A stretch of 64,000 nucleotides of DNA, from positions 9,725-73,724 of the forward strand of contig JAGLOJ010000012.1 in assembly GCA_023139045.1 (NCBI GenBank), read 5' to 3'. Both the position numbers and the translations under genes were made by a program. This DNA is from Candidatus Sabulitectum sp. (GTDB lineage: Bacteria > Fermentibacterota > Fermentibacteria > Fermentibacterales > JCC-6). The notes under the pieces were generated by a model. That model was not told where the DNA came from, ran no database searches, and saw only the letters and a list, made by a program, of their open reading frames with translations. This document shows positions 1-64,000 of this stretch, piece after piece (the first letter of the stretch is position 1; each line of letters begins with the position of its first letter).

Positions 1-1140
1 TTCAGCGAAGTTGACAGTGCAGATAATAAGCAAGACAAATACGAGATCTGGGGAATCAACTCATCTTGCAGTAATTTGAAGAAAAGCAGAAGAATAGATG
101 CGGGGGAATCGGGAACTTTACTGAGATTTGCAATCGGTTTTGCCTGTTTGCTTCCGGGAGAAACAAGCATAAATGCAGGCCACAGGAACAAAGAAAGACC
201 GGTTGAGCCGCTCATAAAAGCATTGGAAGACCTGGGAGCCAGAATCACAAAAGCTTCTGATGAGAATATTTATCCTGTTAGAATTGAAAAAGGACTGGTT
301 GGGGGCAGAACTGTCATCAGTGGCGATATCAGCAGCCAGTTCATCAGCTCTTTGCTGATTGTTTCGTCTTATTCAGAGAAGGATGTGGAGCTTCAAGTCA
401 TGAAGCCAATAGTTTCATCGGACTATATAGATCTGACAATAAGGGAAATGGAGAAATCCGGAGTTACAGCAAGAAGAATAAGGAAAGAGAAGTATGATTT
501 GTTCAGGATAGAAGCAGGGCAGAAATATCAGCCGCGGAACATAAGTATTCCCAAGGACTGGAGTTCGACAAACTACCTGCTGGCCGCGTCTGTAATATTG
601 AATAGAAAAATAAGGATTAATCAAATAGACACAAGGTCAAATCCTGGAGAATCGGAATTTGTCGCGATCCTTCAGAGAATGGGGTGCAGTATAAATACAG
701 AATCTGACAGTGTGTCAATTCTGAATTCAGAGATTCTGAATGGCGTTGAGGTTGATATGAAAGACAGTCCGGATTCTGTTTTGACCTTGATCGCAGTTGC
801 TTTGTTTGCCGGAGGAACCACTGCTGTTAAAAACATAGGCCACTTAATATACAAAGAGAGCAACAGAATAAAACAAGTGGAAGAAGAACTGAGGAAAATC
901 GGAGCAGACATAAAAACTACAAAAGATTCAATAACAATTGTCGGGCAGAAACGGTTACATGCAGCAACTACCGAATCCCATAATGATCACAGACTGGCGA
1001 TGTGTCTGGGTTTGATAAGATTGAGAAATAGAAATATGAAAATAGAGAATAGAGAATGTGTGCAGAAATCGTTTCCGGAATTCTGGGAGTATATCAGGAA
1101 GATTGATGAGGGTGGTGAGAAATGCCTGGAGATTCAATAG
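1..1140 (+). CDS. aroA: 3-phosphoshikimate 1-carboxyvinyltransferase (EPSP synthase), 5' partial; the open frame runs off the window start
   Basis: Frame 1 is open from nt 1. Motifs IDAGESGTLLRF and GDISSQFISSLL are typical of EPSPS. Followed 6 nt later by aroC. Confidence 0.85.
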   Translation, partial: FSEVDSADNKQDKYEIWGINSSCSNLKKSRRIDAGESGTLLRFAIGFACLLPGETSINAGHRNKERPVEPLIKALEDLGARITKASDENIYPVRIEKGLVGGRTVISGDISSQFISSLLIVSSYSEKDVELQVMKPIVSSDYIDLTIREMEKSGVTARRIRKEKYDLFRIEAGQKYQPRNISIPKDWSSTNYLLAASVILNRKIRINQIDTRSNPGESEFVAILQRMGCSINTESDSVSILNSEILNGVEVDMKDSPDSVLTLIAVALFAGGTTAVKNIGHLIYKESNRIKQVEEELRKIGADIKTTKDSITIVGQKRLHAATTESHNDHRLAMCLGLIRLRNRNMKIENRECVQKSFPEFWEYIRKIDEGGEKCLEIQ

Positions 1141-1145
1141 GAAAA

Positions 1146-2210
1146 ATGTTTAAAATCAGCGTATGGGGAGAATCACACGGTCCATCAATTGGTGTTGTGG
1201 TAGAGGGGTGTCCACCGGATATTGAATTGGATTTGAATAAAATTCGAGAAGAACTGAGTAGAAGGAAACCCGGGAAAAACAAATTTGTAAGCGCCAGGAA
1301 AGAAGAGGATCGGTTTGAAATTCTATCCGGGTTGTTCAATGGAAAAACTACCGGAACCCCAATAAGTGTTGTGATTAAAAACGAGGGTTTAAAAAAAGAG
1401 AATTATGAGGAACTGGCGAAGATATTCAGACCGGCTCATGCTGACTTTACATATCACGCAAAATACGGAGTAAGAGACTATTACGGGGGTGGAAGAAGCT
1501 CAGCAAGATTAACCGCACCAGTTGTTGCTGCCGGTGCAATTGCCAGACAGATATTGAGCAGGGAACTGGGAATAGAAATAACGGCCTATGTAAAAAAAAT
1601 AGGTGGAATTGAATCAAATATCAGCTACGATAAGGTACAGCAATCAGATTTGTCTGAGAGTCTTATCAGTTTCCCGGAGAAGGATAGAGAAGAAGAAATC
1701 TTGAAATTGCTTGAGAAATTAAGGGAAGAGGGAAATTCTGTCGGGGGTATTGTAGAGTGTGTTGTGAAAAATGTGCCGGCTGGTTTTGGAGAGCCGCTCT
1801 TTGACAAGCTGGATGCTGATCTGGCCAAAGCGATGGTTGGGCTGAATGCTGTTAAAGGGTTTGAAACAGGTAACGGGTTCAGCTGTGTCGAATTAAGCGG
1901 AAAAGAAAATAATGATGAGTTTACCATGGAAAATGGAAAAATGGTAACCAGGACTAATCGCTCCGGGGGAATACTTGGGGGAATATCCAACGGGATGCCG
2001 ATAGTCTTCCGGGTTGCATTTAAGGCGACACCAAGTATTTCTCAAAAGCAGAACACTGTTGATATTGATGGAAAGGAAAAGGAAATAGAGATAAAGGGCG
2101 ATCATGATGTCTGTGTAGCTATTCGCGCAGTGCCAGTTGTTGAAGCTTTATCCGCAATTGTTATTTGTGATCATTATTTGAGATACAGGGGGCAGTGTGG
2201 AATAAAATGA
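1146..2210 (+). CDS. aroC: chorismate synthase
   Basis: The N-terminus MFKISVWGESHGPSIGVVVEGCPP is the canonical chorismate synthase start. ATG at 1146 lies just after the aroA stop; the ORF track's 1122 start is probably too early. Confidence 0.9.
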   Translation: MFKISVWGESHGPSIGVVVEGCPPDIELDLNKIREELSRRKPGKNKFVSARKEEDRFEILSGLFNGKTTGTPISVVIKNEGLKKENYEELAKIFRPAHADFTYHAKYGVRDYYGGGRSSARLTAPVVAAGAIARQILSRELGIEITAYVKKIGGIESNISYDKVQQSDLSESLISFPEKDREEEILKLLEKLREEGNSVGGIVECVVKNVPAGFGEPLFDKLDADLAKAMVGLNAVKGFETGNGFSCVELSGKENNDEFTMENGKMVTRTNRSGGILGGISNGMPIVFRVAFKATPSISQKQNTVDIDGKEKEIEIKGDHDVCVAIRAVPVVEALSAIVICDHYLRYRGQCGIK

Positions 2211-2455
2211 ATCAAATAAATAAGTTGAGGGAAGAAATTGATAAAGTGGATAGTGAAATAGTAAAACAATTGAATAAAAGAATCGAATTGGTCCTGGAAA
2301 TTAAAGAATGCAAGAAGAAGAGTAATCTTCCGATTGAAGATTGTGCCAGAGAGGAAGAAATTATTTCCAATCTGGAATTAGGTGAATCGGATGAAAAATT
2401 TGTTAGAGATATTTATCAAGTGATTTTCAGGTTTTCTAAATCAAGACAAAGATAG
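2195..2455 (+). CDS. chorismate mutase (AroQ class II)
   Basis: Small helical protein, MNQINKLREEIDKVDSEIVKQLNKRIELVLEIKECK, resembles AroQ. It overlaps the aroC end; the real start may be ATG 2207. Confidence 0.75.
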   Translation: MWNKMNQINKLREEIDKVDSEIVKQLNKRIELVLEIKECKKKSNLPIEDCAREEEIISNLELGESDEKFVRDIYQVIFRFSKSRQR

Positions 2456-2565
2456 ACTTTTCCAATCTGTATGAAGACCACCCCAGCGATGTTGATGAAA
2501 ACCGGCTGATACTGATCTCCGGCCCTTTCAAACGTTTCGCTCATGGCTTTCCAGAGGCAGATAAC

Positions 2566-2603
2566 CGGCATCCGTGCGCGATGCCGTGCATGCAGAATTT
2601 TTC
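2566..2603 (+). terminator. hairpin (GGCATC-loop-GATGCC, 7 bp with flanks) about 110 nt after the chorismate mutase stop, with an A/T stretch a few nt downstream; possible operon terminator
   Basis: Inverted repeat seen at 2566-2586; the T-run at 2597-2602 is not immediately adjacent to the stem, so this is weak. Confidence 0.25.
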
Positions 2604-3378
2604 GCGAACAGAGGGGAGATGGGATGGAGCAAATGGGAACTCTTTGATCCCTGTGTCTTGACAGCTGTAATTTTGTTTAATCTTTCGATATACCGAAAGG
2701 ATGCAACATGAAACAACAAATTGTCTTCTAAGACAGAAGGATGTGTTGGGATTTAAGTAGAAATGGGATAAGACACATCAATCTGGTGGATTTTCTTATG
2801 AAATCAGAGTGAAGATGATCAAGAACCAGGCTGTTTGTAATGTCCCATGACCGGAATTGACTGCGCTGGAACGTATATTTGATGTGTAGCCAAGTAGTTA
2901 CATGACGATGACAGGTTCCGCCATTGTTATCTGAATACAGAGGTGATAATTCCTTTATCGACTGAAATTACAGTTGTTTCAGTTGCTCTCGTCAAAATCG
3001 CTCAAGACCATCTTACAAAACCATGCTGACTTTACAGTTTTCATCTTCAAGCGGGAGCAGCGGGTTGCATCTTTCTGGTGAGTATCAACTCTTGATGGGG
3101 AATGGTTCCCGCGGGGCAGACAGCAAAACTGTTGTGGCTGCAGGAACCGTCTGCTTCTATGGCACTTCGTTTTTCATACATGTTTTCTCTTTATGGCCCG
3201 AAGAAATAATGGGATTCAAGATAATACTGATGATTGACCCGATGGTTCACTATTGGATACCCTTGAAAGAAAAACGGTGAATGGGTGATGGCCCACATTC
3301 AGGAGTATGCGGTCGGATAGTTCATCTATTGACATGTGAGATGATATGTCTGATCATCAGACATAAAGGGGGAAGATC

Positions 3379-5181
3379 ATGTACAGAATATTCCTTTTGC
3401 TTATACTCTTCAGTTCGTTCATTGCTTCTTTTGCAGATTCAGTAGTTCAGACCGACTGGTCAGCTGGTCCGGGTGCGTTCGGTCCTGAATCTGTGTGGGA
3501 AAATTCTTTCGGCAGTTGTCAGTCCTGTGACTGGTTTTCTGACCCCGGCTCTCTGAAACTGGGTGCTGTGAGAGTTGATACCTTATTCGTTGTCTCAGAA
3601 GTACCAGGAACTGGGCCATTCTGTGTTGTCGACTTCGATCTGGACGGCGACATGGATATTCTTTCGATTAGTCTTGCAGCTCAGACCGTACACTGGTTGG
3701 AGAATCTGGATGGTTGCGGTACGTCCTGGGCAGATCATCAGATTGAGGAATGTGAGCGGGGTTATTGGGATTTTTCAGCTATTTCAGCTGCGGACTTCGA
3801 CATGAATGGAGAGATGGATATTGTCCTGGGCACTCAGATGAATGTTGTTGTTTATTACCAGTTAGGTTCGGTATTCTGGGGCATTCAAGTCTGCTCAGAA
3901 GGTTGGGTTTATCAACTGGCCTCCAACGACGCCGATGGTGATGGTGACACAGATATTTACATGATCAGCGAACACAGCTGGTACGGTTTGTTTTCATTCA
4001 TACTGAATGGATATCCTTCCGCGAGTTGGCAGCTTAATGAGATAGAGTACATTCAGAGCGACTTTGCACTTGGTGACATAGATGGTGACGGTGATCTGGA
4101 TATGCCAACGGCTCGATACTGGGCCGGCGGAGTAAAGTGGTACGATTACAGTGCCGGATACTTTATTATCGAGGGAACTGGAGCCTGGTCTATTGCGACT
4201 GCTGATTTCGATATTGATGGTGATATGGATGTTGTGGTTGATTACTGCTCAAGGCTGGAATGGTATGAGAATGCAGATGGTATCGGACAGGAATGGATAG
4301 TAAGAGGGTTCAAAAACAATCCCGCTGCTCTATATTATCCAGACATTGCAGCAGGTGATTTTGATTTTGATGGTGATGCCGATGTAACCAGACGAGCCAG
4401 TGGCTGGCTGCAGATTTACTGGAATGAGGATTATCAAGGCTCCGAGTGGTCTTATCTGAATTCGGGCATATCTGCTATCGGAACAGGTGATGTCTGTATG
4501 GCTGATATTGATCAGGATGGTATTGATGATGTAGTTGCCAGCTGGTCAACCACCGGTCTGCTTGTATGGTGGAAGACGGGGCAGAGAGCCCATTGCGGTG
4601 AACTCACATCTGCAGTTCTGCTTCTGCCATCCGATCCGGAGTGGGAAAGTATCTTCTGGACCTGCAATCAACCTCCTGAAACCAGCATCTCATTTCTTGT
4701 TCGTTCATCGGATGATCCTTCGGATATGGGTGAGTGGTCGGATACCATTGCAGTGTCTGGCACCAGCCTTGCCGGGGTGCTTTCAGATTGTGACAACTAT
4801 TTGCAGTACAGAGTTATTCTGAGTTCTTCCGATGTGCAGGCGACCCCTGAGCTTCAGGAGGTTATTTTCAACTACAACAGTCTTGGTATTGAAAATGATC
4901 CGGTTGTTGTTCTTTCATCGGGGGTTGTGTCAAATCCAGTATTTGGGTCTGCAGTTATCAGGTTTGAATTATCTGTCCAAGCTTCAGTTGTAATTGCAGT
5001 TTTCGATCTGTCCGGTCGTCTGGTCAGTAGGTCTTTATCATCAGAGTACTCTGTCGGGTCTCATGATGTTCTGCTTGGGGATTTTCCGCCTGGAATCTAC
5101 TTCTGTACCGTTGCTGCTGGAAATTTAACTACCTCACAGCGCTTTGCAGTGGTGGAAAAGGGGCAGAGTCTCGGCGTCTGA
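3379..5181 (+). CDS. secreted FG-GAP/VCBS-repeat beta-propeller protein with C-terminal T9SS (Por) sorting domain
   Basis: N-terminal signal peptide. Repeated DxDxDGDxD calcium-binding loops (DFDLDGDMDIL, DADGDGDTDIY, DIDGDGDLDM, DFDIDGDMDVV, DFDFDGDADV). C-terminal ~80 aa (VFDLSGRLV...GIYFCTV...) matches the T9SS type-A CTD pattern. Confidence 0.8.
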   Translation: MYRIFLLLILFSSFIASFADSVVQTDWSAGPGAFGPESVWENSFGSCQSCDWFSDPGSLKLGAVRVDTLFVVSEVPGTGPFCVVDFDLDGDMDILSISLAAQTVHWLENLDGCGTSWADHQIEECERGYWDFSAISAADFDMNGEMDIVLGTQMNVVVYYQLGSVFWGIQVCSEGWVYQLASNDADGDGDTDIYMISEHSWYGLFSFILNGYPSASWQLNEIEYIQSDFALGDIDGDGDLDMPTARYWAGGVKWYDYSAGYFIIEGTGAWSIATADFDIDGDMDVVVDYCSRLEWYENADGIGQEWIVRGFKNNPAALYYPDIAAGDFDFDGDADVTRRASGWLQIYWNEDYQGSEWSYLNSGISAIGTGDVCMADIDQDGIDDVVASWSTTGLLVWWKTGQRAHCGELTSAVLLLPSDPEWESIFWTCNQPPETSISFLVRSSDDPSDMGEWSDTIAVSGTSLAGVLSDCDNYLQYRVILSSSDVQATPELQEVIFNYNSLGIENDPVVVLSSGVVSNPVFGSAVIRFELSVQASVVIAVFDLSGRLVSRSLSSEYSVGSHDVLLGDFPPGIYFCTVAAGNLTTSQRFAVVEKGQSLGV

Positions 5182-5184
5182 CCG

Positions 5185-5877
5185 CTATTGGAAGAGGGCT
5201 TTGATGCCGCCGAAGGTAACCCTTGTCAGGGCTGTGTTGTAGTCATCTACACTGAAGTTGTCAATGTAGAACATTGGCTCTGCGTCATCGTAACCGCATA
5301 CAACTCCTGCCAGGCCCGTATCCAGGTTGAATATGCTGTCCATGACGTTGGAACTCACTGAGCCGTTGACTGACAGCTTGAGCTCTACCGGGTTCGTTCC
5401 TGTAACCTCGAAGGAGACAGTGTACCAGGTATTCTCATTCAAAGGATAGAAGAAGTCGTTTGCCAGGATGTCATACTTTCCGTTCTCGTCTACATGAGCT
5501 ATGACAGTGGCACCTGCCGGGGGGTAAGTGGAGAAAATACCAGCCATGTAACATTCACCTGTGGAGCTGTTCACTCTGCTAAGGAGGCCGGCGACTGCTT
5601 CCGATCCGGTGAACTTGATGTCAGCGCTGACTGCTCCGTCCGACCAGATTGCGGAACCCATACATATGTAAACTGCAGAACTGTCGCTGTTCCATTCAGT
5701 CTCAACGATGTTGTTACCACCATCATCCGCTACGATCAGGTTGCCGGCGGGAAAAGGACGTAGCCAGTATGCCGAACTGTTCAAGTCATCACCCGGTGAG
5801 TAGGACTCAAAATTGTCGGAGAAGTTCAGGGCAATAAGGATGGTGGGCAGAATGCAAAGGAAAATGACTGTTTTCAC
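5185..5877 (-). CDS. secreted hypothetical protein, concanavalin/LamG-like beta-sandwich (lectin-like)
   Basis: Signal peptide MKTVIFLCILPTILIAL, beta-rich composition, conserved W/G/Y pattern. Convergent with the FG-GAP gene; stops are 3 nt apart. Confidence 0.55.
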   Translation of the reverse strand: MKTVIFLCILPTILIALNFSDNFESYSPGDDLNSSAYWLRPFPAGNLIVADDGGNNIVETEWNSDSSAVYICMGSAIWSDGAVSADIKFTGSEAVAGLLSRVNSSTGECYMAGIFSTYPPAGATVIAHVDENGKYDILANDFFYPLNENTWYTVSFEVTGTNPVELKLSVNGSVSSNVMDSIFNLDTGLAGVVCGYDDAEPMFYIDNFSVDDYNTALTRVTFGGIKALFQ

Positions 5878-6215
5878 GATGGATATCCCTTCTCGGAATT
5901 GTTATAAACTGCTACCGCACAATATCTGTATTTCAGGGGGGTGTCAAGTCGGACAGACCTCCCATCATCTCTGTTGTATTGGTTTCATTACTGTTAGACA
6001 AGAAAAATTAAGTAATAATAATTATCACATGGAGGTGAAAAATGCGCCAACTGGTATGTGTATTCAATCTGTTATCTGCATTAGCAAACACTCATACGAT
6101 AGATGCCAGATAACATGCTCCAAGAGAGAACATAACCGGCATTGTTCTCGGTGAGCGTGTCTGCGCCCCTGATTCACTGGATTGTGCGATTTATGGTGTT
6201 TATTGGACGGGGGAG

Positions 6216-6892
6216 TTGCTTGAGATAGTTGTTTTGCCTTCTTTGCCCAATACTCCAGTTGGATTGGTAATTGCCAGTTGTATCTTCTATCTTGCAGAAA
6301 ACGAAACTGTAATAGTTCATTCCATTGGCTCTGACGGCAATCTGCTGGGAAGCTGGGATTTTTCCAACAGTGGTATTCACAGCATCTCCGGAATAGCTAC
6401 AGATGTTTCTCTACTTCGCAGTACCTGCTGATTCCGGATTCAGCAGACAGATCGATTTACAGAGCAAAAATGCCCCTCGGGTGCGAACCTGTTCAGTATC
6501 TGTTCACAATTGAAGATGAAATTGAAGTGCACGATATCGCATGGGGTTGCGTCGTGTTTCCTGTTGCCTGCAGTTATGAAGAATCTCCCATTCAAATACG
6601 GGGAGCGTTGAAGAGGGATGATACGGCACTGTAATCTCAGTGAGTTTCAGCATTTGCTCGAATCCGGTGCATACGGGTGCTGATGTATATCTTTTCTGTG
6701 GACCTTGCCTTGGATGGCTTTGTTGCTCTTCAGCTGTATGATATCAGCGGCAGGCTTATTCAGTTGGAAACAACTGGTATTCTGGCACCGGACCTCATGA
6801 AATCTCACCGGGGAGTTTTTCTCCCGGTATCTACTTTTTCGTATGACCTGTGGAGAGTTCAGCAGAATATCAAATCTCATTTCCGCTCATGA
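6216..6892 (+). pseudogene. decayed T9SS-cargo gene remnant (C-terminal sorting-domain fragments spread over three reading frames)
   Basis: ORF fragments 6216-6431 and 6677-6892 lie in different frames. LQLYDISGRLIQLE... and, after a shift, ...SPGIYFF are hallmark T9SS CTD motifs. A protein-like segment in a third frame sits between them. Confidence 0.5.
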
Positions 6893-7122
6893 AGCTCCGC
6901 ACTCATTGCTCTCATTGCTGTGGTGGAGAATATAAATTCAACGGGGAATCCGAAGTACTCGCTTATTCTGAAGGCAAGATCCAGGCTTGGGTTGTAGTCC
7001 TGTCTTTCAAGATAGCCCACTGTCTGGAAATTGATTCCGATCTCTTCTGCCAGTTGTTTTCTGGAGATACCTTTTTCCACTCTGAGATATTTTATTCTGT
7101 TGTACAGTTTTCTGGCTTTCAT
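6877..7122 (-). CDS. XRE-family helix-turn-helix transcriptional regulator
   Basis: 81 aa; LRVEKGISRKQLAEEIGINFQTVGYLERQDYNPSLDLAFRISEYFGFPVEFIF is a classic Cro/C1-type HTH. Its start overlaps the upstream membrane-protein gene by 4 nt. Confidence 0.8.
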   Translation of the reverse strand: MKARKLYNRIKYLRVEKGISRKQLAEEIGINFQTVGYLERQDYNPSLDLAFRISEYFGFPVEFIFSTTAMRAMSAELHERK

Positions 7123-7556
7123 TCGGTATCCTCCGGAATGCCCTTTTTCCAGGCGATCATGGTGCCGGGCAGTGTATGCGAGAGGTAGATCATGCTAGCC
7201 ACAAGGGGCATGGAGATGGTGTACTGAGGGCAGATATTCATGCGGCTTATAAGTGACAGAGCAAGCATAATCACAAGGCAGATAACGGCGAACCAGCCAT
7301 AGGATTCACTGAGAGCCCAGTGTGTAAGAGCAAGTTCCCGCTCATCAAGGTCTTTTGATTTGGTGTGGGTCAGTTTCCATATCCCTGACTTTTTGTGAAG
7401 GGGAATGAATGTAAGAGCCACAACGACCAGGCTGGTGATACCGATGACATCGTAGATGTTCGACGCAGCTCTGCCTCTGTAGACAAAGTAGAAGGCGATA
7501 TTCATGAAAATAAGAGCCGCATAGTTAACCACTGCCAGAGTTTTCAGATTCTTCAT
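7119..7556 (-). CDS. small integral membrane protein (DUF2178-like) co-transcribed with the XRE regulator
   Basis: 145 aa, 3-4 predicted TM helices. Pairing of an XRE regulator with such a membrane protein is a recurrent two-gene module. Confidence 0.6.
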   Translation of the reverse strand: MKNLKTLAVVNYAALIFMNIAFYFVYRGRAASNIYDVIGITSLVVVALTFIPLHKKSGIWKLTHTKSKDLDERELALTHWALSESYGWFAVICLVIMLALSLISRMNICPQYTISMPLVASMIYLSHTLPGTMIAWKKGIPEDTE

Positions 7557-7655
7557 AATTACACTCCTTGCGTATGAGAATTACCAAATATTGTAAATAT
7601 ACGCAATACGTTATAGAAATACAATAGAATCCGGTTTGCTGTGTTTTCGGTATTA

Positions 7656-8207
7656 TCATTCCTGATCAATAAGGTGCGTGAGATACCAGGTGTCAGTGCT
7701 GTCCGGTCTGCAGACCATGGTGAATTGACCTGTTTCCACGGCTCCTGAATCAGGATAGGAGTAGTACATTTTCATCCGATAATTTCTGGGGAATGCTATA
7801 GATTCGCTTGTAGAATCCGCTGGCCAGGGGTAATACCACAATCCCTCAAGGGTCAGTTCAATGGCTTCACAGCTTGAAAAGAGTATCTGTGCATTGGTCA
7901 TCTCAAGATCGTAGCCCCAGGTGCTGTCAATGGTTCCGTCGCCGTTGTAGTCGCCCCAGTCTTCCTCCTTGAGAAGGTGCAGAAACTCTGAATCCAGTGT
8001 GGCTGCCAGAAGGTTTGCGTCTCTGGTGTTGTAGGCGTACTTGTAGTTTTCAATGGCTTTCCAGCCTTCGTTAACCGGGTTATAGGGAAGTACCGGTGTA
8101 ACTATACCTGTTGCATTACTACCGCATGCCGCCAGGATCAGGGACAGTGTGATGATTATCGTTAATACTCTTTTCATCATTCCTCCAGCTTGGTGACTTG
8201 AATCCAT
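7656..8207 (-). CDS. lipoprotein, hypothetical
   Basis: Signal peptide with lipobox LILAAC. GGAGGA sits immediately upstream of the tandem ATGs (MMKRV, 8180/8177), which may be the true start. Confidence 0.6.
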   Translation of the reverse strand: MDSSHQAGGMMKRVLTIIITLSLILAACGSNATGIVTPVLPYNPVNEGWKAIENYKYAYNTRDANLLAATLDSEFLHLLKEEDWGDYNGDGTIDSTWGYDLEMTNAQILFSSCEAIELTLEGLWYYPWPADSTSESIAFPRNYRMKMYYSYPDSGAVETGQFTMVCRPDSTDTWYLTHLIDQE

Positions 8208-8655
8208 TGTTCCTTCTTAAATGCCGAATCAGGATCACACTTGAGACAATAGTGATTACAATAGCTGGAGTTCCCGCTTCCATGCCGAAAGCACCTCCGG
8301 TGAGCCAGGCTGGCCCTTCAAATGCTGCTTTGAAGAGGCTCCGGGTGTCTGTACCGGAGACCGCGATGTCAAAAATTCCACCCATGGTGAAGTTCCATGC
8401 GAAGTGGAGAGCTGAAATCACCCAGAGATTTCTGGTGGCCATGTAGACAAGGGTCATGAGTATGCCGAATTCAAGGCCTACTGCAACACTTGACCAGAGG
8501 GTTGCATTGGGATTGGTGGCGTGAGTAAGGCCGCCTTCTACGGCAACAACCAGCAGGGCGATAAGACTGCCTGCCCACTTCTCAACCAGCCTGAAGATTA
8601 TTCCCCTGGTGATCAGCTCTTCAATAAAACCGATCATTATCATGAAAAAAAGTAC
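8119..8655 (-). CDS. CPBP-family (CAAX/Abi) intramembrane metalloprotease, catalytic C-terminal part; out of frame with the preceding N-terminal part
   Basis: Motifs FIEELITRGIIF (EExxxR) and HFAWNF (HxxxN/D) define CPBP. The protein-like sequence begins exactly at MIMIG (nt 8643-8657). Confidence 0.6.
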   Translation of the reverse strand, partial: VLFFMIMIGFIEELITRGIIFRLVEKWAGSLIALLVVAVEGGLTHATNPNATLWSSVAVGLEFGILMTLVYMATRNLWVISALHFAWNFTMGGIFDIAVSGTDTRSLFKAAFEGPAWLTGGAFGMEAGTPAIVITIVSSVILIRHLRRNNGFKSPSWRNDEKSINDNHHTVPDPGGMR

Positions 8656-9017
8656 TTGATTACATCCGCAGATGGTTGAAATCCGACGATGCGGTAGTTG
8701 CCTGCTATGGCCAGGAAACCAACTTGAAGCAGGATGAGTCCGGAACCAATTGTTATTCCGAGGAGAACCTTTCTGAACCAGTGGCAAGTTGCGTACTCCC
8801 ACAGGGAGGAGTGCTCGAACCTCCTGAGATACAAGCGGTAGAAGTATACGGTAAGGAGGATGAAAAATGAGACCTGGATTGCTCTGCCTGGTATTGTGTT
8901 GAGAATTCCAGCGCCCTTGAGAAGAAGCTTTGCTCCTATTCCACCCAGGCATCCCATACCCACGAATACAAGTGCGATCATCATTAGAATCAGGGGGTGC
9001 AGGCGTTTCGTCCTCAC
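8640..9017 (-). CDS. N-terminal transmembrane portion of the same CPBP protease, separated from the catalytic half by a frameshift
   Basis: 125-aa polytopic membrane ORF ending ...KYFFS* inside a T7 run (A7 on the plus strand, 8644-8650). One extra T would fuse it in frame to MIMIGFIEEL... Confidence 0.5.
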   Translation of the reverse strand: MRTKRLHPLILMMIALVFVGMGCLGGIGAKLLLKGAGILNTIPGRAIQVSFFILLTVYFYRLYLRRFEHSSLWEYATCHWFRKVLLGITIGSGLILLQVGFLAIAGNYRIVGFQPSADVIKYFFS

Positions 9018-9152
9018 TCATTCTCCATATCGCTGAATGGAAAGGCTGATTTAACCGGGACTTTCTTTAAACGCTTCCTGTCACAATTCAATATACTACT
9101 GCTGTCTCAGTTATTCAAAAAAGCAGTCCCTCACAACAGAAAAGGGAGCTTG

Positions 9153-10010
9153 ATGGTTACTTCAGTGATTGATGTCGCGGATATCTACTTTTCATACGGC
9201 AAAGTGGAAGCAGTGAGAGGTATTTCCTTTTCTATGGCCAGGGGGGAGATTCTGGGATTCCTCGGCCCCAACGGAGCGGGTAAATCCACCACAATCAAGA
9301 TGCTCACCGGTCAGCTTTCTCCCAGATCCGGTTCAGTGTCTATTCTGGGAAAGAATCTTGTCAGAGATGACCCTGAGATTCAGGGCAGGATTGGTGTGTG
9401 CTTCGAAGAAAAGAATCTGTACGTGAACATGTCTGCCAGAGAGAATCTGAGGTTTTTCGCAGGGCTTTTCGGAATTCGGAATTTTAATCCCGATCTTCTG
9501 CTCAAAAGGGTATCACTGATTGACAGAGCCGATGACCGGGTCAGCAGCTATTCAAAGGGAATGCGTCAGAGGCTGATGGTGGCCAGATCTATTGTGAATG
9601 ATCCCGAAGTGCTGTTTCTTGATGAGCCTACCGAGGGTCTGGATCCGGTATCAAGCAAGTCAATCAGAGAGCTTATTCTTGAACAGGCTCGGAAGGGCAC
9701 GGCAGTTCTACTCACAACACACGATATGTGGGAGGCAGATGAGCTTTCCGACAGGGTCGTGTTTCTCTGCGAGGGCAGAATTCATGCAATGGACACACCT
9801 GACGAACTCAAAATGAAGTACGGGCACCGGACTGTCAGAGTGAAACTCCGTGATGGTGAGACAGTTCGTCGGGAAATCATCTCCCTTGATTCCCCGGATG
9901 CAGGGGAGAAACTGAAACAGATAGTTGAGAATGAGGGATTGATGACAATTCACACAGAAGAGGCAAGCCTTGAGGACATCTTCATAAAGATCACCGGCAG
10001 GGGTCTCTGA
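9153..10010 (+). CDS. ABC transporter ATP-binding protein (ABC-2/drug-exporter type)
   Basis: Walker A GPNGAGKST, signature YSKGMRQRL, Walker B LFLDEPTEGLD. AAGGGAG RBS precedes ATG 9153; the ORF track's 8997 start has a non-protein-like N-terminus. Confidence 0.85.
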   Translation: MVTSVIDVADIYFSYGKVEAVRGISFSMARGEILGFLGPNGAGKSTTIKMLTGQLSPRSGSVSILGKNLVRDDPEIQGRIGVCFEEKNLYVNMSARENLRFFAGLFGIRNFNPDLLLKRVSLIDRADDRVSSYSKGMRQRLMVARSIVNDPEVLFLDEPTEGLDPVSSKSIRELILEQARKGTAVLLTTHDMWEADELSDRVVFLCEGRIHAMDTPDELKMKYGHRTVRVKLRDGETVRREIISLDSPDAGEKLKQIVENEGLMTIHTEEASLEDIFIKITGRGL

Positions 10011-10012
10011 AA

Positions 10013-11083
10013 GTGAAGAGGAAGCTCAATCTCTTCAGAGTGTTTCTGATAGTAAAGAAGGATTTGCGGGAGTTTTCCCGTGACCGACTCTGGATGATCC
10101 TTTCTCCGCTGTCTCTGCTGATGTTCGTGGGTCTTCTCCGACTGCTTCCGGAGAATCCGGTTGATATAATCTCGGTTGGTGTGTTCCCATCCTCTTATTC
10201 TGTTTTTGCCGGAGATTCTGATTTTTCCGGCGCGGAGATCATCGGGTTTGAGAGCCGGGACGCCCTTTCTGTCGCGGTACTTGAGGGTGATGAGCTTCTG
10301 TTTGGCGTGGCTCTGGCTGAGTCAGGTTCATCAGTTGAGCTGTTCCTTTCTTCTTCCGTTACACCGGCGCAGAACAGGGCGGCAGCAAGTGCGGTTCGTG
10401 AGTTGTGTTATGTAATTCAGGCCATGCAATCCGGGGAGAATCCCACTGACGGTCTGCCGGTGCGGATTCCCGAGTTTCGAGAGATGTTTTCCGGTACCGG
10501 AAGAGTGTCTCTGAAGGATAAACTCAAACCGATGCTGTTCGTGATCATTCTGCTGGTTGAATCACTGGCTCTGGCCGGTCTTATCTCGGTGGAAATAGAA
10601 CACCGAACTGCTTCAGCTCTGCTTGTTACCTCCGCAACAACACGGGATCTGCTGCTGGCCAAGATTCTTACAGGTGTTCTGCTCGCAGTGACACAGGTTT
10701 TTCTGTTTCTTGCTTTTACAGGTATTTTCTCTTCAGGCTGGCTTCCCCTGGTAGTGACAGCATTGCTCGGAGCCTGGATGGCCTCATCTGTGGGGATGAT
10801 ATCAGGCGCCGCCGGACGGGATTTCATGGGTACCCTTTTTCTTGGAATGGTATTTGTTGTTCCCCTCATTATACCTGCATTTGCTCTGCTTTTCTCCGGG
10901 AGTCCCGGTGGACTGCTCAAACTGATCCCGTCATACGGACTTGTGATGTCGGTTTCTGATGTGATCGGGAAAGGAAGCGGTCTCGCTGATGTTGCTCCCT
11001 ACCTTTTTCAATTGCTTATCTGGAACAGCATTCTTGCCCTTATCGGGCTGTTTGTGCTGAAGAGGAAGGTGGAAGCACTGTGA
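10013..11083 (+). CDS. ABC-2 family transporter permease
   Basis: 356 aa with an N-terminal TM helix, a long periplasmic loop and 5 C-terminal TM helices, which is ABC-2 topology. It follows the ATPase by 2 nt. Confidence 0.75.
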   Translation: MKRKLNLFRVFLIVKKDLREFSRDRLWMILSPLSLLMFVGLLRLLPENPVDIISVGVFPSSYSVFAGDSDFSGAEIIGFESRDALSVAVLEGDELLFGVALAESGSSVELFLSSSVTPAQNRAAASAVRELCYVIQAMQSGENPTDGLPVRIPEFREMFSGTGRVSLKDKLKPMLFVIILLVESLALAGLISVEIEHRTASALLVTSATTRDLLLAKILTGVLLAVTQVFLFLAFTGIFSSGWLPLVVTALLGAWMASSVGMISGAAGRDFMGTLFLGMVFVVPLIIPAFALLFSGSPGGLLKLIPSYGLVMSVSDVIGKGSGLADVAPYLFQLLIWNSILALIGLFVLKRKVEAL

Positions 11084-12144
11084 GTTTTAACAGGGTACTG
11101 CTGCTGATGGGAAAAGATTTGAGGGCCTGTCCCCGATCTCCAGTTATCCTCTGGCTGCTGGTCATGCCTCTGGTGATTACTTTCTTTCTTCAAGTGGTGT
11201 TCGCCACCCTTTTTGAATCTGAACCGGTGCTGGGGATCAACTCTCCTTCCCGGTCGGTTATCCTCAGCAATCTTTCCTCTCTGGAGGGCCTTGAGGTAAT
11301 CTCCGCTGAGGAAACGGAGCTTCTTGAAATGCTTGATAACGGAGATGTGGATGCCGGTCTTTTTCTTTCTGATTCATTTGAAGATTCTGTACGGTCGGAT
11401 GGCAGGCCGGTGCTTCGATACTTCTCTTCCGCAAAGGGTTCACCGGCTAATTCCGCCGTTCTTCTTCTTCTTGTAATGGATGAACTGAGAACTCTCGAGA
11501 ATCGGCAGAACCTCTTTTCTGTTGCTGTGATCGCGCCTGACCGGGGAGACGAACTGCCCCTTTCAGAAAGAATGGTACCTTCGATGATTCTGGTGGTGAT
11601 GATAGTCAGCGGGATTTTTACACCGGCTTTCATGCTGGTGGAAGAGACGGAAAAAGGCACCCTTCTGGCAGTTCTTGCAACTCCTGTTGCTCTGGGCGAG
11701 GTTCTTCTGTCAAAAGCTCTGGTGGGCTTCTGCCTTGCGATGCCGATAACTCTTTTCACACTTGTACTCAATGGTGTTACAGGATTTGATCTGACTGCCC
11801 TTCTTGTCTGTTTCGCGGTGGGTACTGCGGTCTGCAACTGTATCGGGTTGATCTACGGTACACTGGCCAGGAATTCGAAATCTCTCTACACGATGGTGAA
11901 AAGTCTCAACATCATCCTGGCAGCACCGGTTATGTTCTATCTCTTTCCCGGCTGGCCATGCTGGGTGGCGAAGCTGTTCCCGACATACTGGTTCATGGAT
12001 CCTGTTTACAGAGTAACAATGCATAATGCCACTCTTCCGGATGTTCTTGGTGATCTGAGCGTTGCAGTGGTGACGGCGATTCTTCTGGCACTTGCCGCTG
12101 CTTCTCTGGGAAGGAGAATGCAGAACCGTCTGGCCGGAATGTAA
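11080..12144 (+). CDS. ABC-2 family transporter permease (second subunit)
   Basis: Same architecture as the preceding permease; 4-nt overlap. Confidence 0.75.
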   Translation: MSFNRVLLLMGKDLRACPRSPVILWLLVMPLVITFFLQVVFATLFESEPVLGINSPSRSVILSNLSSLEGLEVISAEETELLEMLDNGDVDAGLFLSDSFEDSVRSDGRPVLRYFSSAKGSPANSAVLLLLVMDELRTLENRQNLFSVAVIAPDRGDELPLSERMVPSMILVVMIVSGIFTPAFMLVEETEKGTLLAVLATPVALGEVLLSKALVGFCLAMPITLFTLVLNGVTGFDLTALLVCFAVGTAVCNCIGLIYGTLARNSKSLYTMVKSLNIILAAPVMFYLFPGWPCWVAKLFPTYWFMDPVYRVTMHNATLPDVLGDLSVAVVTAILLALAAASLGRRMQNRLAGM

Positions 12145-12145
12145 T

Positions 12146-12652
12146 TCAGTTGATGGAGACTGCTTCGCTCTGGATCCATCCCTGAATATCAAGATTTTCC
12201 GGACTGTCGCTCAAATCGACTTTGAACCAGGTTGCAGTTATGCCGAGGATGGCAGCGGCAGAATTGGCAGGAATGACTGCCAGTGGCGTTGAAGCAGTGT
12301 CCTGATCCGGGTACACCGGAGTATCCGTCTGCATCATTGCATAGGAAACATCCAGGACGGGTGCCCACACCACAGGAAGTGAATCTGCAGAGGCTGTGAT
12401 GCCGTCAGGTGCCAGCCATCTGTATCTGAAACTGCATGTGTTGGCGGCTTGCGCAACGCCGGGGTCGAAGCCAAACCACCCTGATGCTGTTTTTACTTCC
12501 AGTGTGACATTTTCGTCGGGCAGAAGCTGTGACCAGATTTCAGAACGGGAATCGGGTCTTGAGTAGATATTCAGTGTATCCTGCGGTGTGAATGTAATAG
12601 CGGCTGCTGTGGCTGCCATTGCTGAAACCATCCATATGTACTGCAGTCTCAT
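12146..12652 (-). CDS. secreted hypothetical protein, possibly tandem SH3b-like domains
   Basis: AAGGAGG RBS 6 nt upstream of ATG 12652. Signal peptide MRLQYIWMVSAMAATAAA. W/G-rich beta motifs (GWIQSEAV). Confidence 0.55.
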   Translation of the reverse strand: MRLQYIWMVSAMAATAAAITFTPQDTLNIYSRPDSRSEIWSQLLPDENVTLEVKTASGWFGFDPGVAQAANTCSFRYRWLAPDGITASADSLPVVWAPVLDVSYAMMQTDTPVYPDQDTASTPLAVIPANSAAAILGITATWFKVDLSDSPENLDIQGWIQSEAVSIN

Positions 12653-12892
12653 GAGAACCTCCTTTATTTTAAGTTCCGTGGTATGCAAGTAATGTAATTC
12701 ATATTTTCCGGGATGGCAAAGAAGCCTCCGACCTGAATATGGCAGAAATATCCTGATTTCGTCGGAATTGCAACTCGGCTTCTGTGGGAAAGTGTTTTCC
12801 GGAAAAGCCATGGGAATCTGCCTTTGACCTGAGCGGAAAAATTAGCGATTATTGCGGAAGATGAACCCATCCCTGGAGAGAAGGGGAGAGCA

Positions 12893-13510
12893 GTTGAGGG
12901 TTGCATTGGTGTATCCCAGGTACAGCATGAACCGTCACACGCTTTGTTTTTCTATGCTCTGGCGTATGTTGCAGTTGTAACGGTAGATGCAGGTCATGAT
13001 GTTGCTGTGGTTGATATGGGATATGGAAGGGGATGTTCTTTCAACTGTGTTTACTGCTACAGAATATTCGGCAGGAAAGTTGGACGAAGGTCACCGGAGT
13101 CAATTGTATTGTAGCGGAACTTGAGGAACTGGTAAGGCGTTTTAATATACAATATACTGGTTTTCCCGATGATCCGTTCACGCTGAGGGGGATTGTTTTG
13201 GAGATCTGTGCTTTGATGAGAGAGCCCACCCCCGGGATCAAGTGGCTCTGCCGCAGAAGGGTTAACACCCTCGACAGGGAGATGCTTGAGACGATGAAGG
13301 ATGTGACTGGATTTCCTACGGTATTGAGTAGGGTTGTGACATCATGCTGGACAGGATGAAACGGGGGGTAACAACCCGGCACTGCCTGAACACGCTGAAA
13401 CTTACTGAGTCTGTTGGAATACCTGCAGAAGGAAATTTTGTGACAGGTATGTCTGACGAGACCGGGCACAGGGAACTGTTGGAAGAAGCTATCTTTGGAG
13501 AAACCCCCTG
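12893..13510 (+). pseudogene. frameshifted, internally deleted paralog of the downstream B12-binding radical SAM gene
   Basis: Three frames carry colinear pieces: RVALVYPRY; ...VAVVDMGYGRGCSFNCVYC (CxxxCxxC); IFGRKVGRRSPESIV-AELEELVRRF...IKWLCRRRVNTLDREMLETM...; ...FVTGMSDETGHRELLEEAIF. Each aligns with the rSAM gene at 14910-16304. Confidence 0.55.
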
Positions 13511-13623
13511 ATAAGAATCCCGGCTCTTGTGTGTAAACACTTTAAACTGAGGGGCTTTGAAGGGCTGTTTAACGACTGTAGAACCTGCCTGGCATCCTTT
13601 TTTGGCGGGAGAAAGAACTGAAT

Positions 13624-14931
13624 ATGACCGTAAATTCTGTTTGTAATGTGAACAGGTACCTGGCACCTCTGCTTCCCCGGGCAATTCCCGTAATCTTTGC
13701 TGTGGTTCTTCTTCCCCGGATACTTCTATTCTTTTATCTTGGTGGAGAACTTCCGCAACCGGTGAGAGATCAGGCTTTGTACATTCATACAGCTGGCCAG
13801 ATCGCTACCGGTGAAGGTTTTTCATTCTCTGAGGATCTGGGGCTGATGAAGAATCTCAGGAATACAGATGATAGTCTTCAGCAGCATTGGACCGGAAGTG
13901 CAGGCTACATGTTCGGTCTTGCTCCTGTGGATACCCCGACTGCTGTGATGGAACCGGGTTATCCCGTGCTGCTTGCGTTGTTTTTCTCCCTGTTCGGTGC
14001 GGTAAGTGGATCGGTGTTTTCTCTCAACCTTCTTTTTGCTCTCGGGGGTGCTTTTGCTGTTAGAAAACTGGTCATGGATGTATGGGGAGCAGAGTCAGGT
14101 CTGATGGCAGCTGTTCTCTGGTCTCTGTATCCGCCTTATGTGTACTACACCGCCTATGCAATGACAGAAACTGCTCATTTTGCCCTGCTGATCATATCTT
14201 CCATGCTGGTTCTTTCCGCCGGCAGAGGAACCGGGAAGGGATTTACAGCCGGACTGACCACAGGTGTTTTCTTCCTGATTCGGGCCACCGCTTTGTTTCT
14301 TATTCCACTTCAACTTGCTTACCTCGCCTGGAGAAAGCAATGGAAAGCTCTGCTTTTTCTTTCTGCGGGATTTCTTGTTGCGGTGTCTCCCTGGGTTGTG
14401 CGAAACTGGATATCACTGGGCGAACCGGTGCTGATGCCAACAAAGGGGGCACTCAACATGTGGATGAGAAACAATCCTGAAGTACTTGCATTGGAGGGCA
14501 TCTTTGTACCCGCTGATATTCCAGTGAATAATCTTTCCATGCTGGAGTACCCATCCACCGATTCCATTCAGGGAGAGCTTGCAAGAAGCAGGGCACTGGG
14601 AATTTCAGCCAGAACCTATATCCTGAGTAATCCCCGGCTCATGGCCTGGCTTGCCTGGAATCGGGCAATCGCCTTTCTGGCTCCGGGAGGCAGCACCCTG
14701 GGTGCCCGGGGAATGCTTGCCGGTCTTCTCATTTATCCATTAATACTGTTCGGAGTGGTCGGTTTGTGGCGTAATCGATCTCATCCGGAAGCAGCATTCC
14801 TCTTTGCTCTCTTTGTTTTGTATCTTCTGGTTCACGCTATGGCGCACGGAGGGGTTCGGTATCGGTTGCCGGTAGATGCTGTATTTATCATCGGGGTTGC
14901 GCTGGGAACTTGCTGCAGGAAGGGGAAATAG
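13624..14931 (+). CDS. GT-C fold glycosyltransferase, family 39/83 (PMT/ArnT-like, polyprenyl-phosphate-sugar dependent)
   Basis: 435 aa, about 11 TM helices, with the N-terminal loop and YPPxxYY-type motifs of ArnT/PMT-family enzymes. Confidence 0.75.
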   Translation: MTVNSVCNVNRYLAPLLPRAIPVIFAVVLLPRILLFFYLGGELPQPVRDQALYIHTAGQIATGEGFSFSEDLGLMKNLRNTDDSLQQHWTGSAGYMFGLAPVDTPTAVMEPGYPVLLALFFSLFGAVSGSVFSLNLLFALGGAFAVRKLVMDVWGAESGLMAAVLWSLYPPYVYYTAYAMTETAHFALLIISSMLVLSAGRGTGKGFTAGLTTGVFFLIRATALFLIPLQLAYLAWRKQWKALLFLSAGFLVAVSPWVVRNWISLGEPVLMPTKGALNMWMRNNPEVLALEGIFVPADIPVNNLSMLEYPSTDSIQGELARSRALGISARTYILSNPRLMAWLAWNRAIAFLAPGGSTLGARGMLAGLLIYPLILFGVVGLWRNRSHPEAAFLFALFVLYLLVHAMAHGGVRYRLPVDAVFIIGVALGTCCRKGK

Positions 14932-16304
14932 TGAACAGGCTGAAACGAATTCTTTTCGTTTTTCCAGAGACCAGGTATCCGTCGGGGCAGCCGCCTCTGG
15001 GGATAGCCATGCTCTCTGCAGTAGCTTCACTGTGTGGTGCAGAGACTGTTCTCTGCGACATGTCCTTCCAGAAAAAGCCATTTGAGCATCTGAGTCATTT
15101 GCTGAAGGAATTCAAGCCGGACGCTGTTTCCATTACTGTGGTTACTCCCCAGATCAGAGCGACTCTTACTGCCTGCGAGGTTATCCGGGAACATGCTCCC
15201 GAGGCATACCTTATGATCGGTGGCCCGCATGCCACGGTGCTTCCGATAGAGACTCTTGAAACTTCAGGTGCAGATCTTGTTTATTCCGGAGAGGGCGAGA
15301 TAGCATTCAAACTGCTTGTTGAGGGAACAGACCCCGGGGAGATTCCCGGTGCCTGTTTTATGAAAGACGGGAAGGCGATTCTTGTTCCCGGCAAGTTGCT
15401 GGTGGAAAACCTGGATACTCTTCCTATGCCGGACAGAGACATTTTTGATATGAAAAAGTACTTCAGTACTTGGTATTCCATGGACAGAGTAGATCCCGGC
15501 TTGAAAGGCACCACGATTATGGGTACTCGTGGATGCCCTTACACCTGCACCTTCTGCCAGCCGACCCTCTCTGAGATATTTGGCAAAAAGACCCGCAAGC
15601 GTTCTCCGGAATCAGTAGTGAAGGAACTGAAACACCTTGTGGAGAAGTTTTCCATCAACGGTTTCATGTTTGAAGATTCCACCTTCATTGTTGACCATAA
15701 GTGGGTTACCGATATCTGTTCACTGATGAACAGCGAGGGTTTGAAGCTCAAGTGGTGCTGTAATGTCAGGGCCGATCTTCTTACGGAAGAGCTTCTTGAC
15801 ACCATGGCAGGTGCCGGTCTTTCCAAGGTAAATATGGGGGTTGAATCTGCCTCACAGAGAGTTCTCGACGACATATACAGAAAGGGAATCACAGTGGAGG
15901 GCGTAAGAAGAGCTCTCCGGATGTGCCTCTCCCGGGGAATTTTCGTTCAGGGTTACTTTATGCTCGGTGCGCCGGGAGAAACTGTTGAGGAAATGAAGCA
16001 GACAATTGACTTTGCCGCAAGAGAACCATTTGATGATGCTCTTTTCGATATTACCACACCATTCCCTCACACAGAGCTCTGGGAGATGTCAAAGGAATTA
16101 ATAAATGAAGATTACTCTGAATTCGATTGTTTCCACAAGAGTGTATACACTTTTGACGGAATTACTTCTGAGCAGATAGAAAAATTGAAGAGAAATGCCT
16201 TCTGGAAATTTTATGCCCACCCGGCCAGAATACTGAGGACAGTGCGCACGGTTCTGGGGCCCAGGAACTTTAAGCGAACCATGCTGAAGGTGAGGAGAGT
16301 ATGA
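14910..16304 (+). CDS. B12-binding domain radical SAM enzyme (HpnJ-like class B rSAM)
   Basis: N-terminal Rossmann-like B12-binding region (ILFVFPE..., EAYLMIGGPHAT) followed by GTRGCPYTCTFC (CxxxCxxC). Alternative start GTG 14932 sits right after the upstream stop with an AAGGGG RBS. Confidence 0.85.
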   Translation: MLQEGEIVNRLKRILFVFPETRYPSGQPPLGIAMLSAVASLCGAETVLCDMSFQKKPFEHLSHLLKEFKPDAVSITVVTPQIRATLTACEVIREHAPEAYLMIGGPHATVLPIETLETSGADLVYSGEGEIAFKLLVEGTDPGEIPGACFMKDGKAILVPGKLLVENLDTLPMPDRDIFDMKKYFSTWYSMDRVDPGLKGTTIMGTRGCPYTCTFCQPTLSEIFGKKTRKRSPESVVKELKHLVEKFSINGFMFEDSTFIVDHKWVTDICSLMNSEGLKLKWCCNVRADLLTEELLDTMAGAGLSKVNMGVESASQRVLDDIYRKGITVEGVRRALRMCLSRGIFVQGYFMLGAPGETVEEMKQTIDFAAREPFDDALFDITTPFPHTELWEMSKELINEDYSEFDCFHKSVYTFDGITSEQIEKLKRNAFWKFYAHPARILRTVRTVLGPRNFKRTMLKVRRV

Positions 16305-17032
16305 GAGAAATTACCGTTACAATTGATGATGGAGGTATGCACCCCGCGGTAAATGCTGCAATTCAGAAGTGTATTGATTCAGAGAATGTGAACAGAGTAA
16401 GCATAATGGCAACCGGCAGCAATTTTGCAGAAGCCAGTATGATGGCCATGATGAACGGTGTTCGTGTTGCAGCACATCTGGATTGCTGTCAGGGACCCTT
16501 TCTGTTGAAAGGGAGCGATTTTCCTGAGTCGTTTTCAGTCTGGCTTAAATCTGCAGATTCACTGGCGGATTCTGTTCAGAAAGAATGGTCGGCTCAGATA
16601 GAGATGATCCTCTCCACCGGAGGAGTTGTTACTGCCCTGGACAGTCATCGCCATCTGCACAACCTGCCGGCCTTGCAGAAAGTTATTATTTCTGTTGCAA
16701 AAGAATACGGTATAAGAACAGTAAGATCCGCAGTACTGCCGGACAAGCTTATGAGATTTCCTGCAGGACTCAAGTTGAACTCTCTGGGTTGTGAATTAAA
16801 GACCAACCTTGAGTCTGAAGGACTTGTAACAACTGATAGAATGCTGGGGTTCGGCCGGGCCGGGAAGATCAATCGGAAATATTTAAGCAAGTTCACTTCT
16901 CTGTGCAGCGATGGTACAACTGAAATTGTGATGCACCCTGCCACCGAAAATGTCTGGTCTTCTGGTCAACCTGGAGAGCTTGAGTTGATCACCTCTGAAT
17001 GGTTCGGTGACTGGTGCAGAGGAAAACGCTAG
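16301..17032 (+). CDS. YdjC-family carbohydrate deacetylase (ChbG/HpnK-like)
   Basis: ITVTIDDGGMHPAVNAAI N-terminus; the LDSHRHLHNLP motif matches the YdjC HLDSHxHxH signature. 4-nt overlap with the rSAM gene. Confidence 0.8.
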   Translation: MREITVTIDDGGMHPAVNAAIQKCIDSENVNRVSIMATGSNFAEASMMAMMNGVRVAAHLDCCQGPFLLKGSDFPESFSVWLKSADSLADSVQKEWSAQIEMILSTGGVVTALDSHRHLHNLPALQKVIISVAKEYGIRTVRSAVLPDKLMRFPAGLKLNSLGCELKTNLESEGLVTTDRMLGFGRAGKINRKYLSKFTSLCSDGTTEIVMHPATENVWSSGQPGELELITSEWFGDWCRGKR

Positions 17033-18357
17033 AGTTATACGTTATCCTGCTGGCTCTGCTGGCAAGGCTTACCGTTTTTTTTCTTGCTGCCGGAGGTTTT
17101 TTCCTGGTGGGCGAGGGGCAGGTTCAGGCGAACATTGCTGAGAACATTCTTTCCGGCAGAGGATTCATGCTTTCAGAATCCATGTTCCACGACCCTGATC
17201 CCAGACGCGACTCAAGCCTTGAGTTTTTCAGGGAAACCGGTGGACTCTACGGAGTATTGATTCCAGAGCAGCCAAGTACCTTTTTTGTTCCAGGCTACCC
17301 TCTTTTCCAGGCCTTCATTTTTATGGTTACTTCTCCGGGAAACCTTCTTGCGGTTATCGGCGTTCAGCTTGCTCTGGGGCTACTTACGGTTTTTCTTGGA
17401 ATGCGTCTTGCTTTCCGATTTCTCTCCGGGCGGTGGTATATCGCTGCAGGAATATTTATGGCTCTTGATCCATTTGAGCTCTATTACCAGGCAATTCCAG
17501 CAACGCAGGCACTTTTCTCACTGCTGTTCATCGCAGGATTGCTTCTATCTTTACGCTTTCTTGAGAAACCGGATCTGCCCAGGGGCGTCTGGGCGGGTCT
17601 TCTGTGGGGAGTTGCATTTCTTGTCCGACCGGTTGCGCTTCCAATGATTGTATGGCTTGCCGTTTCAGCCCTCATTGCATGGAAATTCTCTAAAAAAATA
17701 ATACCGGCTCTTCTGCTTATGGTGGTTGTTTTTGGAGCCATTTTAATGCCGTGGGTGGTTCGAAACAGAAACACAATGGGCCGTTACCAGCTTCTTCCGT
17801 TACAGGGAGGAGCCCAGATGTGGGAATTCAATGGAAGAATATTTACCGATCTATTTCTGAATGACACAGAGGGTGCAAAGCTGCTTTACGAACCGGTGCG
17901 CAATACATGGTTGTCCCGTTTGAACAATGCCGAGCTTGCTGAATTTCCAGAATTTACCACGGAATCAGAATTTGAGAGGGATAGTGTTCTATACCACCGT
18001 CAGAGTAAGTTCATTAAATCAAATCCCGGTGTTTTTCTACACCTTTCCGCATGCAGATTCGTTGAGTTTATTAAGCCGTTTCCGCTGAACCGGTTTTCAC
18101 CTGTGCATACTCTGGTTGGACTGGTCTCCTTTTTCTGGGTTGGTATTTTCTTTTTCGGTGGTGCGCTTCTCATGCTGCGCAGGGGGTGGTCCGGTGTGTT
18201 TGTGGCTGGTGTGATTGCTGGATATATACTTATGCATCTGCTCACAGCCTCTGGAACACCTCACAGAGTTGCTCTTGATATTCCCCTGGTTATAGCATCG
18301 CTGATTGCAGTGAAGCATTCCTCTGAAAGATTCAGAGCCGGAAAAATATCTTCATGA
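17014..18357 (+). CDS. GT-C fold glycosyltransferase, family 39 (PMT/ArnT-like), second copy
   Basis: 447 aa polytopic membrane protein with the same fold signature as 13624-14931. Confidence 0.75.
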   Translation: MQRKTLELYVILLALLARLTVFFLAAGGFFLVGEGQVQANIAENILSGRGFMLSESMFHDPDPRRDSSLEFFRETGGLYGVLIPEQPSTFFVPGYPLFQAFIFMVTSPGNLLAVIGVQLALGLLTVFLGMRLAFRFLSGRWYIAAGIFMALDPFELYYQAIPATQALFSLLFIAGLLLSLRFLEKPDLPRGVWAGLLWGVAFLVRPVALPMIVWLAVSALIAWKFSKKIIPALLLMVVVFGAILMPWVVRNRNTMGRYQLLPLQGGAQMWEFNGRIFTDLFLNDTEGAKLLYEPVRNTWLSRLNNAELAEFPEFTTESEFERDSVLYHRQSKFIKSNPGVFLHLSACRFVEFIKPFPLNRFSPVHTLVGLVSFFWVGIFFFGGALLMLRRGWSGVFVAGVIAGYILMHLLTASGTPHRVALDIPLVIASLIAVKHSSERFRAGKISS

Positions 18358-19298
18358 AAATCCTGGTGGTCAAGACGCATGCCTTCGGAGACTCACTTCT
18401 TGCCACGCCTGCTGTGGCTGGTCTGATTGCAGCCGGGGACAGGGTCACAGTTCTTACAGGGCCTTCTTCGCTGCCGGTGTGGAAGCGCATGTCTGGAATT
18501 GAGGGGCTTGTTCAGTCACCTGCGCCCTGCTCCGCAGCTAAACTTCTGTGGTGGTCGCTCTTGAACATGCAGAGAGGTTTTGACAGAGTTATTCATCTTG
18601 GTTCTTCGGCAGGAGCTTTTCGGTGGCTTGGGTTTCTCACGGGAAAGAAGGCACTCAGCGGAGGTGATCGGAAAATCGGTTTTGGCATAGTCAGACCTGC
18701 TGCTCGGGATTATTGCAGAATCGCCGGGGTTCAGTGTTCATCCCTGAAACCGATCTTTCCCGTTGCTCGATCCGAATTTGATGCAGCCCGGCGACATACC
18801 GGCAGTGAACCTTATGTAGTACTTGCCCCCGGAGGAGCCAGGAATGTGCGGGATTTTGTGCCGTTGAAACGATGGCCCATGTCCCGGTGGGCAGAGGTGT
18901 CTCTTTACCTTCAGGCAGAGGGTTGCAGAGTGTTTCTGGTGGGTGGGGAACAGGACAAAGAGGAGATATCTTCTGTGACCGGGATCAATCTGGCTGGAAG
19001 ACTCTCCTGGGGTGAAACTGCTGCACTTGTTTCCGGAGCATCTCTGTTTTCAGGAAATGACAGCGGCCCCGCTCACCTTGCAGTTGCGGGGGATACTCCG
19101 GCACTTGTTCTATTCGGTCCGACAGATCCCGACTCCCTCTATGAGAAAGGCAGTATTGTTCCTGTTTGTGGAACTGTGTCATGTTCACCATGCTATGCAA
19201 ACAGTGTCTTTCCCGGTTGTACCGGAGACGAAGACTGTATGATTTCAATCGACACTGAAAGGGTGATTCATGCCCTTGAGGAGATGCTTCAAAGATGA
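18354..19298 (+). CDS. glycosyltransferase family 9 (heptosyltransferase-like, WaaC/WaaF fold)
   Basis: MKILVVKTHAFGDSLLATPAV N-terminus and GNDSGPAHLAVAGDTPALVLFGPTDP C-terminal motif are typical GT9. Confidence 0.8.
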   Translation: MKILVVKTHAFGDSLLATPAVAGLIAAGDRVTVLTGPSSLPVWKRMSGIEGLVQSPAPCSAAKLLWWSLLNMQRGFDRVIHLGSSAGAFRWLGFLTGKKALSGGDRKIGFGIVRPAARDYCRIAGVQCSSLKPIFPVARSEFDAARRHTGSEPYVVLAPGGARNVRDFVPLKRWPMSRWAEVSLYLQAEGCRVFLVGGEQDKEEISSVTGINLAGRLSWGETAALVSGASLFSGNDSGPAHLAVAGDTPALVLFGPTDPDSLYEKGSIVPVCGTVSCSPCYANSVFPGCTGDEDCMISIDTERVIHALEEMLQR

Positions 19299-20746
19299 AA
19301 ATAACAGCTCTTAACCCGCCTTTCATTCCTCATTTCAGTCGTGGGCAACGAAGTCCTGCAGTGACAAGAAGTGGAACGCTTTACTTTCCCATCTGGCTCT
19401 CCTATGCAGTGGGAGCTCTTGAGCAGGCTGGGCATACCGTTCAATTCATAGATTCTCCGGCAATGGATCTTGATCTTGCTGAAGTCCGCGAGAAGATCAG
19501 AGAATTCTCACCGGATATAATAGTGCTGGATACATCGACACCTTCGATTCTTTCTGATACTGAGACTGCAGATACGTTAACTGATACTGGAGCAGCAGTG
19601 TTTATTCTTGGTTCTCATCCATCTGCACTTCCAGAAGAGACTGTGTTGCTTGGACGGAAATTCCGTGGAGCGATTCTGGGTGAGTACGAAAAACCTCTCC
19701 TTTCAGTTGTGAATGCCCTTCAGGACGATCTTCCTCTGGAGGGGATACCTGGAACTGCAATTCGTCGCAGGGACGGAGCAGGCGTCGTGGTCACACCTCC
19801 TCAGGGGTATCTCACGGATCTGGATTCTCTTCCATTTGTCAGTTCTGTTTATGCTGCGCATCTTCCAGTTGCCAGGTACAACAATCCCAATGCACTCCAT
19901 CCCCAGGTAATGGTAATGGGTGGAAGGGGCTGCCCGAATCAGTGCAGTTTCTGTGTCTTTCCTCAGACCCTTACCGGTCGCCATTACAGAAGCCGTTCGG
20001 TTCAGAATGTTGTTGCTGAAATGAAGTGGGTAGAGGATAACATGCCGGAGGTGCAGGCGGTCTTTTTTGAAGATGACACAATTGCTGCGGATATGGAAAG
20101 GCTGCGACTGCTTTCCGCTGAAATTATTAAAGCGGAAGTAAAAATTTCCTGGACGTGTAATATGAGGGCCACAGCAGATTTCCAAACTCTTTGCCAATGT
20201 CATGCTGCAGGTCTTAGATCGGTTTGTGTGGGCTTTGAAAGCGGATGTGATGAGATACTGGACTCGATGCGAAAAGGTCTCAAGGTGGAGCAGATGGTGC
20301 GATTCATGGAAAGTGCCAGGAAGGCCGGCATTCTTGTTCACGGCTGCTTTCTCTTCGGAATTCCCGGGGAAACCCGGGATACTGCCAGGCGGACTCTGGA
20401 TTTTGCATTGAAACTGAACCCGGACACAGCCCAGTTTTACCCTCTGATGGTTTATCCGGGAACCGATGCATACACAGATGTTCAGAAAGCCGGGCTGCTG
20501 GTTACATCAAGCTGGAGAGACTGGTTGAAGGCAGACGGTACTCATGCCTGTGTTGTTCAGACACCTGACATGTCTCCAGACGAACTTGTTGAATTCTGCA
20601 ATCATGCCAGAAGGAAATTCTACCTGAGACCGGGATACATCATGAAAAAAGTATGGCGCAGTCTTTTTGATAAAGGCGAAAGACACAGAACTCTGCTTGC
20701 ATTCCGAACATTCCGGAAATACATTTTCAGGCGGAAAAATGACTGA
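19295..20746 (+). CDS. B12-binding domain radical SAM enzyme (second HpnJ-like paralog)
   Basis: B12-binding N-domain followed by GGRGCPNQCSFC (CxxxCxxC). Co-linear with the 14910 gene. Confidence 0.85.
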   Translation: MKITALNPPFIPHFSRGQRSPAVTRSGTLYFPIWLSYAVGALEQAGHTVQFIDSPAMDLDLAEVREKIREFSPDIIVLDTSTPSILSDTETADTLTDTGAAVFILGSHPSALPEETVLLGRKFRGAILGEYEKPLLSVVNALQDDLPLEGIPGTAIRRRDGAGVVVTPPQGYLTDLDSLPFVSSVYAAHLPVARYNNPNALHPQVMVMGGRGCPNQCSFCVFPQTLTGRHYRSRSVQNVVAEMKWVEDNMPEVQAVFFEDDTIAADMERLRLLSAEIIKAEVKISWTCNMRATADFQTLCQCHAAGLRSVCVGFESGCDEILDSMRKGLKVEQMVRFMESARKAGILVHGCFLFGIPGETRDTARRTLDFALKLNPDTAQFYPLMVYPGTDAYTDVQKAGLLVTSSWRDWLKADGTHACVVQTPDMSPDELVEFCNHARRKFYLRPGYIMKKVWRSLFDKGERHRTLLAFRTFRKYIFRRKND

Positions 20747-21686
20747 AGTCGCAGTAGTTATCCCCTTCAGAGGCCAGTGGGACACAGTAATTCCAACTCT
20801 AAGGGCATTGGTCACGCAGACAATCAGGTCTCGCATGACCGTGGTTTTGAGTGTCGACGGCATGGAAAAGCCACCTTCTGAGGTTGCTGAACTGGCAGAT
20901 GTCTGTGTTAACGGACGACAGGGAGGCCCTGCTTCTGCCAGGAACCGTGGCTGGCGAGCAGTCAGTACACCCTTTATTCTGTTCACCGATTCCGACTGTA
21001 TTCCTGAAACTACCTGGGCTCTGCGTATGGTTGATAAACTGGAGGGTGAATATCAGGCGGTGAAAGGGATATATTCTTCAGGCGGGAGCAAGCTGATACA
21101 AAGGCTGGCTCAAGTGGAGTTTGAAGAGAGATACCGGCTTATGGAACGGGCTGAAACTATTCATCTTGCTGATACTTATTCTGCAGGTTTCCGCAGAGAC
21201 TGGCTTGAGAAGCTTGACGGTTTTGATGAGAGTTTTCCTCTGCCGGAGCATGAGGATGTGGATCTTTCCTGGAGACTCACCGGAGCGGGGGGAAGGATCG
21301 GATTTGTCCATGATGCCAGGGTGGCCCATATTCACAGATCGAGCTGGACTGCCTATTTTGCAATGAAGTATCGCCGTGGAAAATGGAGGGTAATGCTGGT
21401 CAGAAAATTCCCAGCCAGGGCCGTGAGCGACGGTTATACTCCTCAGACCCTGAAACTGCAGATGCTGCTCTCTGTTCCGGTTGTGTTTTCCCTGTTTCTG
21501 CTTCCATTTTTTCCTGGTGTCACCGTTTTTTTCTGGCTCCTTTTTCTGCTTCTCTGTGCTCCTCTTCTACTTACTGCCATGGCATCTGATCCTTTCACTC
21601 TGCTGTTTGTTCCGTTTTTTGCACTGTGGAGGGGTACTGCCCTGTTTGCGGGTGCCCTGCGGGGTTTGACGGGAGGGAGCAAGTAG
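20739..21686 (+). CDS. glycosyltransferase family 2 with C-terminal membrane anchor (HpnI-like)
   Basis: VVIPFRG...TDSDCIP (DxD-type) GT-A fold followed by 3-4 C-terminal TM helices. Start MTEV overlaps the rSAM stop by 8 nt. Confidence 0.75.
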   Translation: MTEVAVVIPFRGQWDTVIPTLRALVTQTIRSRMTVVLSVDGMEKPPSEVAELADVCVNGRQGGPASARNRGWRAVSTPFILFTDSDCIPETTWALRMVDKLEGEYQAVKGIYSSGGSKLIQRLAQVEFEERYRLMERAETIHLADTYSAGFRRDWLEKLDGFDESFPLPEHEDVDLSWRLTGAGGRIGFVHDARVAHIHRSSWTAYFAMKYRRGKWRVMLVRKFPARAVSDGYTPQTLKLQMLLSVPVVFSLFLLPFFPGVTVFFWLLFLLLCAPLLLTAMASDPFTLLFVPFFALWRGTALFAGALRGLTGGSK

Positions 21687-23074
21687 TGTTCGCTCCCATC
21701 CGACGCCAGCAACGTATCTTTATTCTGTTTCTGATTGCGGCCGACATTATCACCGTACCGCTTTCGCTGCTGGCAACCTGGTACATCAGAACCAGCTGGC
21801 TGTCCGGAATTCTTCCGGGCTTCACCCATACAATAAACACCTACCTCACCACCATTCCTGTCCTTTCCGTGCTGTGGATAGCCTCGTGGTGGTCGGCAGG
21901 AATGTATGTTCACTCTTCCCAGCAGGGTGCTTTCCCGGGGCTTGCCAGACGGATGCGGGCTGTTTTCTATCTTGCAGTAGCTATGATGGCGGCAAGCTAC
22001 CTTGTGAAGACGGATTATTCAAGAATTATGCTTCTGATATTCCTGGTGATATCGCAGCCTCTGAATATTCTCTTCAGAAGCCTGTTCAGTTCACTGGCTG
22101 GAAGAGTTGCACCATCCAAGGAATCACCTGCTACGATAGTGATCGGTTCTGGTGAGTTCGCGGAAAGAGTGATAACTTCACTGCGTAAATTCCCCGAACC
22201 CAGACACAGGATAAAAGGTGTTCTTGTGGAGCAGTCCGGCATTGCTGAATACATCTGCGGAGTAAAAGTGATTGGCGAGCCCCGTGATCTGCCCCGTCTG
22301 ATCGAGAGCCTTTCCATTGATGAGGTTTTCTTTGCCAGCGGCTCCATGAACAGAACTGACATGCTGAAAATTGTAAACTCCGTACCCAAGGAGGATATCG
22401 TTTTCATGCTTGTAACAGATCTTTTTGAAATTGCAGCAGGTGTAGGTGATCTCAGCAGTATATCCAGAATGCCTGTGGTGGAAATCGGCTCTTCCGAAAA
22501 AGGTGCTTTCAACAATTTGACCAAAAGGATCATGGACTTATTCATGTCCTCGGTTCTGATTGTTATTCTTGCACCTCTCATGACCATCATCTGGGTGATT
22601 TTAGCATTGCGTGGTAAGGGATCTCCGATATTCAAACAAACTCGGGTCGGCAGGTACGGCAGAGAATTTACATTGTATAAATTCAGAACAATGAAACCGG
22701 AAGCAGACGAATATGAAGTTGCTCCAGTAGCCGGTGATGACCCCAGAGTTACCGGCTTGGGCAGATTACTCAGAAAAACAAGCCTTGATGAACTGCCTCA
22801 GCTGTTCAATGTTTTAAGAGGGCATATGAGTATGGTTGGACCCAGGCCGGAGATGGATTTTATCGTTCGCGACTACAATGCCTGGCAGCGCAGGCGGCTT
22901 GATGTGAAGCCGGGTATTACCGGTTTGTGGCAGATCATGGGCAGAAAAGATCTTCCGCTGCACGAGAACCTTGAATATGATTTTTACTATATGAGAAATC
23001 AATCTGTTATGCTGGACATGGCGATTCTCGCCAGAACGGTTGTTACCGTTCTTAAAGGAAGGGGAGCATACTGA
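21686..23074 (+). CDS. polyprenyl-phosphate sugar-1-phosphate transferase (WbaP/EpsL Bac_transf family initiating transferase)
   Basis: C-terminal catalytic domain IFKQTRVGRYGREFTLYKFRTM...SLDELPQLFNVLRGHMSMVGPRPE. GTG 21686 overlaps the upstream TAG (TAGTG) with a GGGAGGGAG RBS. Confidence 0.85.
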   Translation: MFAPIRRQQRIFILFLIAADIITVPLSLLATWYIRTSWLSGILPGFTHTINTYLTTIPVLSVLWIASWWSAGMYVHSSQQGAFPGLARRMRAVFYLAVAMMAASYLVKTDYSRIMLLIFLVISQPLNILFRSLFSSLAGRVAPSKESPATIVIGSGEFAERVITSLRKFPEPRHRIKGVLVEQSGIAEYICGVKVIGEPRDLPRLIESLSIDEVFFASGSMNRTDMLKIVNSVPKEDIVFMLVTDLFEIAAGVGDLSSISRMPVVEIGSSEKGAFNNLTKRIMDLFMSSVLIVILAPLMTIIWVILALRGKGSPIFKQTRVGRYGREFTLYKFRTMKPEADEYEVAPVAGDDPRVTGLGRLLRKTSLDELPQLFNVLRGHMSMVGPRPEMDFIVRDYNAWQRRRLDVKPGITGLWQIMGRKDLPLHENLEYDFYYMRNQSVMLDMAILARTVVTVLKGRGAY

Positions 23075-23094
23075 TAACTGTTCTTGCTCTTTCA

Positions 23095-23820
23095 GTGCTG
23101 GTTGGCGTCTGGAATTTTGCCGGTCCTGTTCAGGCAGGGCTCGGTGTTTTCCCGGTTGCCTGGAGCAACGATCCTGTCTCCTGTATGGCCGCTCCGGCAG
23201 GTATGGGCAGGATTGAGTTTCTTGAGGTGGTTGCCACGGCCGGAATTACCGATAATGAACCATCTGGATCTGTTGCAGCAGTTATGCCTCTGGGAGGATC
23301 TGGATTTCAGCTTGGTACAGCTGCTGGATGGGACAATAATCACAGCACAGGTACAGCTCAACTCTCGGCAGGCTATGTGATTGCCGGAGATCCTATCGGG
23401 TTTATGGAAGGTCTCTTCGGACCCAGCATAACAACCGGTGTTTCGGCCAGGTATCTGTATGCTGACAGTACCGGTGACAACTCTTTTGATTTTGATGCCG
23501 GGTTTCAGTTTTCCCTTTTTCCCTCATTTGCACTGGGAATGCTTTATTCGGATATCATCAATGATCGCGTACTCACCACAGGGTTCAGTCATGTTTTTAA
23601 CAGGAACTTGAAGGCTCACACAACCTTCAGTGATGATAACTGGCAGGTTGGATGCGAGCTGATGGTTAAAAGAACCTTCCGGGTTTACGCCGGCACAGAT
23701 GGCGAGAATGTTAACGCCGGTGTCAGGTTCTCCCCCGGACAATGGAATTACGCTTACGGAGCTGTGCTGCACAATAACGGTATTGAGCACAGAATCGGCA
23801 TCTCCAGGAGGTTCCCGTGA
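23095..23820 (+). CDS. hypothetical secreted/outer-membrane protein
   Basis: Hydrophobic N-terminus, and the frame is open upstream to the previous stop. Gly/aromatic-rich, beta-rich. N-terminus uncertain: GTG 23095, or a non-canonical start overlapping the upstream stop. Confidence 0.5.
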   Translation: MLVGVWNFAGPVQAGLGVFPVAWSNDPVSCMAAPAGMGRIEFLEVVATAGITDNEPSGSVAAVMPLGGSGFQLGTAAGWDNNHSTGTAQLSAGYVIAGDPIGFMEGLFGPSITTGVSARYLYADSTGDNSFDFDAGFQFSLFPSFALGMLYSDIINDRVLTTGFSHVFNRNLKAHTTFSDDNWQVGCELMVKRTFRVYAGTDGENVNAGVRFSPGQWNYAYGAVLHNNGIEHRIGISRRFP

Positions 23821-24992
23821 CAGCACTGTTTCTTGCTCTGGCACTTTTAGGACAGACCGATTCCAGGGAAACCGGGGAAGACGGTCTTAATCTTGGATTG
23901 CTTTTTCACTCCACAGCATCAGCAGATCTGAAAGCGGGACTGAATACTCTCTCGGCTGATACTCTCACTGTTTTTCCACGGGGATCTTTTAACAGCGACT
24001 GGGTTCGTCTCTGCGCAGAAGCTGCTCTCAAGTATTCTGTGGATTCAACATTCTCCGAACTGGAACCTGTAAGCGCAGGTGCATTTTTCAGATGGCCGGG
24101 CTCACCGTGGATTGGAACTGGAGTTTCCATGGGCCTTATTGACCCTTTTCTTGCAGGACTTGATGTTCCGGCAAGAGAGTGGCAAAGCTATGATGTGATG
24201 GATTCCACCGTAGTCACAGTTGAAGCGGGAGGTTTGCTCGGGTTTCAGGGATTCTGGAATCAGTTTGGAGATTCGCTCTCATGGTATGGAGTAAAATCGC
24301 CCTGGCTGGGATTCGGAACACTGAACTGGAACGGCATTCGAGAGAATTCTTCCGAGCTGGAAACAGTCGGCGGTTTTCTTGATCTGAGAAAATTCCAGCC
24401 ATGGTTCCTCTTTGTTAAGGAAGACTCGCAGTGGACTTGCCTGACAGAGATCAGGGGCTGGCAACCGGTGCATAACCATGATTTTTCCATTGAAATTGCC
24501 CCCAGGGTCTACTTCGAGGAGGATTCCAATACTGTTGGCCTTACAGCCTATCTTCACGGAAAAAGCAGAGCCATCAGTGGCTCTTTGCAGGCTGTTACAG
24601 ATGTGGCTGATCCAGCGGAGCCGTCTCTACACGCAGGATTGGATATCCTTTCCGAAGTCGGTATCGCCTGGGCTGTGGATGCTGAACTTGAACATTTCAA
24701 GGATTTCCATGGTGCAGTATCAGGATTTTACAGAATGTCGCCTGCCGGATGCGGCGGAGCACTCGAGATGTTTGATGACAGCCTCAGAGTTACCGCAACG
24801 GCACTGTACTCACCTGTTCCCGGTGTTGCAGCAGAACTGTCAGTAATGTCAGATCTGAATACAGGTTCACCGGAACCCGGATGCCTGCTTCGCGTATTCG
24901 GGGCCAGGGATGACTTTACCGCCGCGGTCACTGTTGAATGGGGAGACGGTTCAACCACTCTGGGGATGGAGGTATCTGCATGGATAGACTGA
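23817..24992 (+). CDS. hypothetical secreted protein (beta-rich, W/G-rich)
   Basis: AGGAGG RBS 6 nt upstream of GTG 23817. Signal peptide MTALFLALALLGQ. Confidence 0.55.
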   Translation: MTALFLALALLGQTDSRETGEDGLNLGLLFHSTASADLKAGLNTLSADTLTVFPRGSFNSDWVRLCAEAALKYSVDSTFSELEPVSAGAFFRWPGSPWIGTGVSMGLIDPFLAGLDVPAREWQSYDVMDSTVVTVEAGGLLGFQGFWNQFGDSLSWYGVKSPWLGFGTLNWNGIRENSSELETVGGFLDLRKFQPWFLFVKEDSQWTCLTEIRGWQPVHNHDFSIEIAPRVYFEEDSNTVGLTAYLHGKSRAISGSLQAVTDVADPAEPSLHAGLDILSEVGIAWAVDAELEHFKDFHGAVSGFYRMSPAGCGGALEMFDDSLRVTATALYSPVPGVAAELSVMSDLNTGSPEPGCLLRVFGARDDFTAAVTVEWGDGSTTLGMEVSAWID

Positions 24993-25348
24993 TTGCATTA
25001 TCTTTACTGCTCGTTTTCTTTTCCCTTTCCTGTGCAGTTTTTGTACCGGCAGAGAAAGCGCATACTGATCAACTGGTGTTTCACAACCCCGCAGCGGGTA
25101 AAGTTCAGCTAATCGGAGACTGGAACAACTGGGGGGGTATAACCGGTGCCACCGGTACGGTGAACCCTGCATGCGGGATTATGGAAAATGACAATGGCAT
25201 CTGGACTGCTCCACCTCCGGATGATCTGGAGCGGGGAAGGTACAGGTATGCTTTTCTTGTGAATGGAGCACAGTATTTTCCGGATCCCGCGAATCCGGAA
25301 CGGACCGTGTTTTTAGAACATGAGGTTTCGGTTCTTCTTATTGACTGA
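24980..25348 (+). CDS. small lipoprotein with CBM48/E-set (AMPK-beta glycogen-binding-like) domain
   Basis: Signal with lipobox FFSLSCAV. KVQLIGDWNNW...RYRYAFLVNGAQYFPDPANP matches the glycogen-binding/isoamylase N-domain pattern. Confidence 0.6.
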   Translation: MDRLIALSLLLVFFSLSCAVFVPAEKAHTDQLVFHNPAAGKVQLIGDWNNWGGITGATGTVNPACGIMENDNGIWTAPPPDDLERGRYRYAFLVNGAQYFPDPANPERTVFLEHEVSVLLID

Positions 25349-25365
25349 GACGAGGGGGGAATAGA

Positions 25366-26415
25366 TTGGCTTCTGTAAGATTTGAAGCTGTCAGCAAGGT
25401 TTACAACACGGATTCAAAAGCACTTTCAGATTTTTCACTGGAGGTTGAAGACGGAGAGTTTGTTGTTCTTGTCGGACCCAGCGGTTGTGGTAAATCAACC
25501 ACTCTTCGAGTGATGGCCGGTCTTGAGGAGGCAACTGCCGGCAGAGTTTTCATCGACAACACTGACATAACCGACGAAACACCGTCAAAGCGAGATATCG
25601 CAATGGTGTTTCAGAACTATGCTCTGTACCCGCACATGACTGTTTTTGACAACATGGCCTTTTCTCTGAAAATGCGCAAGCTGCCCAAAGAGGAAATAAA
25701 GCGTTCTGTTACTGAAACTGCCGACATTCTCGGAATTTCCGAATATCTCGATAGGAAGCCCAAAGAGCTTTCCGGTGGTCAGAGGCAGCGCGTGGCTCTC
25801 GGACGGGCTATTGTCCGTCAACCCAAAGTTTTCCTTTTTGATGAGCCTCTTTCAAATCTCGACGCGAAGCTAAGAGTTCAGATGAGAAATGAGTTGGCCA
25901 GGCTTCATTCACAGCTTAAAGCCACAATGATTTATGTCACACATGACCAGGCGGAAGCAATGACTCTGGGCGACAGAATTGTTGTGCTTAAAGACGGCTG
26001 TATTCAGCAGGTGGATCATCCTCTAGAAGTCTATAACAATCCCTGCAACAGGTTTGTAGCCGGCTTTATTGGAAGCCCTGCCATGAATTTTTTCAAGGCT
26101 GAGATATCAAAGGGGGAGCTTTTGTCGGTAAATGGTCGACTTGAGATAAACGGAGTCGCTGACGGGATGTATACACTGGGTGTCAGACCGGAGGATATTA
26201 TTGTTTCTGAAAGGGGGCAGTTCACCTGTTCGATCGATGTTGTAGAGACACTTGGCAATGAAAAGGTTGTAATCGGAATCACCCGGAGTGGTGAGCAGAT
26301 CACTGCCAGGTGCAGGCCTGATGCTGATATTCACCCCGGAGATGACTTGAGTTTCGACATTGATATGAGTAAAACCCATCTTTTTGCTGTAGAAGGGGTT
26401 GAGCGTAAAATATGA
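25366..26415 (+). CDS. ABC transporter ATP-binding protein, MalK/UgpC/MsmX-type with C-terminal TOBE domain
   Basis: Walker A GPSGCGKST, Q-loop, signature LSGGQRQRVALGRAI, Walker B FLFDEPLSNLD, C-terminal regulatory beta-domain. No permease is adjacent. Confidence 0.85.
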   Translation: MASVRFEAVSKVYNTDSKALSDFSLEVEDGEFVVLVGPSGCGKSTTLRVMAGLEEATAGRVFIDNTDITDETPSKRDIAMVFQNYALYPHMTVFDNMAFSLKMRKLPKEEIKRSVTETADILGISEYLDRKPKELSGGQRQRVALGRAIVRQPKVFLFDEPLSNLDAKLRVQMRNELARLHSQLKATMIYVTHDQAEAMTLGDRIVVLKDGCIQQVDHPLEVYNNPCNRFVAGFIGSPAMNFFKAEISKGELLSVNGRLEINGVADGMYTLGVRPEDIIVSERGQFTCSIDVVETLGNEKVVIGITRSGEQITARCRPDADIHPGDDLSFDIDMSKTHLFAVEGVERKI

Positions 26416-27476
26416 TTCTGCTCACCTCACTGGTAATTGCTCTTCTGGTTTCCTTCTTATTGACTCCCCTGATGAGTCGCCTGGCTGGGAAATGGGGCTT
26501 TGTTGACAGCAAAGACAAACCGGGAAGCTCGGGAACGCCGTTCATGGGGGGCGTTGCCATTTTTCTGGGTTTCGCTGCTGCCATTGTGGCAGGAATGCTG
26601 TTTTTTCCGGTTCTTCCCGGTGAAAGTATCGTTGATACCCCTCTCTCCTGGCGATCCATCTGTATTCTTGTGCTGGTTTCCGGCTTTCTTATGGCACTCA
26701 CCGGATTTCTTGATGACAAGTATGAACTTTCACCGCGGATGAAGCTTTTTCTTCATTCCCTTGTGGCCATCGTTGTTGGTACCTTGTTCGTTGTGAATGG
26801 AGCCCAGGTGAGGCTTTTCCTCGAAGGAAGCCATGTTGCATGGCTGGCTGCACCTGTTACTTTGATCTGGCTTCTCGGCATAACCAATTCCATTAACCTT
26901 CTTGATCATGCAGACGGGGTTACAGCAGGCGTATCAGCAATATCCGCATTGTTCTTCGCAGCGTTGAATTTCATGCACGGCAATCCAGCCATTGCATTTA
27001 TCAGTATTGCTCTGGCAGGTGCGTCGCTGGGATTCCTGTTCTTCAATTTTCCACCGGCTTCAACCTTTATGGGTGATTGCGGTTCCAATTTCCTTGGCTT
27101 TATGCTGGGCATCATAGCTGTCCTCGGGTTTTACACACCTCGGGGGTCAATTCCTTATCTGGCCATACTCTCTCCGCTTCTTATCCTGGCTGTACCCATT
27201 ATTGACACCGTAATGGTTCTTATTTACAGAAGAAAGCGTGGAGCCCCCCTTTTTAAGGGAGACAAGAATCATCTGGCTCACAGACTCATGCGCATGGGGT
27301 ACTCAAGGAAAACCACAGTCGTGATGTTATATATTTTTTCTGTAATACTTGGAACAATGGCACTTCTTCTTCCCACTCTGCAGCCTTACCAGGCGATTCT
27401 TGCATTTGTCAATGCGATAGGAGTGATCAGCGTATTGACAATATTCATTGCTCGCAGCGAGAGAGGTAACCGTTGA
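26412..27476 (+). CDS. MraY/WecA-family polyprenyl-phosphate N-acetylhexosamine-1-phosphate transferase (GT4 family)
   Basis: 10-11 TM helices; conserved NxxNxxDGxDGL-type and GDxGSNFLGF motifs. Confidence 0.85.
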   Translation: MILLTSLVIALLVSFLLTPLMSRLAGKWGFVDSKDKPGSSGTPFMGGVAIFLGFAAAIVAGMLFFPVLPGESIVDTPLSWRSICILVLVSGFLMALTGFLDDKYELSPRMKLFLHSLVAIVVGTLFVVNGAQVRLFLEGSHVAWLAAPVTLIWLLGITNSINLLDHADGVTAGVSAISALFFAALNFMHGNPAIAFISIALAGASLGFLFFNFPPASTFMGDCGSNFLGFMLGIIAVLGFYTPRGSIPYLAILSPLLILAVPIIDTVMVLIYRRKRGAPLFKGDKNHLAHRLMRMGYSRKTTVVMLYIFSVILGTMALLLPTLQPYQAILAFVNAIGVISVLTIFIARSERGNR

Positions 27477-30349
27477 TGAGAACAAAGGTTTCTACAGCAT
27501 TCTTGGTTTTGCTGACAGTTGTAATGGTTGGTGTTTTATTTGGAGTGATTACCAACAGCAGAAACAGCATTCTTGTTAAAGAGATGTTCTATGTGGCAGG
27601 GGGAAGTCTTGCTTCAATGATGGCTGCTGTACTTCTTTTTCTGGGGAAGCCGTGCTATAAGCAACGAATCCCTGTACTATCCCTCGGTGCTGTTGGTGCC
27701 GTACTGCTTCTTATGGTGATAATGCATTTTGCTGGAATCGGTTCAATTAATGGGCCATTTACCTTTCTTATGCTTCTCTCTCTTGCAAGCCTGACGGTTT
27801 CGTCAATCTTGTTCATTGATGAAGCTCACGTTAAACTTTTTACTTCGATCATGTTGGGATCTACTTCCATTATGTTCGTTTACGCCATAATGCAGTGGCA
27901 GGGAATCAATATTTTTTCCTGGGACGCTTCTCTTACCAGAAGCGGCAGAAGCACGGGAAGCCTTGGAAATCCCAACCTTCTCGGTGGATTTGCATCAGCG
28001 ATTATTCCTCTCGGCGCAGCATACCTTTTCTCATTGAAGAAGTTTTCCCCGGTTCTTAAAACCAGTATGACTCTTTTGTTTGTTGCCCTGGCCACAACCT
28101 CTGTTGTTGCAAGTGGAACCAGAGGAAGCGTGATTGGTGTTGTTGCGGGCAGTGTGGTTCTTCTTCTCTGGTTTTTTAAAAACAGTTCAAAATCTTTCAG
28201 GAAACTCATTCCTTTTGTCCTTCTTCTTCTGGTGGTTATTGCGGCTGTCGCTGTTCCAATGGCTTCCAGGCTTTCTGAACTGGATCCAACGATTGGGGAT
28301 CAGGGAACCCTTCAGGTCAGGAAGATCATCTGGTCCGGAACCTTTAATCTTTTCATTGATAGTCCACTGCTCGGGCACGGCCCGGGATCATTTCAGATTC
28401 TTTTTCCGGAATACAGGAACCCGTTCTACAGCATTCTGGGCGTGAGTCACAACACCCTTCACGCTCACTGTGAGTATCTTGAGATTCTTGTGGATATTGG
28501 AATAATCGGGCTTATTCTATGGGCTGTGGCAGCCTGGGGGATTATCGGTCAGCTGAGAAAAGCTGATCTCTTCAGAGCTGGCGCCTTTGCTGGAATGGCC
28601 GCAATGCTTGCAGAGGGGCTTGTTTCCATTCACCTCAGATGGCCGCCTACAGCCTGGTTGTTTGCAACCATGGCAATGATTTTTCTTTCCAGAGAATGTA
28701 ACCCTGTTCCATCAGGCAGGAAGAGCAGATCAGCTGCTGTTGGTCTGGCTCTTGTAAGTCTAATTCTTGCAGCAGGCTTTTTTGTGCACTATCTCCCGAT
28801 TACCAGATCATCCGAGCTGGTATTCAAAGGCAAGGACATGTTCCTGGTCAGAACCGAAATGGCAATGAACGGTGCATATTCCGCAGCAGCCCAGTGGATG
28901 AACTCCGGGGATGAAGCAGCTCTTAATTCTGCAGTTGTTCAGTGGCAGAATGCATCGATTTTTGCTGACAGTGCGGTTGCATATTCCAGAGAGGCCACAG
29001 AGGTATATACTTACGATCTGGGGGGATGGTACGCTTTGGGCAGTGCCCATCTGACACGGTACATGGTAATGGCCCCACCGGTTCCGGCCATGCGCTCTGC
29101 TCTTGAGGCAGCAGGATTACCCAGTCCGTTTACTCCGCAGGAAATCAGGGATGAACTGCTTCTGGGAATGGCGGCTTACGACAGCCTCACAACCATGGCT
29201 CCGAACTATGCAGAGGTTCACAACAACCTTGCACTCGGTTATTCCAATCTCGGAATGCTGGATGAGTCTATGGAGGAATTGTATAAATCTTATAAAATTC
29301 ACGCTCACAGGCGAGGGGATTACTACGATCAGGTTTCTGCACTGCTCGCCATTCATCCCAGTTCCTTCTATGGTGTTGTTCTCTATTTTCATCACTCACT
29401 TATGGGCTATGATACTGGAGTTACCGGGGGAAAACGTGAGATGGTCTGCGATTTGATCGTGAATAATGCCTGGTTTCTTGTTTCCTGCCAGCCGACCAAC
29501 AAAGCAGCTCTGCAGGAAAAATTCATCGCTCTGCTGGAAGAGATTATGCCCGCTGAACACAGTGATCCGCTCATTGACAGAGTAAGAAATATCGAGGGAT
29601 TTTCTCCCTTTGCCCTCTGGGACAGCAAAGCTGTGTTACTTATGAGTGATGAAGATGCCATTCGGGAACTTCGGCAGATGTCGATATTCTCTGCTTTCAA
29701 CAGCAGTACTTTCCCAGCGGCATTACCTTCAGTCAGAGACTTCTACATTTATCCTGCTGTAATCCTCTTCCGTTCCGGATGGGATCAGGCTGTTTTTGAT
29801 TCGGTCATGGATATTTTCCTTCTTCAGATAGTGACTGACCGGAATCTTGATAATGTAAACACACTTTTACAGAGTGAGCGATTTCATGAATCAGTTGAAG
29901 TGGAAGTTGCAGAGCAGGTATGGGTGGTAAGAATGGCTCTCGGAGGCACCAGAACCGCCTTGAGGGAAGGTTTTGAGACTCCCTGGCTTGCAGGTAGTCT
30001 TCCGGGGCTTATCTCAGACACTCTCCACTCACGGATGGAAAATGATTCATTGAACAGCCAATTGTATCAGATGGAACTGAGGATGAGTTTTCTTCTGGTT
30101 ACCTCTTACTGGTGGGACTACAATATTTTTGCGGCTTCCCAGAACGAGTACCTTCTTACTCGTATTTTTCATTGCAGAGACATGATACGTGAAATTCAGC
30201 CGGTAGCCTGGCCTTCAATTGTATCAAGGATTCTTGCAGAGGAAATAGACAGGATCAGTAATCAAACCGGCGGCGTTTGCCCATTCGTGGTGGGTCTTCT
30301 AAGAGATGATCTGGTGAGTGGTGCGGCAAGGGTTACAGAAGGCCCTTGA
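27473..30349 (+). CDS. 958-aa membrane protein: O-antigen ligase/Wzy_C-domain polymerase or oligosaccharyltransferase fused to a large TPR-like C-terminal domain
   Basis: About 12 TM helices containing the Wzy_C signature (GSLGNPNLLGGF..., LLGHGPGSFQILFPEYRNPFY...HNTLHAHCEYLEIL), then about 500 aa of soluble helical repeats. Confidence 0.8.
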   Translation: MMRTKVSTAFLVLLTVVMVGVLFGVITNSRNSILVKEMFYVAGGSLASMMAAVLLFLGKPCYKQRIPVLSLGAVGAVLLLMVIMHFAGIGSINGPFTFLMLLSLASLTVSSILFIDEAHVKLFTSIMLGSTSIMFVYAIMQWQGINIFSWDASLTRSGRSTGSLGNPNLLGGFASAIIPLGAAYLFSLKKFSPVLKTSMTLLFVALATTSVVASGTRGSVIGVVAGSVVLLLWFFKNSSKSFRKLIPFVLLLLVVIAAVAVPMASRLSELDPTIGDQGTLQVRKIIWSGTFNLFIDSPLLGHGPGSFQILFPEYRNPFYSILGVSHNTLHAHCEYLEILVDIGIIGLILWAVAAWGIIGQLRKADLFRAGAFAGMAAMLAEGLVSIHLRWPPTAWLFATMAMIFLSRECNPVPSGRKSRSAAVGLALVSLILAAGFFVHYLPITRSSELVFKGKDMFLVRTEMAMNGAYSAAAQWMNSGDEAALNSAVVQWQNASIFADSAVAYSREATEVYTYDLGGWYALGSAHLTRYMVMAPPVPAMRSALEAAGLPSPFTPQEIRDELLLGMAAYDSLTTMAPNYAEVHNNLALGYSNLGMLDESMEELYKSYKIHAHRRGDYYDQVSALLAIHPSSFYGVVLYFHHSLMGYDTGVTGGKREMVCDLIVNNAWFLVSCQPTNKAALQEKFIALLEEIMPAEHSDPLIDRVRNIEGFSPFALWDSKAVLLMSDEDAIRELRQMSIFSAFNSSTFPAALPSVRDFYIYPAVILFRSGWDQAVFDSVMDIFLLQIVTDRNLDNVNTLLQSERFHESVEVEVAEQVWVVRMALGGTRTALREGFETPWLAGSLPGLISDTLHSRMENDSLNSQLYQMELRMSFLLVTSYWWDYNIFAASQNEYLLTRIFHCRDMIREIQPVAWPSIVSRILAEEIDRISNQTGGVCPFVVGLLRDDLVSGAARVTEGP

Positions 30350-30400
30350 TGTAGTATGAATTTTACCATAGATTAGCTGTACTTGTGCTTTGTCTGGCAT

Positions 30401-30424
30401 GGGCGCGTTGCGCCCATTTTTGCT
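30401..30424 (+). terminator. rho-independent terminator closing the glycosylation operon
   Basis: GGGCGC-GTT-GCGCCC, a 6-bp all-GC stem, immediately followed by ATTTTTGC. Confidence 0.55.
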
Positions 30425-30464
30425 ATACCGCTGGTTTCGAATCAGCATTTACGGAGGTTTGACT

Positions 30465-30884
30465 TTGGCTCATGATGATGTACTGGAGCATGTCGAGGAA
30501 ATAGTGGCTAAGTCAGATCTCCTTCTTGTTGACATGAATCTGTTTCAGGCAGGAAGGCAGAGAATTCTTCGTGTTCTTGTTGATAAAGTCGGTAGAGTAG
30601 GCCTGGATGAGTGTGCCAGCGTGTCCAGGGCCATCGCAAATGCCATCGAGACCCTCGATCTGGTCGGCGGAGCTTATACACTTGAGGTGAGTTCACCCGG
30701 GATTGGGAGACAGCTATCCACCGAGAACGACTGGATTCGCTGTGCAGGAAGAAAACTTGAGATAAAAACAGAGTCAGAAGAGTTTGTGAGCGTTCTTTCA
30801 AGCTATTCAGAAGGGCTTTTAACATTTGAGGACGGCAGAGTCACTGATTCAGGAAGTGTACTTTCCGCCCGGGAAGCAATTTAA
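30465..30884 (+). CDS. rimP: ribosome maturation factor RimP
   Basis: LEHVEEIVAKSDLLLVDMNLFQAGRQRILRVLVDK is the RimP N-domain. TTG 30465 is preceded by GGAGG; the ORF-track ATG 30390 gives a non-conserved extension. Conserved position upstream of nusA. Confidence 0.8.
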   Translation: MAHDDVLEHVEEIVAKSDLLLVDMNLFQAGRQRILRVLVDKVGRVGLDECASVSRAIANAIETLDLVGGAYTLEVSSPGIGRQLSTENDWIRCAGRKLEIKTESEEFVSVLSSYSEGLLTFEDGRVTDSGSVLSAREAI

Positions 30885-30897
30885 CAGGAGGGATCAA

Positions 30898-32277
30898 TTG
30901 GCGGATTTTGAGAGAATAGATGCCCTCGCCAGCCTGGTGAGGGAAAAAGGGGTGAACAGAGAAATTCTTCTCAGGAGTCTTCATGCAGGTCTTGCCAAGG
31001 CATCTCTGAGAGAGTACGGGGAAGAACAGGACATCAAGGTTACCTGGGAGCAGGGCAGCGGCGATATTCGCATGGAAGCCTTGAAGACCGTAGTGGAAAA
31101 GGTAGCCAGAAGAAAAACCCATCTGGAGATTGATCTGAAGAGGGCAAGAATGCTCGATAAAAACTGTGAATTGGGCGATCAGGTTGCTGTTCCAATCAGC
31201 ATTACCGATTTTGGAAGAGCTGCTGTTAATGAATTCAGATCAGAATTTCTTTTGCTGGTTAAATCCGCAGAGAGAAATCAGGTTTGGAAAGAATACGAAG
31301 ACAGGGTTGGATCCATCATACCCCGTTGCAGAGTTCAGCAGGTTTACAGGAACAGAATTCTTGTTCAGGTTGCCGGCAGTATCGAGGCTGTCGTTCCCGC
31401 TGATGAGAGGGCTCGGGGCGAGAGGTATGATCAGGGTGATTCTATAACTCCTGTTCTTATCAGAGTAGAAAGACCTGAGAGTCTTGAGCCTCAGCTTGTT
31501 CTTTCAAGGGCAACCCCGGAACTTGTAAGGAGACTTTTCGAAAGAGAAGCTCCCGAGATCGAGGAAGGTGTTGTAAGCATTAAGGTTATTGCCAGGGAGC
31601 CCGGCGTCAGATCCAAGATCGCAGTTTCCAGTAACGATATGCGGATTGACGCTGTAGGTGCCTTCGTTGGAATGAAGGGAACCAGGGTTCAATCGGTGAT
31701 GAGAGAACTGAATGGTGAGCGTATTGATATTCTCCCATGGACAAGAGACCGTTATGTGCTTGCCTCTCAGGCACTGGCACCGGCTACTGTTCTGAATATC
31801 GACTCCGAGCAATCTTTCAACCGGGAAACCGGCGAGATGGAAGATATTTTGATTGCTGTTGTTCCAGACGATCAGCTCTCTCTTGCAATCGGCAGAAACG
31901 GGCACAATGTGCGACTTGCCGGACAGCTTGTTGAGCGCAGAATTGATCTGAAAACCCAGAGTCAGTGGGAAGAGGAAAATCGTTGGGAGAACATGCTCAG
32001 GGTTGATGTTAGCGAGCTGCCCAGCGTGAATGAAAAACTGGCCGAAAGGTTGAGCAGAGCCGGTTACGATTCGGCACAGATCATTCTTGAGTCAACAAAG
32101 GAAGAATTGCAGGAAGTTCAGGGTGTCGGTCCTGTGAAACTGGCACAGATATTGAAAGAGGCTGCTGAACTTGTTGATCAGAGAGCACACCAGATAGAAG
32201 TTGCAAAAAAACTTGAGCAGAATAATTCATCTGAGTCTGAAAATGAAACAGAGGAAGCCACTGAGTACAAAGAATAA
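30898..32277 (+). CDS. nusA: transcription termination/antitermination factor NusA
   Basis: NusA N-domain, S1 and tandem KH regions (GSGDIRME..., VGAFVGMKGTRVQSV). TTG 30898 has an AGGAGGG RBS; the upstream part of the ORF-track model overlaps rimP. Confidence 0.9.
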   Translation: MADFERIDALASLVREKGVNREILLRSLHAGLAKASLREYGEEQDIKVTWEQGSGDIRMEALKTVVEKVARRKTHLEIDLKRARMLDKNCELGDQVAVPISITDFGRAAVNEFRSEFLLLVKSAERNQVWKEYEDRVGSIIPRCRVQQVYRNRILVQVAGSIEAVVPADERARGERYDQGDSITPVLIRVERPESLEPQLVLSRATPELVRRLFEREAPEIEEGVVSIKVIAREPGVRSKIAVSSNDMRIDAVGAFVGMKGTRVQSVMRELNGERIDILPWTRDRYVLASQALAPATVLNIDSEQSFNRETGEMEDILIAVVPDDQLSLAIGRNGHNVRLAGQLVERRIDLKTQSQWEEENRWENMLRVDVSELPSVNEKLAERLSRAGYDSAQIILESTKEELQEVQGVGPVKLAQILKEAAELVDQRAHQIEVAKKLEQNNSSESENETEEATEYKE

Positions 32278-32294
32278 ACGCGGCGCGGAAGAAG

Positions 32295-34451
32295 GTGATT
32301 TCCTTGACGGAAGTAAATAAAGTACGGAAACGAAGGGTGTATGAGCTGGCCCGGGAACTTAACATCTCCAGCGAAGCACTGCTCAAGGTTCTGGAAGAAC
32401 TTAAAATTGAAGCAAAAAGCCACATGAGTACTGTTGGCACTGAGGATACAACCAAGGTTGTTGAGCAATTTGAGAAGCAGAAGGCTGAGGCGAAAACCCG
32501 GGCTACCAAGAAGCGAAAACGCAGGCGCCGGAAGAAAAAAACAGTAGTCTCCGCTGAAACGGTCAAGAATGTGAAGAAGATTCTTGCAAAGATAGACTCC
32601 AGCGGCGCCAGAAACCGCAAGAGTAAAAAGGTTAGATACCGCAAGGAAAAGCAGGAGAGGCACGAAGAACAGCGGATATTTGAAGATGGTGAAGAAAAAA
32701 TACTGAAGATCACCGAGTTCACGAGTCCAGCGGAACTTGCTCAGCAGATGGGGCAGCCTGTTAACGGCGTTATTGCGGCCTGTATGAAGCTGGGTGTTAT
32801 GGCCACGGCAAACCAGAGACTTGATGTTGATACTATATCTCTTGTAGCCGAGGAACTTGGCTTTGCGGTGCGGGAGGTCAGTGAGTACGGGGCCGAGGCT
32901 CTTGAAGAGGCGAGAATTTCCGATACTGATGCTGTTGAAGAGGAAAGACCGCCAGTGGTGACAATAATGGGTCATGTGGATCACGGGAAAACTGCTCTTC
33001 TTGACCGTATCCGTTCTGCAAATGTAATCGCTACTGAATCAGGGGGCATTACGCAGCATATCGGTGCCTATGTGGCAAACGTAGGTGACGACAGGCAGGT
33101 TACATTCATCGATACCCCCGGTCACGCTGCTTTCACAGCGATGCGGGCCCGTGGTGCAATGGTAACAGATATCGTGATTCTTGTGGTGGCATCCGACAGT
33201 AGAGTCATGCCCCAGACAAAAGAATCTATTGAGCATGCCAGAGCTGCGGGAATTCCAATAATAGTTGCCATCACGAAGATGGATCTTTCCACTGCGAACT
33301 CTGACTTCATCAAGCAGGATCTTGCAAAGAACGACGTTCTTGTTGAAGAATGGAGCGGCAGTGTTCAATGTGCCGAGGTTTCTGCCATGACTGGCCTGGG
33401 TGTGGATGAGCTTCTTGAGATGATCCTGATTCAGGCTGAAATGCTTGAACTCACTGCAGTTCCTGACAGACTTGCCAGGGGAACAGTACTTGAGGGCAGG
33501 GTTGATCCCAGAAGAGGCTCCATTGTGAATATCCTTGTTCAGGATGGAACTCTTCGCGAGGGAGACTGTTTTGTTGCCGGGCAGTATTCCGGCAGGGCCA
33601 GAGCTCTTTTCGACGAGAATGATGAGCAGATTTCAGAGGTTCCACCAGGTTATCCTGTGCAGCTTCTTGGCTCTCCGGGAGTTCCATCTGCCGGTGACTC
33701 ATTTGTCGGAGTGGAGAGCGACCAGGAAGCCAGGAAGGTTGCACTCCGTCGCCAGATGGTTGCCCGTGAAAAACTCCTTCATTCCAGACACAGGGTTTCC
33801 CTTGAGGATTTCTGGGCCACCACAACCAGTGAAGAGAGAGTTCTCAACGTCATCATTAAATCAGATGTTTCAGGTTCGGCAGAGGCAATTCTTGATTCTC
33901 TCTCAAAACTTCAGAACGACGAAGTGGGAGTCAATGTAATTCTCAGTGGTGCCGGCGGAATAACCGAGAGCGATGTTGATCTCGCCGCTGCCTCAAACGC
34001 CGTTATTCTTGGCTTCAAGGTAAGACCGGATCAGAGAGCACGCGAACGAGCTTCTGAAGAAGGCGTGGAGATAAGCACCTATAATGTTATCTACCATCTT
34101 GAGGACACAGTGAGAAAGGCTCTTGGCGGCCTGCTTAAACCGGAAGAGAGGGAAGAATTCCTCGGCTCTGTGGAAGTCAGAGACACATTCAAGGTTCCGA
34201 AGATCGGAGTTATTGCAGGTTGCTACATTGTGGCAGGAAAAATAAAGCGGAATGCCCGTGCCCGTCTTGTTAGAAACGGTGTTGTGCTCTGGGAAGGTGA
34301 GATCTCCTCACTTAAGCATCACAAAGACGACAAGCGCGAAATGTCCACAGGATTTGAATGCGGTATAGGTCTTCACAAGTATAATGACATCAAGACAGGC
34401 GATACCATCGAGAGTTATGAGATAATCAAGATTGCGAGAGAGCTGGAGTGA
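32295..34451 (+). CDS. infB: translation initiation factor IF-2
   Basis: Lys/Arg-rich N-terminal region. G-domain motifs GHVDHGKT, DTPGH, TKMD. C-terminal beta-barrels. Confidence 0.92.
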   Translation: MISLTEVNKVRKRRVYELARELNISSEALLKVLEELKIEAKSHMSTVGTEDTTKVVEQFEKQKAEAKTRATKKRKRRRRKKKTVVSAETVKNVKKILAKIDSSGARNRKSKKVRYRKEKQERHEEQRIFEDGEEKILKITEFTSPAELAQQMGQPVNGVIAACMKLGVMATANQRLDVDTISLVAEELGFAVREVSEYGAEALEEARISDTDAVEEERPPVVTIMGHVDHGKTALLDRIRSANVIATESGGITQHIGAYVANVGDDRQVTFIDTPGHAAFTAMRARGAMVTDIVILVVASDSRVMPQTKESIEHARAAGIPIIVAITKMDLSTANSDFIKQDLAKNDVLVEEWSGSVQCAEVSAMTGLGVDELLEMILIQAEMLELTAVPDRLARGTVLEGRVDPRRGSIVNILVQDGTLREGDCFVAGQYSGRARALFDENDEQISEVPPGYPVQLLGSPGVPSAGDSFVGVESDQEARKVALRRQMVAREKLLHSRHRVSLEDFWATTTSEERVLNVIIKSDVSGSAEAILDSLSKLQNDEVGVNVILSGAGGITESDVDLAAASNAVILGFKVRPDQRARERASEEGVEISTYNVIYHLEDTVRKALGGLLKPEEREEFLGSVEVRDTFKVPKIGVIAGCYIVAGKIKRNARARLVRNGVVLWEGEISSLKHHKDDKREMSTGFECGIGLHKYNDIKTGDTIESYEIIKIARELE

Positions 34452-34798
34452 ATTCAAGAAGAACAGAGCAGATAGCGAACAGAATCCAGATGCTTGTGTC
34501 TGAAATTCTGCAGCGGGAAGTTTCCGATCCCAGGCTGAATTCCCTTGTTGTCAACAGGGTTGAACTTGCCAGGGATGGTTCGTTTGCCAGAATTTATGTC
34601 TCTTCCTATCTGCCGGATACTGAGTCAGATGATATTCGGAAAGTGCTGAAGAAAGCCTCGGGGTTTATCCGCAAAAACCTGGCAGGAAAACTTGATCTCA
34701 GGATCGTACCGACACTCAGATTTCAGTGGGATGATTCAATCAGGGAGGGTGAAGAGGTGCTCTCTGCCATTCGCAAGCTGAATGTAGAGGAAAACTGA
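34448..34798 (+). CDS. rbfA: ribosome-binding factor A
   Basis: 116-aa KH-like protein overlapping infB by 4 nt (ATGA) at the canonical position. Confidence 0.85.
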   Translation: MNSRRTEQIANRIQMLVSEILQREVSDPRLNSLVVNRVELARDGSFARIYVSSYLPDTESDDIRKVLKKASGFIRKNLAGKLDLRIVPTLRFQWDDSIREGEEVLSAIRKLNVEEN

Positions 34799-34801
34799 CA
34801 G

Positions 34802-35662
34802 GTGACAGGCGGAGGTGGAGTTTATCTTCTTGACAAGGCTGCCGGAGTTACTTCCCGCCGTGCCGCCATGGCAGTGGCGAAGGCCAACGGCTTCAAAAAG
34901 TACGGGCATTGCGGAACACTTGATCCGGATGCCACGGGGCTTCTGGTTGTAATTCTCGGCAAAGCCACAAGGCTTGCGTCTTACATATCCGGTGATACAA
35001 AGCGATATTCGTTTGATCTGGTCGCAGGTGTTCTTACAGATACACTTGATATGTCAGGCGAAATATTCAAAGAAGCAGACTGTTCTCACCTTACCACTGA
35101 AGATGTGGTTGCCAGACTTCCGGAATTTACCGGTACATTTCAACAGAGAGTACCACTTTTCAGTGCTGTAAGGATAAACGGTAAACGGGGATACAAGCTC
35201 GCCAGAGAAGGTGAGACTCCAGAGATGCCCGAAAGAAATGTTACGGTAACAGACTGGAAATCCGGAGAGCTTCTAGACAACAGAATTCCGCTGGAAGTCA
35301 CAGTATCTGCCGGTACTTATATAAGGGCTCTGGCCAGGGACATAGGAGAGGCTCTGAATATTCCTGCAGTGGCAGACTGCATAAGAAGAACCATGGCAGG
35401 CTCATTCAGTATCAGCGAAGCTTCAGAACTCTATAACCACAAAGGATCCCTGCTTTCGATGGTGGAAGCCATGAGAGGGTATCCTCAAATCAGAGTTACA
35501 CCCTCACAAGCACACGGTGTTTTTCACGGAAACCCTTTTCCCGCGCAGATCAAAGGCACAGCAGTTGCGGTTGATGCGACCGGCAATCTACTGGCTGTCG
35601 GCATTGGCGATGGTGTTTTGTTTCAGCCCAAAGTGGTTCTGGCTACCGAGGTGCAGGAATGA
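34802..35662 (+). CDS. truB: tRNA pseudouridine(55) synthase TruB
   Basis: GHCGTLDPDATGLLVV catalytic-Asp motif; conserved synteny. Confidence 0.9.
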   Translation: MTGGGGVYLLDKAAGVTSRRAAMAVAKANGFKKYGHCGTLDPDATGLLVVILGKATRLASYISGDTKRYSFDLVAGVLTDTLDMSGEIFKEADCSHLTTEDVVARLPEFTGTFQQRVPLFSAVRINGKRGYKLAREGETPEMPERNVTVTDWKSGELLDNRIPLEVTVSAGTYIRALARDIGEALNIPAVADCIRRTMAGSFSISEASELYNHKGSLLSMVEAMRGYPQIRVTPSQAHGVFHGNPFPAQIKGTAVAVDATGNLLAVGIGDGVLFQPKVVLATEVQE

Positions 35663-36501
35663 GACTTGCAGCTCTGGGCGCATTTGACGGTCTGCACAAA
35701 GGACACATGAAGGTAATTGATGCGGCGGGACCCAACTGCGGTGTAGTCTTTTTTGAACCTGTTCCCAGGCAGGTATTCGGAGGTCTTTCATGGAGAAAGC
35801 GGCTTACAACACCTGCCGAGCGTTATGAATTGTTGCGGGACAACGGAGTATCTAGTATTATTACGCTTCCGTTTGACGGTGTTACTGCGGCCACCACACC
35901 GCAGGGTTTCAGCAGATTATTAGCTGAAATCGGTCTATTCAGCGGGTTTGTAGTCGGGTACGATTTTCGGTTCGGCAGTGATGCTTCCGGCAACACTGTA
36001 ACGCTGAAAGAAAATCTCCGGCAGTTCGGGCTTACTGTTACTCTGGTAAAGCCTGAGGATGTCGGAGGGGTACCGGTTAAAAGCGGGAAGATAAGACAGC
36101 TTCTGCTTGATGGTGATTTGAGCAGTGCTTCTGATCTTCTTGGTCGGGCCTACGGAGCAACCGGTGTTGTTTCCAGGGGCAGAGGGTTCGGTAGAACACT
36201 GGGGTTTCCAACTCTGAATATCAGAGTCCCGGAGTCTAAGCTGCTTCCTCTGCAGGGAAGCTACGCGACCTTCGCCAGGATTGGTTGCAGAAAACTTGAG
36301 GCCGTGGCATTTGTGGTTCCCGGGGGGAACCTTGTTGAGGTGCACGTGCCCTCTTTTGAAGGTGATTTTTACGGTGCTGAAGCATCTGTTGAGTTCATAT
36401 CCTTCATCCGGGCACCTGCATTGGTTAAGTCAGAAGAAATGTTGAAAAAACTGATAAAAAACGATCTGGAAAGATCAATGGAGGTATTGAGAGAATGGTA
36501 A
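35659..36501 (+). CDS. ribF: bifunctional riboflavin kinase / FMN adenylyltransferase
   Basis: GAFDGLHKGH nucleotidyltransferase motif; C-terminal flavokinase domain (GRGFGRTLGFPTLN). Confidence 0.9.
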   Translation: MRLAALGAFDGLHKGHMKVIDAAGPNCGVVFFEPVPRQVFGGLSWRKRLTTPAERYELLRDNGVSSIITLPFDGVTAATTPQGFSRLLAEIGLFSGFVVGYDFRFGSDASGNTVTLKENLRQFGLTVTLVKPEDVGGVPVKSGKIRQLLLDGDLSSASDLLGRAYGATGVVSRGRGFGRTLGFPTLNIRVPESKLLPLQGSYATFARIGCRKLEAVAFVVPGGNLVEVHVPSFEGDFYGAEASVEFISFIRAPALVKSEEMLKKLIKNDLERSMEVLREW

Positions 36502-36761
36502 CCAGTGAGCGTAAAAAAGAGCTGACAATTCAATTTGGTGGCAGCGAAGCAAATACAGGCAGAACGGAAGTACAGATTGCCATCCACACTGAGAGAATCA
36601 AGCAGCTCACAGAGCACGCAAAGGCAAATCCCAAGGACAACAATTTCCGCAGAGGTCTGCTGATGCTTGTTGGTAAGAGACGCCGTCTTCTGAACTACTT
36701 GATTTCCAGAGATGTTGACAGATACAGAAGTGTTATCAAGGAACTTGGTCTCAGAAGATAA
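36495..36761 (+). CDS. rpsO: 30S ribosomal protein S15
   Basis: 88-aa protein highly conserved as S15 (GSEANTGRTEVQIA...). Confidence 0.92.
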   Translation: MVTSERKKELTIQFGGSEANTGRTEVQIAIHTERIKQLTEHAKANPKDNNFRRGLLMLVGKRRRLLNYLISRDVDRYRSVIKELGLRR

Positions 36762-36847
36762 CTAATCTTTCAGGGCCACAGTTTCATTCGTAAAAGTCCG
36801 CAGGCAAACGGTCTGCCGGCATAAGTTTAGTTAGATGTAAGGAAAGT

Positions 36848-38950
36848 ATGAAAACAATCGTTGAAGAGATGATCGCTGGAAGAAAATTAGTTATTGAGAC
36901 AGGACGCATGGCCAAACAGGCCCACGGATCTGTTTACGTTCAGTATGGGGACTCTGCCGTTCTCGTCGCCGCTTGCAGCGAGCCGGCAACTCGTGAACTC
37001 AGTTTTTTCCCTCTTACCATAGAGTACCGTGAAAGAACATATGCCGCCGGCAAGATACCCGGTGGATTTTTCAAGAGAGAAGGGCGCCCAAGTGAGAAGG
37101 AAGTTCTTACTGCCCGACTCATTGACAGACCACTCAGACCACTGTTTCCCGAGGGTTTCAAGGATGAGACACAGGTTTACTGCCTTGTTCTCAGCTCCGA
37201 CGGAGTGAATGACCCGAACCTCCTCGGTTTGATCGGTGGATCGGCTGCTCTGATGATATCCAACATCCCCTGGGATGGACCGGTAAGCGCAATCAGAGTT
37301 GGCCGTGTTGACGGGGAAATCGTTCTGAACCCTACAGTTGAACAGCTGGAAGTAAGCGACCTTGAACTTGTTGTTGCGGTAAAAGACCGTGATGTTGTCA
37401 TGCTTGAGGGACATTGTGATGAGCTTTCAGAAGACATCATTGCTGAAGCCATCGCACTGGCGGCAGCAGAGGCAGCCAAGATCAATGATCTTCAGGCCAA
37501 GCTTCAGCAGCTTGTGGGAGCAGCAAAGAAGGAAGTCATTATTCCCGAGCTTCCTGAGGGTCTGTATGATATCGTTCTCGCCATTATGTCCGAGGAGCTT
37601 GGTGCTGTTTACGGCAGGGGCAACAAGGAAAACATGGCAGCAGCAATGGCAAACACTAAAGAACGCTCAGCCATCGTTGTAGCAGAAAAATTTGATGTTG
37701 AGCCGGATGATGCCGAGTGGAAGGGTTACATAAAGAAGGCTGTCTACAAGGCAGAGAAGGAATATGTCCGTTCAAGACTTCTTGCGGATGGAATCCGCTA
37801 TGACGGTCGTGAGCGCACCGAAGTCAGAGAGATAACCTGCGAAGTCGGTGTTCTTCCAAGAACACACGGTTCAGCTCTTTTTACAAGAGGCGAGACACAG
37901 GCTCTTGTCACAACCACTCTCGGCGGCGACAGAGATGAGCAGCGTATTGATGCCCTTCTTGGCGAGTACAAGAAGAATTTCATGCTTCACTACAACTTCC
38001 CAAGCTTCAGTGTTGGCGAAGTAAGGCCTGTAAGGGGCCCGGGCAGACGCGAGATCGGCCATGGCCACCTCGCTGAAACTGCAATTGAGGGTGTTATTCC
38101 TGAAGAATTCCCGTACACAGTCCGGGTTGTTTCAGACATTCTTGAATCAAACGGATCATCCTCACAGGCAACAGTATGCGGTGCATCACTCTGTCTCATG
38201 GATGCCGGTGTGCCCATTAAGTCCAATGTTGCGGGAATCGCCCTTGGTCTTGTTACCGACGGTGAGAGAACAATTGTTCTGTCCGACATCGCCGGTGTTG
38301 AAGATCACCTTGGTGATATGGACCTCAAGATCGCCGGAACATCAAATGGCATTAATGCCATTCAGATGGACCTCAAAGTTGAAGGCGTATCTCAGGAGCT
38401 TCTTGTTGGTGCATTCAACCAGGCCAGAGAGAACAGACTTCTCATTCTCGAAAGCATGGACGCCTGTATCAGCAAACCTCGCACGGAGCTCAGTCAGTAT
38501 GCTCCTCGTATCATCACCGTTCAGATCGACAAGGAAAAAATTGGCAAGCTGATTGGACCCGGCGGTAAAAACATCAGATTTGTCACTGAAGAGTCCGGTG
38601 CTGAGATCAACATTGATGATACGGGCATGGTTACTATTCTTACCAATGACGGTGAGAAGGCCGATCATGCTCTTAAGCTCATCGATCAGTTCGTGGGAAC
38701 TGCAAAAATCGGCAAGATCTACGAGGGTACGGTTGTCAGTATTCAGACATTCGGAGCCTTTGTTGAAATCATGCCGGGAACTGACGGTCTTGTTCATATC
38801 AGCAACATCAGCAAGGAACGGGTTAACGACGTTTCCGATGTTCTCAAGCGTGGACAGAAGGTTAGAGTCAAGGTTAACAAGATCAGAGACGATGGAAAGA
38901 TCGACCTCAACATGAAAGATGTTGATCAGACCGGAGACTCTGAAGAATAA
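36848..38950 (+). CDS. pnp: polyribonucleotide nucleotidyltransferase (PNPase)
   Basis: Two RNase PH domains, a KH domain ([14 protein letters not shown]) and an S1 domain. 86-nt leader after rpsO containing a short hairpin (GGCA...TGCC). Confidence 0.95.
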
Positions 38951-38959
38951 AACTGTATG

Positions 38960-38992
38960 AGGGGCGGTCGAAAGATCGCCCCTTGTCGGTAT
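38960..38992 (+). terminator. hairpin after pnp (AGGGGCG-10 nt loop-CGCCCCT) with a weak T-rich tail
   Basis: Perfect 7-bp GC-rich inverted repeat 10 nt after the pnp stop. The downstream tract TTGTCGGTAT is only partly U-rich. Confidence 0.4.
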
Positions 38993-39003
38993 ACAGGAAG
39001 TCT

Positions 39004-39447
39004 ATGGCAAAAATCCGTTTAAAACGCCTACCCGAATATGGGAACCTTCCCTTGCCTGAGCCAGCCACCTGCCATTCTGCCGGAGTAGACCTTCGTGCAG
39101 CAGTAAAGAAGTCGGTTTCAATCCCTCCGGGGAAAACTCTGCTTGTCCCTGCGGGCATTAAAGTTGCAATTCCAGCTGGCTTCGAGTGGCAGATAAGACC
39201 ACGGAGTGGACTTGCATTGAAACACGGGGTTACTGTTCTCAACTCGCCCGGTACAATAGATTCAGACTACAGAGGACCAGTTGGGGTTATTCTGATAAAT
39301 CACGGAACCGAAACATTCGTGATTAACAGAGGTGACCGGATTGCTCAGGCAGTTCTGGCCTCCGTTGAGTCTGTTGAGATGGAAGTCGCAGCAGAATTGC
39401 CTGAAACGTCAAGAGGGGAGGGGGGATTTGGCCACACAGGGACTTAG
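39004..39447 (+). CDS. dut: dUTP diphosphatase
   Basis: AGVDLRA, RSGLALKHG and GTIDSDYRGPVGVILINHG motifs. AGGAAG RBS before ATG 39004. Confidence 0.9.
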   Translation: MAKIRLKRLPEYGNLPLPEPATCHSAGVDLRAAVKKSVSIPPGKTLLVPAGIKVAIPAGFEWQIRPRSGLALKHGVTVLNSPGTIDSDYRGPVGVILINHGTETFVINRGDRIAQAVLASVESVEMEVAAELPETSRGEGGFGHTGT

Positions 39448-39916
39448 AATTGCAGTTGTCTTGTCTGTTCTGTATTTCCTGTCCTGTGCGTACAGCTTCA
39501 AAGGTACCCTTCCTGAAAATATCAAATCAGTACAGGTGGAGCAGTTTCGAAGCAATGTAACAGAGTACGGGCTTGAACAGGAGATAACATCTCTTATCAC
39601 CGAATCAATAGTGCGGGATGGGCGGCTTTCAATCGATAACGAAGCACCGGATGCCCGTATCAGCGGATCAGTAATGCGCTTTTCGCGTACTGCAGTTACA
39701 TACACCGGCGGTGAGGAAGTAGAACAATACAAACTTGAACTCAGAGTTTCGGTATCTATGGATAACACCTCCGATAATGAGTACATTATAAGGGACGAAG
39801 CTGTGTCGGAGTGGTTGCTGTACGACCCCTCAGCGGAGACCCTGGAGTCGGCCAGGCAGAGGTTGGTAATTCAGGTCTCTGATGCTGTTGTTCGCAGGTG
39901 CCTTTCCGGTTGGTAA
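39428..39916 (+). CDS. LptE-like outer-membrane lipoprotein (LPS-assembly), start overlapping the dut 3' end
   Basis: TTG 39428 follows a purine-rich RBS. Signal peptide with Cys (VLYFLSCAY). Shows the mature-region pattern YSFKGTLPENIKSVQVEQFRSNV.... Confidence 0.55.
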   Translation: MATQGLRIAVVLSVLYFLSCAYSFKGTLPENIKSVQVEQFRSNVTEYGLEQEITSLITESIVRDGRLSIDNEAPDARISGSVMRFSRTAVTYTGGEEVEQYKLELRVSVSMDNTSDNEYIIRDEAVSEWLLYDPSAETLESARQRLVIQVSDAVVRRCLSGW

Positions 39917-39977
39917 TCACTGGTTTACAGTCAGGACGAAACTGACCGTCCCACACGAGAAAAGGGGATGTAGAGTA

Positions 39978-40316
39978 ATGAAAAGCAGGAAACTGGGCTG
40001 TCTTCTCTGGGTTGTTTTGTTTTTAATGATGGTTCTCTGGGGATGGAAACTTATCGATTTTTATGTACTCAAGCCGGCAGCAATCAAAAAAGTCATGAAT
40101 GAAACGGTTGATCAGGTCAGTCGAATGAGAAGTACTGCTGCCAGGCAGGTCGAGTTTCTCAATCTGTGGGCGGATTGGAGACGATCCAGCACTACTGCAT
40201 TTACTACGACAGCTTTCCATGGAGGTGATTTTGTGGTAGAGTGGGTTGATACTCTCCATGTGCCGGTTTTCCCTTCAATTGTTCACGGCTTCAGGCTTAC
40301 AAGGGCGGTGCAGTAA
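39978..40316 (+). CDS. hypothetical membrane-anchored protein
   Basis: ATG 39978 after AAAGGGGA; single N-terminal TM helix (LGCLLWVVLFLMMVLWGW). Confidence 0.5.
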   Translation: MKSRKLGCLLWVVLFLMMVLWGWKLIDFYVLKPAAIKKVMNETVDQVSRMRSTAARQVEFLNLWADWRRSSTTAFTTTAFHGGDFVVEWVDTLHVPVFPSIVHGFRLTRAVQ

Positions 40317-40501
40317 TGAGTTTGTCCGACGACTGGCGGGAACGCCACGGCCAGAAGCAGTCTGGCAGCAGGGTAATCATCTACATCATTCTTCTGCTGG
40401 CTATTCTTTTCTTTATTGCCAGGTCTGGAAATTTCTCAAGACAGTTCGCACAGATTTTTATGGGCACCCGGGATTCAACAGCTGTTGAACCGGTTGAATA
40501 G
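40316..40501 (+). CDS. small (61 aa) single-pass membrane protein, hypothetical
   Basis: Start overlaps the upstream stop (TAATG). One TM helix (VIIYIILLLAILFFIA). Confidence 0.35.
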   Translation: MSLSDDWRERHGQKQSGSRVIIYIILLLAILFFIARSGNFSRQFAQIFMGTRDSTAVEPVE

Positions 40502-40508
40502 GAAGCTG

Positions 40509-41378
40509 ATGAGCAGAAGGATCTTTGATGCCCATTGTGACACACTTCTTCGAAGTTCCGCAGAGAAAGACTTTCTCAACGGATGCGAGACGCTTCATGT
40601 GGATCTTCCATCCCTTCTGGAGTCGGGGGTTCATGACCAGATTATGGCGGTATGTATTGAGCCTTACATAGGCAGGGAAAAGGAAATGTGGGAGCGGGGA
40701 CTGAGGAACTTCAGTGAGTTCAAAGCTCTTGAGAAGCCCAGATTTCATTTCGCCATTGAAGGCTGCCTGGCACTCTCAAAGGGGTGGGAACTTCCATTCC
40801 ACCCCATTGTCGCCAGCCTGACATGGAATGGTGACAATCCCTATGCCGGCGGAATTGGTTCCGAAATGGACCTTACAGAAGATGGCAGGACGCTTGCAAA
40901 AAAATTCATCAGGAATAAAACCATGGTTGATGTTTCCCATCTGAACGATCGATCACGAAAGAGCCTCCTCAAACTGGGATTTCCCGTGTGCGCAACCCAT
41001 TGCAATGCAAGAAAACTCTGCAACGGACACAACAGAAACCTTCCTGATGAAGATATCATTGAAATAGCCAGAAGAGGTGGTGTGATCGGCATCGCTTTTG
41101 TTCCCGATTTTCTTGAGGAAGACGGTGCAAAAGCCACCATCGAGTCCATAGTAAATCACATGGAGTACATTGCCGAGAAAACCTCTGTTGACAGCATTGG
41201 CTTTGGCAGCGATTTTGATGGTGTAAATAAGCTTCCACGGGGTATCAAGAGTGCCAGAAGCTGGCACCGTGTGATAGATGCTCTTGAGAACCGGGGATGG
41301 TCCGTCGATGATATTGATAAGGCAGCAGGCAATAACTGGCGAAGATTTTTCAAAATAGACAAGGAGATTTCAGGTTGA
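40509..41378 (+). CDS. membrane dipeptidase, peptidase family M19 (renal dipeptidase-like)
   Basis: IFDAHCDTL N-terminal metal-ligand motif, VDVSHLNDRS, ATHCNARKLCNGHNRNLPDE, GGVIGIAFV. AGGAAG RBS before ATG 40509. Confidence 0.8.
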   Translation: MSRRIFDAHCDTLLRSSAEKDFLNGCETLHVDLPSLLESGVHDQIMAVCIEPYIGREKEMWERGLRNFSEFKALEKPRFHFAIEGCLALSKGWELPFHPIVASLTWNGDNPYAGGIGSEMDLTEDGRTLAKKFIRNKTMVDVSHLNDRSRKSLLKLGFPVCATHCNARKLCNGHNRNLPDEDIIEIARRGGVIGIAFVPDFLEEDGAKATIESIVNHMEYIAEKTSVDSIGFGSDFDGVNKLPRGIKSARSWHRVIDALENRGWSVDDIDKAAGNNWRRFFKIDKEISG

Positions 41379-42151
41379 GACTTTCTCTAACAGCAGTGTT
41401 TATTTTTTCGACAATCATGATGGCACAGACACCACTGGAGTTCGGTATAGTTCGGGATCTGGTCGGAGGAACACCAAGGGTAAGTGTATTCAGTATAAAG
41501 ACCAGCAATGTTGATGGTGAAAATACTCTTCAGATATCGGCCAGAGCTGGAATTCAGTTCGACTGCACACGGCATACCATGCTGACAGACAGTATGACCG
41601 GCACAGAGGTTTTGATCCAGGGTCAGATCTGCTATTCCGCCTCTATCATGAAACCGACTATTGAGCATTTTTTTACCGTTATCAGGGAAAACATGGCTAG
41701 TTTCGGCAGTGGTGGAATTACTCAATTTCAGATCGAGCTGATTACATTTGATGAGATGGGCTGGCTATCTGTTATGATCCCCATTTCCAGGGTGGACAGT
41801 CTTCTTGAAGGAAACCTGACGCATCTGGAATTCTGGGCAAAGACCCCTGTCAACGAGGTGGAAGTTGGTACTGGTGGTTTTCCTGTTTTGAATGCCAGCC
41901 CGCTTCCCGAACTTCACGGTACCCCGGAAACAGCAGTTTTAATTGAACTGGTTCAGCAGGAAAAAAGCCATGCCTGGAAATCGCTTATACTTCCAGGGTG
42001 GGGGCAGATGTCTTCCGGTAACGGTGTTCCAGTTATCAACCTGCTGTCAGAAATCGCCGGAGCCGCTCTTCTGTTTACCGATGATTACAGCGAGGTGGGG
42101 ATTGGGATACTCGCTCTCAATCACCTGATCAGTTTTTCCGACCTCCTCTAA
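41375..42151 (+). CDS. hypothetical secreted protein
   Basis: Signal peptide MRLSLTAVFIFSTIMMAQ; no recognisable catalytic motif. Confidence 0.55.
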   Translation: MRLSLTAVFIFSTIMMAQTPLEFGIVRDLVGGTPRVSVFSIKTSNVDGENTLQISARAGIQFDCTRHTMLTDSMTGTEVLIQGQICYSASIMKPTIEHFFTVIRENMASFGSGGITQFQIELITFDEMGWLSVMIPISRVDSLLEGNLTHLEFWAKTPVNEVEVGTGGFPVLNASPLPELHGTPETAVLIELVQQEKSHAWKSLILPGWGQMSSGNGVPVINLLSEIAGAALLFTDDYSEVGIGILALNHLISFSDLL

Positions 42152-42164
42152 AGGAAGGAAGTAT

Positions 42165-42455
42165 ATGAGGTCTCTCGAGGGTTTTTTGATTCTGGTTGGT
42201 ACTATTCTTTGGGGAGTAGCATTCCTATTGGGAATCAATGCGGGCACCTGGGTGCTGGGCAAGTGGGGGGTATTTCTGATTGCTCTGGCCATTATTTTCA
42301 GGGTTATCGAGTTCCTTATTCCAAACAGGAAGCCCCAGCCTTTACGGCCCAAGGGTACTGTACGCAAGTGTCAGGCCTGTGGAAAACCTGCAATTACGGG
42401 ATCAAGATATTGCAGTTACCATACCACGTACGGTCCGGAGGATGAACGACTCTGA
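42165..42455 (+). CDS. small membrane protein with C-terminal zinc-ribbon-like CxxC...CxxH motif
   Basis: Two TM helices, then KCQACGKPAITGSRYCSYH. Confidence 0.5.
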   Translation: MRSLEGFLILVGTILWGVAFLLGINAGTWVLGKWGVFLIALAIIFRVIEFLIPNRKPQPLRPKGTVRKCQACGKPAITGSRYCSYHTTYGPEDERL

Positions 42456-42520
42456 CTGGTAAAAGAGTACTTGCAGCAGTTCTTTCCGCATCGCTTGCGC
42501 TGGCGATCGGGTACAGAATA

Positions 42521-43438
42521 ATGAACAGGGTGCATACGATTGAGGTCAGCCGAACATTTCCTGTTCTTGGAACATTTGCCACAGTGATTATTACAGTGGA
42601 CCAGGTTGATGGACAAACACTTCTTTTCAAAGCTGATTCACTGCTGGCTCATCTGGATACCCAGCTGGGCAGGTTCAGTGAGACCGGACAACTTCACCAT
42701 CTGAACACCACTTACGGTATTTCAACAACTACTGATCTTGCAGAGCTGATCCGCAGATCGGATACTCTTGTGAGCACCACTGATGCCAGTTTTGATCCGT
42801 CACTGGGAACTCTTTCCAGAGTATGGGGCTTCCCGGAGCCGACCGAGGTGCCTGACTCCAGCGCAATTTATCAGGCCCTTGTTCACACAGGCTGGGATAC
42901 CAGGATGCACATAAGTGCAGATACAATAACTATTGATCAGAACACAGTGATGGATTTCGGAGCAATTGCCAAGGGGTATGCAGTGGACCGTGCATACGAG
43001 CTTCTTGTGGAACTTGGAGCAGACGAGTGCCTTGTTGAAGTTGGCGGTGAGGTCAGGTGTGGCAGTTCAACCGGTAGAATATGGCATATTGGAGTTCGTC
43101 ATCCCAGAAATGAAAGCCTTGCTGGTATTCTTGGAATAACGGCAGGGGCTGTTGCCACCAGCGGTGATTATGAGTGTTTCTTCATGGAAGAAGGCATCAG
43201 GTACAGCCACCTTCTTGATTCAGAAACAGGATATCCGTCAAGAAATTCCGTCAGCGCAACTGTTATTGCAGAGGACTGTGCTACGGCGGACGCTATGGCT
43301 ACCGCTGCTGCGGTTGCTGGACCCCGGAAGGCACAAAACTTTCCGTCAGAGATGTATACTGGTATGATTATCATTACGGCAGACGAGAATGATAACTGCG
43401 AAACACATGAGTTCGGAGAGATCCCATGGGCGGAGTAA
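42521..43438 (+). CDS. apbE: FAD:protein FMN transferase (ApbE family)
   Basis: SFDPSLGTLSRVWGF, DFGAIAKGYAVDRA and GGEVR motifs typical of ApbE. An upstream in-frame hydrophobic segment has no canonical start. Confidence 0.85.
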   Translation: MNRVHTIEVSRTFPVLGTFATVIITVDQVDGQTLLFKADSLLAHLDTQLGRFSETGQLHHLNTTYGISTTTDLAELIRRSDTLVSTTDASFDPSLGTLSRVWGFPEPTEVPDSSAIYQALVHTGWDTRMHISADTITIDQNTVMDFGAIAKGYAVDRAYELLVELGADECLVEVGGEVRCGSSTGRIWHIGVRHPRNESLAGILGITAGAVATSGDYECFFMEEGIRYSHLLDSETGYPSRNSVSATVIAEDCATADAMATAAAVAGPRKAQNFPSEMYTGMIIITADENDNCETHEFGEIPWAE

Positions 43439-44247
43439 CGGAAAGAAGAGAACAGTGCCATATCTGCCCCCATGAATGTGTCTTTACAGAGAAACATCCC
43501 CTGGGCAGATGCAGGGTCAGAGGGCTCGATAACCCCGGTTACGGAATGTGCGTGGGTCTCGCGGTTGATCCCATTGAGAAGAAACCCTTAATAAATTTCC
43601 ATAGAGGAGCAACAGTTCTCTCAACAGGCCCCAACGGGTGCAACCTTACCTGCCTTAACTGTCAGAACTGGCACATCAGTCAGCAGAAATCCACCATGGT
43701 GCAATACATGAGTCCGGCAGAACTTGCCAATCTTGCCATGGAGAAAAGCGATGGCCTTGCCTTTACCTATACAGAACCCACTATCTGGTATGAGTACATT
43801 ATGGACACAGCTCCACTGGTAAAAGAACAGAACGGAATTGTGATAATGGTTTCCAACGGCTATGTAAACAAAAACCCCCTGCAGGATCTTATCAGTGTTA
43901 CAGATGCCTGGAACATCGATCTGAAGGCATGGAGCAATGACTTCTACAGAAAAATCTGCGGGGGAGATCTCCAGACGGTCAAGAACTCCATCGAGATGGT
44001 GGCCGCAAGTCACTGTCATCTGGAAGTCACCTGGCTTCTAATCCCCGGCCACAATGATGATCCACATCAGATTACAGATGCCGCGAAATGGATTAAGGCG
44101 GCGACAGGAGAGAACACCACGCTTCATGTTTCAAGGTACTTCCCACGGTACAGAATGAGTATTCCAGCCACCCCCATTTCCATGCTGAACGAAGCTGTTG
44201 CACTTTTCAGAAAGCACCTCAGGAATGTCTATCCGGGAAATATTTAA
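43426..44247 (+). CDS. AmmeMemoRadiSam-system-type radical SAM enzyme (PFL-activase-like)
   Basis: CHICPHEC...GRC cluster, DPIEKKPLINFHRGATVLS, GCNLTCLNCQNWHISQ (CxxxCxxC). Confidence 0.8.
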   Translation: MGGVTERREQCHICPHECVFTEKHPLGRCRVRGLDNPGYGMCVGLAVDPIEKKPLINFHRGATVLSTGPNGCNLTCLNCQNWHISQQKSTMVQYMSPAELANLAMEKSDGLAFTYTEPTIWYEYIMDTAPLVKEQNGIVIMVSNGYVNKNPLQDLISVTDAWNIDLKAWSNDFYRKICGGDLQTVKNSIEMVAASHCHLEVTWLLIPGHNDDPHQITDAAKWIKAATGENTTLHVSRYFPRYRMSIPATPISMLNEAVALFRKHLRNVYPGNI

Positions 44248-44587
44248 GCTCGGCGACGCAACTCTGATTATTGTCATTTTTGCCATTGCTTTGATCTGGA
44301 GTCGGTGCAATCGAGAACGCAATACAGAGCCGGAGAGTCTCCGCATTGTTACAGCAAATACCGATGACACCCTCAGCCTCTTCAGAGACACTTTAATAGC
44401 CATGGAACACCTGACAATTGAGATAAAAAATGAAAGCGCTGCAATAACACATTCGGATTGCCCTACGCAGCAGTGCGTGCGTACCGGCAGCATAACCACA
44501 CCGGGCCAGATGTCTGCCTGCATGCCCAACGGCATATGGATTGAAATACTTGGTTCAGAGAAAACCACAGATGTAATCAGCTACTAA
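44225..44587 (+). CDS. NusG domain II-containing protein (DUF1312), membrane-anchored
   Basis: N-terminal TM helix, then HSDCPTQQCVRTGSITTPGQMSACMPNGIWIEI, matching the DUF1312/NusG_II pattern. Confidence 0.6.
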   Translation: MSIREIFKLGDATLIIVIFAIALIWSRCNRERNTEPESLRIVTANTDDTLSLFRDTLIAMEHLTIEIKNESAAITHSDCPTQQCVRTGSITTPGQMSACMPNGIWIEILGSEKTTDVISY

Positions 44588-44874
44588 TCAGAAGATGAAT
44601 TTCAAAGCACCCCAGCTTCTTGCGTTCAATTCCTGATCAGGTTCATGTCCCAGACTGAGATGAAGCGTACAGTGCAATACAGGTAAAGCAGATAATCAAT
44701 CTCATAATGGACACCTTACACGATATGCGGCCAACAAACCACCATTGATATCTCAGTATAAGGGATTGAAGCATTTATGTCATGAGGGAATGCTTCTGTT
44801 GAGAACAGATATTGGGCTTTCGTACACTCAATAGCATATTCGACTGTAGGTTAAGCTCAATCGGGGAGGTTCCA

Positions 44875-45528
44875 GTGGGAAAAGTAAAGAACAGTGAAGA
44901 TCTGAGGATTCGTCTTCAACAGGCCTCGGGAGAAGATATCCTGGCATCTGGTTGGGGCACACTCGGGATGAAGAATGTGTTTGTGGGAGTAACACCTTCT
45001 GCCCTTTTTCTTGAATTCATTTCCTTTACAATGAAGTCGAAGGAGGTTAAAAGGATTCTCTTTGAGGATCTGGAATTCGTATATGCTGTTGCCGGTGACG
45101 CATCCACTCCAAAACTCATGAAAATGAATATTGAAGCCAGAATTACTGATTCGATCACAGGTACCCTTTTGTTCAAAGAGAATATGGGGAAGCTTACCCA
45201 TATCCTTTTCAGAAAAATGCCCAGACATGATGATAACAGCAGGGCTCCGTTCAGAATTACAGAATTCCTTGCGAGTGCAAAACCCGAGCTTGTACACCTG
45301 CCGGATATCTCTGCTAAAAGAGAACCGCAGTCGAAGGGTGGATGTTTGCGCCGGTTTGCTCTTATCACTCTGGTTTTAACAGCAATCTTTACAATTCTTT
45401 TCGGTTTGCTTCTGGAGGGGGGCTGGGGCAAGGCGTCTATGGTGGGCTTTTCAACTGCTCTTGTTTTTGGTGGAATTTCCGCTCCACTGGTTCCTGTGTT
45501 CAAGCGAATGATCACCGGCAGGGGGTAG
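44875..45528 (+). CDS. hypothetical protein with C-terminal double TM anchor
   Basis: GTG 44875 after a GGGGAGG RBS. Soluble N-domain, then two TM helices (FALITLVLTAIFTILFGLLL). Confidence 0.5.
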   Translation: MGKVKNSEDLRIRLQQASGEDILASGWGTLGMKNVFVGVTPSALFLEFISFTMKSKEVKRILFEDLEFVYAVAGDASTPKLMKMNIEARITDSITGTLLFKENMGKLTHILFRKMPRHDDNSRAPFRITEFLASAKPELVHLPDISAKREPQSKGGCLRRFALITLVLTAIFTILFGLLLEGGWGKASMVGFSTALVFGGISAPLVPVFKRMITGRG

Positions 45529-45553
45529 ATCGAACTTTTTAAGGATTAGCAAA

Positions 45554-46015
45554 ATGAAACTTCTCACACAGGTGTTGTTCCTGCTGATTGTATCAGCCCG
45601 TGGTGTATGCGCCTCTGACGGTGGAATAACACACAGGCTTGGTGTCTCCGGAGGGTTTCCACAATTGGTTGCTATCACATACCAGGTTACAACATCAAGA
45701 CACTTGTCTTTTGAGGCTTGTGCCGGATGTATACCTTTCTATTACACCACAGCAGCATTTCGTATAATTGCAGGCGATTCCTCCAATGGGTTTCATCCCA
45801 GATATTTTGCTGGAACAGCCATTGTTGACGATGTATACTCTGCTGACCCAAATGCCGTAACCTCCTACCTCTGGGCAGGTGCAGGTCTGGGATATGCTTT
45901 TGACCGTTTTCGACTGTTTGCAGACCTGGGGTATATCGGCGGAGGAGACAGGGATAAGGGCCTGGGTTACTCCACCGGACTGGCACTCAATGGTGGTTTC
46001 CTTTTCGATTTGTAA
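45554..46015 (+). CDS. small outer-membrane beta-barrel protein (OmpW/OmpA-like porin family)
   Basis: Signal peptide, alternating hydrophobic beta-strand pattern, aromatic/Gly-rich, C-terminal GGFLFDL. Confidence 0.6.
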   Translation: MKLLTQVLFLLIVSARGVCASDGGITHRLGVSGGFPQLVAITYQVTTSRHLSFEACAGCIPFYYTTAAFRIIAGDSSNGFHPRYFAGTAIVDDVYSADPNAVTSYLWAGAGLGYAFDRFRLFADLGYIGGGDRDKGLGYSTGLALNGGFLFDL

Positions 46016-46018
46016 CTT

Positions 46019-46891
46019 TCAGCCAGAAGGGCTTTCCAGTTCCGTATGTATGGTGTCAAACAGCTCAATGTGAGAAATTCCATATATGTGCTTTTCTGTC
46101 AGTGAGAGGGTTTTTTGCTTCAGCTCTTCCAGAGGTACATCGTCTTTAAGCATGTTCAGAACCGATGCAAGTACTGTATCTGCCGATCTTCCGTGCTGAA
46201 AAACTACTGAAAGGAACCGGTTCTTTGCCCAGAAAGCGTTCACTACCTTTTCATCCAGAGAGAAGAAACAAAGAAGCATCTCATTGGCATCAGCCGCCAT
46301 CAACAGCCAGTTTCCCGGCCAGGATCTTCGTTCGGTTCTGCGAGTCCAGTTAATAACATCGCACCCGGGAATTTCATGGTGAATGTAGTTGTTTACAAGA
46401 ACACTTACGCCGCGATCTGCAGCTTCTCTGAGATACGGAGAAAGATGCAGCAGTGGAAATCTGTCTGCTGTTATTACAATTTTACCTTTAGCATCACCGA
46501 TCAGTTTGCGGGCTTTCTGAAGAACCTGTTCCGTGTTCTCCAACTGAAATATCTCAGGAGAAGGGTTCTCTTCGTGCATGCCAATATTCTTGAAGACCTC
46601 ACGGGTTCTGTCTATCAGGTTGTCAGTTCTTCTTGAATACTGTTCCAGATACTCGTCCAGAGGAGTAGGGATATATATGTTTGTGGTTCCTTCAAGACTT
46701 GTCAGCACAAGACCCTTCTTGGCCATAGAACTGAGGGTATTGTAAATATTGGGTACAGATCTGCCCAGTATTTTGGCCACACGGTAACCGGAAAGCATGG
46801 GTGATTTTGTGAGTTGAACGTATATCCTTGCCTCGAGATCGGTGAGCCCAAGCTCCGAGAGGGCATCAATTCTGCTTTGGTGTTCGTTCAA
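46019..46891 (-). CDS. TrmB-family sugar-responsive transcriptional regulator
   Basis: N-terminal winged HTH (LTDLEARIYVQLTKSPMLSGYRVAKILGRSVPNIYNTLSSMAKKGLV) followed by a TrmB C-terminal sensor domain. Confidence 0.8.
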   Translation of the reverse strand: MNEHQSRIDALSELGLTDLEARIYVQLTKSPMLSGYRVAKILGRSVPNIYNTLSSMAKKGLVLTSLEGTTNIYIPTPLDEYLEQYSRRTDNLIDRTREVFKNIGMHEENPSPEIFQLENTEQVLQKARKLIGDAKGKIVITADRFPLLHLSPYLREAADRGVSVLVNNYIHHEIPGCDVINWTRRTERRSWPGNWLLMAADANEMLLCFFSLDEKVVNAFWAKNRFLSVVFQHGRSADTVLASVLNMLKDDVPLEELKQKTLSLTEKHIYGISHIELFDTIHTELESPSG

Positions 46892-47026
46892 AAGGACTCC
46901 AGATCATTTGGTTAATATGTACACTTATTATATGCTGCTGGAACCGGGGAAGACAGTTCTTGCAGCACTCAGTACTCTGCCGGGCAGCAGCGGTGCATTA
47001 TACAGACACTTAATACCTGACAGAAT

Positions 47027-47803
47027 CTAATCTTCAAGAATCCATTCGGTAACTCTCTGCATGAAGGGCCAGTCTGAGCCTTTGTCATCAAGGTGGTCGA
47101 ATGTATCGACTCCGTCTCTGTCACTATCTTCCTCGAACATGAGCATTGGTCCCATGACAACAACTCTGCCATCACCGCAGGGTGAACCCGCCATAGCACA
47201 CTGCCCGGATTCAGCATATTTCAGGATCTTGTAGGAGCCTTTGTCCGGCAGGAAGTAAGGATTGCCGCAGAAGAGTATCCACATTGGATCAGGTTGCCCC
47301 TCACAGACTGGATGTTCGGTGACCAGATCGAATTCTTCCATTGTCCAGTATCCGGGAGTACCGGCATTTGCCGGACCTTTGGCATCTCCGTCAAATATGC
47401 CGAGATAGTCAAGCTGCACGGGCTCACCGTGCCAGATTGCGTTTTCACATGCAAGCATAGCACCACCGCATACACCAATGTAACCGCCGCCGTTCTCAAT
47501 GTACTCACGGATCTTCTGAAGCCCGTTCGTTCCCAGTTCCATGGCGTACGTTTCCGGGCTTCCACCTGGAAAAACGATGATATCGTATTTTTCAAGAGTC
47601 GAGCCCAGAACCATGTTCCCATTGGTCTCAGTGACCTGATAACCCATCCACTCAAACATATTGATCATTGCTGTAACTTCCATGTTGGATGCTCCAGGAC
47701 CGCCATACACCGCAATCTTCACAGCATTGGATGTGGGACCGGTAACATCGCCGCAGCCGGTAAAAAAAAGAACGCAGAGCCCAGACATGATCAGAAACTT
47801 CAT
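47027..47803 (-). CDS. lipoprotein with class-I glutamine-amidotransferase-like / BPL_N domain
   Basis: GGAGG RBS 5 nt before ATG 47803. Lipobox FFTGCGD. KIAVYGGPGASN...IIVFPGG...GGYIGVCGGAMLA is a GATase1-like fold signature. Confidence 0.65.
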   Translation of the reverse strand: MKFLIMSGLCVLFFTGCGDVTGPTSNAVKIAVYGGPGASNMEVTAMINMFEWMGYQVTETNGNMVLGSTLEKYDIIVFPGGSPETYAMELGTNGLQKIREYIENGGGYIGVCGGAMLACENAIWHGEPVQLDYLGIFDGDAKGPANAGTPGYWTMEEFDLVTEHPVCEGQPDPMWILFCGNPYFLPDKGSYKILKYAESGQCAMAGSPCGDGRVVVMGPMLMFEEDSDRDGVDTFDHLDDKGSDWPFMQRVTEWILED

Positions 47804-48396
47804 TTCAACCTCCATGATGTTATGGTAATAGTAACAACAAAACAAGTAGTATTAATATTACCATAACAGTATTGAGTCAAGTGTCATTGAAGAGGCTGTA
47901 TTGCATATAGATGCTATTTCATATAGCACGGCAATTACAATCTTACAGAGAAATTTGACTCACCACAAATGGAGCTGTGCCAGCCCGTTGTATCTGACAT
48001 GATCTGCTGGCAACAGACAAGAGTTACTTGAAAAAGCAGCTACTTTACGTATCGGAGCAGGTACACTTTACATCATTGGCAGCGTAAACCGAACGCAATC
48101 CAACTGAAACGCGTTGAAAAGCGAATTCGTGAAAAGAGTGCTTGCGATCAAAAACTGAAGTGGATAGAATTGATTCCTGAGTGTGGAAATTAGCAAAAGG
48201 TAAAACTCGACACTCTCATGATACCAGGTAAAACATCTACAAATACAGCGTCCATCATGATGTTGACTTCAACCATGTCTCAGGGCTACAATTCAGAATG
48301 TAAAAAGTTGGTGTGCAGAATTGCCTGCTTAAACCGGTAAAGAAAGATGCTTTGCATAAAGCAATAATCGAAGCATTGTCAGACAGGAGACCAGAT

Positions 48397-48822
48397 ATGC
48401 CCCCGGAGGAAAAAGCCTCTCCCGAACTGGGGGAGAGAACAGAGACCCGATTGACCAGAATTCTCGCAGCGGATGATTCAAGCGACAACCGTTTTCTTCT
48501 CACCGCTTTTCTCAAGGGCTTTTCCTGCGAGCTTGTATTGGTTGAAAACGGACAGGAAGCACTGGATGCCTTCAAGGAGGGTGAATTCGACATCATTCTT
48601 ATGGACATGCAGATGCCGGTCATGGACGGATTCGCAGCTACCCGTCTTATCAGGGAATGGGAGGTCGAAAACAACCTTCCCGCAACCCCGGTTCTTGCCC
48701 TCACCGCCTACGCTCTTCCAGAGGAGATCAAGCAGTGCACTGATGCCGGATGCGATAGCCACATATCAAAACCGGTGCGAAAGAAAAACCTGATACAGGT
48801 CATAGAATATTTTACGAAATAG
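48397..48822 (+). CDS. response-regulator receiver (REC) domain protein, stand-alone
   Basis: ILAADDSSDNRFLL...DIILMDMQMPVMDG...LALTAYALPEE...KPVRKKNL covers all REC motifs. AGGAG RBS before ATG 48397; the frame is open upstream to 48304. Confidence 0.7.
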   Translation: MPPEEKASPELGERTETRLTRILAADDSSDNRFLLTAFLKGFSCELVLVENGQEALDAFKEGEFDIILMDMQMPVMDGFAATRLIREWEVENNLPATPVLALTAYALPEEIKQCTDAGCDSHISKPVRKKNLIQVIEYFTK

Positions 48823-48865
48823 GGAAGGGGAGGCGGCTGCCTCCCCTTGTTTTCCTCGCTTCCAG

Positions 48866-50167
48866 TTATCTGATAAGCAGCAGTTTTCCTGTTGCATTCT
48901 CTCCGCCGGAGCGAACACAGTAGAAGTATACTCCTGATGCAAGATCAGAACCGTTGAATACAGCGTCGTGCATTCCTGTATTCAAATCGCAATCGATAAG
49001 CGTTTCAATTATCCTGCCCATTCCGTCATATATGTCAAGTGACACATAGCCGGGTATGTGCAGGTCGAAGGTGATTGTGGTTAGATCGCTAAATCGACTG
49101 GGAGATGCCTGATGGAAGCCAATTGATGTAATGGACTCTGCAAAGTTAGTTGTGGACTGCTCTTCGTACCCCCAGGGCCAGGTATGGTGCATGGCCTCAC
49201 AGAGGAATTCAATTGCAATGGGGAATCTCTGCCAGAGCTTGTCGAAGTGACCGCCGGCAAACACCTGATACTCAAACTCCAGGCCCATTACTTTAAGTGA
49301 TTCCGCGAACGCATCACACGCAGGCATTCCATGGAACTCATCCCGGGTGCCGATGTCGAAGTAGATGTTGGTACCACTGCTGTTCGGCACCAGATCGGCC
49401 ATCAGATGGGGAGGATTGTGTTCCATCCAGCGATCCCAGACCTCGGGAATAATATTGGCCCACCCGTCGAGTGGCAGATCAACGTAGAACGGTGGTTTTT
49501 CCATATTGTCAGAGAATGCTCCCGACATACTGAACAGCACTAAATTGGCGAAACCTGCGCTGGGGTTGTACTGGTAGGGCATGCCTGGTAGTTCAGCAAG
49601 TACTCCGGCCAGGTTGTACTCGATCATTGTCGGCAGATCAAGTCCGCTTCCGCAAACACTTGCAGCAGCCATGTATGTGTCGCTGAACTGTCCATAGTAA
49701 ACCAGTGCACCGTATCCGCCCATGGAGTGCCCCATTACTACCCGTTTTCTCCTGCTGGGGATTGTTCTGAAGTTGTCATCCACCCACTCCACAAGATCAT
49801 CAGCCAGATAGCCCTCAAGATCGCCGTAGAGGTCAGAACTGGTGTAGAAAGATGCAGGATAGGGGGATGAGAAACCGTCAGGTTTTACCATTATCACCGG
49901 GCGTATGACCCGGTTCTCGATGAGGTAATCCAGGATTCCCGGAAGAATTCCGTAACCGCTGAAACCGTCAAGAGCACCGTGGAAAAAGTAGATCACCGGA
50001 TATCTTCTACAACTTGGTGAATCGTATGCCCCCGGAAGGTAGATCTGTACGCTCTTTTCCTGGCCAAGTGCCTCGCTGTAGAAAGTGGTTTCAAAAACCT
50101 TTCCATAAGCCAGAGCTTGTGAAGTCAACACCAGAAAGAGCGCTGCAAGTGTAAGCAACTTGTACAT
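48866..50167 (-). CDS. secreted esterase (putative-esterase/esterase-D family) with C-terminal T9SS sorting domain
   Basis: Signal peptide. GHSMGGYGAL nucleophile elbow. C-terminal 80 aa (SLDIYDGMGRIIETL...SGVYFYCVRSGG...KLLLIR) is a T9SS type-A CTD. Confidence 0.8.
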   Translation of the reverse strand: MYKLLTLAALFLVLTSQALAYGKVFETTFYSEALGQEKSVQIYLPGAYDSPSCRRYPVIYFFHGALDGFSGYGILPGILDYLIENRVIRPVIMVKPDGFSSPYPASFYTSSDLYGDLEGYLADDLVEWVDDNFRTIPSRRKRVVMGHSMGGYGALVYYGQFSDTYMAAASVCGSGLDLPTMIEYNLAGVLAELPGMPYQYNPSAGFANLVLFSMSGAFSDNMEKPPFYVDLPLDGWANIIPEVWDRWMEHNPPHLMADLVPNSSGTNIYFDIGTRDEFHGMPACDAFAESLKVMGLEFEYQVFAGGHFDKLWQRFPIAIEFLCEAMHHTWPWGYEEQSTTNFAESITSIGFHQASPSRFSDLTTITFDLHIPGYVSLDIYDGMGRIIETLIDCDLNTGMHDAVFNGSDLASGVYFYCVRSGGENATGKLLLIR

Positions 50168-50649
50168 CGAAGTACACCCCTTTCTCAAACTGAAGCTGAT
50201 GAATACCGGCCCCTCCGATAATTTACTGGCAGCATCCGGTGGGGAACAACCGAAGAGACCGGAAAGCAGGAAGAGAGAATCCGGTATCCCGATACAGGGA
50301 GACCGGTGCTGTCAGCAACAGCCTCAAGTACTTTATAAATCAGTAACACGCTGATGTCAAGGTACATACGGCAGCATGGGAAACAATAGTTTACATCATC
50401 GACTTGCAATATTACAAAAAAAATATCGAAAAGAACGCATGTGATGAATCTTAGAGAACCATGTTCTCGGTAAACATTCAGAATATGTATACATATGTGC
50501 ACTTGTTCAGAATTATCAGTAAGCTGTTGAAAATATTGCGAAAAATTAAATGAATACCGAACAGGTAGGAATGATCATGCTAGTTTGTTTGACTATAAAC
50601 AGGAGAGGGAAGATACTGGTTTAGAAAAGATAAACAGGAGCAGACCAGC

Positions 50650-50678
50650 TTGACAAGTTTCTAAGAATCAGGTAATGT
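50650..50678 (+). promoter_or_regulatory. sigma70-like promoter for the DUF1232 gene (TTGACA - 17 nt - TAATGT)
   Basis: Consensus -35 box with 17-nt spacing to a 4/6 -10 match, about 55 nt upstream of ATG 50736 in an AT-rich 550-bp intergenic region. Confidence 0.3.
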
Positions 50679-50735
50679 GCAAGCGGTGTACACAAATGAT
50701 CGGCAGTATCCGCATCTGTCGGGAAGGAACTCTGA

Positions 50736-51152
50736 ATGAGAAAATCAATATCAGATGATGAGGCAAGACGTCTATTGGAGGATGGCGCAAAAACAGTTAC
50801 AGAGGAAGACATTCAGAAAGTAATTCGCAGGGCAGATGATATTCAGAAGAAATTTACAAGTCACAGCCCCCTGGGCAGATTCATAGCCGATATGAAAATA
50901 ATGATCTCCCTCATAAAGGACTTCTGGAACAAGAACTACAGAGAAGTGCCCTGGTGGACCATTGGTGCTGTGGTAACCGCATTGCTGTATGTACTCAATC
51001 CTGTGGACATTATTCCCGATTTTATTCCGTTCTTCGGTCTCCTGGATGACGCCGCAGTTGTTTCCGCCTGTCTATTCCTGGTAGAGAAGGATCTCAACAG
51101 GTACAAAAGCTGGAAAGACGGAATCGCCGCAGAAGATGAAAGTACTCAGTAG
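50736..51152 (+). CDS. YkvA/DUF1232 family membrane protein
   Basis: WWTIGAVVTALLYVLNPVDIIPDFIPFFGLLDDAAVV is the DUF1232 core. Confidence 0.75.
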   Translation: MRKSISDDEARRLLEDGAKTVTEEDIQKVIRRADDIQKKFTSHSPLGRFIADMKIMISLIKDFWNKNYREVPWWTIGAVVTALLYVLNPVDIIPDFIPFFGLLDDAAVVSACLFLVEKDLNRYKSWKDGIAAEDESTQ

Positions 51153-51280
51153 AAATGCTCTATCTCATTCAGCCCGGACAGCACACAGATAACTTGTCAA
51201 AACCGTGCGTGCTCCACTTGAAAAGCAGGGGAAGCACAATAAGATAACCGTCAATTTTTTGCCGGTGGAAAACTCTGAGG

Positions 51281-52546
51281 TCAGACCGAGGGATCCATGA
51301 TTCTACCCATGAAAACTATTGAACCGGTTGTTCTGTCAAGTATTAAGAAAAGAAACGGCCTGTTGATATTCATTTCAACCGGTCGTTCCGGCATCGCGGT
51401 CAGGCTCATAACCATCGCCGTTGCTGCTGCGGCTTCCGTGCCTTTTTCATCTACTTTTACATAAGCCTTATGTAGAACATCAGAGATGAAAAGATCCAGG
51501 TTCCCGGTAAAGCCTCTGAAATCTGCGCCACTTCCGAAAGCGGATTCCATTCCAAGAGAAGAAAGAATGTCACTCAGCCCTATGCTTCTTGTGAATTCGA
51601 ATCTCGGCATGGATAGATGTACATTCGCTGAAGATAGACTTGTTCTGATGGTCTCCAGCATGTCTGCATCGAAACTCTGCTGGAATTCCTGAATATCTCC
51701 ACCGGGAAGAAGAATGAGCATGCTCGCATTGCCTCCGGCATAATAAAGTTCAACTGCGCTGCATCCATCGGTGGAAGCGTAGTTGAAATGCTCAGTCTGT
51801 GTCATCATCGGTACACTTATCACAGATCCATCTGTCAGCGAGAAATTCTCACGAGAGGTTGCATGTTCATCAAAGGGATGTCTCCAGGAGGCTTTGAAGT
51901 ATACCGCATTTGTCAGTACAACTCTGGTGTCTGCACTCAGCACTCCCCGGGGAATCAGGTTGAGTATCTTGTCCATTGTACTCTCGGAAACCCAGTCGTT
52001 TATGATTTCCCGCGAGCCTTCGGTATCATTACTGAAATCAAGATTTCTGACCGATGCGCTGTAGTACCTGGTTACTTCAGCCACATATTCATCCAGCAGG
52101 CTGAAACCATCCTGTACCCAGAGCCCGTTTGATATAGAAAGAGTAAAGGGTTCTCCCGATTCAACCATGGGCAAACGACCAGAGCTGATTGTTTCGGTTA
52201 TCGAATGGAATGCTCTGTTGATTCCACTAACAGATAATGTAAAGTGAAGTGTTTCAGCCATATCCAGTGCAGTTTCGCCCCGTGCCCCCGAGTAAGTCAT
52301 GCCAAGTGCTGTAGAGATGCTGTAAGGGGAAAAGAAGATGTTATCCGATTCCTGCATATCACATACTTCTTCATACAGAGCCAGAGCGAATTCATTATTT
52401 CCCCTGACCAGTGTCGAAACAGCCTGCTCATCACTGACGATGACCGGCACAACCAGGGATTCTCCCGCTGAGCATCCCGAAGTGATTGTAAGAACCAAAA
52501 CATTCGTAAAAAACAGATTCATCAGTAGTTTCATAAGATTCTCCAT
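51281..52546 (-). CDS. serpin-family serine protease inhibitor, lipoprotein
   Basis: N-terminal lipobox LTITSGCS. NIFFSPYSISTALGMTY; hinge/RCL GTEAAAATAMVMSL; NRPFLFLI C-terminal signature. Confidence 0.9.
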   Translation of the reverse strand: MENLMKLLMNLFFTNVLVLTITSGCSAGESLVVPVIVSDEQAVSTLVRGNNEFALALYEEVCDMQESDNIFFSPYSISTALGMTYSGARGETALDMAETLHFTLSVSGINRAFHSITETISSGRLPMVESGEPFTLSISNGLWVQDGFSLLDEYVAEVTRYYSASVRNLDFSNDTEGSREIINDWVSESTMDKILNLIPRGVLSADTRVVLTNAVYFKASWRHPFDEHATSRENFSLTDGSVISVPMMTQTEHFNYASTDGCSAVELYYAGGNASMLILLPGGDIQEFQQSFDADMLETIRTSLSSANVHLSMPRFEFTRSIGLSDILSSLGMESAFGSGADFRGFTGNLDLFISDVLHKAYVKVDEKGTEAAAATAMVMSLTAMPERPVEMNINRPFLFLILDRTTGSIVFMGRIMDPSV

Positions 52547-52760
52547 TCAGTTTTATAAAATACACCAGATACAGCAAGATATTCCATTGGGTTGTTCGTG
52601 TCATGCCCTGAGGGGTATTGTGCAATCTGAATTGAGGGAAGTGACGGAATCGGTGAATCAGATCCGGATCCGATAATGTTGGACGTTGCAAGTGTATACA
52701 CTGTACTGCAGCAATAAGAAAGGCCGGCCATGCGGCCGACCTGTCTTTTGGGATATTCCA

Positions 52761-53501
52761 TTACTCTACTATGTAGCTTCCGCTCCATGCTCCGTAGTCA
52801 CGGCTTGTTACATCGTTCTGTATTGAGCCGGTGTACGCTTCTTCACCGGGAAGGATGGTAACTGTTACTACCCCGGTTTCTCCATCTTCAAGAACTCCAG
52901 CATGAACGGCTGCAGTCGCAAGGTATGAGTCATCTGTGTAGATGCCGGTGCCCCAGATGCTTGCCTCTACGTCTCCAGTTACCTCAAATGTGAAGAATTC
53001 GCCATTCCGGTCACGGTAGGCTGTGAGGGTACCCGGGTCAGGTATTGCAGCAAGCTCATAATCAACGAATGCAAATTCCACGACATAGCTGCCGCTCCAT
53101 GCACCATAGTCAAAGGTTGTTATGTCGTTCCAGGTTGAACCTTCATAGCTTTCCTCGCCTGGAAGCAGTGTAACCATTACAACATCGGTCTCACCGTGAG
53201 CAAGTACACCGGCATGCACTGCAGCAGTTGCAAGGTGTGAGTCATCGGTGTATATGTCGGTTCCCCACACGGATCCTACTTCGTCTCCAGTGACAAGGAA
53301 ATAGAGAACCTCGCCGGTTTGATCACGGAAGGCTGTGAGATTACCCGGGTCTTCAAGCGGGGTAACTATAATTGTTTCTTCAATGACTTCTTCAACGTGC
53401 TCTTCCGTGGTTTCAACAGGTTCTTCAGTCGCCGGCGCCTCTCCGCAGGCCATAAGAACCATCAAAGCGACTGCCGGAATGATTACAAGATTTTTTACCA
53501 T
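52761..53501 (-). CDS. lipoprotein with two tandem LCCL domains
   Basis: GAGG RBS before ATG 53501. Lipobox LMACGE. Two ~90-aa repeats, each with WGT(D/G)IYTDDS-LATAAVHAGVL...YGAWSGSY(V/I)VE (LCCL signature). The repeat is also visible at nucleotide level. Confidence 0.75.
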   Translation of the reverse strand: MVKNLVIIPAVALMVLMACGEAPATEEPVETTEEHVEEVIEETIIVTPLEDPGNLTAFRDQTGEVLYFLVTGDEVGSVWGTDIYTDDSHLATAAVHAGVLAHGETDVVMVTLLPGEESYEGSTWNDITTFDYGAWSGSYVVEFAFVDYELAAIPDPGTLTAYRDRNGEFFTFEVTGDVEASIWGTGIYTDDSYLATAAVHAGVLEDGETGVVTVTILPGEEAYTGSIQNDVTSRDYGAWSGSYIVE

Positions 53502-53798
53502 TTCATTCTTCCTCACTTGTTATGAAAAAGGATGATACCTTTCCCACCTCTCCAAATAAATGATCAGCACAGGCGAGAAGCAAAAGCGATGTTAATCAGA
53601 GTAGCTGCCTGAGCTTGTGATGATAATACAGCGTTCTTGTAACACGGTCAACGGCAATGAATAGTAATTGGATACCAGTTCAATACCGGCGTGCGTTCTG
53701 ACCGGTACCATTCACGTGTCGGGATACAGTGGAAACCGAATCACACCGCAACTGAGAACCTCTGGAAAAGATGCGGAATCAAATTCACCTTCCAGAAG

Positions 53799-54191
53799 CT
53801 ATTCTGTGATATCTACACTGGCAATGGCGGAGTTGATCACAAAGGCTCTTATCGTGTTGGAGTCCGGGTCTATCGGGAAGATGAAGAAGCCTATAGAATT
53901 TCTGTGATTCAAGTCGGAAGTACCGTAGAACTTCTCTCCGTCTTTGAAGGTTACTACAATGTGCTTCCCGGAGAAAGGCACCTGATCAAAGTCGTGGGTA
54001 TCGAGGTGCAGAAAATCTCCCTGGAAATTCATCACAACAAAAACGGCCTTCAAGTTCTCCAGCCAGAACTTTACGGAATCGGATGGATTTTCAAGTGTCG
54101 CAAGATGAAAGTAGGGAAGTGAGGGAGTGAAATCAGAGGAATGACCCTTTGATACCTTACCGTCATTGCCGTGCACCACAATTTTGTTCAT
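53799..54191 (-). CDS. conserved hypothetical 130-aa protein, paralog A (His-rich conserved positions)
   Basis: About 55% identical over full length to 56814-57206 (MNK(I/V)VVH..., GDFLH(L/V)D(T/S)HDF, GKHI, GFFIFPIDP, RAFVINS, SVDI(T/V)E). Confidence 0.6.
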   Translation of the reverse strand: MNKIVVHGNDGKVSKGHSSDFTPSLPYFHLATLENPSDSVKFWLENLKAVFVVMNFQGDFLHLDTHDFDQVPFSGKHIVVTFKDGEKFYGTSDLNHRNSIGFFIFPIDPDSNTIRAFVINSAIASVDITE

Positions 54192-54426
54192 GCGACACCT
54201 CCTAAGTAATTATCACCTATTGAAATACTAATTCTACAGGGGGAGAATGTCAATAGGACTATAAAGAAAACCGGGTGCAGAACAGTGGCTGTTCATCTTC
54301 TCGGAGAATCCTCATAAATCGCATCAGGTATGCGGTTTTCCCCTCAAACAGAACTGCCTCTGAGTTTTGTCTGCAGGCAGTATGGCTGATTGTCATTATC
54401 AGACCGAATACTCTTCAGTGACAGTG

Positions 54427-55329
54427 TTACAGGGAACCCAATATCATAAACAGGCCGAATAGAGCCATTGCAAGTCCTGATAGCAGTTGAAGAGCAAATT
54501 CAATATGTCTCCCTCTGGTTGGATCTTCAAACAGAGCCGTCATACGGTTTCTCATGAGGATGGTGAGCAGACCTACGGCTGCCAGAAGCACTCCCATTCC
54601 GAGAGACATCATGAGAACCGAAAGAATTCCAACTATTGCGGCTTTGCCGGCAACGGCCAGTATCATTATTGCAGATGCTGCCGGGCAGGGGACAAGCCCG
54701 GAGAGAATCAAACCTCCCAGTCCTCTGTTGTTTTTCCCGGAGAGCTGTTTCAAGTGGTGGTCTTTGATTCCATGTGCTGTCATCCAGATGCCAAGAATAA
54801 GTATGATGCCGTATGTGAGTGGGAAGAGCAGATTTTGAGCCTTGTCAATCGAAACCAGAAGAGAACGGGTTGTGAACAGATAGAATCCGCCAACAAGAAC
54901 AATGGCACTTGCTGCATGCACCAGAGCCAGAAGGAAGCCAGTTATTATCCCCTTCAGAGGTTTTGTACCCTCGCCAATGAAGTATGCCACAAGTATTGCT
55001 TTTCTGTGCCCCGGACCAATGGCGTGCAGAACGCCGAAAACAAAAGATATTCCCAGAAGCAGCCAGAGACTTTTTATGTTGCCTGTCTCATTTACATCTG
55101 CCATTGTGTCGGCAATTGATCTCTGAAGCTTTCTCTGTGCAGCGGCACTTTTAGTGACAAGGGTTCCGATAACCGGCCATGTGGACGGGCCACTCGGTTG
55201 ACTGACTGTGCCTTCCCACTGATCTTCTCCGGCAGAACTTCCAGATAAAAAGGGGTTAGTCCGGGAGAAGGAGGGGGTGCAGAACAGCAGAAAGAACAGG
55301 AACAGAGCCGCTTTGAAAATTCGTGTCAT
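54427..55329 (-). CDS. NicO-family nickel/cobalt transporter
   Basis: Signal peptide plus 6-8 TM helices; the HAIGPGHRKA motif matches the NicO HxxGPGHxK signature. Confidence 0.75.
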   Translation of the reverse strand: MTRIFKAALFLFFLLFCTPSFSRTNPFLSGSSAGEDQWEGTVSQPSGPSTWPVIGTLVTKSAAAQRKLQRSIADTMADVNETGNIKSLWLLLGISFVFGVLHAIGPGHRKAILVAYFIGEGTKPLKGIITGFLLALVHAASAIVLVGGFYLFTTRSLLVSIDKAQNLLFPLTYGIILILGIWMTAHGIKDHHLKQLSGKNNRGLGGLILSGLVPCPAASAIMILAVAGKAAIVGILSVLMMSLGMGVLLAAVGLLTILMRNRMTALFEDPTRGRHIEFALQLLSGLAMALFGLFMILGSL

Positions 55330-55330
55330 A

Positions 55331-55948
55331 TCAGTCTGAATTCAGATAGACAACAAGTTGCTGAGGATATGCTGTACCGGAGTAGGTGGTGCCTTCTCTG
55401 GAAACTGAGACATTGCCACCGTAGGATATGCTTATGTCACCGTTCTGCTCTATTTCAAACTGTGCCGTTTCACTTCCTGTACCGCTGAGGGTTATGGGAG
55501 CACCTTCTCTGTAGAGAATATCACAGTAGTAGGCGCTGTCGTAGATGGCAACCCTGAATACGCCGTTGGTTATGTGAATGTTGAAAGGGCAGAAAAATCG
55601 ATAAACCAATGTTCCATTCTCTGTAAAAACAGAGAATTCTTCGATTCGTGTGGGAGAGTAAGTCTGCCCGTTGATATTCACAAATGTGAAATAGTTGGAA
55701 GTCTCCAGATTGGAAAACGCATTTGCGAAAACTTCAGAGGTTTCTCCTGCAGAGAATTGACCGTTTCCATTGCTGTCAAAATCGGTGCTTATTGCAGCAG
55801 TGAACATTGGGTCGAAATACCATGTTATCTCGATGCCGGCAAGGAGTTCACCCTGCAATCTTATTTCCATTTCTGTATCGATGAACATGTGGGGATGGGC
55901 AAATACGCATGCCCAGGGAACAATGAGCAGCAATATGGAACGTTTCAT
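55331..55948 (-). CDS. DUF1007-family periplasmic protein (partner of NicO transporters)
   Basis: Signal peptide, then the AHPHMFID motif characteristic of DUF1007. 1-nt spacing to the NicO gene. Confidence 0.75.
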   Translation of the reverse strand: MKRSILLLIVPWACVFAHPHMFIDTEMEIRLQGELLAGIEITWYFDPMFTAAISTDFDSNGNGQFSAGETSEVFANAFSNLETSNYFTFVNINGQTYSPTRIEEFSVFTENGTLVYRFFCPFNIHITNGVFRVAIYDSAYYCDILYREGAPITLSGTGSETAQFEIEQNGDISISYGGNVSVSREGTTYSGTAYPQQLVVYLNSD

Positions 55949-56154
55949 CAGTTTCCTCCCGTGGTAAATTCATAGACTGTCCGAACATACCAAAGAAGAC
56001 GACGAATGGGAAACGTATATGGAATGAGTTCAAAAGATGAATTGACTCTTTGGATGTTACCGGGTATCTCAGGCAGTTCAGCCATGGAGATTCGTACTTT
56101 GCAGCTGTATCTCTTCTGGTTTTTCTTCAGGAATTCCATCATAGTAAATGGTGA

Positions 56155-56811
56155 TTGGAGGTATCAGTGAGTAGAGAAAAATCTGTCTGGAAGAAACAGA
56201 GAGAAGCCATGGTGAAACTGCTTGAGATGCAGGGGATCAGGGATTCCGGGGTTCTTGCAGCCATGGGTGCGGTAGAGAGGCATCTGTTCATTCCCAGGTT
56301 CTACAGGTTTAAGCAGCTCGTCGATCCATACGGCGACTACCCACTTCCAATAGGTCATGGTCAAACAATATCACAACCCTTCGTGGTGGCATATATGCTC
56401 GAGAAGATGAAACTGAATGTTGGGGAGAGAGTTCTTGAGATCGGAACAGGATCTGGATATGCAGCAGCGGTTCTTGATGAAATGGGTGTTGAAGTTTTCA
56501 CAATTGAGATTGTGGCTGAACTGGCCAGGCATGCCGGGAAAGTGTTGAACAGCAGAGTTCATCGACAGCTGGGGGATGGCTATTCAGGCTGGAAGGAAAA
56601 TGCACCGTTTGATGCCATAATTATCAGTTGCGCTCCTGAGGAAATACCGGTGATATTGGTCGATCAGCTTACAAAAAACGGAAGAATGATCCTGCCGGTG
56701 GGGAAGTTTGCACAGAGACTGGTCATAATGAAAAAAAGCGATGGAAGAATCCAGCTGAAAGAGGATATTCCGGTACGATTCGTTCCAATGGTGCACGGAG
56801 ACAAAACCTGA
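56155..56811 (+). CDS. pcm: protein-L-isoaspartate O-methyltransferase
   Basis: GQTISQPFVVAYMLE, VLEIGTGSGYAAAVL SAM-binding motif, GRMILPVG. The start may be ATG 56209. Confidence 0.85.
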   Translation: MEVSVSREKSVWKKQREAMVKLLEMQGIRDSGVLAAMGAVERHLFIPRFYRFKQLVDPYGDYPLPIGHGQTISQPFVVAYMLEKMKLNVGERVLEIGTGSGYAAAVLDEMGVEVFTIEIVAELARHAGKVLNSRVHRQLGDGYSGWKENAPFDAIIISCAPEEIPVILVDQLTKNGRMILPVGKFAQRLVIMKKSDGRIQLKEDIPVRFVPMVHGDKT

Positions 56812-56813
56812 CA

Positions 56814-57206
56814 CTATTCTACGATATCAACACTTTCAATAAATGAGTTTATGACGAATGCCCGTTCGGTGTTCGCTTCCGGATCGATGGGGAATATGAA
56901 GAACCCCATTTTCTCCCTGTGGATAGCTTCAGAAATCCCAAAGAGGATTTCACCATCGTAGAAAGAGATGGCAATGTGTTTTCCTGAGACTCTCGCTTTA
57001 CTGAAGTCATGAGAATCAACATGCAGAAAATCCCCCTTAAAATCCTTCACAAAAAAGATCGCCTTCAGGTTTTCAAGACTGATCTCTTCATTGCATAACG
57101 GATCACTCATGCCGGTCAGGTGAAATTTCTCTTTCCCGGGAGAAAAATCAATAGTGTGCCCTTTCGCGATTTCTCCGTTTTTTAAATGCACTACTACCTT
57201 ATTCAA
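56814..57206 (-). CDS. conserved hypothetical 130-aa protein, paralog B
   Basis: Paralog of 53799-54191; convergent with pcm (3 nt between stops). Confidence 0.6.
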   Translation of the reverse strand: MNKVVVHLKNGEIAKGHTIDFSPGKEKFHLTGMSDPLCNEEISLENLKAIFFVKDFKGDFLHVDSHDFSKARVSGKHIAISFYDGEILFGISEAIHREKMGFFIFPIDPEANTERAFVINSFIESVDIVE

Positions 57207-57499
57207 TTTAAACCTCCCTGCAAGTTAGGCCTTATCTTAATGTTAATTCAAAAGGACTCTTGCGTCAATAGAAATTTGTTTCTGCCTTTCAACTATGCAG
57301 TGTTTCGGATGGATTTGCATTACCACAGTGCTGTTATCACAAGCTAATGGAGTACGACGATCCGTACCATGTAGATGCTCTGCAGTTACTTGCGTAACAG
57401 CGCCGAACAAAGGGAAACCATGCTGCGAGAACAGCAGCAGAGGATCAGGGAGAGCGAAGTTCTTCGGGCAGCCATCGGGCAGATGTCTGCAACGCAGGT

Positions 57500-57717
57500 G
57501 GAAGAATCTCCGACTTGCAGAACCCGGCTGTGAAATAAATGATGAACTCATCCTTCGAATTAATGAGCCGTTCTTTACCACAAAGAAGAGAGATAAACAT
57601 AAAGTACCGGGCTTCACAGAGGCTCTCAATGGCAATTCAGCAGTGAACAGGGATATTTTTGTCAGCAGCAGGAAGCAAAAAGGAAGTACCTTTGTTATTT
57701 CTCTGCCGATGGTGTAA
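57500..57717 (+). pseudogene. remnant of a histidine-kinase ATP-binding (HATPase_c) domain C-terminus
   Basis: ...INEPFFTTKKRDKHKVPGFTEALNGNSAVNRDIFVSSRKQKGSTFVISLPMV matches the G2-box/C-terminal strand pattern of HATPase_c. Nothing kinase-like lies upstream in any frame. Confidence 0.35.
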
Positions 57718-59176
57718 GGTCACTTCTGCCGGATTCAAGTTCCAGATTGGCTCGATCCACCAGAGCATGGGGAAGCTCCCTGGTAACTGATACTCCCAGC
57801 TCTCTGAACTCTGCCGCCTTCCGGATCAGATTGCCTTTCCCGTCAACCAGTTGCCCTATGGCCTTGTGATAGATATTTTGTGTTTTTTCAATCTGCCTGC
57901 CTATCTCCTGCATACTCTCCAGGAAAATTCTCAGCTTGTTGTAGAATATCCCGGCTCTGGATGCCAGTTCTTTTGTGTGCTTGGTCTGCTCTTCAAAACG
58001 CCAGAGTTGTCTCACTATGTTGAGGCTGGTGAGAAGTGTGGTTGGTGTGGCAACCAGAACATTGTTCTGAAGTGCTTTCTGGAAAAGAGTGGGGTCGAAT
58101 TTAAGGGCCTCCACATAGGCGGATTCAATTGGAATGAACATGATGACAACTTCCGGAGAGTTAAGCTCCGGGATCTTGAAATAGTCCCGGTCTGCCAGTT
58201 CCTTTATACGGTTGCCAACTGCCCGTGCATGGTTTGAAAGCGCTGCTTTTGCCAGGGTCGGGTCATCGGCATTAACAAAATCGGTGTATGCTGCAAGTGA
58301 TGTTTTGGCATCAATAACAATGTGCTTATTCCCCGGAAGGTACAGAATTACATCAGGTCTCTGATGGCCTTTATCAGTTCTGAAAGACACTTCTCTGGCG
58401 TAGTCCTTACCGAGTCTAAGGCCGGAACTGTCAAGAACATTCTCCAGCACCATCTCGCCCCAGTTCCCCTGCATTTTTTTCTGGCTCTGAAGAGCTGTAG
58501 CAAGCTTGTGTGCCTGCTCAGTTATGTTCCTGTTGAGTTTCTGGAGATTTAGAAGTTCGTTTTTCAGCGCAGCCCGTTGTTCAATATCTTTTTCATGAAT
58601 TGATTCGACCTTTTCACGGAACCCTTTCATTTCCTTCTCCATCGGGCTGAGAAGGTTAACAATGCTGTCCCTGTTCAGCTCTTTGAATTTTCTTCCGTTG
58701 TTTTCAAAAATCTCGGTAGCCAGTCTGTTGAATTCTCTTTTCAGTTCTTCGCGATTATCTGAAAGCAATTTGAGCTGCTCCCGGAAATGTTTCTGTTTTT
58801 CATCCAGGGATGTTTCCAGTTTATCATGTTTCTCTTTCAGTATCAGAAAATGATTTTCTTTCTCCTGAAGATTCACTTGAAGTACAGTCAGTCTGGATTT
58901 CATGTTCTGGAGAAACTTTTCACTCTCAACCAGTTTAACTTCTGCTGCCTTTAGATTACCGGAATTGTTTCTTTCGCTGATCCGAAGAGATTCCAGGTCG
59001 CTTTCAAGTTTCTCCCGATTTTTCGCACACTCATCTGCCCTTCCTCTGGAAGACGACAGTTCCGTTTCCAGGCGAACAATTTCATTTGTCTTTCTCTGAG
59101 CCCTCAAGGCACGAATAGCCCAGCCTGCGCCGAAACAGACCACTCCGAACACAAAAAACAGCAGAGGATTCATCAT
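57695..59176 (-). CDS. rmuC: DNA recombination protein RmuC
   Basis: AGGAG RBS before ATG 59176. N-terminal TM helix, long coiled-coil, C-terminal RmuC nuclease-like domain (DVILYLPGNKHIVIDAKTSL). Confidence 0.85.
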   Translation of the reverse strand: MMNPLLFFVFGVVCFGAGWAIRALRAQRKTNEIVRLETELSSSRGRADECAKNREKLESDLESLRISERNNSGNLKAAEVKLVESEKFLQNMKSRLTVLQVNLQEKENHFLILKEKHDKLETSLDEKQKHFREQLKLLSDNREELKREFNRLATEIFENNGRKFKELNRDSIVNLLSPMEKEMKGFREKVESIHEKDIEQRAALKNELLNLQKLNRNITEQAHKLATALQSQKKMQGNWGEMVLENVLDSSGLRLGKDYAREVSFRTDKGHQRPDVILYLPGNKHIVIDAKTSLAAYTDFVNADDPTLAKAALSNHARAVGNRIKELADRDYFKIPELNSPEVVIMFIPIESAYVEALKFDPTLFQKALQNNVLVATPTTLLTSLNIVRQLWRFEEQTKHTKELASRAGIFYNKLRIFLESMQEIGRQIEKTQNIYHKAIGQLVDGKGNLIRKAAEFRELGVSVTRELPHALVDRANLELESGRSDLTPSAEK

Positions 59177-59310
59177 GTTGCTCTCCTGGGAAAAGTGAAA
59201 TATATCTATCTGGCATGTTGTTGAACTTAATTCGATTCCCCTGACTGTCAACCTGGCGGAAATAAGGGAAGTTGATTTCCTTAAGTCAGGCAAATTAGAA
59301 AGGGAGACAA

Positions 59311-59358
59311 ATGATAATCAGTTTGATTGTTTTTGTTCTTGCAGCCTTAGGAGTTTGA
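59311..59358 (+). CDS. putative 15-aa hydrophobic micro-ORF (MIISLIVFVLAALGV) with strong RBS
   Basis: AAGGGAG 5 nt upstream of ATG 59311. Its stop TGA overlaps the next ATG (TGATG). Confidence 0.25.
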   Translation: MIISLIVFVLAALGV

Positions 59359-59545
59359 TGAAGATATTCGGGAAAACTGCGAATCGCTGTTTTACATTCA
59401 TAAGGGTGAGTGTGTTCAGGAAATATCAACTGACATTTTTTCTCATCTGGAATGGGAGGAGAAATCACGACAGGGATTCGTTGCAGGTGAGGATTCAGTT
59501 TTCATTTCCATTTTTTCCAATCCGGGAAATGGAGCTTCTCTTGTT

Positions 59546-59812
59546 TTGTTCAGAAAAAGCGAATCCGGTTATGTATTTATAGATGAGTTTACCAGTCTTT
59601 TCGGAGGTAATGGAATAGAATTTTCTGTTTCCGATCCATTGGAGTCAGCAAATGGTGAATTGCTGTTCCGTCTCGAATGGACCGAATACTGTCGCGGGTA
59701 CTACTCAATTCCCGGTGATGGAAGCAGCTATGTGAGTCCCTTGGAATTGTCATTGTCTCAGATTCTTTCCACTGACGGTAAAAATCTGTATACGGAGTAC
59801 GATCACAGGTAG
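59546..59812 (+). CDS. hypothetical protein; the open frame with protein-like composition extends upstream to 59351 without a canonical in-frame start
   Basis: Frame-2 translation from 59351 (EFDEDIRENCESLFYIHKGECVQEIST...FRKSESGYVFIDEF...) is protein-like. The only upstream ATG (59358) is in the +1 frame. Confidence 0.4.
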   Translation: MFRKSESGYVFIDEFTSLFGGNGIEFSVSDPLESANGELLFRLEWTEYCRGYYSIPGDGSSYVSPLELSLSQILSTDGKNLYTEYDHR

Positions 59813-59983
59813 ATATGACCATTCCATAACGGAATTTATCTGTTTCTCAACTCTAAATCTAAACACTCAGAATGTTCATGATCCCATCAAATACAGCTGG
59901 TGAATTTGACAGTTCCGCTGATTGATTGTATATCACCATGCGGTGACACTGGGTGGTGACATGAACTTCGGGAGGATACAGCT

Positions 59984-60586
59984 TTGCAGAGAGATTCGGA
60001 GAAAACACGACAAAGAATACTGACCGGGCTTGAAAAGCTCATTACCCGCGAGGGTTTTATCGGAGTGGGAGTGAACGCAGTTGCCAGGGAAGCAGGTGTA
60101 GACAAAGTTCTGATATACAGATATTTCGGATCGATGGAAGGGTTGCTGAAGGCATTTGCCGATGAGAAGAAATTCTGTCCCCGCCTCAAGGATTTGTTTG
60201 ATGATATGCCTGAAGGAACACCTCTGCATGAAATAGCAACCCGTATTGTAATTGAGCATGCCAGGGCATTACAGAACAGTCCCCTGGCCCAGGAGCTTGT
60301 CTGCTGGGAGCTTACGGAGCTGAACCCGCTAACCGTATTATTCGGAAAAGAAATGGAGAAGGGAGAGTTAAAAGCCCTTGCAGACAGGGGTATAATTCCA
60401 GACGATGATGTTGTCACCCTTTCTGTCATTGTTCTGTGCGGTCTCCAGTATCTCATTCTCCGGGGAAGAAACAACAATCCCATGATGGATATTGATTATT
60501 CCAAACCTGAGATCAGAAAAAAGGTGGAAAAAGTGATCGCTTCCATGATGAAGGCCTTCTTTGAAGCCGGAGAAGGGAGCTTGTAA
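59984..60586 (+). CDS. TetR/AcrR-family transcriptional regulator
   Basis: N-terminal HTH RQRILTGLEKLITREGFIGVGVNAVAREAGVDKVLIYRYFGS. Confidence 0.85.
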   Translation: MQRDSEKTRQRILTGLEKLITREGFIGVGVNAVAREAGVDKVLIYRYFGSMEGLLKAFADEKKFCPRLKDLFDDMPEGTPLHEIATRIVIEHARALQNSPLAQELVCWELTELNPLTVLFGKEMEKGELKALADRGIIPDDDVVTLSVIVLCGLQYLILRGRNNNPMMDIDYSKPEIRKKVEKVIASMMKAFFEAGEGSL

Positions 60587-60587
60587 A

Positions 60588-61652
60588 GTGAAAAGATATT
60601 TGTCTGAAGCTCTCCTTCTTTCAGTGTTTCTGGCGGCTGGATGCGCAGGGGAAACCGAAGTTGAAAGAGAAAAAATTCCAGTTACTGTGTTTGTAGTAGA
60701 GCCATCAATGATATCAGAGATTGTTAATGCACCATGCAGGCTTGAAGCTGGTTCGGAAGCCGTTGTTTCAGTGGCTGTTCCGAGCGTGGTCGAGGAAGTG
60801 CTGGTAACATCAGGAGACACTGTTACAGCGGGGCAGAAACTTCTTGTTCTGCGTACTGATGATATGCAGAGAGCAATGATATCCGATGCAGCAGCAATCC
60901 TTACAGCCGCCAGAGCATCTTCAGAGTATGCTCATGGAAATCTTCGAAGAGCAACTGAACTTGCCGGGACTGGTGCCATAAGTGCCGATGAGTTTCAAAG
61001 GATTGAGACCGAAGCAAGGGCATCCGAAGCCACCTACCATCAGGCAGCTGCCAGCTACACCGCATCATCCACTTCAGCAAGGATCGGCTTTGTACTTGCC
61101 CCCTTCGATGGCATTGTGGGCAGAGTCATTGCTACACAGGGAAACCTGGCTGCAGGGCCACTTCTGAGTATCTCGGGAACCGGAGTAATAAGAGCGGAAC
61201 TGCTTGTGGCTCCGAGGCATATTCACAAGCTGAGAGCAGGATTGCCTGCTGTGTTTACCACGGATCATTTCCCGGGCAGTGTGTTTCCAGGTTCGGTTGT
61301 TTCGGTTTCCGAGACAGCAGATGTGGTCTCCGGTCTGGTGGCAATGATTGTTCAATTCACCGACACCACTGGAACTCTTGTACCCGGTCTTTCGGGAATG
61401 ACCATGGTTTCCCTTGAAACCAGAGAGAATACAACAGTTCTTCCCGGCAGCATGATGACATTTATCAGTGAAAACACTATGGAGGTTGTGCTTATTCAGG
61501 ACGGAACGGCAACTGTACGAACAGTGGAAACTGGAATAAGAAATGGGATCACATATGAAATCATTGATGGACTTGCGGCAGGTGACTCGGTGGTCAACCT
61601 GGGACATACTCTTGTTTCGGAAGGTACACCGGTAAGGGTGGTGCAGCAGTGA
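60588..61652 (+). CDS. efflux RND transporter periplasmic adaptor subunit (membrane fusion protein), lipoprotein
   Basis: GTG 60588; lipobox LAAGC. Lipoyl/beta-barrel MFP architecture. Confidence 0.85.
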   Translation: MKRYLSEALLLSVFLAAGCAGETEVEREKIPVTVFVVEPSMISEIVNAPCRLEAGSEAVVSVAVPSVVEEVLVTSGDTVTAGQKLLVLRTDDMQRAMISDAAAILTAARASSEYAHGNLRRATELAGTGAISADEFQRIETEARASEATYHQAAASYTASSTSARIGFVLAPFDGIVGRVIATQGNLAAGPLLSISGTGVIRAELLVAPRHIHKLRAGLPAVFTTDHFPGSVFPGSVVSVSETADVVSGLVAMIVQFTDTTGTLVPGLSGMTMVSLETRENTTVLPGSMMTFISENTMEVVLIQDGTATVRTVETGIRNGITYEIIDGLAAGDSVVNLGHTLVSEGTPVRVVQQ

Positions 61653-64000
61653 ATATCTCTGAGCTTGTAGTAAAGAGAAAAATTACCTTTCTGATGATAT
61701 TTATTTTCATGGGAAGTGCCGGAATATTCGCTCTGACCCAGTTGGGGCTGGATTACTTTCCCAAGGTTGATGTGGGACAGATAATGATAGTGACCATTCT
61801 TCCCGGTGGAGCACCGTCGGAGGTGGAGAACCTGGTTACAAAGGTTATAGAAGATGCGGTATCCGGTGTGGAAGGTGTAACTTCCGTCGAGTCTTCTTCC
61901 GGTAACTCAACCAGCGGGATTACAGTCATTGTTTCCCCATCTGCTGATATTGAAGTGGTGGAGAGGGATATCAAAGAGGCTGTGGAACTGATAAAAAGTG
62001 ATCTCCCCGAACAGGCTATGAATCCGGTGATAAATGCTATGGAATCCAGCATGAAGCCGCTGATCATTCTCGGGATCAGCAGTGATAATCTGAACAGCGG
62101 TGAGCTCAGACAACTGGTAACGGATGAGATCGAGCCGGTACTGAGCAGAGTTTCCGGGGTTGCTTCCTGCAACATTTCGGGGGGAGAGGTACGCCAGATA
62201 AATGTGGCTGTAAACCCGGTTCTCCTGGGGGAGAGAAATATTCCTCTTTCGCAGGTGTATGGAGTACTTAAATCAGTTCAGGGAAACCAGCCCGGTGGTG
62301 ATATTGATTCCGAGGGTACTGAAATTTATATCAGTGTTAAATCCGGTTTCACCTCTCTGGAACAGATTGGCGAAGTTGTTATCGGTATCAGTAACGGTAT
62401 TCCGGTCCACCTCAGAGATGTCGCGGATGTCACCGACGGCAACAGAGATCAGAGCAGTGCAAGCAGGCTGGACGGTGAGAATTCCGTACTGCTTATTTTA
62501 AGAAAAAGCGGAGACGCCAACACTGTAAATACATGCACTCTTCTTGAGGAGCAGATAGCTGAGACAGCAGTGAATTACTCCGGAACCCTGAATGTGGAGA
62601 TGGTTTACTCTCAGAAGGACTTTGTGCTGGACTCGACCAAGAGCCTTCTTATGACTGGAGTTCAAGCCATTCTTCTTGCAGCGGCAGTGCTTATGTTCTT
62701 TCTGGGATCGGCTGTGAACGCTGGAATCGTCAGCATATCAATGCCTTTGTCTTTCATATCGACTTTTGCTGCCATGTATCTTTTCGGTGTTAATCTGAAT
62801 ATCATGAGTCTTGCCGGTCTCAGTATCTCCATTGGAATGATAGTGGACAATTCGGTGGTTGTTCTGGAGAACATTCACAGAAGAAGACGTCATGGAGAGT
62901 CACGGGAAGATGGCGCCCGTCACGGAGCTTCTCAGGTTGCTATGGCGGTTGCTGCTTCAACTCTTACAACTGTGGCCGTTTTTATACCCATGCTTTTTGT
63001 CAAGGGTATGACAGGGCAGATTTTCAGAGACCTGAGCATAACTATTGCCTGCGCACTGTTCATATCGCTTTTCCTGGCCATGACTCTGGTTCCGCTGCTG
63101 GCCTCCAGATCAAAAAATCTCATTAAGAAGCACAGCGACAGATCCATAGCAACAAAGATAGAAAAAGGTCTCAGGAAGCTGGATCTGAAGTACGAGCAGC
63201 TCTTGATCTACTGTACAGCCCACCGGGTGAAAGCTCTTATACCGGTCGTTCTTCTGTTTTCTATCTCAATGTTCATGTTCCGATTTATTCCCACATCATT
63301 TCTGCCGGACATTCAGGAGGGAATAATCGATGTAAGCATAAGCCTTCCAACTGGAACAAACCTTGCACAGACAGACAGTATCGCCAGGCAGCTGGAAGAT
63401 TCTCTTTCCGCTGTATTTCTTCCAGGTGATCTGGGGCATCTGGTTATTGATGTGGGAAAAGCTGAAGGAATGGGTGCAATGTTCGGTTCTGACGCCACAT
63501 GCAGGGTTGTAATGAGCTTCTACCTGGTGCCGGAGCAGGAAAGGAATACCGGCGTCGCATACTATGCTTCATCAATGCGGAGCATTCTCAGCAGTACACC
63601 GGGAATCAGGTACGCAGTGAAGACCGGCGACCCGATAGGCAATGAGTTTCCCATTCAGATTAATCTTTTCGGTTCCGATCTGGATACACTGAAGGCTCTT
63701 GGAGATTATGTCAGAGATAATCTTGATCTCATCCCCGGGACCACGGGCGAGGTCTCCTCACTGGAAGACTGGTTCACGCAGATTGATTACATCCCTGATG
63801 AAGGAGTTTTGTCTCTCAGGGGTCTTTCCAGGGCACAGCTGGCATCTGAAATCACGCTTGGAATGCTGGGAATGAATGTGACCAAATTGAGTGATCAAGG
63901 TGTGGATGTTGATGTAAATCTCAGATATGCAGAGAGATATCGAACAAGCAGGGAAGCTGTTGCTGCTTTAACTGTGAGCGGTGCTCCCCTGGATTTCTGG
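61649..64000 (+). CDS. efflux RND transporter permease (AcrB/HAE1 family), 3' partial; runs off the window end
   Basis: GTG 61649 overlaps the MFP stop (GTGA). N-terminal TM1 plus a large periplasmic loop with typical AcrB spacing. The frame is open to nt 64000, so it is absent from the ORF track. Confidence 0.85.
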   Translation, partial: MNISELVVKRKITFLMIFIFMGSAGIFALTQLGLDYFPKVDVGQIMIVTILPGGAPSEVENLVTKVIEDAVSGVEGVTSVESSSGNSTSGITVIVSPSADIEVVERDIKEAVELIKSDLPEQAMNPVINAMESSMKPLIILGISSDNLNSGELRQLVTDEIEPVLSRVSGVASCNISGGEVRQINVAVNPVLLGERNIPLSQVYGVLKSVQGNQPGGDIDSEGTEIYISVKSGFTSLEQIGEVVIGISNGIPVHLRDVADVTDGNRDQSSASRLDGENSVLLILRKSGDANTVNTCTLLEEQIAETAVNYSGTLNVEMVYSQKDFVLDSTKSLLMTGVQAILLAAAVLMFFLGSAVNAGIVSISMPLSFISTFAAMYLFGVNLNIMSLAGLSISIGMIVDNSVVVLENIHRRRRHGESREDGARHGASQVAMAVAASTLTTVAVFIPMLFVKGMTGQIFRDLSITIACALFISLFLAMTLVPLLASRSKNLIKKHSDRSIATKIEKGLRKLDLKYEQLLIYCTAHRVKALIPVVLLFSISMFMFRFIPTSFLPDIQEGIIDVSISLPTGTNLAQTDSIARQLEDSLSAVFLPGDLGHLVIDVGKAEGMGAMFGSDATCRVVMSFYLVPEQERNTGVAYYASSMRSILSSTPGIRYAVKTGDPIGNEFPIQINLFGSDLDTLKALGDYVRDNLDLIPGTTGEVSSLEDWFTQIDYIPDEGVLSLRGLSRAQLASEITLGMLGMNVTKLSDQGVDVDVNLRYAERYRTSREAVAALTVSGAPLDFW

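Follow-up and report, generated by a model that had tools for sequence, protein, structure and literature searches.

Results

Two reading frames at one locus

The window, i.e. the whole stretch of 64,000 nucleotides of Candidatus Sabulitectum DNA that was analysed, carries on its minus strand two open reading frames of 125 and 174 amino acids, which meet at a run of seven T residues on the coding strand. The features of this locus, together with the gene that follows it, are listed here.

9022..9026, minus strand: GGAGA, similar to a Shine-Dalgarno sequence and separated by 4 nt from the GTG start that follows, as read from the sequence
8640..9017, minus strand: N-terminal half of the CPBP gene in frame A, from the GTG start at 9017 to the premature stop TGA at 8642-8640, 125 aa
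8645..8651, minus strand: T7 homopolymer (A7 on the plus strand), site of the one-base deficit
8119..8643, minus strand: C-terminal catalytic half in frame B, from the ATG at 8643-8641 to the TAG at 8121-8119, 174 aa
8610..8636, minus strand: predicted RNA hairpin with a stem of 11 bp, formed by the codons for IGFIEELI and beginning 8 nt downstream of the T run
7656..8180, minus strand: lipoprotein-like gene beginning MKRVLTIIITLSLILAACGS..., the next gene of the cassette, downstream of CPBP

The N-terminal half ends with ...SADVIKYFFS* and aligns with residues 1-124 of the orthologues, and when the N-termini are aligned its GTG at 9017 occupies the position of the orthologue start. The C-terminal frame opens with MIMIGFIEELITRG... 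and is shifted by -1 relative to the N-terminal one. At the junction the coding strand reads AAG TAC TTT TTT TCA TGA, where the ATG of the C-terminal half (8643-8641) overlaps the stop codon of the N-terminal half (TGA, 8642-8640) as ATGA. Comparison of the repaired protein with the window by tblastn gave two abutting HSPs meeting at the T run, the first covering residues 1-124 (frame -3, 9017-8646) and the second residues 121-299 (frame -2, 8658-8122). The N-terminal frame resembles the orthologues as far as KYFF, the C-terminal frame from (F)MIMIGF onwards, and the missing base could thus be placed within TTTTTTTC, after the second Phe codon and before the ATG. An earlier reading of this DNA, made from the letters only, had described an N-terminal transmembrane region at 8640-9017 ending with ...KYFFS* in a T7 run, and this is what is present in the sequence; the homopolymer it named is real as well, its position being 8645-8651 instead of the 8644-8650 given there, one base off.

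In GenBank the two halves are listed separately. The N-terminal one is MCK5130814.1, 'hypothetical protein KAR40_01515', from a Candidatus Sabulitectum MAG on a 93.6-kb contig, and the C-terminal one is MCK5130813.1, which is started at the next Met (8637), has 172 aa and is named CPBP family intramembrane metalloprotease. Frame B is also free of stops over the 125 codons of the N-terminal part and can be entered at an ATG (9021) lying just 4 nt before the true GTG, so gene callers yield a chimeric 300-aa product (P0121; 8119-9021, minus strand, MSEDETPAPP...) with a nonsense, non-hydrophobic N-terminus, and this product has entered protein sets derived from NCBI, ENA and Logan. The openness of frame B here is a mild coincidence, since the same alternative frame contains 2-9 stops in six orthologues.

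The repaired protein is a CPBP family member

Insertion of one T results in a 299-aa protein that matches Pfam PF02517 (Rce1-like) with 56.6 bits and an E-value of 3e-15, the cut-off of this model (gathering score) being 22.4 bits. The C-terminal half alone reaches 53.3 bits (E 3.5e-14) with the same model. The N-terminal half alone has no Pfam match of its own and recognizes the orthologues in tblastn with an E-value of about 1e-36. As each half is recognized separately at these levels, the match of the split gene to the CPBP family is not due to chance. The repaired protein had no match among the NCBIfam models and none in the sequence search of the PDB, and tblastn revealed no second CPBP-like sequence in the 64-kb window.

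The residues expected of the family are present. The EExxxR motif (E133, E134, R138), located on the predicted helix 117-149, and the HxxxN motif (H205-F-A-W-N209) are invariant in an alignment of 19 sequences, and so is H166, the histidine expected of family motif 2 (FxxxH), which stands here in GGLTH with the consensus Phe replaced. All of these (E133, E134, R138, H166, H205 and N209) sit in the C-terminal half, in agreement with the proposal that a catalytic half with EExxxR and HxxxN continues in the -1 frame. The further suggestion that one added T restores a CPBP protein of about 300 aa was borne out by the 299-aa length, the PF02517 match and an orthologue alignment running gapless over the junction.

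The AF2 model of the repaired protein (pLDDT 87.8, pTM 0.84) is a membrane bundle of eight long helices. The break at residue 125/126 falls inside the helix 117-149 of this model, 8 residues before E133; according to the model the N-terminal half comprises the predicted transmembrane helices 1-3 and the first 9 residues of helix 4, and the C-terminal half, from M126, is left without the first third of the catalytic helix. SpdC (6u0o_A) was the sole specific fold match in the PDB, with a probability of 0.97, a TM-score of 0.47/0.55 and a weak E-value of 0.29. The protein thus resembles the CPBP/Rce1-like proteins, e.g. S. aureus SpdC/LyrA, in its PF02517 score, in the EExxxR and HxxxN motifs and the motif-2 His, and in its predicted 8-helix membrane fold. 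It differs from them in its reading frame, which is broken here at residue 125/126, and in a conserved C-terminal extension of the subfamily, SG...LTGGxFGxEA, at about residues 221-248. The locus is a disrupted member of the CPBP family, not an intact one. A defence-system reading of the name 'Abi' was rejected, as PADLOC had no match for the CPBP protein or for its two unnamed neighbours.

The relatives are contiguous and belong to a conserved cassette

A homologue search with the whole repaired protein returned 357 homologues. Among the matches listed, the closest are contiguous proteins of 278-306 aa from Sabulitectum/Fermentibacteraceae with 55-79% identity, several of them named as Candidatus Sabulitectum MAG proteins, and the best full-length identity is 79%. 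Relatives are encoded at 16 loci in GTDB species genomes, with best identities of 76-78%, and at 8 loci in JGI metagenomes, where the best identity in the protein scan was 75%. The 19-sequence alignment is gapless across the junction, with KYFFF-MIMIGFIEEL here against KYILLMILIGFIEEL. The orthologue P0009 reads KYFFFMILIGF at this point, and together with the gapless alignment this upholds the core of the sequence-only reading, namely that a single CPBP gene is split by a homopolymer frameshift.

P0009 is the sole homologue with KYFFF. It lies at a contig end (L005 / L001, JAOZUR010000012.1) and its upstream neighbours are different (AIRC, Ni_insertion and a hydrolase), and it may represent a rearranged locus or a paralogue.

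The CPBP gene is part of a four-gene cassette (6877-9017, minus strand), which continues with a lipoprotein-like gene (173/174 aa), a 145-aa membrane protein and an 81-aa XRE HTH protein. This cassette is kept at L002, L003, L004, L006, L007, L008 and L010; CPBP reads through in every full-length copy, and L010 holds the 3' part only, at a contig end. Among the homologues listed, only one further match of high identity is short, P0027 (174 aa); it is marked as partial and comes from this same truncated L010. Neither the lipoprotein-like nor the 145-aa protein has a Pfam, NCBIfam or PADLOC match. Among the closer relatives the membrane protein (82-86%) and the HTH protein (78-81%) are better conserved than CPBP.

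Every orthologue was found to be contiguous, the check that had been proposed for distinguishing a broken gene from two genuine ones, and the split is absent from all of them. The orthologue DNA has T5 at most at the junction site. The T run is peculiar to this lineage, and so is the split. Among the 120 homologues listed there was no further naturally split CPBP.

The T7 run in independent assemblies

The contig derives from run SRR13892605, deep-sea cold-seep sediment read as 2x150 on an Illumina HiSeq X Ten and assembled with MEGAHIT (PMC9357000). The Logan contig, an independent assembly of the same run, is 100% identical to positions 1-19021 of the window, T7 included. The chimeric P0121 cannot exist without T7, and records of it come from an NCBI contig of 93.6 kb, an ENA contig of 94.1 kb and a Logan contig of 41.9 kb.

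There are 15 homopolymers of at least 7 bases in the window, 14 of them A/T (14.3 +/- 4.1 A/T runs expected from a first-order Markov model), and a frame break coincides with this T7 only; the remaining 14, four of which are 8 long, lie within uninterrupted ORFs. A survey of the window for further frameshifts, as a gauge of assembly error, found none. The ten ORFs taken from suspicious overlapping pairs turned out to be separate genes or to have no Pfam match linking the pair, their domains being unrelated (dUTPase, LptE, RimP, NusA, GT2, sugar transferase). With no other frame break at the 14 homopolymers and with unrelated overlapping ORFs, it can be concluded that the assembly is not error-ridden.

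Search for an intact allele of the same species

The predicted T8 and T6 proteins, each considered with three alternative starts, were absent from a 15-billion-protein collection searched by exact look-up, and the same look-up of the fragments found only the 125-aa N-terminal half from NCBI. This NCBI fragment (P0122) was also the only result of a homologue search with the N-terminal half alone. Two flanking proteins were met by exact look-up only on the same three contigs, and a junction DNA pattern allowing T6-T9 had no match in the JGI metagenomes. The word-indexed search for full-length homologues missed P0122 in spite of its presence in the database, so negatives from that search are not absolute. 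As the collections searched held no genome or contig of the same species, we infer the T8 ancestor and have not observed it.

Discussion

A probable recent loss of one base

We consider it probable that the locus represents one gene of a CPBP (Rce1-like, 'Abi/CAAX') glutamic intramembrane endopeptidase, in which the dominant Candidatus Sabulitectum genotype has suffered a real loss of one base. The lineage would have gained a run of Phe codons, Y-F-F-F-M, presumably encoded as TAC TTT TTT TTC ATG and thus containing T8, at a site where the relatives read Y-I-L-L-M or Y-I-F-L-M; an ancestor with e.g. TTTTTT-CTC at the run rather than T8 (TTC) would be an alternative. Replication slippage, or an equivalent single-base deletion, may then have shortened the run to T7. 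Ribosomes that start at the normal GTG, with its ribosome-binding site, now terminate two codons past the run, and the full-length enzyme would no longer be encoded, leaving a young pseudogene or at least a strongly down-expressed gene. Residual activity would need rare slippage of RNA polymerase or of the ribosome on U7, or re-initiation at the ATG that overlaps the stop.

No second lesion was found in the CPBP gene, and its divergence from the orthologues is within the range of its neighbour genes. The lack of a second lesion is equally expected if the true sequence is intact. The case is similar to other homopolymer-frameshift pseudogenes in that a single base has changed in a mononucleotide run in the 5' part of an envelope-protein gene. 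The event is an ordinary one, a recent gene inactivation. Of the three options that the sequence-only reading had offered, fresh inactivation gives the best fit, a sequencing error is unlikely and an on/off switch is unsupported.

Could the consensus have dropped one T?

According to a first alternative, the gene of the organism is T8 and intact, and one T was lost in the consensus only. The break is located exactly in a homopolymer, where Illumina indel errors are concentrated (PMC3334598), the CPBP gene has no other defect, and all contigs with the locus appear to stem from one sample; if the assemblies are, as is probable, from one sample, a systematic read-level artefact would recur in each of them. 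Against this it must be considered that the Illumina HiSeq X platform is not homopolymer-prone, that indels are very rare in Illumina reads overall, with a ceiling of about 2% in homopolymers (PMC3334598), a rate by far insufficient to overturn a consensus at ordinary coverage, that the second assembler arrived at the identical sequence and the same frame-shifted ORF is present on the NCBI and ENA contigs, which differ in length, and that none of the 14 other runs of at least 7 bases breaks an ORF. The platform, the agreement of independent assemblies on T7 and the absence of any other homopolymer-broken gene make a sequencing error unlikely.

Could the run be a switch?

The T7/T8 tract might be a slipped-strand contingency switch of the protease, and possibly of the downstream cassette, with T7 as the majority OFF state. 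Phase-variable contingency loci contain poly-A/T or poly-G/C tracts, e.g. in Campylobacter, Helicobacter and Neisseria, and envelope proteins, to which the CPBP proteins belong, are often phase-variable. Such loci classically have their frameshift in a mononucleotide tract around the 5' third of the gene, as is the case here, one slippage step would restore the frame, and a one-base change in the run of an envelope-protein gene switches the frame here just as it does there. The differences are nevertheless considerable. The tract measures only 7-8 nt, which is near the minimum for hypermutable tracts; it occurs in this lineage alone, the orthologues having T5 at most and being in frame wherever the site is readable; and A/T runs of at least 7 are about as frequent in the window as expected (14 against 14.3 +/- 4.1). 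Furthermore, a T8 or T6 allele is recorded nowhere in the collections searched, and both assemblers passed straight through the site. We therefore regard a contingency switch as improbable.

Could the split gene still work?

It could also be supposed that the split locus has remained functional, either through slippage on U7 or through separate halves that are produced by re-initiation at ATGA and assemble in the membrane. An additional U introduced by transcriptional slippage, or a -1 slippage of the ribosome on U7, would in both cases yield ...KYFFFMIM.... All catalytic residues are in the C-terminal half, and the 4-nt ATGA overlap is also found between many coupled genes in the window. The hairpin that begins 8 nt 3' of the run has 11 bp and is missing in five orthologues (z -1.1 to +1.75 at the equivalent place); in a stretch of 54 nt it folds with -15.5 kcal/mol and a z of -2.68, and 5 of 200 shuffled sequences fold as well. 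In its 101-nt context the z is only -0.62, which is not significant, and the hairpin is probably coincidental.

Slippage on A/T runs can rescue frameshifted genes, at about 10% on the A8 of apoB, and IS elements use runs of 8A-9A for slippage (Baranov et al. 2005, PMC1088944). In a large share of bacterial genomes, runs prone to slippage are visibly selected against once they reach about 9 nt (PMC1088944). With 7 bases the present run is short of the about 9 (sometimes 8) expected of a gene expressed by transcriptional slippage, and the yield is expected to be small. A frameshifted gene rescued by transcriptional slippage is reported for Citrobacter tssM (PMC4256274). The likeness of such cases (PMC1088944; PMC4256274) to our locus is that one nucleotide added in an A/T run would restore the ORF, and the difference is that the known runs have 8-9 bases or more and are often conserved, the run here being of 7 and unconserved.

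Several other features do not favour a functional split gene. The zero-frame C UUU UUU / U UUU UCA is not a canonical X XXY YYZ heptamer, the internal ATG has no upstream ribosome-binding site, and the break is predicted to truncate the catalytic helix 8 residues before E133. The 120 homologues listed include no other naturally split CPBP, and nothing of the arrangement is conserved in the relatives; since the relatives need no recoding, no recoding signal is kept in them. A programmed -1 frameshift is unlikely, as no full-length orthologue has the run and each of them consists of one in-frame ORF. On balance a functional split is hardly to be expected. Some expression is conceivable in view of the ATGA overlap and of the hairpin that follows the run after 8 nt, and we take the slippage and re-initiation features as coincidences that permit it in traces at most. 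Least probable of all is that T7/T8 is a working switch or a leaky recoding site, aided by the hairpin and the ATGA overlap, which tunes the CPBP protease.

Consequences for annotation and for the cassette

The practical meaning of the probable base loss lies first of all in annotation. Prodigal-type calls have placed the chimeric P0121 in protein databases and GenBank lists the halves as two genes; the locus should rather be recorded as a conserved CPBP gene that a frameshift has turned into a pseudogene. Biologically, one cold-seep Sabulitectum population would be losing, or strongly reducing, a membrane protease that is kept by all sampled relatives, by routine gene decay at a mutational hot spot of its own making. 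If, on the other hand, the switch or the recoding were true, polarity would also tune the lipoprotein, membrane-protein and XRE genes that follow CPBP, and in the case of a switch a contingency locus would be seen being born in a slow-growing, uncultured subsurface bacterium of the Fermentibacterota.

The variable 3' tail of the CPBP ORF and the start of the lipoprotein-like gene share about 60 nt (8119-8180, minus strand), and the latter gene could be subject to polar effects of the CPBP frameshift. The coordinates at L002 imply a similar overlap of CPBP and lipoprotein genes, and several orthologue tails also end with ...MR, consistent with an overlap.

The 64-kb window has no tRNA genes, and no Rfam family matched it at the gathering threshold. 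On the other side of the CPBP gene, and divergent from it, stand a DrrA-like ABC ATPase and two ABC-2 permeases (9153-12144, plus strand); this divergent arrangement is not seen within 4 kb upstream at L002 or L003, and is present at L004 as well.

Follow-up and report, generated by a model that had tools for sequence, protein, structure and literature searches.

A decayed B12-binding radical SAM gene at the head of a putative cell-envelope glycan operon in Candidatus Sabulitectum sp.

The DNA analysed here, referred to throughout as the window, is a stretch of 64,000 nucleotides on contig JAGLOJ010000012.1 of Candidatus Sabulitectum sp. Alignment with intact orthologues reveals that 728 nt at positions 12894-13621 are what remains of a gene of approximately 1419 nt for a B12-binding radical SAM protein, here called family X, and that these are now distributed over three reading frames. 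The remnant lies immediately before a GT-C glycosyltransferase gene at 13624, a gene that came second in the ancestral operon and is the first of that operon to be intact here. The original prediction, that a frameshifted and internally deleted B12-radical SAM pseudogene lies directly upstream of a glycosylation operon, is thus borne out by lesions mapped against intact orthologues. The features of the region are as follows.

12724-12736, forward strand: an additional, degenerate copy of the -35 part of the promoter-like motif (GCCTCCGACCTGA); the main copy lies 96 nt downstream, at 12820-12832 (repeat family D3; alignment)
12824-12852, forward strand: promoter-like motif, TTGACC, 17-nt spacer, GATTAT (consensus scan; nine-genome alignment; also kept in loci L044 and L046)
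12894-13621, forward strand: pseudogene remnant of a family X B12-binding radical SAM gene (three-frame translation; tblastn; DNA alignments to L009, L006, L007 and L010)
12894-12896, forward strand: ancestral start codon, ATG in the aligned intact syntenic orthologues and TTG in the window; TTG also in L044
12952-12953, forward strand: 1-nt deletion, the first frameshift, with a stop at 12978-12980 in the original frame; L044 lacks the deletion (orthologue alignment)
13013-13031 (approximately 13026-13031), forward strand: junction of deletion 1, a net loss of 462 nt or 154 codons relative to the orthologues
13034-13057, forward strand: CxxxCxxC radical SAM cluster motif, still readable as C-S-F-N-C-V-Y-C (three-frame translation; orthologue comparison)
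13103-13112, forward strand: 5-nt tandem duplication, ATTGT ATTGT, the second frameshift; L044 lacks the duplication (orthologue alignment)
13182-13183, forward strand: in-frame 3-nt deletion (orthologue alignment)
13301-13302, forward strand: 7-nt deletion, the third frameshift, within the conserved MK(D)AGCDWISYG stretch (orthologue alignment)
13329-13331, forward strand: in-frame TAG in place of the invariant Ser codon of the GIESG motif (translation; orthologue alignment)
13459-13460, forward strand: junction of deletion 2, 223 nt, which changes the frame again (orthologue alignment)
13460-13621, forward strand: retained C-terminal piece of about 53 codons with the native TGA (13619-13621), matching the C-termini of P0002, P0003 and all X orthologues
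13604-13615, forward strand: Shine-Dalgarno-like sequence GGCGGGAGAAAG before the GT-C ATG, with a 6-nt insertion that only the window and L044 share
13624-14931, forward strand: GT-C / PMT_2 glycosyltransferase (Pfam), whose orthologues, 65-95% identical, follow X in relatives

In a base-level alignment the sizes of the lesions account exactly for the reduction from the 1419 nt of the L009 orthologue to the 728 nt in the window. The first of the two large deletions removed most of the B12-binding domain together with the linker, in agreement with an earlier estimate that about 150 amino acids of this domain are missing, and a 7-nt tandem duplication (GATATGG GATATGG) sits on its junction. The second starts just after the G-x-x-x-ET motif, which most orthologues have as GMFGET, and stops just short of RDWAQGT. 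The colinear peptide pieces originally read in three frames were all reproduced, both by translation of 12840-13620 and by tblastn of the operon proteins against 12601-13700, which recovered the remnant piece by piece in order. The end then assigned to the remnant, 13510, proved too short, and approximately 50 more codons follow in another frame up to the native stop; neither the 223-nt deletion nor the C-terminal piece figured in that description. This last piece, which reads RDRAQGTVGRSYLWRNPLIRIPALVCKHFKLRGFEGLF...GGRKN and then stops, occupies a frame of its own and was first exposed by the C-termini of three fragmentary database relatives. These three were the only matches of a word-indexed protein search with the stitched remnant, a search whose sensitivity was too low and which led to locus L001. 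Only 2 nt separate the native TGA from the ATG of the GT-C gene.

The homology of the remnant is far beyond chance. Within the window the stitched remnant of 216 amino acids is most similar to the radical SAM protein encoded at 14910 (34% identity, E=4e-25) and also matches the one encoded at 19295 (28% identity, E=3e-13). With the C-terminal tail added (255 amino acids), it matches the Pfam Radical_SAM model with E=3e-17. A match to the Pfam B12-binding model (PF02310) is absent from the stitched remnant, and the intact L009 orthologue matches the same model with E=2.7e-18. On the retained codons the remnant is 63-67% identical in amino acids to the X orthologues, as against only 27-34% in comparisons with the two intact radical SAM proteins of the window. 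Significant homology, disabling lesions, an intact syntenic orthologue and relaxed or neutral evolution, by which a pseudogene is recognised, thus coincide at this locus.

A scan with the alignment of family X, in which each species was represented by one genome, returned 40 loci, approximately 35 of them with full-length uninterrupted matches. The named records are mostly metagenome-assembled genomes (MAGs) of Candidatus Fermentibacteria, Fermentibacteraceae, Aegiribacteria, Sabulitectum or Hyd24-12, together with L037, which is labelled Bacteroidota; the remaining records are 'uncultured bacterium' MAGs. In this one scan of a genome collection, all loci with at least 61% identity belong to Fermentibacteria-lineage MAGs (including the one labelled Bacteroidota), and the single other match is 29% identical. 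More specifically, in 12 Sabulitectum and Fermentibacteraceae genomes (L004-L013, L036 and L039) X is the first gene of the operon, exactly at the position of the remnant, and the flanking proteins are 65-91% identical to those of the window. The shared gene order is SH3 (reverse strand), X, GT-C, B12-radical SAM, YdjC, GT-C, GT9, B12-radical SAM, GT2 and polyprenyl-phosphate glycosylphosphotransferase, with an unknown gene after the phosphoglycosyltransferase. X encodes about 470 amino acids, and its reading frame is open in all of the 12 genomes except L013. A comparison with orthologous loci in relatives had been proposed as a check for an intact third radical SAM gene, and the outcome is positive. 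In L013, X carries one in-frame stop (L013:4636-4638) in a gene that is otherwise conserved and free of indels, on a contig with a coverage of 4.5x; this stop stems either from a read error or from a nonsense mutation of very recent date.

Intact X proteins combine an N-terminal B12-binding domain (PF02310) with a Radical_SAM core (PF04055) that carries the CxxxCxxC motif. Their highest NCBIfam scores are 187 bits, for BchE (TIGR02026), and 163 bits, for HpnJ (TIGR03471), far below the respective cut-offs of 481.35 and 577.6, and their best solved relative is AprD4 (PDB 6fd2) with 89 bits. Judged by these sequence comparisons, X stands outside every named family as an uncharacterised class B-type radical SAM protein; a literature search on radical SAM proteins in Fermentibacteria found nothing relevant. 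In deeper Fermentibacteria X occurs in other neighbourhoods without this operon, for example after another B12-radical SAM gene and a further gene, with no glycosyltransferase operon downstream. In L022-L033 and L041 (e.g. L030:6402-9999) a conserved block of three genes precedes X: an opposite-strand gene that lacks annotation, a second B12-radical SAM paralogue and another gene that lacks annotation. On visual inspection, the opposite-strand gene resembles a geranylgeranyl-reductase-type flavoprotein and the final gene an LpxL-type acyltransferase; if these assignments hold, the block hints at a lipid-related ancestral role for X.

Because synonymous divergence (dS) is saturated between the species, dN/dS was dropped in favour of dN and of differences by codon position. 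Over 235 shared codons, dN between the window and the orthologues is 0.22-0.24, compared with 0.05-0.10 among the orthologues themselves, so that the copy in the window has evolved 3-4 times faster at non-synonymous sites; among the orthologues the amino-acid identity over these codons is approximately 88%. No such excess is seen in the flanking genes, where the divergence of the window from its relatives does not exceed that among the relatives. For the 14910 protein, for instance, the window is 84-91% identical to its closer relatives, and those relatives are 82-89% identical among themselves.

Further evidence comes from populations that are more closely related to the window than any genome with an intact X, which were found by searching with the neighbouring GT-C protein; a metagenome scan with the same protein yielded only one distant (45%) locus. 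The first of these relatives (L044, with L045) has flanking proteins 92-97% identical to those of the window and possesses an X remnant of its own (L044:3824-4499), which shares the TTG start with the window and has deletions unlike those of the window, among them a large 3' deletion that removed the equivalent of window positions 13181-13575. The second (L046, with L047) has flanking proteins 83-88% identical to those of the window, and here decay has gone further still: at L046:5795-6000 the first 66 nt of X are fused in frame to its last few nucleotides. The resulting stub is a 23-codon open reading frame, MRVILVSRSCGNESHSLYFPSGN, which closes with the native TGA, 2 nt short of the GT-C ATG. 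L044 and L046 come from one sample (ERZ25074835 / SRR22302365). In a neighbour-joining tree of three flanking proteins, the window and L044 form a clade with 100% bootstrap support, and the clade that adds L046 receives 88%.

Between the window and L044 remnants the differences are spread evenly over the ancestral codon positions (12/14.5/16.5%), in contrast to the 8/7/41-46% of intact orthologues. The two remnants are 84% identical overall, no higher than the third-position identity in the flanking genes (77-93%). It is mainly this neutral pattern of substitution which indicates that X was probably already non-functional at about the time when the window and L044 lineages split; it then eroded independently in each. 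The only lesion clearly common to both is the change from ATG to TTG, which is not necessarily inactivating. The left breakpoints of deletion 1 in the window and L044 were weighed as possible proof of one ancestral deletion, a reading that was rejected because they are 5 nt apart and the window deletion covers the whole of that of L044.

In all three decayed lineages the deletions have spared the promoter-like element and the border with the gene that follows. The promoter-like motif, which every syntenic relative has kept, lies approximately 40 nt upstream of the ancestral start codon, in a block of about 50 nt that is nearly invariant across nine genomes within otherwise poorly conserved intergenic DNA, and a promoter role for it may be proposed from this conservation. 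The second copy of the -35 part is present in the window and L044, and L046 and the genomes with an intact X have a single copy; it looks like a duplication or insertion of about 96 nt. No terminator-like sites were found in 12400-13800, between the promoter motif and the GT-C gene, and the same interval gave no Rfam match, to a riboswitch or another structured RNA, at E<=1. The remnant is thus probably now just the 5' leader of the operon. An ABC-2 transporter cassette (window positions 8997-12144) lies between the CAAX protease and SH3 genes in the window, L044, L046 and L010, and is absent from this position in L007 and L009.

In the genomes with an intact X, the stop codon of X and the start codon of the GT-C gene are 1-3 nt apart or overlap and the Shine-Dalgarno sequence of the GT-C gene is weak, which suggests that the two genes were ancestrally co-transcribed and translationally coupled. 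The 6-nt insertion common to the window and L044 creates a stronger Shine-Dalgarno sequence (GGCGGGAG / GGAGGGAG), and one may speculate that it compensates for the lost coupling. These observations bear on the possibility that the promoter, the ribosome-binding site, the first 22 or so codons and the native stop have been kept by selection as a leader or upstream open reading frame that couples or tunes GT-C translation. Such a role would fit the retention, in all three decayed lineages, of the 5' end of X and of the last nucleotides before the GT-C ATG, the in-frame deletion that left L046 with a short frame closing at the native TGA, and the signs of ancestral coupling. In the window, however, the frame that opens with TTG at 12894 ends after 28 codons at 12978-12980, and no open reading frame of at least 40 codons reaches the TGA at 13619-13621. 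The window and L044 have instead gained the stronger Shine-Dalgarno sequence, the interior of the remnant evolves neutrally, the retained parts vary between lineages, and the 12400-13800 region offers neither an Rfam match nor evidence of conserved structure. A selected leader is therefore an unlikely explanation of what is preserved here.

The tandem duplication proposed in the original prediction fares worse. According to that proposal an ancestral unit of one radical SAM gene and one GT-C gene was duplicated within the operon, and the remnant is the decaying redundant copy of which 14910 (or 19295) is the surviving twin. The operon does encode three B12-binding radical SAM proteins, counting the remnant, whose best match inside the window is 14910, and its two GT-C genes are detectably related (27%, E=4e-21). 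Nevertheless, the remnant is orthologous to a separate, phylum-wide family that is intact at the same position in relatives, and X as a full-length protein shares no more than 26-32% of its residues with those encoded at 14910 and 19295. A filter-free search with the X core through 1.84 billion cluster representatives gave 995 proteins with E<=1e-30, a level that the 14910 protein, at E=4.5e-28 (114.6 bits), does not reach; X and 14910 are therefore not nearest paralogues and are ordinary paralogues within the superfamily. The presence of X without the operon in deeper Fermentibacteria, a gene order (X, GT-C, radical SAM, YdjC, GT-C, GT9, radical SAM, GT2) in which no radical SAM-GT-C unit is repeated, and an identity of just 27% between the two GT-C proteins point in the same direction. 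Nor does the remnant precede its glycosyltransferase gene exactly as the intact radical SAM genes do, as had been stated, since the 14910 gene is followed by the YdjC gene and the 19295 gene by the GT2 gene. A recent duplication is contradicted, and an ancient one is not documented by the remnant. Any duplication is ancient and unrelated to the decay, and the decaying gene is a long-established single-copy member of the operon; as an account of the remnant, the proposal is very improbable.

It is scarcely credible that the gene is intact in the organism and that its frameshifts and deletions are read errors or misassembly. Artefacts of such a kind do exist in family X: the copy at L001/L037 (CALODM010000009.1), on a Flye-style contig, is broken by four frameshifts. 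Comparison with the intact copy of L002, to which it is 97.6% identical, shows each of them to be a homopolymer indel of 1-2 nt. These frameshifts are probably long-read assembly error and not decay. The lesions in the window differ in kind: they include losses of 462, 223 and 7 nt, a tandem duplication of 5 nt, a substitution that creates a stop codon, and amino-acid replacements in 3-4-fold excess. More than 12 kb of adjacent genes are free of frameshifts, with ten downstream operon genes and the upstream transporter genes aligning over their full length to orthologues. The decayed remnant of the sister lineage was recovered identically in two independent assemblies (ENA and Logan), and two features of that lineage, its TTG start and the 6 nt inserted ahead of the GT-C ATG, recur in the window. 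Taken together, these observations argue strongly that the lesions in the window are real and that the decayed state was inherited.

L001/L037 was itself considered as a second pseudogene and rejected, given the homopolymer type of its indels relative to the intact L002 and a neighbourhood that is not syntenic. A Peptidase_U32 gene near its X copy is also split, and the label of CALODM010000009.1, 'uncultured Bacteroidota', looks wrong because the locus falls among those of Fermentibacteria. Programmed frameshifting or a split functional enzyme was likewise rejected for the window, in view of the absent cobalamin domain, the roughly 74 absent barrel codons and the in-frame stop.

Thus, the DNA at 12894-13621 is very probably a non-functional relic of X, the first gene of a conserved cell-envelope glycan or glycolipid operon of Fermentibacteria, which would have been inactivated before the split from L044 and then subjected to drift and independent deletions. 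According to this reconstruction, X was inactivated in the common ancestor of the window lineage and its sister L044; neutral drift would have followed, and separate deletions would have whittled the gene down in each lineage until about half of it was left in the window. No functional enzyme can be made from the remnant, which has lost the cobalamin domain and part of the barrel; what is left of its coding sequence is interrupted by four frameshifting lesions and one stop codon. The operon would still be driven from its ancestral promoter, with the remnant presumably transcribed as a 5' leader of approximately 770 nt. Its DNA may persist because it is located between a conserved promoter-like element and the GT-C gene, and deletions may shorten the leader provided that the promoter and the GT-C start region are spared. 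The downstream genes, all of them intact, presumably yield their product without the modification step of X. This loss is read within 64 kb of genome, and a second intact copy of X may lie elsewhere.

Elsewhere in the operon, positions 16301-21686 encode a trio resembling HpnI, HpnJ and HpnK, namely a YdjC protein (16301-17032), a radical SAM protein (19295-20746) and a GT2 protein (20667-21686). HpnJ is the best family match of the 19295 protein (341 bits, cut-off 578) and the YdjC protein scores 93 bits against HpnK, all scores of the trio being below the equivalog cut-offs. The presence of two GT-C genes, GT9 and a phosphoglycosyltransferase favours a polyprenol-linked envelope glycan over a hopanoid as the likely product, and the operon may represent a cyclitol-forming glycan pathway. 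A more specific proposal is that X is a Fermentibacteria-specific B12-radical SAM enzyme that modified a polyprenol-linked sugar or envelope glycolipid beside the HpnI/J/K-like, possibly cyclitol-forming, trio, and that its 5' stub and stop were possibly co-opted as an upstream reading frame for coupling to the GT-C gene; as a whole this is a doubtful conjecture. If it were true, the window, L044 and L046 would constitute a natural knockout series with which the reaction of X could be assigned through the envelope glycans and lipids of sister populations.

Two irregularities were encountered among the operon genes themselves. The GT-C protein encoded at 13624-14931 is closest to that of L007 (86%) among the genomes with an intact X, and the other operon proteins are closest to those of L009, a mismatch that could reflect rate variation or recombination within the operon. 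In L012 the orthologue of the 14910 radical SAM gene (L012:5904-7294) is split by a frameshift at approximately position 6725; in L039, a close relative (GT-C 96% and 19295 radical SAM 92.5% identical), it is intact.

For annotation, the consequence is that the operon in this genome begins with a dead gene, and three radical SAM enzymes should not be annotated. The loss of X is lineage-specific, and closely related populations display it at three stages of erosion; because the rest of the operon is intact, the step carried out by X appears to be dispensable in at least the clade of the window. The analysis also defines an uncharacterised B12-radical SAM family across Candidatus Fermentibacteria, which in one clade is tied to an envelope glycan operon of GT-C, GT9 and HpnIJK-like type, and this tie offers a handle for functional work.

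Three known systems provide points of comparison. With the class B radical SAM enzymes BchE, HpnJ and AprD4 intact X has in common the pairing of PF02310 with a CxxxCxxC-bearing PF04055 core in about 470 amino acids, and it falls far under the family cut-offs of both BchE and HpnJ. In hopanoid producers, hpnI, hpnJ and hpnK (encoding a GT2 glycosyltransferase, a B12-radical SAM protein and a YdjC-type deacetylase) make BHT glucosamine and BHT cyclitol ether, with glucosamine being added, deacetylated and ring-contracted by the three enzymes (PMC13459092). The operon in the window likewise has a GT2 (20667), an HpnJ-like radical SAM protein (19295) and a YdjC/HpnK-like protein (16301); it differs in adding two GT-C genes, a GT9 gene and a polyprenyl-phosphate glycosylphosphotransferase gene, and its HpnJ-like member is the 19295 protein, not the family of the pseudogene. 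The closest parallel to the fate of X itself is pseudogene decay as seen in bacteria generally. Such decay under a deletional bias is a general phenomenon, reportedly described by, for example, Mira, Ochman and Moran in 2001. The X remnant likewise exhibits frameshifts, a nonsense codon, growing deletions and neutral evolution, and the lineages examined here stand at different stages, from intact through half-deleted to nearly erased. It is ordinary, well-documented gene decay that involves no new mechanism and does not differ in kind; what is unusual about this relic is its position as the promoter-proximal gene of an otherwise intact operon.

Follow-up and report, generated by a model that had tools for sequence, protein, structure and literature searches.

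We found that 14 adjacent genes within a 64,000-nt stretch of Candidatus Sabulitectum DNA (the window) form a tightly packed operon (Table 1). In a reading that we favour at slightly better than even confidence, this operon, specific to the uncultured phylum Fermentibacterota, builds an envelope glycan of the O-polysaccharide/LPS type on polyprenyl phosphate as carrier, tailors it and anchors it at the surface. The polyprenyl-phosphate-linked pathway proposed in an earlier note on this DNA is supported by a Wzy_C protein, a pair of initiating transferases and membrane enzymes that look GT-C-like. That note named 11 of the genes and missed three, the B12-binding radical SAM genes g02 and g06 and the YdjC deacetylase gene g03, which are the most distinctive genes and the real peculiarity of the locus.

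Table 1. Features of the operon and its flanks (positions in the window)
Feature	Position	Strand	Length (aa)	Basis
Candidate promoter TTGACC-17-GATTAT, between divergent SH3-domain gene and pseudogene	12824..12852	+		9/12 consensus matches
Third B12-binding radical SAM gene, pseudogene remnant	12888..13618	+		Frameshifts, in-frame stops, internal deletions; most of the B12 domain is lost
g01, polytopic membrane protein, putatively GT-C-like (ArnT/PMT_2 type)	13624..14931	+	435	PF13231, 28.4 bits (cutoff 26.1)
g02, B12-binding radical SAM, subfamily A	14931..16304	+	457	PF02310 and PF04055
g03, YdjC-family carbohydrate de-N-acetylase, HpnK/NaxD-like	16301..17032	+	243	PF04794, 118.9 bits
g04, second putatively GT-C-like (PMT_2) membrane protein	17014..18357	+	447	PF13231, 32.5 bits (cutoff 26.1)
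g05, GT9-family glycosyltransferase, heptosyltransferase-like	18354..19298	+	314	PF01075, 90.6 bits
g06, B12-binding radical SAM, sister family of hopanoid HpnJ	19295..20746	+	483	TIGR03471
g07, membrane-anchored GT2, GT21-like subgroup	20739..21686	+	315	PF00535, PF13641, PF13632, PF13506
g08, large polyprenyl-phosphate hexose-1-phosphate transferase, WbaP/WcaJ type	21686..23074	+	462	PF02397 (214 bits) and PF13727
g09, small 14-stranded outer-membrane barrel, FadL/PorV/TodX fold, N-terminal helical plug segment	23095..23820	+	241	Predicted model
g10, large outer-membrane beta-barrel, about 18-22 strands, no specific family	23817..24992	+	391	Predicted model
g11, small probable lipoprotein, CBM48/E-set-like glycan-binding domain	24980..25348	+	122	PF02922, 21.3 bits (cutoff 22.4)
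g12, MalK/UgpC-type ABC ATPase with TOBE domains	25366..26415	+	349	PF00005, OB_MalK and TOBE
g13, WecA/MraY-superfamily polyprenyl-phosphate HexNAc-1-phosphate transferase	26412..27476	+	354	PF00953, 125 bits
g14, Wzy_C (O-antigen ligase/polymerase family) membrane protein	27476..30349	+	957	PF04932, 81 bits, aa 203-351
Intrinsic-terminator-like hairpin ATGGGCGC-GTT-GCGCCCAT, then TTTTT	30399..30424	+		Scan rank 1; sequence read directly

As claimed earlier, all 14 open reading frames lie on the plus strand between 13624 and 30349, and gene calls made independently on the same contig in the public record agree with them. If the likeliest starts are assumed, neighbouring genes overlap by 1-19 nt (g01/g02 1, g02/g03 4, g03/g04 19, g04/g05 4, g05/g06 4, g06/g07 8, g07/g08 1, g09/g10 4, g10/g11 13, g12/g13 4 and g13/g14 1-4 nt), and two junctions show small gaps (g08/g09 20 nt, g11/g12 17 nt); for g04 the start is probably 17014, the only one that supplies a first transmembrane helix. 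Seven relatives (loci L004, L086, L087, L088, L089, L091 and L093; protein identity 29-87%) carry all 14 genes in unchanged order, and the order is kept in every sufficiently long Fermentibacterota relative, even at 29-37% identity. This shared arrangement exceeds chance. The terminator formerly placed at 30401-30424 is a stem-loop at 30399-30417 followed by a T-run, the strongest terminator-like site within 12000-31500 (8 pairs, 6 GC), in the 115-nt gap before rimP (rimP-nusA-infB downstream); taken alone it is no more than suggestive, because the 21 terminator-like sites in this region equal the 20.6 expected from shuffles. Elsewhere in the window, one predicted protein has a weak Pfam match to a T9SS C-terminal sorting domain (Por_Secre_tail).

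The 14 open reading frames do start at 13624, as the earlier note had it, but the transcription unit probably begins further upstream, at a decayed third radical SAM gene. A tblastn search with the intact 495-aa orthologue from L093 recovered it as six collinear fragments in three frames (48-78% identity) with stops. In L088, L089, L091 and L093 this gene is intact and overlaps the g01 start (about 490-546 aa, as ORF lengths from the longest possible start), and the contig of L087 ends within it. Promoter-like sites are no more frequent here than in shuffled sequence, so the candidate promoter is weakly supported.

Of the two intact radical SAM proteins, g06 matches the HpnJ model end to end (341 bits, cutoff 577.6; next family 135 bits) and is 32% identical to Burkholderia HpnJ (E 2e-80). 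Its orthologues in Riflebacteria, Nitrospirae, Planctomycetia and Lawsonia share 42-51% identity, and the family is present in non-hopanoid glycan loci of at least five other lineages; on a Lawsonia plasmid the orthologue sits inside a GT2/GalE/SIS/GHMP-kinase/HAD glycan cluster. HpnJ is also the best NCBIfam match of g02 (179 bits, far under cutoff), which is 26-30% identical to every other radical SAM protein compared and is absent from L003. For g03 the best curated match is the HpnK model (92.7 bits, cutoff 232.6; 26% identity to Burkholderia HpnK, E 3e-23). The product of g07 has the motifs DSD84, EDVD171-175 and RRGKW211-215 and a hydrophobic C-terminal tail. Genes of its type always come after g06-type genes, and the pair is conserved in L005-L008, L010, L011 and L083; pairwise, g07 and HpnI show no significant similarity.

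By enzyme types, this set can be likened to the lipid A hexosamine modification of Francisella and Bordetella, where a GT2, a YdjC deacetylase acting on lipid-linked HexNAc and an ArnT-like GT-C come together; the genes are FlmF2/FlmK beside NaxD in Francisella and LgmA/C/B in Bordetella. However, g07 belongs with the GT21-like D,D,D,RxxKW enzymes and not with the ArnC/GtrB type, and neither system is known to contain radical SAM enzymes, PGTs or Wzy_C, all three of which the operon has. Among YdjC enzymes, NaxD deacetylates Und-P-GalNAc for lipid A (PMC11279074), and HpnK deacetylates GlcNAc-BHT (PMC13459092). The likeness to the hopanoid HpnI-HpnK-HpnJ module of bacteriohopanetetrol cyclitol ether synthesis (GT21-like GT2, YdjC deacetylase, B12 radical SAM) raises the alternative that the product is a free glycolipid of the membrane bearing an aminocyclitol head group, in which case this genetically documented scheme (PMC13459092) would be retargeted to a non-hopanoid lipid alcohol: g07 would put GlcNAc on the lipid hydroxyl, g03 would deacetylate it, ring contraction by g06 would yield a cyclitol in ether linkage, g09 as a FadL-like barrel would insert the lipid laterally into the outer membrane and the other genes would decorate it. 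We consider this unlikely, even though g06 is the closest HpnJ relative, HpnK is what g03 matches best, g07 and its orthologues match Glyco_transf_21 (the best-scoring Pfam family of HpnI), and the order of radical SAM and GT2 genes is that of hpnJ-hpnI in Burkholderia. All three proteins miss the curated Hpn thresholds, true HpnJ is found only in genomes with SHC and HpnH (PMC12324291), and the context here is polyprenyl-linked glycan assembly and not shc/hpnH. Moreover, the nearest sequence-network neighbours of HpnJ include the C-methylases Fom3 and MoeK5 (PMC9204698), so ring contraction by g06 cannot be assumed, and two Und-P priming enzymes, Wzy_C, GT9 and the wzm-wzt genes of relatives would be left unexplained.

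Profile searches backed the earlier assignments of GT9, GT2, the WbaP-type and WecA-type transferases, Wzy_C and the MalK-like ATPase. The model TIGR03025 ('EPS polyprenyl glycosylphosphotransferase') gives g08 376.5 bits, above its cutoff of 295.55, and the WecA model gives g13 (about 10 TM helices) 106.5 bits, under cutoff; g05 reaches 69.8 bits with the heptosyltransferase II model, also under cutoff, and has PDB sequence matches to GT9/WaaF/WaaC (E 1e-8 to 1e-10). As these GT9 and WecA scores fall under the equivalog cutoffs, the sugar specificities of g05 and g13 are not fixed. The ATPase g12 scores above the UgpC cutoff (NF008653, 462.9 against 432 bits) and holds the same position in all relatives (64-81% identity), with no cognate permease within the cluster. 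A secreted exopolysaccharide or capsule, with g08 initiating the EPS repeat unit, g14 as a Wzy-type polymerase and g10 (with g09 and g11) as outer-membrane export channel, would suit the TIGR03025 score and the glycan-binding type of lipoprotein g11; yet searches of the 14 proteins revealed no member of the Wzx, Wzc/Wzz (PCP) or Wza (OPX) families, and GT9 and the wzm-wzt(Wzt_C) context suit an O-polysaccharide better, which makes this quite improbable.

The products of g09 and g10 model as outer-membrane barrels. Compared with FadL, TodX and PorV (345-444 residues), g09 is short, pointing to minimal extracellular loops, has no sequence-level family match and is encoded within a glycan operon instead of in fatty-acid/hydrocarbon uptake or T9SS loci. 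FadL-family barrels move hydrophobic molecules laterally, a property that would fit the free glycolipid. In g11, a signal peptide, the lipobox Cys and a GDWNxWGG...GRYRYAFLVNG...DPxNP motif are conserved in 8 orthologues; motif and Cys agree with the 'CBM48 lipoprotein' of the earlier note, but the CBM48 score itself is just sub-threshold.

The membrane proteins g01 and g04 are paralogues (27% identity); g01 has at least 8 hydrophobic helices, and R48-D49-Q50..Y53 after TM1 is invariant in 8 orthologues. Their former assignment to GT39 gained no support: both match PMT_2 only, without a match to the PMT model (PF02366) or accompanying domains, and on these marginal scores we call them putatively GT-C-like. 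In g14, about 12 TM helices are followed by a 520-aa C-terminal extension with one or two TPR-like repeats, of which aa 445-640 are common to about 20 clusters of 950-1030-aa proteins and aa 640-958 are lineage-specific. The 'Wzy_C-TPR fusion' thus stands for Wzy_C, but its TPR part comes down to one sub-threshold TPR_17 unit (about aa 565-612; sub-threshold in 5/6 orthologues). The Wzy_C domain, common to PglL/PilO O-oligosaccharyltransferases and WaaL, cannot separate ligase (WaaL), polymerase and O-oligosaccharyltransferase (PglL). General protein O-glycosylation, one half of the reading preferred earlier, would have g14 move a Und-PP-linked oligosaccharide to periplasmic or surface proteins as a PglL/PilO-type enzyme, its TPR-like tail binding substrates and g01 and g04 acting as PMT-like protein glycosyltransferases. 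The long extension with a unit of a protein-interaction fold, the PMT_2 matches and the two initiating transferases agree with this, and g09 recalls PorV, the handler of T9SS cargo that becomes glycolipid-anchored. We nevertheless hold it to be doubtful at best: the PMT_2 matches are of ArnT type, the TPR signal is a single repeat, the operon encodes no candidate acceptor protein, and GT9 and the gene neighbourhoods in relatives and in Nitrospirae described below point to LPS.

These neighbourhoods speak for the O-polysaccharide/LPS-type glycan. In the deeper-branching Fermentibacterota loci L003 and L092, wzm and wzt (ABC2_membrane; ABC_tran and Wzt_C) lie immediately upstream of g01, and wzt also precedes g01 in L004, whose locus begins inside wzt. 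Wzm-Wzt with Wzt_C is the hallmark of ABC-transporter-dependent O-polysaccharide export, whose logic combines Wzm/Wzt, with a carbohydrate-binding module on Wzt, with WecA initiation and GT-C periplasmic add-ons, and which occurs with periplasmic GT2/flippase/GT-C modification in E. coli O9a, Klebsiella and Citrobacter youngae O1/O2 (PMC11127046). A Nitrospirae locus (L083) carries the g06/g07 pair beside Lip_A_acyltrans (LpxL-like), Wzy_C, GT9 and another B12 radical SAM gene, and a Planctomycetia locus (L006) keeps the g06-g07-g08 trio. A diderm envelope with LPS has been predicted for the phylum (PMC5030696). Because of wzm-wzt(Wzt_C) in relatives and LpxL-like/Wzy_C/GT9 in Nitrospirae, the lipid half of the earlier 'protein or lipid glycosylation' fits as LPS-type glycosylation, while the protein half gained no specific support. 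Like ABC-dependent systems, the operon offers initiation by a WecA-type enzyme, cytoplasmic glycosyltransferases, putatively GT-C-like enzymes in the membrane and a candidate ligase of the Wzy_C family, with Wzt directly upstream in the three relatives and Wzm in both with upstream sequence. Unlike them, the operon has no WbdD-like coiled-coil terminator and the window no small flippase; the extras are a WbaP-type second initiator, two to three B12 radical SAM genes, YdjC, two barrels and the CBM48-like lipoprotein. The remark that this is not an ordinary O-antigen locus is therefore apt for these extras (three radical SAM genes ancestrally) and the lack of Wzx/Wzz, although in our reading the locus would still be an O-polysaccharide/LPS variant. 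Export and acceptor are not anchored locally, because the window holds no wzm/wzt, Wzx, GtrA/ArnEF-type flippase, Wzz or lpx/kdo genes. Against our reading, a single simple pathway would not need both initiating transferases, and the conserved ATPase g12 has no role in the model.

In the O-polysaccharide/LPS model, g13 and/or g08 would prime undecaprenyl phosphate at the cytoplasmic face, g07 and g05 would add sugars that include at least one HexNAc, and g03 would remove the N-acetyl group of the latter. The radical SAM enzymes g06 and g02, ancestrally with a third, may next act on unactivated carbons in the lipid-linked sugar, either by ring contraction of the HpnJ type, giving a carbocyclic aminocyclitol, or by C-methylation of the MoeK5/GenK type. 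The product would cross the inner membrane through the adjacent Wzm/Wzt in deeper-branching relatives and here through an exporter that must be encoded elsewhere. At the periplasmic face, g01 and g04 could add residues from polyprenyl-P-sugar donors, and g14, with its helical/TPR-like periplasmic tail, would ligate or polymerise the product onto an acceptor, most likely lipid A-core; g09, g10 and g11 may serve as a dedicated outer-membrane module handling the amphipathic product. What makes the operon unusual are its vitamin-B12-dependent radical enzymes, one of them related to an enzyme thought to reshape the sugar ring of a hopanoid lipid.

The 14 plus-strand open reading frames that an earlier note had grouped into a glycoconjugate operon were borne out and are the same as those called independently on an identical sequence, which lies within a 93.8-kb contig of the Candidatus Sabulitectum MAG GCA_030634765.1 and was also assembled from SRR13892605. 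Adjacent genes overlap by 1-19 nt, with two exceptions at which gaps of 17 and 20 nt are found instead. For g04, one of the two GT-C-like genes, the most likely start is 17014, giving a 19-nt overlap with g03; this start is favoured because no other supplies the first transmembrane helix. The proposed terminator is a hairpin with a trailing T-run that ranks first among the terminator-like sites of the region, whose overall number is not above that of shuffled sequence. The strongest evidence for one unit is evolutionary conservation: when synteny was compared, all 14 genes occurred in the same order in all sufficiently long Fermentibacterota contigs (L004, L086, L087, L088, L089, L091 and L093), with the lowest protein identities (29-37%) for the outer-membrane barrels g09 and g10 and the Wzy_C protein g14. 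The operon is real and strongly conserved. Its G/C content (0.47-0.51) is inside the range of the window, and its flanks are made up of housekeeping or unrelated genes. tRNA and Rfam scans of the whole window returned no tRNA genes and no Rfam matches, and from the empty Rfam scan we conclude that no cobalamin riboswitch or other RNA element is present. Elsewhere in the window we noted a full-length serpin (PF00079, 396 bits), serpins being relatively uncommon among bacteria, as well as an ApbE flavin transferase gene overlapping a radical SAM gene, a pair unrelated to the cluster. In the upstream flank, the sorting domain of the FG-GAP protein suggests a T9SS and hence an outer membrane in this organism; members of the Fermentibacterota have been predicted to be diderm with LPS (PMC5030696).

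Positions of features in the window and in homologous loci
Sequence	Position	Strand	Feature	Setting or remark
window			upstream flank of the cluster	aroA-aroC-chorismate mutase, FG-GAP protein, Rce1-like protease, ABC-2 transporter, SH3-domain gene (divergently transcribed)
window	3379-5181	+	FG-GAP repeat protein, 600 aa	T9SS C-terminal sorting domain Por_Secre_tail (weak Pfam match)
window	8997-12144	+	ABC-2 transporter	one ATPase and two ABC2_membrane_3 permeases; between Rce1-like gene and SH3-domain gene
window	12888-13618	+	third B12 radical SAM gene, decayed pseudogene	directly upstream of g01; 730 bp between SH3 gene and g01
window	13624-30349	+	operon, g01-g14
window	25366-26415	+	g12, MalK/UgpC ATPase
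window	30399-30417		terminator-like hairpin	followed by T-run
window			downstream flank of the cluster	rimP-nusA-infB-truB-ribF-pnp
window	42521-43438	+	radical SAM gene, 273 aa	overlaps ApbE gene
window	43426-44247	+	ApbE flavin transferase gene
window	51281-52546	-	serpin
L003 (Fermentibacterota)	3534-5546		wzm-wzt
L092 (Fermentibacterota)	2173-4161		wzm-wzt
L004 (Fermentibacterota)	1-1023		wzt	locus opens within this wzt, which directly precedes g01
L011 (Solidesulfovibrio alcoholivorans)	2866-5557		ABC ATPase and Peripla_BP_2 (BtuF-type) binding protein	few kb upstream of GT2-radical SAM-GT2
L081 (Chitinophagaceae MAG)	1-657		Wzt homologue
L081 (Chitinophagaceae MAG)	3189-4565		g02-like B12 radical SAM gene
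L083 (Nitrospirae, GCA_016195565.1)	302-12438		co-directional block	LpxL-like acyltransferase, Wzy_C (407 aa), methyltransferase, B12 radical SAM, GT9, NodB-like (weak), DUF362 Fe-S protein, g06 orthologue, GT2, molybdopterin oxidoreductase
L099 (Lawsonia intracellularis plasmid 1, NC_008012.1, 27 kb)	9001-10464		g06 orthologue	42.5% identical

Pfam and NCBIfam confirmed the GT9 (g05), the GT2 (g07), the WecA/MraY-type PNPT (g13) and the Wzy_C protein (g14) of the earlier assignment; the WbaP/WcaJ-type PGT (g08) lies above the cutoff of TIGR03025 and the MalK/UgpC ATPase (g12) above that of the UgpC subfamily. For g13, PF00953 gave 125 bits and the WecA equivalog 106.5 bits (cutoff 326). Besides the 11 genes named originally, the operon contains two genes for B12-binding radical SAM proteins (g02 and g06) and one for a YdjC-family de-N-acetylase (g03), which had been left unnamed. 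The label GT39 for g01 and g04 has to be dropped, as the sole family reported for both is PF13231 PMT_2, with 28.4 and 32.5 bits against a cutoff of 26.1, and neither protein matched the PF02366 PMT model or its accompanying domains. GT-C/ArnT-like proteins are here defined as polytopic membrane proteins that match PMT_2 and whose first periplasmic loop holds a conserved acidic residue; judged by sequence, g01 and g04 probably belong here, being predicted polytopic with 8-9 or more helices each and scoring slightly above the PMT_2 gathering cutoff. An Arg-Asp-Gln..Tyr (RDQ..Y) motif after TM1 is invariant in g01, and TM1 of g04 is present only with the start at 17014. PDB sequence searches gave nothing useful for g01, g04 and g14, chance-level matches only for g07 and generic GT9 matches only for g05. 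The ATPase g12 has TOBE domains and no permease partner and is kept inside the operon in all relatives (64-81% identity); sugar importers may share it, or it may serve something pathway-specific.

The supposed TPR fusion of g14 shrinks to a single TPR_17 unit near residues 565-612, scoring 15.8-16.6 bits against a cutoff of 24.4; it recurs below threshold in five of six orthologues. When the 518-aa tail was searched against the full library, similarity fell into three tiers: this lone TPR-like unit aligns with a single repeat in many proteins that have several, residues 445-640 are found, identically placed, in about 20 clusters of proteins 950-1030 aa long, and residues 640-958 are lineage-specific. 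No sequence feature of the Wzy_C domain separates ligase from polymerase, or PglL from WaaL, in this protein. A protein O-glycosylation system would be permitted by the Wzy_C domain and the TPR-like tail, but nothing specific supports it and we think it unlikely; the original reading of the locus as no ordinary O-antigen locus but one feeding protein or lipid glycosylation is supported only in part.

More informative is the setting of the cluster in its relatives. In two deeper-branching Fermentibacterota (L003 and L092) the gene order is der-plsY-wzm-wzt-g01 and onward, with a Wzt_C domain in Wzt, and in Sabulitectum-type genomes a third radical SAM gene takes the place of wzm-wzt. Wzm/Wzt, a carbohydrate-binding module on Wzt, initiation by WecA, ligation by WaaL and optional periplasmic additions by GT-C enzymes together make up the ABC-transporter-dependent O-polysaccharide architecture (PMC11127046). 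In the whole window we found neither Wzm (ABC2_membrane) nor Wzt (ABC_tran, often with Wzt_C), so that this architecture is incomplete locally, and no flippase. Nor is the Wzx/Wzy-dependent architecture complete, though a PGT (g08) is present: none of the 14 proteins matches the Wzx or Wzz/PCP families, and the operon has no unassigned coding space. A secreted EPS or capsule would here have to do without Wzx, PCP and OPX components, and we think it improbable. The ABC-2 transporter upstream of the cluster was considered as exporter of the pathway and rejected, as it is not of the Wzm/Wzt type and does not occur at the same position in the five relatives with sequence upstream of the cluster (L002, L003, L088, L091 and L092); since the Rce1-like and SH3 genes are adjacent in L002 and L091, it has the appearance of an insertion specific to this lineage and without relation to the cluster. 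A Chitinophagaceae MAG carries a g02-like gene about 2.5 kb from a homologue of Wzt (40% identity to the Fermentibacterota protein), which again hints at an association of B12 radical SAM enzymes with ABC-dependent polysaccharide loci. Among the top matches of a literature search on cobalamin radical SAM enzymes, none mentions O-antigen, which does not prove that such a paper is lacking.

Both g02 and g06 show the domain architecture of HpnJ, with PF02310 and PF04055 (an N-terminal B12-binding domain and a radical SAM core with CxxxCxxC); C213, C217 and C220 are invariant in the g06 family. Both remain below the cutoff of the HpnJ equivalog (TIGR03471, 577.6 bits), g06 with 341.2 bits over the full model and g02 with 178.8 bits. 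The next family for g06, BchE, follows with 135 bits, far under the 341 bits of HpnJ, and pairwise comparison of g06 with an annotated Burkholderia HpnJ gave 32% identity (E 2e-80). Orthologues of g06 with 42-51% identity occur in Riflebacteria, Nitrospirae, Planctomycetia, a proteobacterial MAG, Desulfovibrio/Solidesulfovibrio and on Lawsonia intracellularis plasmid 1, and because they are closer to one another than to HpnJ (32-37%), we regard g06 as a distinct sister family of HpnJ. Outside the Fermentibacterota the sole neighbour travelling with g06 is a g07-type GT2 directly after it (L005-L008, L010, L011 and L083/L084), with the g06-g07-g08 trio kept in a Planctomycetia MAG (L006). The Nitrospirae block adjoins a nitrogenase-like gene cluster. 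On the Lawsonia plasmid, g06 is accompanied by genes for a GT2, GalE, SIS, a GHMP kinase, a HAD hydrolase, a second radical SAM protein and five SAM methyltransferases; the GT2/GalE/SIS/GHMP-kinase/HAD/methyltransferase set is typical of heptose-containing glycans. In Solidesulfovibrio alcoholivorans we noted an ABC ATPase and a BtuF-type binding protein near the pair, which may link cobalamin uptake to the B12-dependent enzyme.

The GT2 g07 has DSD, EDVD and RRGKW motifs and a hydrophobic C-terminal tail, and it and its orthologues score above the threshold of Glyco_transf_21, the best Pfam match of HpnI. Direct orthology of g07 to HpnI was rejected (pairwise E 0.08), the resemblance being at the level of the subgroup only. 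For g03, PF04794 (YdjC; includes HpnK, NaxD and ChbG) matches over the full length with 118.9 bits against a cutoff of 29.7, and the best curated match is HpnK (TIGR03473) with 92.7 bits, below the cutoff of 232.6, and 26% identity to Burkholderia HpnK. In the two loci looked at outside the Fermentibacterota (L082 and L083) no YdjC gene lies beside the g06/g07 pair, the only deacetylase candidate in the latter being the weak NodB-like one (15.9 bits). With every curated Hpn threshold failed, the triad is therefore an HpnIJK look-alike at the level of remote homologues. In the genetically supported hopanoid scheme HpnI adds GlcNAc, HpnK deacetylates it and HpnJ is proposed to contract the ring, yielding a cyclitol ether (PMC13459092, PMC9204698). 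Bona fide HpnJ has been reported solely from genomes with SHC and HpnH (PMC12324291); among the annotated genes, which cover part of the window, no hopanoid-pathway families were found. The one annotated hopanoid locus that we looked at, on a Burkholderia plasmid (L100), has the order hpnJ-hpnI with hpnK near, shc and hpnH not being among the features of the region fetched. Since the nearest sequence-network neighbours of HpnJ include the C-methylases Fom3 and MoeK5 (PMC9204698), ring contraction is not to be assumed for g06. Were the product a free aminocyclitol glycolipid made by HpnIJK-like logic, g03, g06, g07 and g09 would find their place, but the priming enzymes, Wzy_C, the GT9 and wzm-wzt would be left without account, and we consider such a product as unlikely as protein O-glycosylation.

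Intact copies of the third radical SAM gene (about 490-546 aa, as ORF lengths from the longest possible start) are present in L088, L089, L091 and L093, where they overlap the start of g01; the L087 copy is interrupted by the contig end and the L002 copy is split by a stop. From these intact copies it follows that the ancestral Sabulitectum-type operon comprised 15 genes, three of them for different B12 radical SAM enzymes, which are mutually only 26-30% identical. In the window, what is left of the gene is six collinear fragments that fall into three frames and contain stops, with two deletions inside the gene, which suggests that part of the Sabulitectum lineage is still losing one tailoring step. 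In L003 g02 is absent.

The operon also carries its own outer-membrane module, as concluded from the g09 and g10 barrels and the g11 lipoprotein. The families of g09 and g10 have no Pfam domain and are limited to the Fermentibacterota; at the structural level g09 has the 14-stranded barrel and N-terminal hatch of FadL/TodX/PorV proteins. Of the proposed CBM48 lipoprotein (g11), the signal peptide, the lipobox cysteine and a CBM48-like motif are kept in all orthologues, the CBM48 score itself being just under threshold.

With gene families, operon structure, synteny and barrel folds established, we lean towards an O-polysaccharide/LPS-type envelope glycan pathway, a class assigned mainly from the Fermentibacterota loci with wzm-wzt and from the Nitrospirae, Planctomycetia and Lawsonia loci described above. 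Und-P would be primed by g13 and/or g08 and the chain extended by g07 and g05. HexNAc would be de-N-acetylated by g03; NaxD, also of the YdjC family, deacetylates Und-P-GalNAc and thereby enables the addition of GalN to lipid A by an ArnT-like enzyme (PMC11279074). Radical chemistry by g06 and g02, either ring contraction or C-methylation, might then tailor the lipid-linked sugar. Export would use a Wzm/Wzt-type system, adjacent in relatives and presumably elsewhere in the present genome, and at the periplasmic face g01 and g04 may add residues before g14 ligates or polymerises the product, with surface handling by the g09/g10/g11 module. Substrates, step order, radical chemistry and acceptor are what we infer in this scheme, which does not explain the two initiators, the lack of a flippase in the window and the conserved MalK-type ATPase g12. 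The locus is best classed as a variant of a polyprenyl-linked envelope polysaccharide/LPS pathway. What really sets it apart is that it has multiple B12 radical SAM tailoring enzymes, among them the HpnJ sister family that spans several phyla and is paired with a GT21-like GT2, as well as lineage-specific outer-membrane barrels. As a speculative extension, to which we give a rather low probability, the previously undescribed g06 family, the GT21-like GT2 and the HpnK-like YdjC protein might act on polyprenyl-linked envelope glycans, not hopanoids, and convert a terminal glucosamine to an ether-linked carbocyclic aminocyclitol cap.

If true, such a cap would be resistant to glycosidases and acid, and Wzt_C in relatives might also recognise it as the terminal signal; LPS/O-polysaccharides capped with carba-sugars would then be widespread among anaerobes of several phyla (Fermentibacterota, Nitrospirota, Riflebacteria, Planctomycetota and Desulfovibrionaceae including Lawsonia). 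If the radical SAM enzymes are ordinary C-methylases, the locus would be an interesting but incremental variant of O-polysaccharide biosynthesis. To our knowledge, the chemistry of HpnJ has never been reconstituted. The cross-phylum family set apart here comprises the nearest relatives of HpnJ, yet lies in glycan, not hopanoid, loci, and radical ring contraction or sugar C-methylation would be more tractable to test with a relative that is soluble and non-hopanoid and whose substrate is a simple lipid-linked aminosugar. The family could thereby reveal new hydrolysis-resistant sugar caps in LPS, and Lawsonia, a pig pathogen, offers a cultivable and medically relevant setting for studying it. 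Fermentibacterota are abundant uncultured fermenters of anaerobic digesters and marine sediments, and we know of nothing reported on their surface chemistry; the operon, strongly conserved throughout the phylum, is a candidate source of their main envelope glycan.

Follow-up and report, generated by a model that had tools for sequence, protein, structure and literature searches.

The ligase gene and its operon

The window analysed here, a stretch of 64,000 nucleotides from Candidatus Sabulitectum sp., contains on its plus strand an open reading frame of 957 amino acids (27476..30349). Its product belongs to the WaaL/PglL superfamily of sugar-chain ligases in the inner membrane and carries, as a fusion, a large helical-repeat domain that faces the periplasm. 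The ORF listing gives 958 aa from a TTG codon (27473..30349), the span also used in the first-pass annotation. The ATG at 27476 is the likelier start. Sequence inspection showed a 1-base overlap of this ATG with the stop codon TGA (27474-27476) of the upstream GT4 gene, and a Shine-Dalgarno-like GAGAGG (27461-27466) stands 9 nt 5' of it (27461..27478 including the ATG, 27476-27478). Furthermore, a 100% identical protein from a Candidatus Sabulitectum MAG in the database also comprises 957 aa. The ATG/TGA overlap suggests translational coupling with the GT4 gene. The AlphaFold2 model of the full chain is confident (pLDDT 92, pTM 0.87).

The overlapping gene (26412..27476, plus strand) encodes a GT4 polyprenyl-phosphate HexNAc-1-P transferase of the MraY/WecA family (PF00953, E 3e-36). 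Among the NCBIfam models WecA fits it best (E 1.6e-30), although below the cutoff (106 vs 326 bits). At the level of the Pfam family, the earlier placement of the ligase directly after a WecA-type transferase was verified. Upstream on the same strand lie unkA, unkB and the gene of a small CBM48/AMPK-CBM-like protein (23095..25348), conserved by synteny, with weak Pfam matches and no assigned family. Similarity of unkA to porin/DUF1207 is weak and below the Pfam threshold; the small protein attains the AMPK1_CBM cutoff in Fermentibacter. As one of the three proteins has a signal-peptide-like N-terminus and unkA is porin-like, they may be exported. We regard them as candidate partners or acceptors of the ligase. 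The remaining upstream part (13624..23074, plus strand) is tightly packed. According to Pfam and NCBIfam it encodes two PMT_2 GT-C enzymes, two B12-radical-SAM enzymes, a YdjC/HpnK-like deacetylase, a GT9, a GT2 and a Bac_transf phosphoglycosyltransferase. An ABC-2 transporter (8997-12144) is encoded just 5' of the operon, and one T9SS cargo-like gene lies within the window. Wzx, Wzz/Wzc and Wza were not found among the window ORFs examined. No gene for a pilin, another known glycoprotein or an obvious acceptor adjoins the ligase gene in the Pfam/NCBIfam annotation.

The description of the gene as the last one of the operon was correct. A terminator-like hairpin, ATGGGCGCGTTGCGCCCAT followed by TTTTGC (30399..30425, plus strand), is the best terminator-like site in 12000-31000. 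The hairpin itself (30399-30417) has 8 pairs, 6 of them G-C, with a T run after it, and lies 50 nt past the ligase stop. rimP, nusA and infB come after the hairpin.

Synteny was examined in a sample of 59 species of Fermentibacterota, an uncultured phylum, with denominators varying by feature. The gene is kept by every sampled species. It is the last of the ~14 genes of a glycan operon, and a terminator-like hairpin and then rimP-nusA-infB come next. Wzy_C and solenoid are fused in 50/50 species, the GT4 transferase gene is directly upstream in 55/55, and unkA, unkB and the CBM48-like protein are directly upstream in 42/42. The upstream operon order is repeated in Fermentibacter and Aegiribacteria, and in these relatives LptE is encoded ~9 kb downstream. 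In the best tblastn segments, the membrane domains of the sampled species are at least 37% identical.

Membrane domain and helical-repeat domain

The membrane domain (aa 1-437, 27476..28786) consists of a 12-TM WaaL-like core and an additional TM13, as judged by hydropathy, the positive-inside rule, DSSP and Foldseek. A Wzy_C signature had been recognised in the N-terminal half, and PF04932 matched aa 202-350 (28079..28525) far above its cutoff (E 1e-22, 81 bits vs 31.7). This segment covers TM7-TM9 and a long periplasmic loop. In Foldseek searches with the membrane part, WaaL was the best match (7tpg_B, E 1.2e-6, prob 1.0, TM-score 0.66) and RodA the next real one. Arg216 (28121..28123), Arg282 (28319..28321) and His331 (28466..28468) are invariant, out-of-phylum relatives included. 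They align with R215, R288 and H338 of E. coli WaaL, three residues that WaaL cannot do without and that PglL has as well (PMC3643930). Both arginines are predicted to bind Und-PP phosphate, and His331 is predicted to be the acceptor-activating residue. In clan GT-C1 this position is occupied by His in O-Lig/GT121 ligases and by Asp/Glu in polymerases (PMC10920833). Hence, a ligase is favoured over a polymerase.

TM13 runs on as a single 62-residue helix (aa 416-477, 28721..28906) according to DSSP of both models, and this TM13-to-periplasm helix carries F450 and K453, invariant in the conservation analysis. With 13 TM segments and positively charged cytoplasmic loops, aa 438-957 are predicted to be periplasmic, next to the active-site loops; the models agree with this topology. 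The region is net acidic. The whole-chain pTM of 0.87 suggests that the solenoid is packed against the membrane domain in a fixed manner.

The ~520-aa C-terminal domain is all-helical in the AlphaFold2 model. The first-pass annotation described it as a ~500-aa TPR-like domain and proposed to check it with a TPR HMM. No Pfam TPR model reached its cutoff on the C-terminal half; the best, TPR_17, matched aa ~568-598 (E 0.008, 16.8 bits vs cutoff 24.4). A profile of 62 Fermentibacterota homologs, however, matched consensus-TPR proteins (E 1e-19) and the TPR domain of OGT (E 1e-8); the parts of the profile involved are positions 500-528 and 555-631. With phmmer against 1.84 billion representatives, many multi-TPR proteins were matched by the domain, solely via aa ~564-622. 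Foldseek returned TPR superhelices exclusively, e.g. Ctr9, OGT, CTPR, Tom70 and SPY, in alignments covering ~500 columns. Thus, on the homolog profile, phmmer and AlphaFold2/Foldseek, the term TPR-like helical repeat holds at the fold level, whereas the sequence supports 2-3 TPRs only.

This recognisable TPR core (aa ~498-625, 28967..29350) is delimited by the profile, phmmer and the sub-threshold TPR_17 match. It contains the most conserved residues of the domain and the motifs 'GGWYALGSA' and 'AYDSL..APNYAEVHNNLALGY', with an insertion between the two. The lineage-specific helical repeats that come after it (aa ~626-948, 29351..30319) comprise about 14 helices and are all-helical with pLDDT >90 in the AlphaFold2 model, in agreement with Foldseek. 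In the same phmmer search they were matched in about two dozen representatives only, all with the size and layout of the family, and no sequence relatives outside the family were found. Several of these representatives were already in the list of homologs of the gene. Judged by sequence, canonical TPRs make up only about a quarter of the C-terminal domain.

Possible acceptors of the glycan

A protein O-oligosaccharyltransferase, general or dedicated, is the single most likely case, held tentatively and at somewhat less than an even chance. What we infer for donor, catalysis, solenoid and acceptor is as follows. A WaaL-fold inverting transferase (Wzy_C; CAZy GT121-like) in the inner membrane would receive, at its periplasmic side, a completed glycan linked to undecaprenyl diphosphate and move this glycan en bloc onto an acceptor. 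The diphosphate would be bound by Arg216 and Arg282, while the hydroxyl group of the acceptor would be activated by His331. TM13 would lead the chain back to the periplasm, where the alpha-solenoid of ~520 aa, built from 2-3 true TPRs and ~7 lineage-specific hairpins, would pack on the catalytic loops and select or present the acceptor. Envelope proteins would be glycosylated with the glycan of the conserved operon that the ligase gene ends. The transfer of a lipid-linked glycan to a macromolecular acceptor had been proposed before, and the WaaL fold, the Arg/Arg/His residues with the ligase-type His and the periplasmic topology are in line with it; the class of the acceptor is a matter of interpretation. 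A protein acceptor is favoured by the invariable fusion, the coupling to GT4 and the constant presence of the three unassigned upstream proteins, as well as by the likeness to PglL, PglS, WsfB and TfpW, the lack of an extra domain in WaaL and the profile match to 9rmk described below. Against it count the absence from the protein of PglL_A and Wzy_C_2, the Pfam motifs specific to PglL, the lack of an adjacent pilin or other known glycoprotein gene, and that WaaL and O-OTases are not separable by domains (PMC12645811). No second ligase candidate was met in the loci examined, Fermentibacterota are predicted to bear LPS, and scaffolds for polysaccharide export can likewise be made of TPR domains; these points count in the same direction. 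In addition, the operon includes a gene of family GT9. The E. coli heptosyltransferase genes of this family lie directly upstream of waaL, which would suit an LPS role.

A true WaaL, i.e. the lipid A-core ligase of the phylum, which would provide LPS with a conserved O-chain or a common antigen, is less likely but has to be considered. The solenoid would then not recognise the acceptor; it would be a scaffold by which the ligase docks to Lpt or to another envelope machinery, or it would gauge chain length. WaaL is the best structural match, the catalytic triad is present, and the operon combines the GT9 (heptosyltransferase-family) gene with two initiating transferases of the type usual in O-antigen loci, much as waaF-waaC-waaL share a single E. 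coli operon. The LptE gene of the relatives, the ABC-2 transporter upstream and the prediction of Fermentibacterota as LPS-bearing diderms (PMC5030696) point the same way. However, nothing is appended to the WaaL enzymes characterised so far, and a membrane-lipid acceptor requires no 520-aa protein-interaction module. When profiles are compared, similarity to E. coli WaaL is weak and confined to the motif region (hhalign probability 11%). Heptosyltransferase models match just the C-terminal half of the GT9, below the cutoffs. WaaL genes are usually variable, in contrast to the membrane domain conserved here. It is improbable that the enzyme performs the last ligation in a trans-envelope route for a conserved surface glycan. 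The acceptor would then be neither lipid A-core nor proteins in general but, for example, peptidoglycan or one dedicated outer-membrane component, and the solenoid would bridge the periplasm to the beta-barrel-like and carbohydrate-binding proteins whose genes lie three to five positions upstream. The conserved position and weak similarities of these proteins would suit such a route, as would one out-of-phylum Wzy_C+TPR relative whose gene comes immediately after those of an outer-membrane barrel, Wzc and Wza. Gram-positives have GT121 members, for which peptidoglycan ligation was proposed (PMC10920833), and TPR domains are known periplasmic polysaccharide-export scaffolds (review cited in PMC2943079). 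But the Pfam matches of unkA and unkB are below threshold, their outer-membrane location is only putative, and the operon has no Wza/Wzc/OPX gene. The housekeeping genes rimP-nusA-infB share the conserved synteny; gene order may thus be due to rare rearrangement and not to function.

A Wzy-type repeat-unit polymerase, with the solenoid replacing or recruiting a Wzz/Wzc co-polymerase, is less probable still. Wzy_C is matched by some Wzy polymerases, out-of-phylum Wzy_C+TPR relatives occur in Wzc-Wza and Wzx-containing loci, and, as the operon has no separate Wzz gene, a built-in ruler is conceivable. The invariant His331 in place of the Asp/Glu of clan GT-C1 polymerases (PMC10920833) speaks against this, as does the lack of Wzx, Wzz/Wzc and Wza among the window ORFs examined. 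Polymerases diversify fast, whereas gene and operon are conserved across the sampled species. Very little speaks for a non-ligase, possibly non-catalytic relative of cyanobacterial IctB, which we consider highly improbable. The best NCBIfam match of the protein is TIGR00947 (E 2e-18), with a score of 66 bits, far below the family cutoff of 366. IctB shares Wzy_C and the periplasmic-loop motif GNPNLLG, the mark of the IctB group (PMC4594306), with 28% identity over 276 aligned positions including gaps. Trichodesmium IctB was found by BLASTP (E 9e-19), and cyanobacterial loci (tblastn, E 3e-19 to ~1e-14) came next after Fermentibacterota in a scan seeded with GNPNLLG. IctB lacks the His that is invariant in the Fermentibacterota protein, TM13 and the solenoid.

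Comparison with known systems

WaaL (GT121; 7TPG of Cupriavidus metallidurans and the E. coli enzyme) shares with the Fermentibacterota protein Wzy_C, the core fold of 12 TM helices (PMC10920833) and the aligned Arg/Arg/His. Its active site is periplasmic, as predicted here. It is smaller (~400-420 aa; E. coli 419, 7tpg 413) and has neither TM13 nor a periplasmic domain. PglL/PglS of Neisseria and Acinetobacter have the Wzy_C core, Arg/Arg/His and an extra C-terminal periplasmic domain (PMC9829042; PMC3643930), for which recognition of internal sequons was proposed (PMC9829042). They differ in length (520-620 aa vs 957 aa) and belong to an unrelated phylum, and the Fermentibacterota protein lacks PglL_A and Wzy_C_2. 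The profile of the family plus outgroup scored about equally for both types. It matched 9rmk, a solved structure known by the label 'oligosaccharyltransferase' only, over nearly the whole membrane domain (E 2e-16, 62 bits) and WaaL 7tpg over a shorter stretch (54 bits).

Fusions of Wzy_C and TPR are already known and present in other phyla. C-terminal TPR motifs were reported for WsfB and PglL (PMC2943079). WsfB, the S-layer O-oligosaccharyltransferase of Paenibacillus alvei, combines Wzy_C with C-terminal TPR inside a glycan cluster (PMC2943079). Compared by description, it differs in its Gram-positive host, the S-layer tyrosine acceptor and a much shorter TPR part. In build, a protein O-oligosaccharyltransferase as favoured here would resemble PglL, PglS and WsfB, i.e. 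Wzy_C with an extra periplasmic domain. Its logic, a transferase with a TPR substrate-recognition arm, would be that of TfpW, TMTC1-4 and OGT, glycosyltransferases fused to TPR arrays recognising protein substrates. TfpW of P. aeruginosa, an enzyme of the GT-C type, glycosylates pilin (bioRxiv 2020.04.19.049825). Its TPR domain is periplasmic and C-terminal to the TM segments, as in the Fermentibacterota protein, and the TPR domain of OGT is matched by the TPR core. The likeness is functional and not one of membership, as the catalytic folds differ (ArnT/PMT-like GT-C for TfpW/TMTC, GT-B for OGT).

The nearest out-of-phylum relatives are uncharacterised Wzy_C+TPR proteins (E 1e-20 to 1e-6; 580-800 aa), e.g. 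of Candidatus Eisenbacteria. They share the two-part architecture and the invariant residues. Their arrays are shorter and consist of canonical TPRs, and their genes have other neighbours (Wzc-Wza, Wzx with glycosyltransferases, or GT2). Residues ~630-957 occur in none of them and, by sequence comparison, are confined to this Fermentibacterota family. The Fermentibacterota fusion is an unusually large version of the Wzy_C+TPR architecture.

Gene, operon and conservation in Fermentibacterota

The open reading frame claimed at 27473-30349 (+) by the first-pass annotation exists in the window. ATG at 27476 is its likelier start codon, since it overlaps the stop TGA of the upstream gene (27474-27476) by one base, is preceded 9 nt upstream by GAGAGG and gives the length of an identical (100%) database protein of a Candidatus Sabulitectum MAG (957 aa); TTG at 27473 was set aside. 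Directly upstream, the gene GT4 (26412-27476) encodes a polyprenyl-phosphate sugar-1-phosphate transferase of the Glycos_transf_4 (MraY/WecA) family, which is WecA-like, yet under the equivalog cutoff. The best terminator-like hairpin of the region from 12 to 31 kb was found at 30399-30417, 50 nt past the stop of the gene; a T run and then rimP, nusA and infB follow it. Position and domain content had thus been described correctly: a Wzy_C protein after a WecA-type GT4, encoded by the last gene of the operon.

The operon spans 13624 to 30349. Its enzymes comprise two PMT_2 GT-C proteins, two B12-binding radical-SAM proteins (within 14910-21686), a YdjC/HpnK-like deacetylase (16301-17032), a GT9, a GT2 (20667-21686) and a Bac_transf phosphoglycosyltransferase. 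The 3' part consists of three unassigned proteins, an ABC ATPase, GT4 and the ligase-like gene. The gene order is the same in Fermentibacter and Aegiribacteria. One of the radical-SAM genes (19295-20746) resembles HpnJ along its entire length (E 1e-101, but 341 bits, below the cutoff of 577). By analogy, the set of radical-SAM, deacetylase and GT2 genes in a polyprenyl-glycan operon resembles the HpnI/J/K logic, in which a GlcNAc adduct is converted to an aminocyclitol, and this arrangement is kept in Fermentibacter and Aegiribacteria.

Among the three unassigned proteins (23095-25348), unkA has weak similarity to porins and DUF1207, and unkB gave no matches. The third, of about 120-136 aa, is CBM48/AMPK1_CBM-like with a signal-peptide-like N-terminus, and its Fermentibacter ortholog scores above the Pfam cutoff. 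The ABC ATPase (25366-26415) belongs to the UgpC/MalK type of sugar importers, its 463 bits exceeding the NCBIfam cutoff (432). Neither a permease nor a binding-protein gene lies next to it. A role as glycan exporter was rejected, as this importer-type assignment lies above the cutoff. A further ABC ATPase with two ABC-2-type permeases is located just upstream of the operon (8997-12144), with one minus-strand SH3-domain gene in between.

In a homolog search about 108 database clusters, with fused proteins of 943-1106 aa, spanned the whole length at 30-73% identity. All clusters with a named source belong to Fermentibacterota (formerly Hyd24-12), namely Sabulitectum, Aegiribacteria or Fermentibacter daniensis. 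Short homolog matches were fragments from short contigs. A genome scan with one genome per GTDB species yielded 59 Fermentibacterota loci; the following counts refer to the loci that could be scored. GT4 was directly upstream in 55 of 55 loci and nusA downstream in 43 of 43. Further upstream, three proteins of no assigned family were present in all 42 loci, and the UgpC/MalK-type ATPase lay between these and GT4 in 39 of the 42. The C-terminal domain was fused to the membrane domain in 50 of 50 loci; as a single ORF was found in every species with enough sequence and in the about 108 clusters, an assembly or annotation artefact was rejected.

Two other genes of the window were noted. The protein encoded at 3379-5181 contains FG-GAP repeats and, at its C-terminus, a sorting domain of the type IX secretion system (T9SS; Por_Secre_tail with E 7.7e-6 and 26.6 bits, slightly below the 27-bit cutoff), which suggests that this Fermentibacterota genome encodes T9SS cargo. 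The gene at 51281-52546 (-) codes for a bacterial serpin of full length (PF00079, E 2e-118).

Membrane domain and helical-repeat domain

Wzy_C (PF04932) was detected at residues 202-350 (81 bits, gathering score 31.7, E 1e-22) as the sole significant Pfam domain of the 957-aa protein, which places it in the O-antigen ligase superfamily (CAZy GT121-like). [quoted passage not shown] AlphaFold2 gave confident models for the full length (pLDDT 92, pTM 0.87) and for residues 1-475 (pLDDT 90, pTM 0.91). With the N-terminal domain, the sole strong Foldseek match was the O-antigen ligase WaaL (7TPG, 7tpg_B; E 1.2e-6, probability 1.0, TM-score 0.66), followed by the SEDS polymerase RodA. Model, Foldseek and hydropathy together show the 12-TM fold of WaaL, in which a long periplasmic loop precedes TM10.

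In an alignment of 68 sequences, six of them from outside the phylum, Y136, R216, R282, G300, G302, H331 and G342 were invariant. By profile alignment R216, R282 and H331 correspond to R215, R288 and H338 of E. coli WaaL, which are essential in WaaL and also kept in PglL (PMC3643930). In polymerase families of this CAZy clan, Asp or Glu takes the place of the acceptor-activating His (PMC10920833). With His331 at this position, the family has the ligase-type catalytic set, with two Arg predicted for binding of undecaprenyl diphosphate (Und-PP) and His for acceptor activation.

In the AlphaFold2 model TM13 (residues ~419-437) runs on as a single helix of 62 residues (416-477), a stalk followed by about twenty further helices up to residue 948. 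Residues 438-957 are predicted to be periplasmic from hydropathy, the positive-inside rule and the model, and are net acidic. No Pfam TPR model reached its cutoff in this protein; the best was TPR_17 (16.8 bits against 24.4, E 0.008). Precomputed TPR Pfam matches were present in 9 of the about 108 full-length homologs. A profile of 62 Fermentibacterota homologs (A1) matched designed consensus TPR proteins (CTPR) with E 1e-19 and the TPR domain of O-GlcNAc transferase (OGT) with E 1e-8, at two sites (residues ~498-526 and 553-629). The TPR claim is based on A1, as the E-values of the family-plus-outgroup profile (A2) are inflated by outgroups with canonical TPRs.

An exhaustive phmmer search with the C-terminal domain against 1.84 billion representatives gave 308 matches. 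Generic TPR proteins among them aligned through residues ~564-622 only. For residues ~630-957 the matches were confined to about two dozen representatives with the size and layout of the family, several of which were already among the homolog-search clusters. Foldseek with the full model against the PDB returned TPR superhelices only (Ctr9, OGT, SPY, Tom70, designed CTPR), with probabilities up to 1.0, modest E-values and low TM-scores; for residues 630-957, the TPR likeness is suggested by this modelled fold alone. The best-conserved residues of the domain are located in the TPR core (Y519, L521, G522, S523, Y568, L571, A575, P576, Y578, E580, N584, H611, Y616), and F450 and K453 of the stalk helix are likewise invariant. 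We conclude that the domain is a TPR-derived alpha-solenoid of two to three recognisable TPRs followed by lineage-specific hairpins. Of the TPR-like domain of about 500 aa proposed earlier, the superhelix fold was recovered; TPRs at Pfam cutoff were absent and only the two to three repeats are recognisable.

Predicted role and acceptor

Fold, catalytic residues and predicted topology, together with the place of the gene at the operon end and its coupling to an initiating transferase, indicate that the protein is most likely a periplasm-facing, inverting Und-PP-glycan ligase acting in the last step of the pathway of its operon. The earlier proposal of an enzyme moving a lipid-linked glycan onto a macromolecular acceptor is favoured by the WaaL fold, the Arg/Arg/His set, the His in place of Asp or Glu and the predicted topology. 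A Wzy repeat-unit polymerase (BP-Pol, clan GT-C1) is a quite improbable alternative: His331 is invariant where Asp or Glu would be expected (PMC10920833), and Wzx, Wzz and Wza were not found in the window ORFs examined. The His and the missing Wzx and Wzz led us to down-weight it.

Wzy_C enzymes that decorate LPS and those that glycosylate proteins are not separable by sequence. A protein acceptor, and thus a protein O-oligosaccharyltransferase (O-OTase), is tentatively preferred. It is favoured because characterised WaaL enzymes are without an appended domain, because PglL and PglS possess a further periplasmic domain at the C-terminus with a proposed part in substrate recognition (PMC9829042), and because C-terminal TPR motifs were reported for WsfB and PglL (PMC2943079). 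By analogy, the transferase-plus-TPR design of TfpW, TMTC and OGT for protein substrates points in the same direction. An LPS ligase is somewhat unlikely; in its favour are the GT9 gene in the operon, with waaF and waaC lying directly upstream of waaL in E. coli, the envelope of the phylum, which is predicted to bear LPS, and no other ligase candidate seen so far in the data examined. It is improbable that the solenoid has a scaffold or hand-off role with the conserved beta-barrel-like and carbohydrate-binding neighbours as partners. Similarly speculative, and of low probability, is that the solenoid makes the ligase the inner-membrane end of an undescribed trans-periplasmic line, docking to the upstream barrel-like and carbohydrate-binding proteins and attaching the glycan to a dedicated envelope acceptor. 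In such a line the attached glycan would be conserved and possibly cyclitol-modified. If true, this would be a phylum-wide glycoconjugate route apart from LPS O-antigen, PglL-type and Wzx/Wzy/Wza systems.

For the preferred protein acceptor, the enzyme would represent a new class of O-OTases in which an arm for substrate recognition is built in. To our knowledge, characterised O-OTases amount to only about five types, most of them from Proteobacteria. A protein acceptor could also interest bioconjugate engineering, where the tolerance of PglL, PglS and TfpM towards acceptors and glycans is put to use. An LPS ligase would be ordinary save for the appended scaffold. In general, a very large and strictly conserved Wzy_C-TPR enzyme that closes a conserved glycan operon would offer a tractable entry to the envelope glycobiology of an uncultured phylum, whose members make up as much as 8% of bacterial biomass in certain anaerobic digesters (PMC5030696).

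Comparison with known systems

The best NCBIfam match was the cyanobacterial IctB (TIGR00947), which scored 66 bits where the cutoff is 366. The two have the loop motif GNPNLLG in common and are 28% identical across 276 aligned positions, counting gaps; IctB is without an equivalent of His331, without TM13 and without the solenoid. Membership was rejected due to the score and the missing catalytic His. In a pairwise comparison with one IctB, the IctB-like gene of Trichodesmium erythraeum (9509-10891 of the Trichodesmium locus), no His was found at the acceptor-activating position of WaaL/PglL-type enzymes, an observation on one sequence that may be relevant to the long-standing question of what IctB does. 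Several family members and relatives of it carry the JGI label 'putative inorganic carbon (HCO3-) transporter', inherited from IctB. This label is unlikely to fit proteins with the ligase-type Arg/Arg/His set.

The closest proteins outside the phylum contain Wzy_C and have lengths of 580-800 aa (E 1e-20 to 1e-6); many have canonical TPRs in their C-terminal part, and the His is present in all. The gene of one relative follows directly after an outer-membrane barrel, Wzc and Wza; another adjoins Wzx, several glycosyltransferases and an asparagine synthase homolog; a third has a GT2 gene next after it. Against PDB sequences, A2 matched the solved structure 9rmk ('oligosaccharyltransferase', 610 aa) with 62 bits along almost all of the membrane domain and WaaL 7tpg with 54 bits across a shorter stretch. 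A1 also found 9rmk (E 1e-7), and no WaaL chain was among its 54 PDB matches at E<=1. No paper that would identify 9rmk was found. Both matches appear only with the broader profiles: a 10-sequence N-domain profile gave nothing relevant in PDB sequences even at E<=10, and the single-sequence search gave one unrelated match at chance level (E 1.4). E. coli WaaL matched the family weakly in hhalign (probability 11%, E 0.0026).

PglL and PglS are marked by PglL_A and Wzy_C_2 flanking Wzy_C (PMC3643930, PMC12645811). PglL_A (PF15864) and Wzy_C_2 (PF11846) are absent here; a Pfam scan of residues 1-425 at E<=10 returned Wzy_C alone. An extra periplasmic domain following the TM core, a feature of PglL/PglS (PMC9829042), is present according to the model (residues 438-957). 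TfpO and TfpM have 420-470 aa and are encoded immediately downstream of their cognate pilin gene; in contrast, the 957-aa protein is encoded between GT4 and rimP, neighbours which hold in 55 of 55 species. The E. coli waa locus has waaF and waaC directly upstream of waaL; this operon contains one divergent GT9 and no other recognisable LPS core genes. Strict-sense WaaL is a single domain of about 400-420 aa with both termini in the cytoplasm, compared with 957 aa, 13 TM segments and a periplasmic C-terminal domain of 520 aa.

Under automatic annotation the family already goes by the name 'O-antigen ligase family protein', with some members labelled 'O-antigen ligase/TPR repeat protein', and Wzy_C-TPR fusions are already in the literature and common in other phyla. 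New are the unusual operon, the strict conservation across the sampled Fermentibacterota species with invariant GT4 pairing, the lineage-specific two-thirds of the solenoid and the size of 957 aa, compared with at most about 620 aa in characterised family members.
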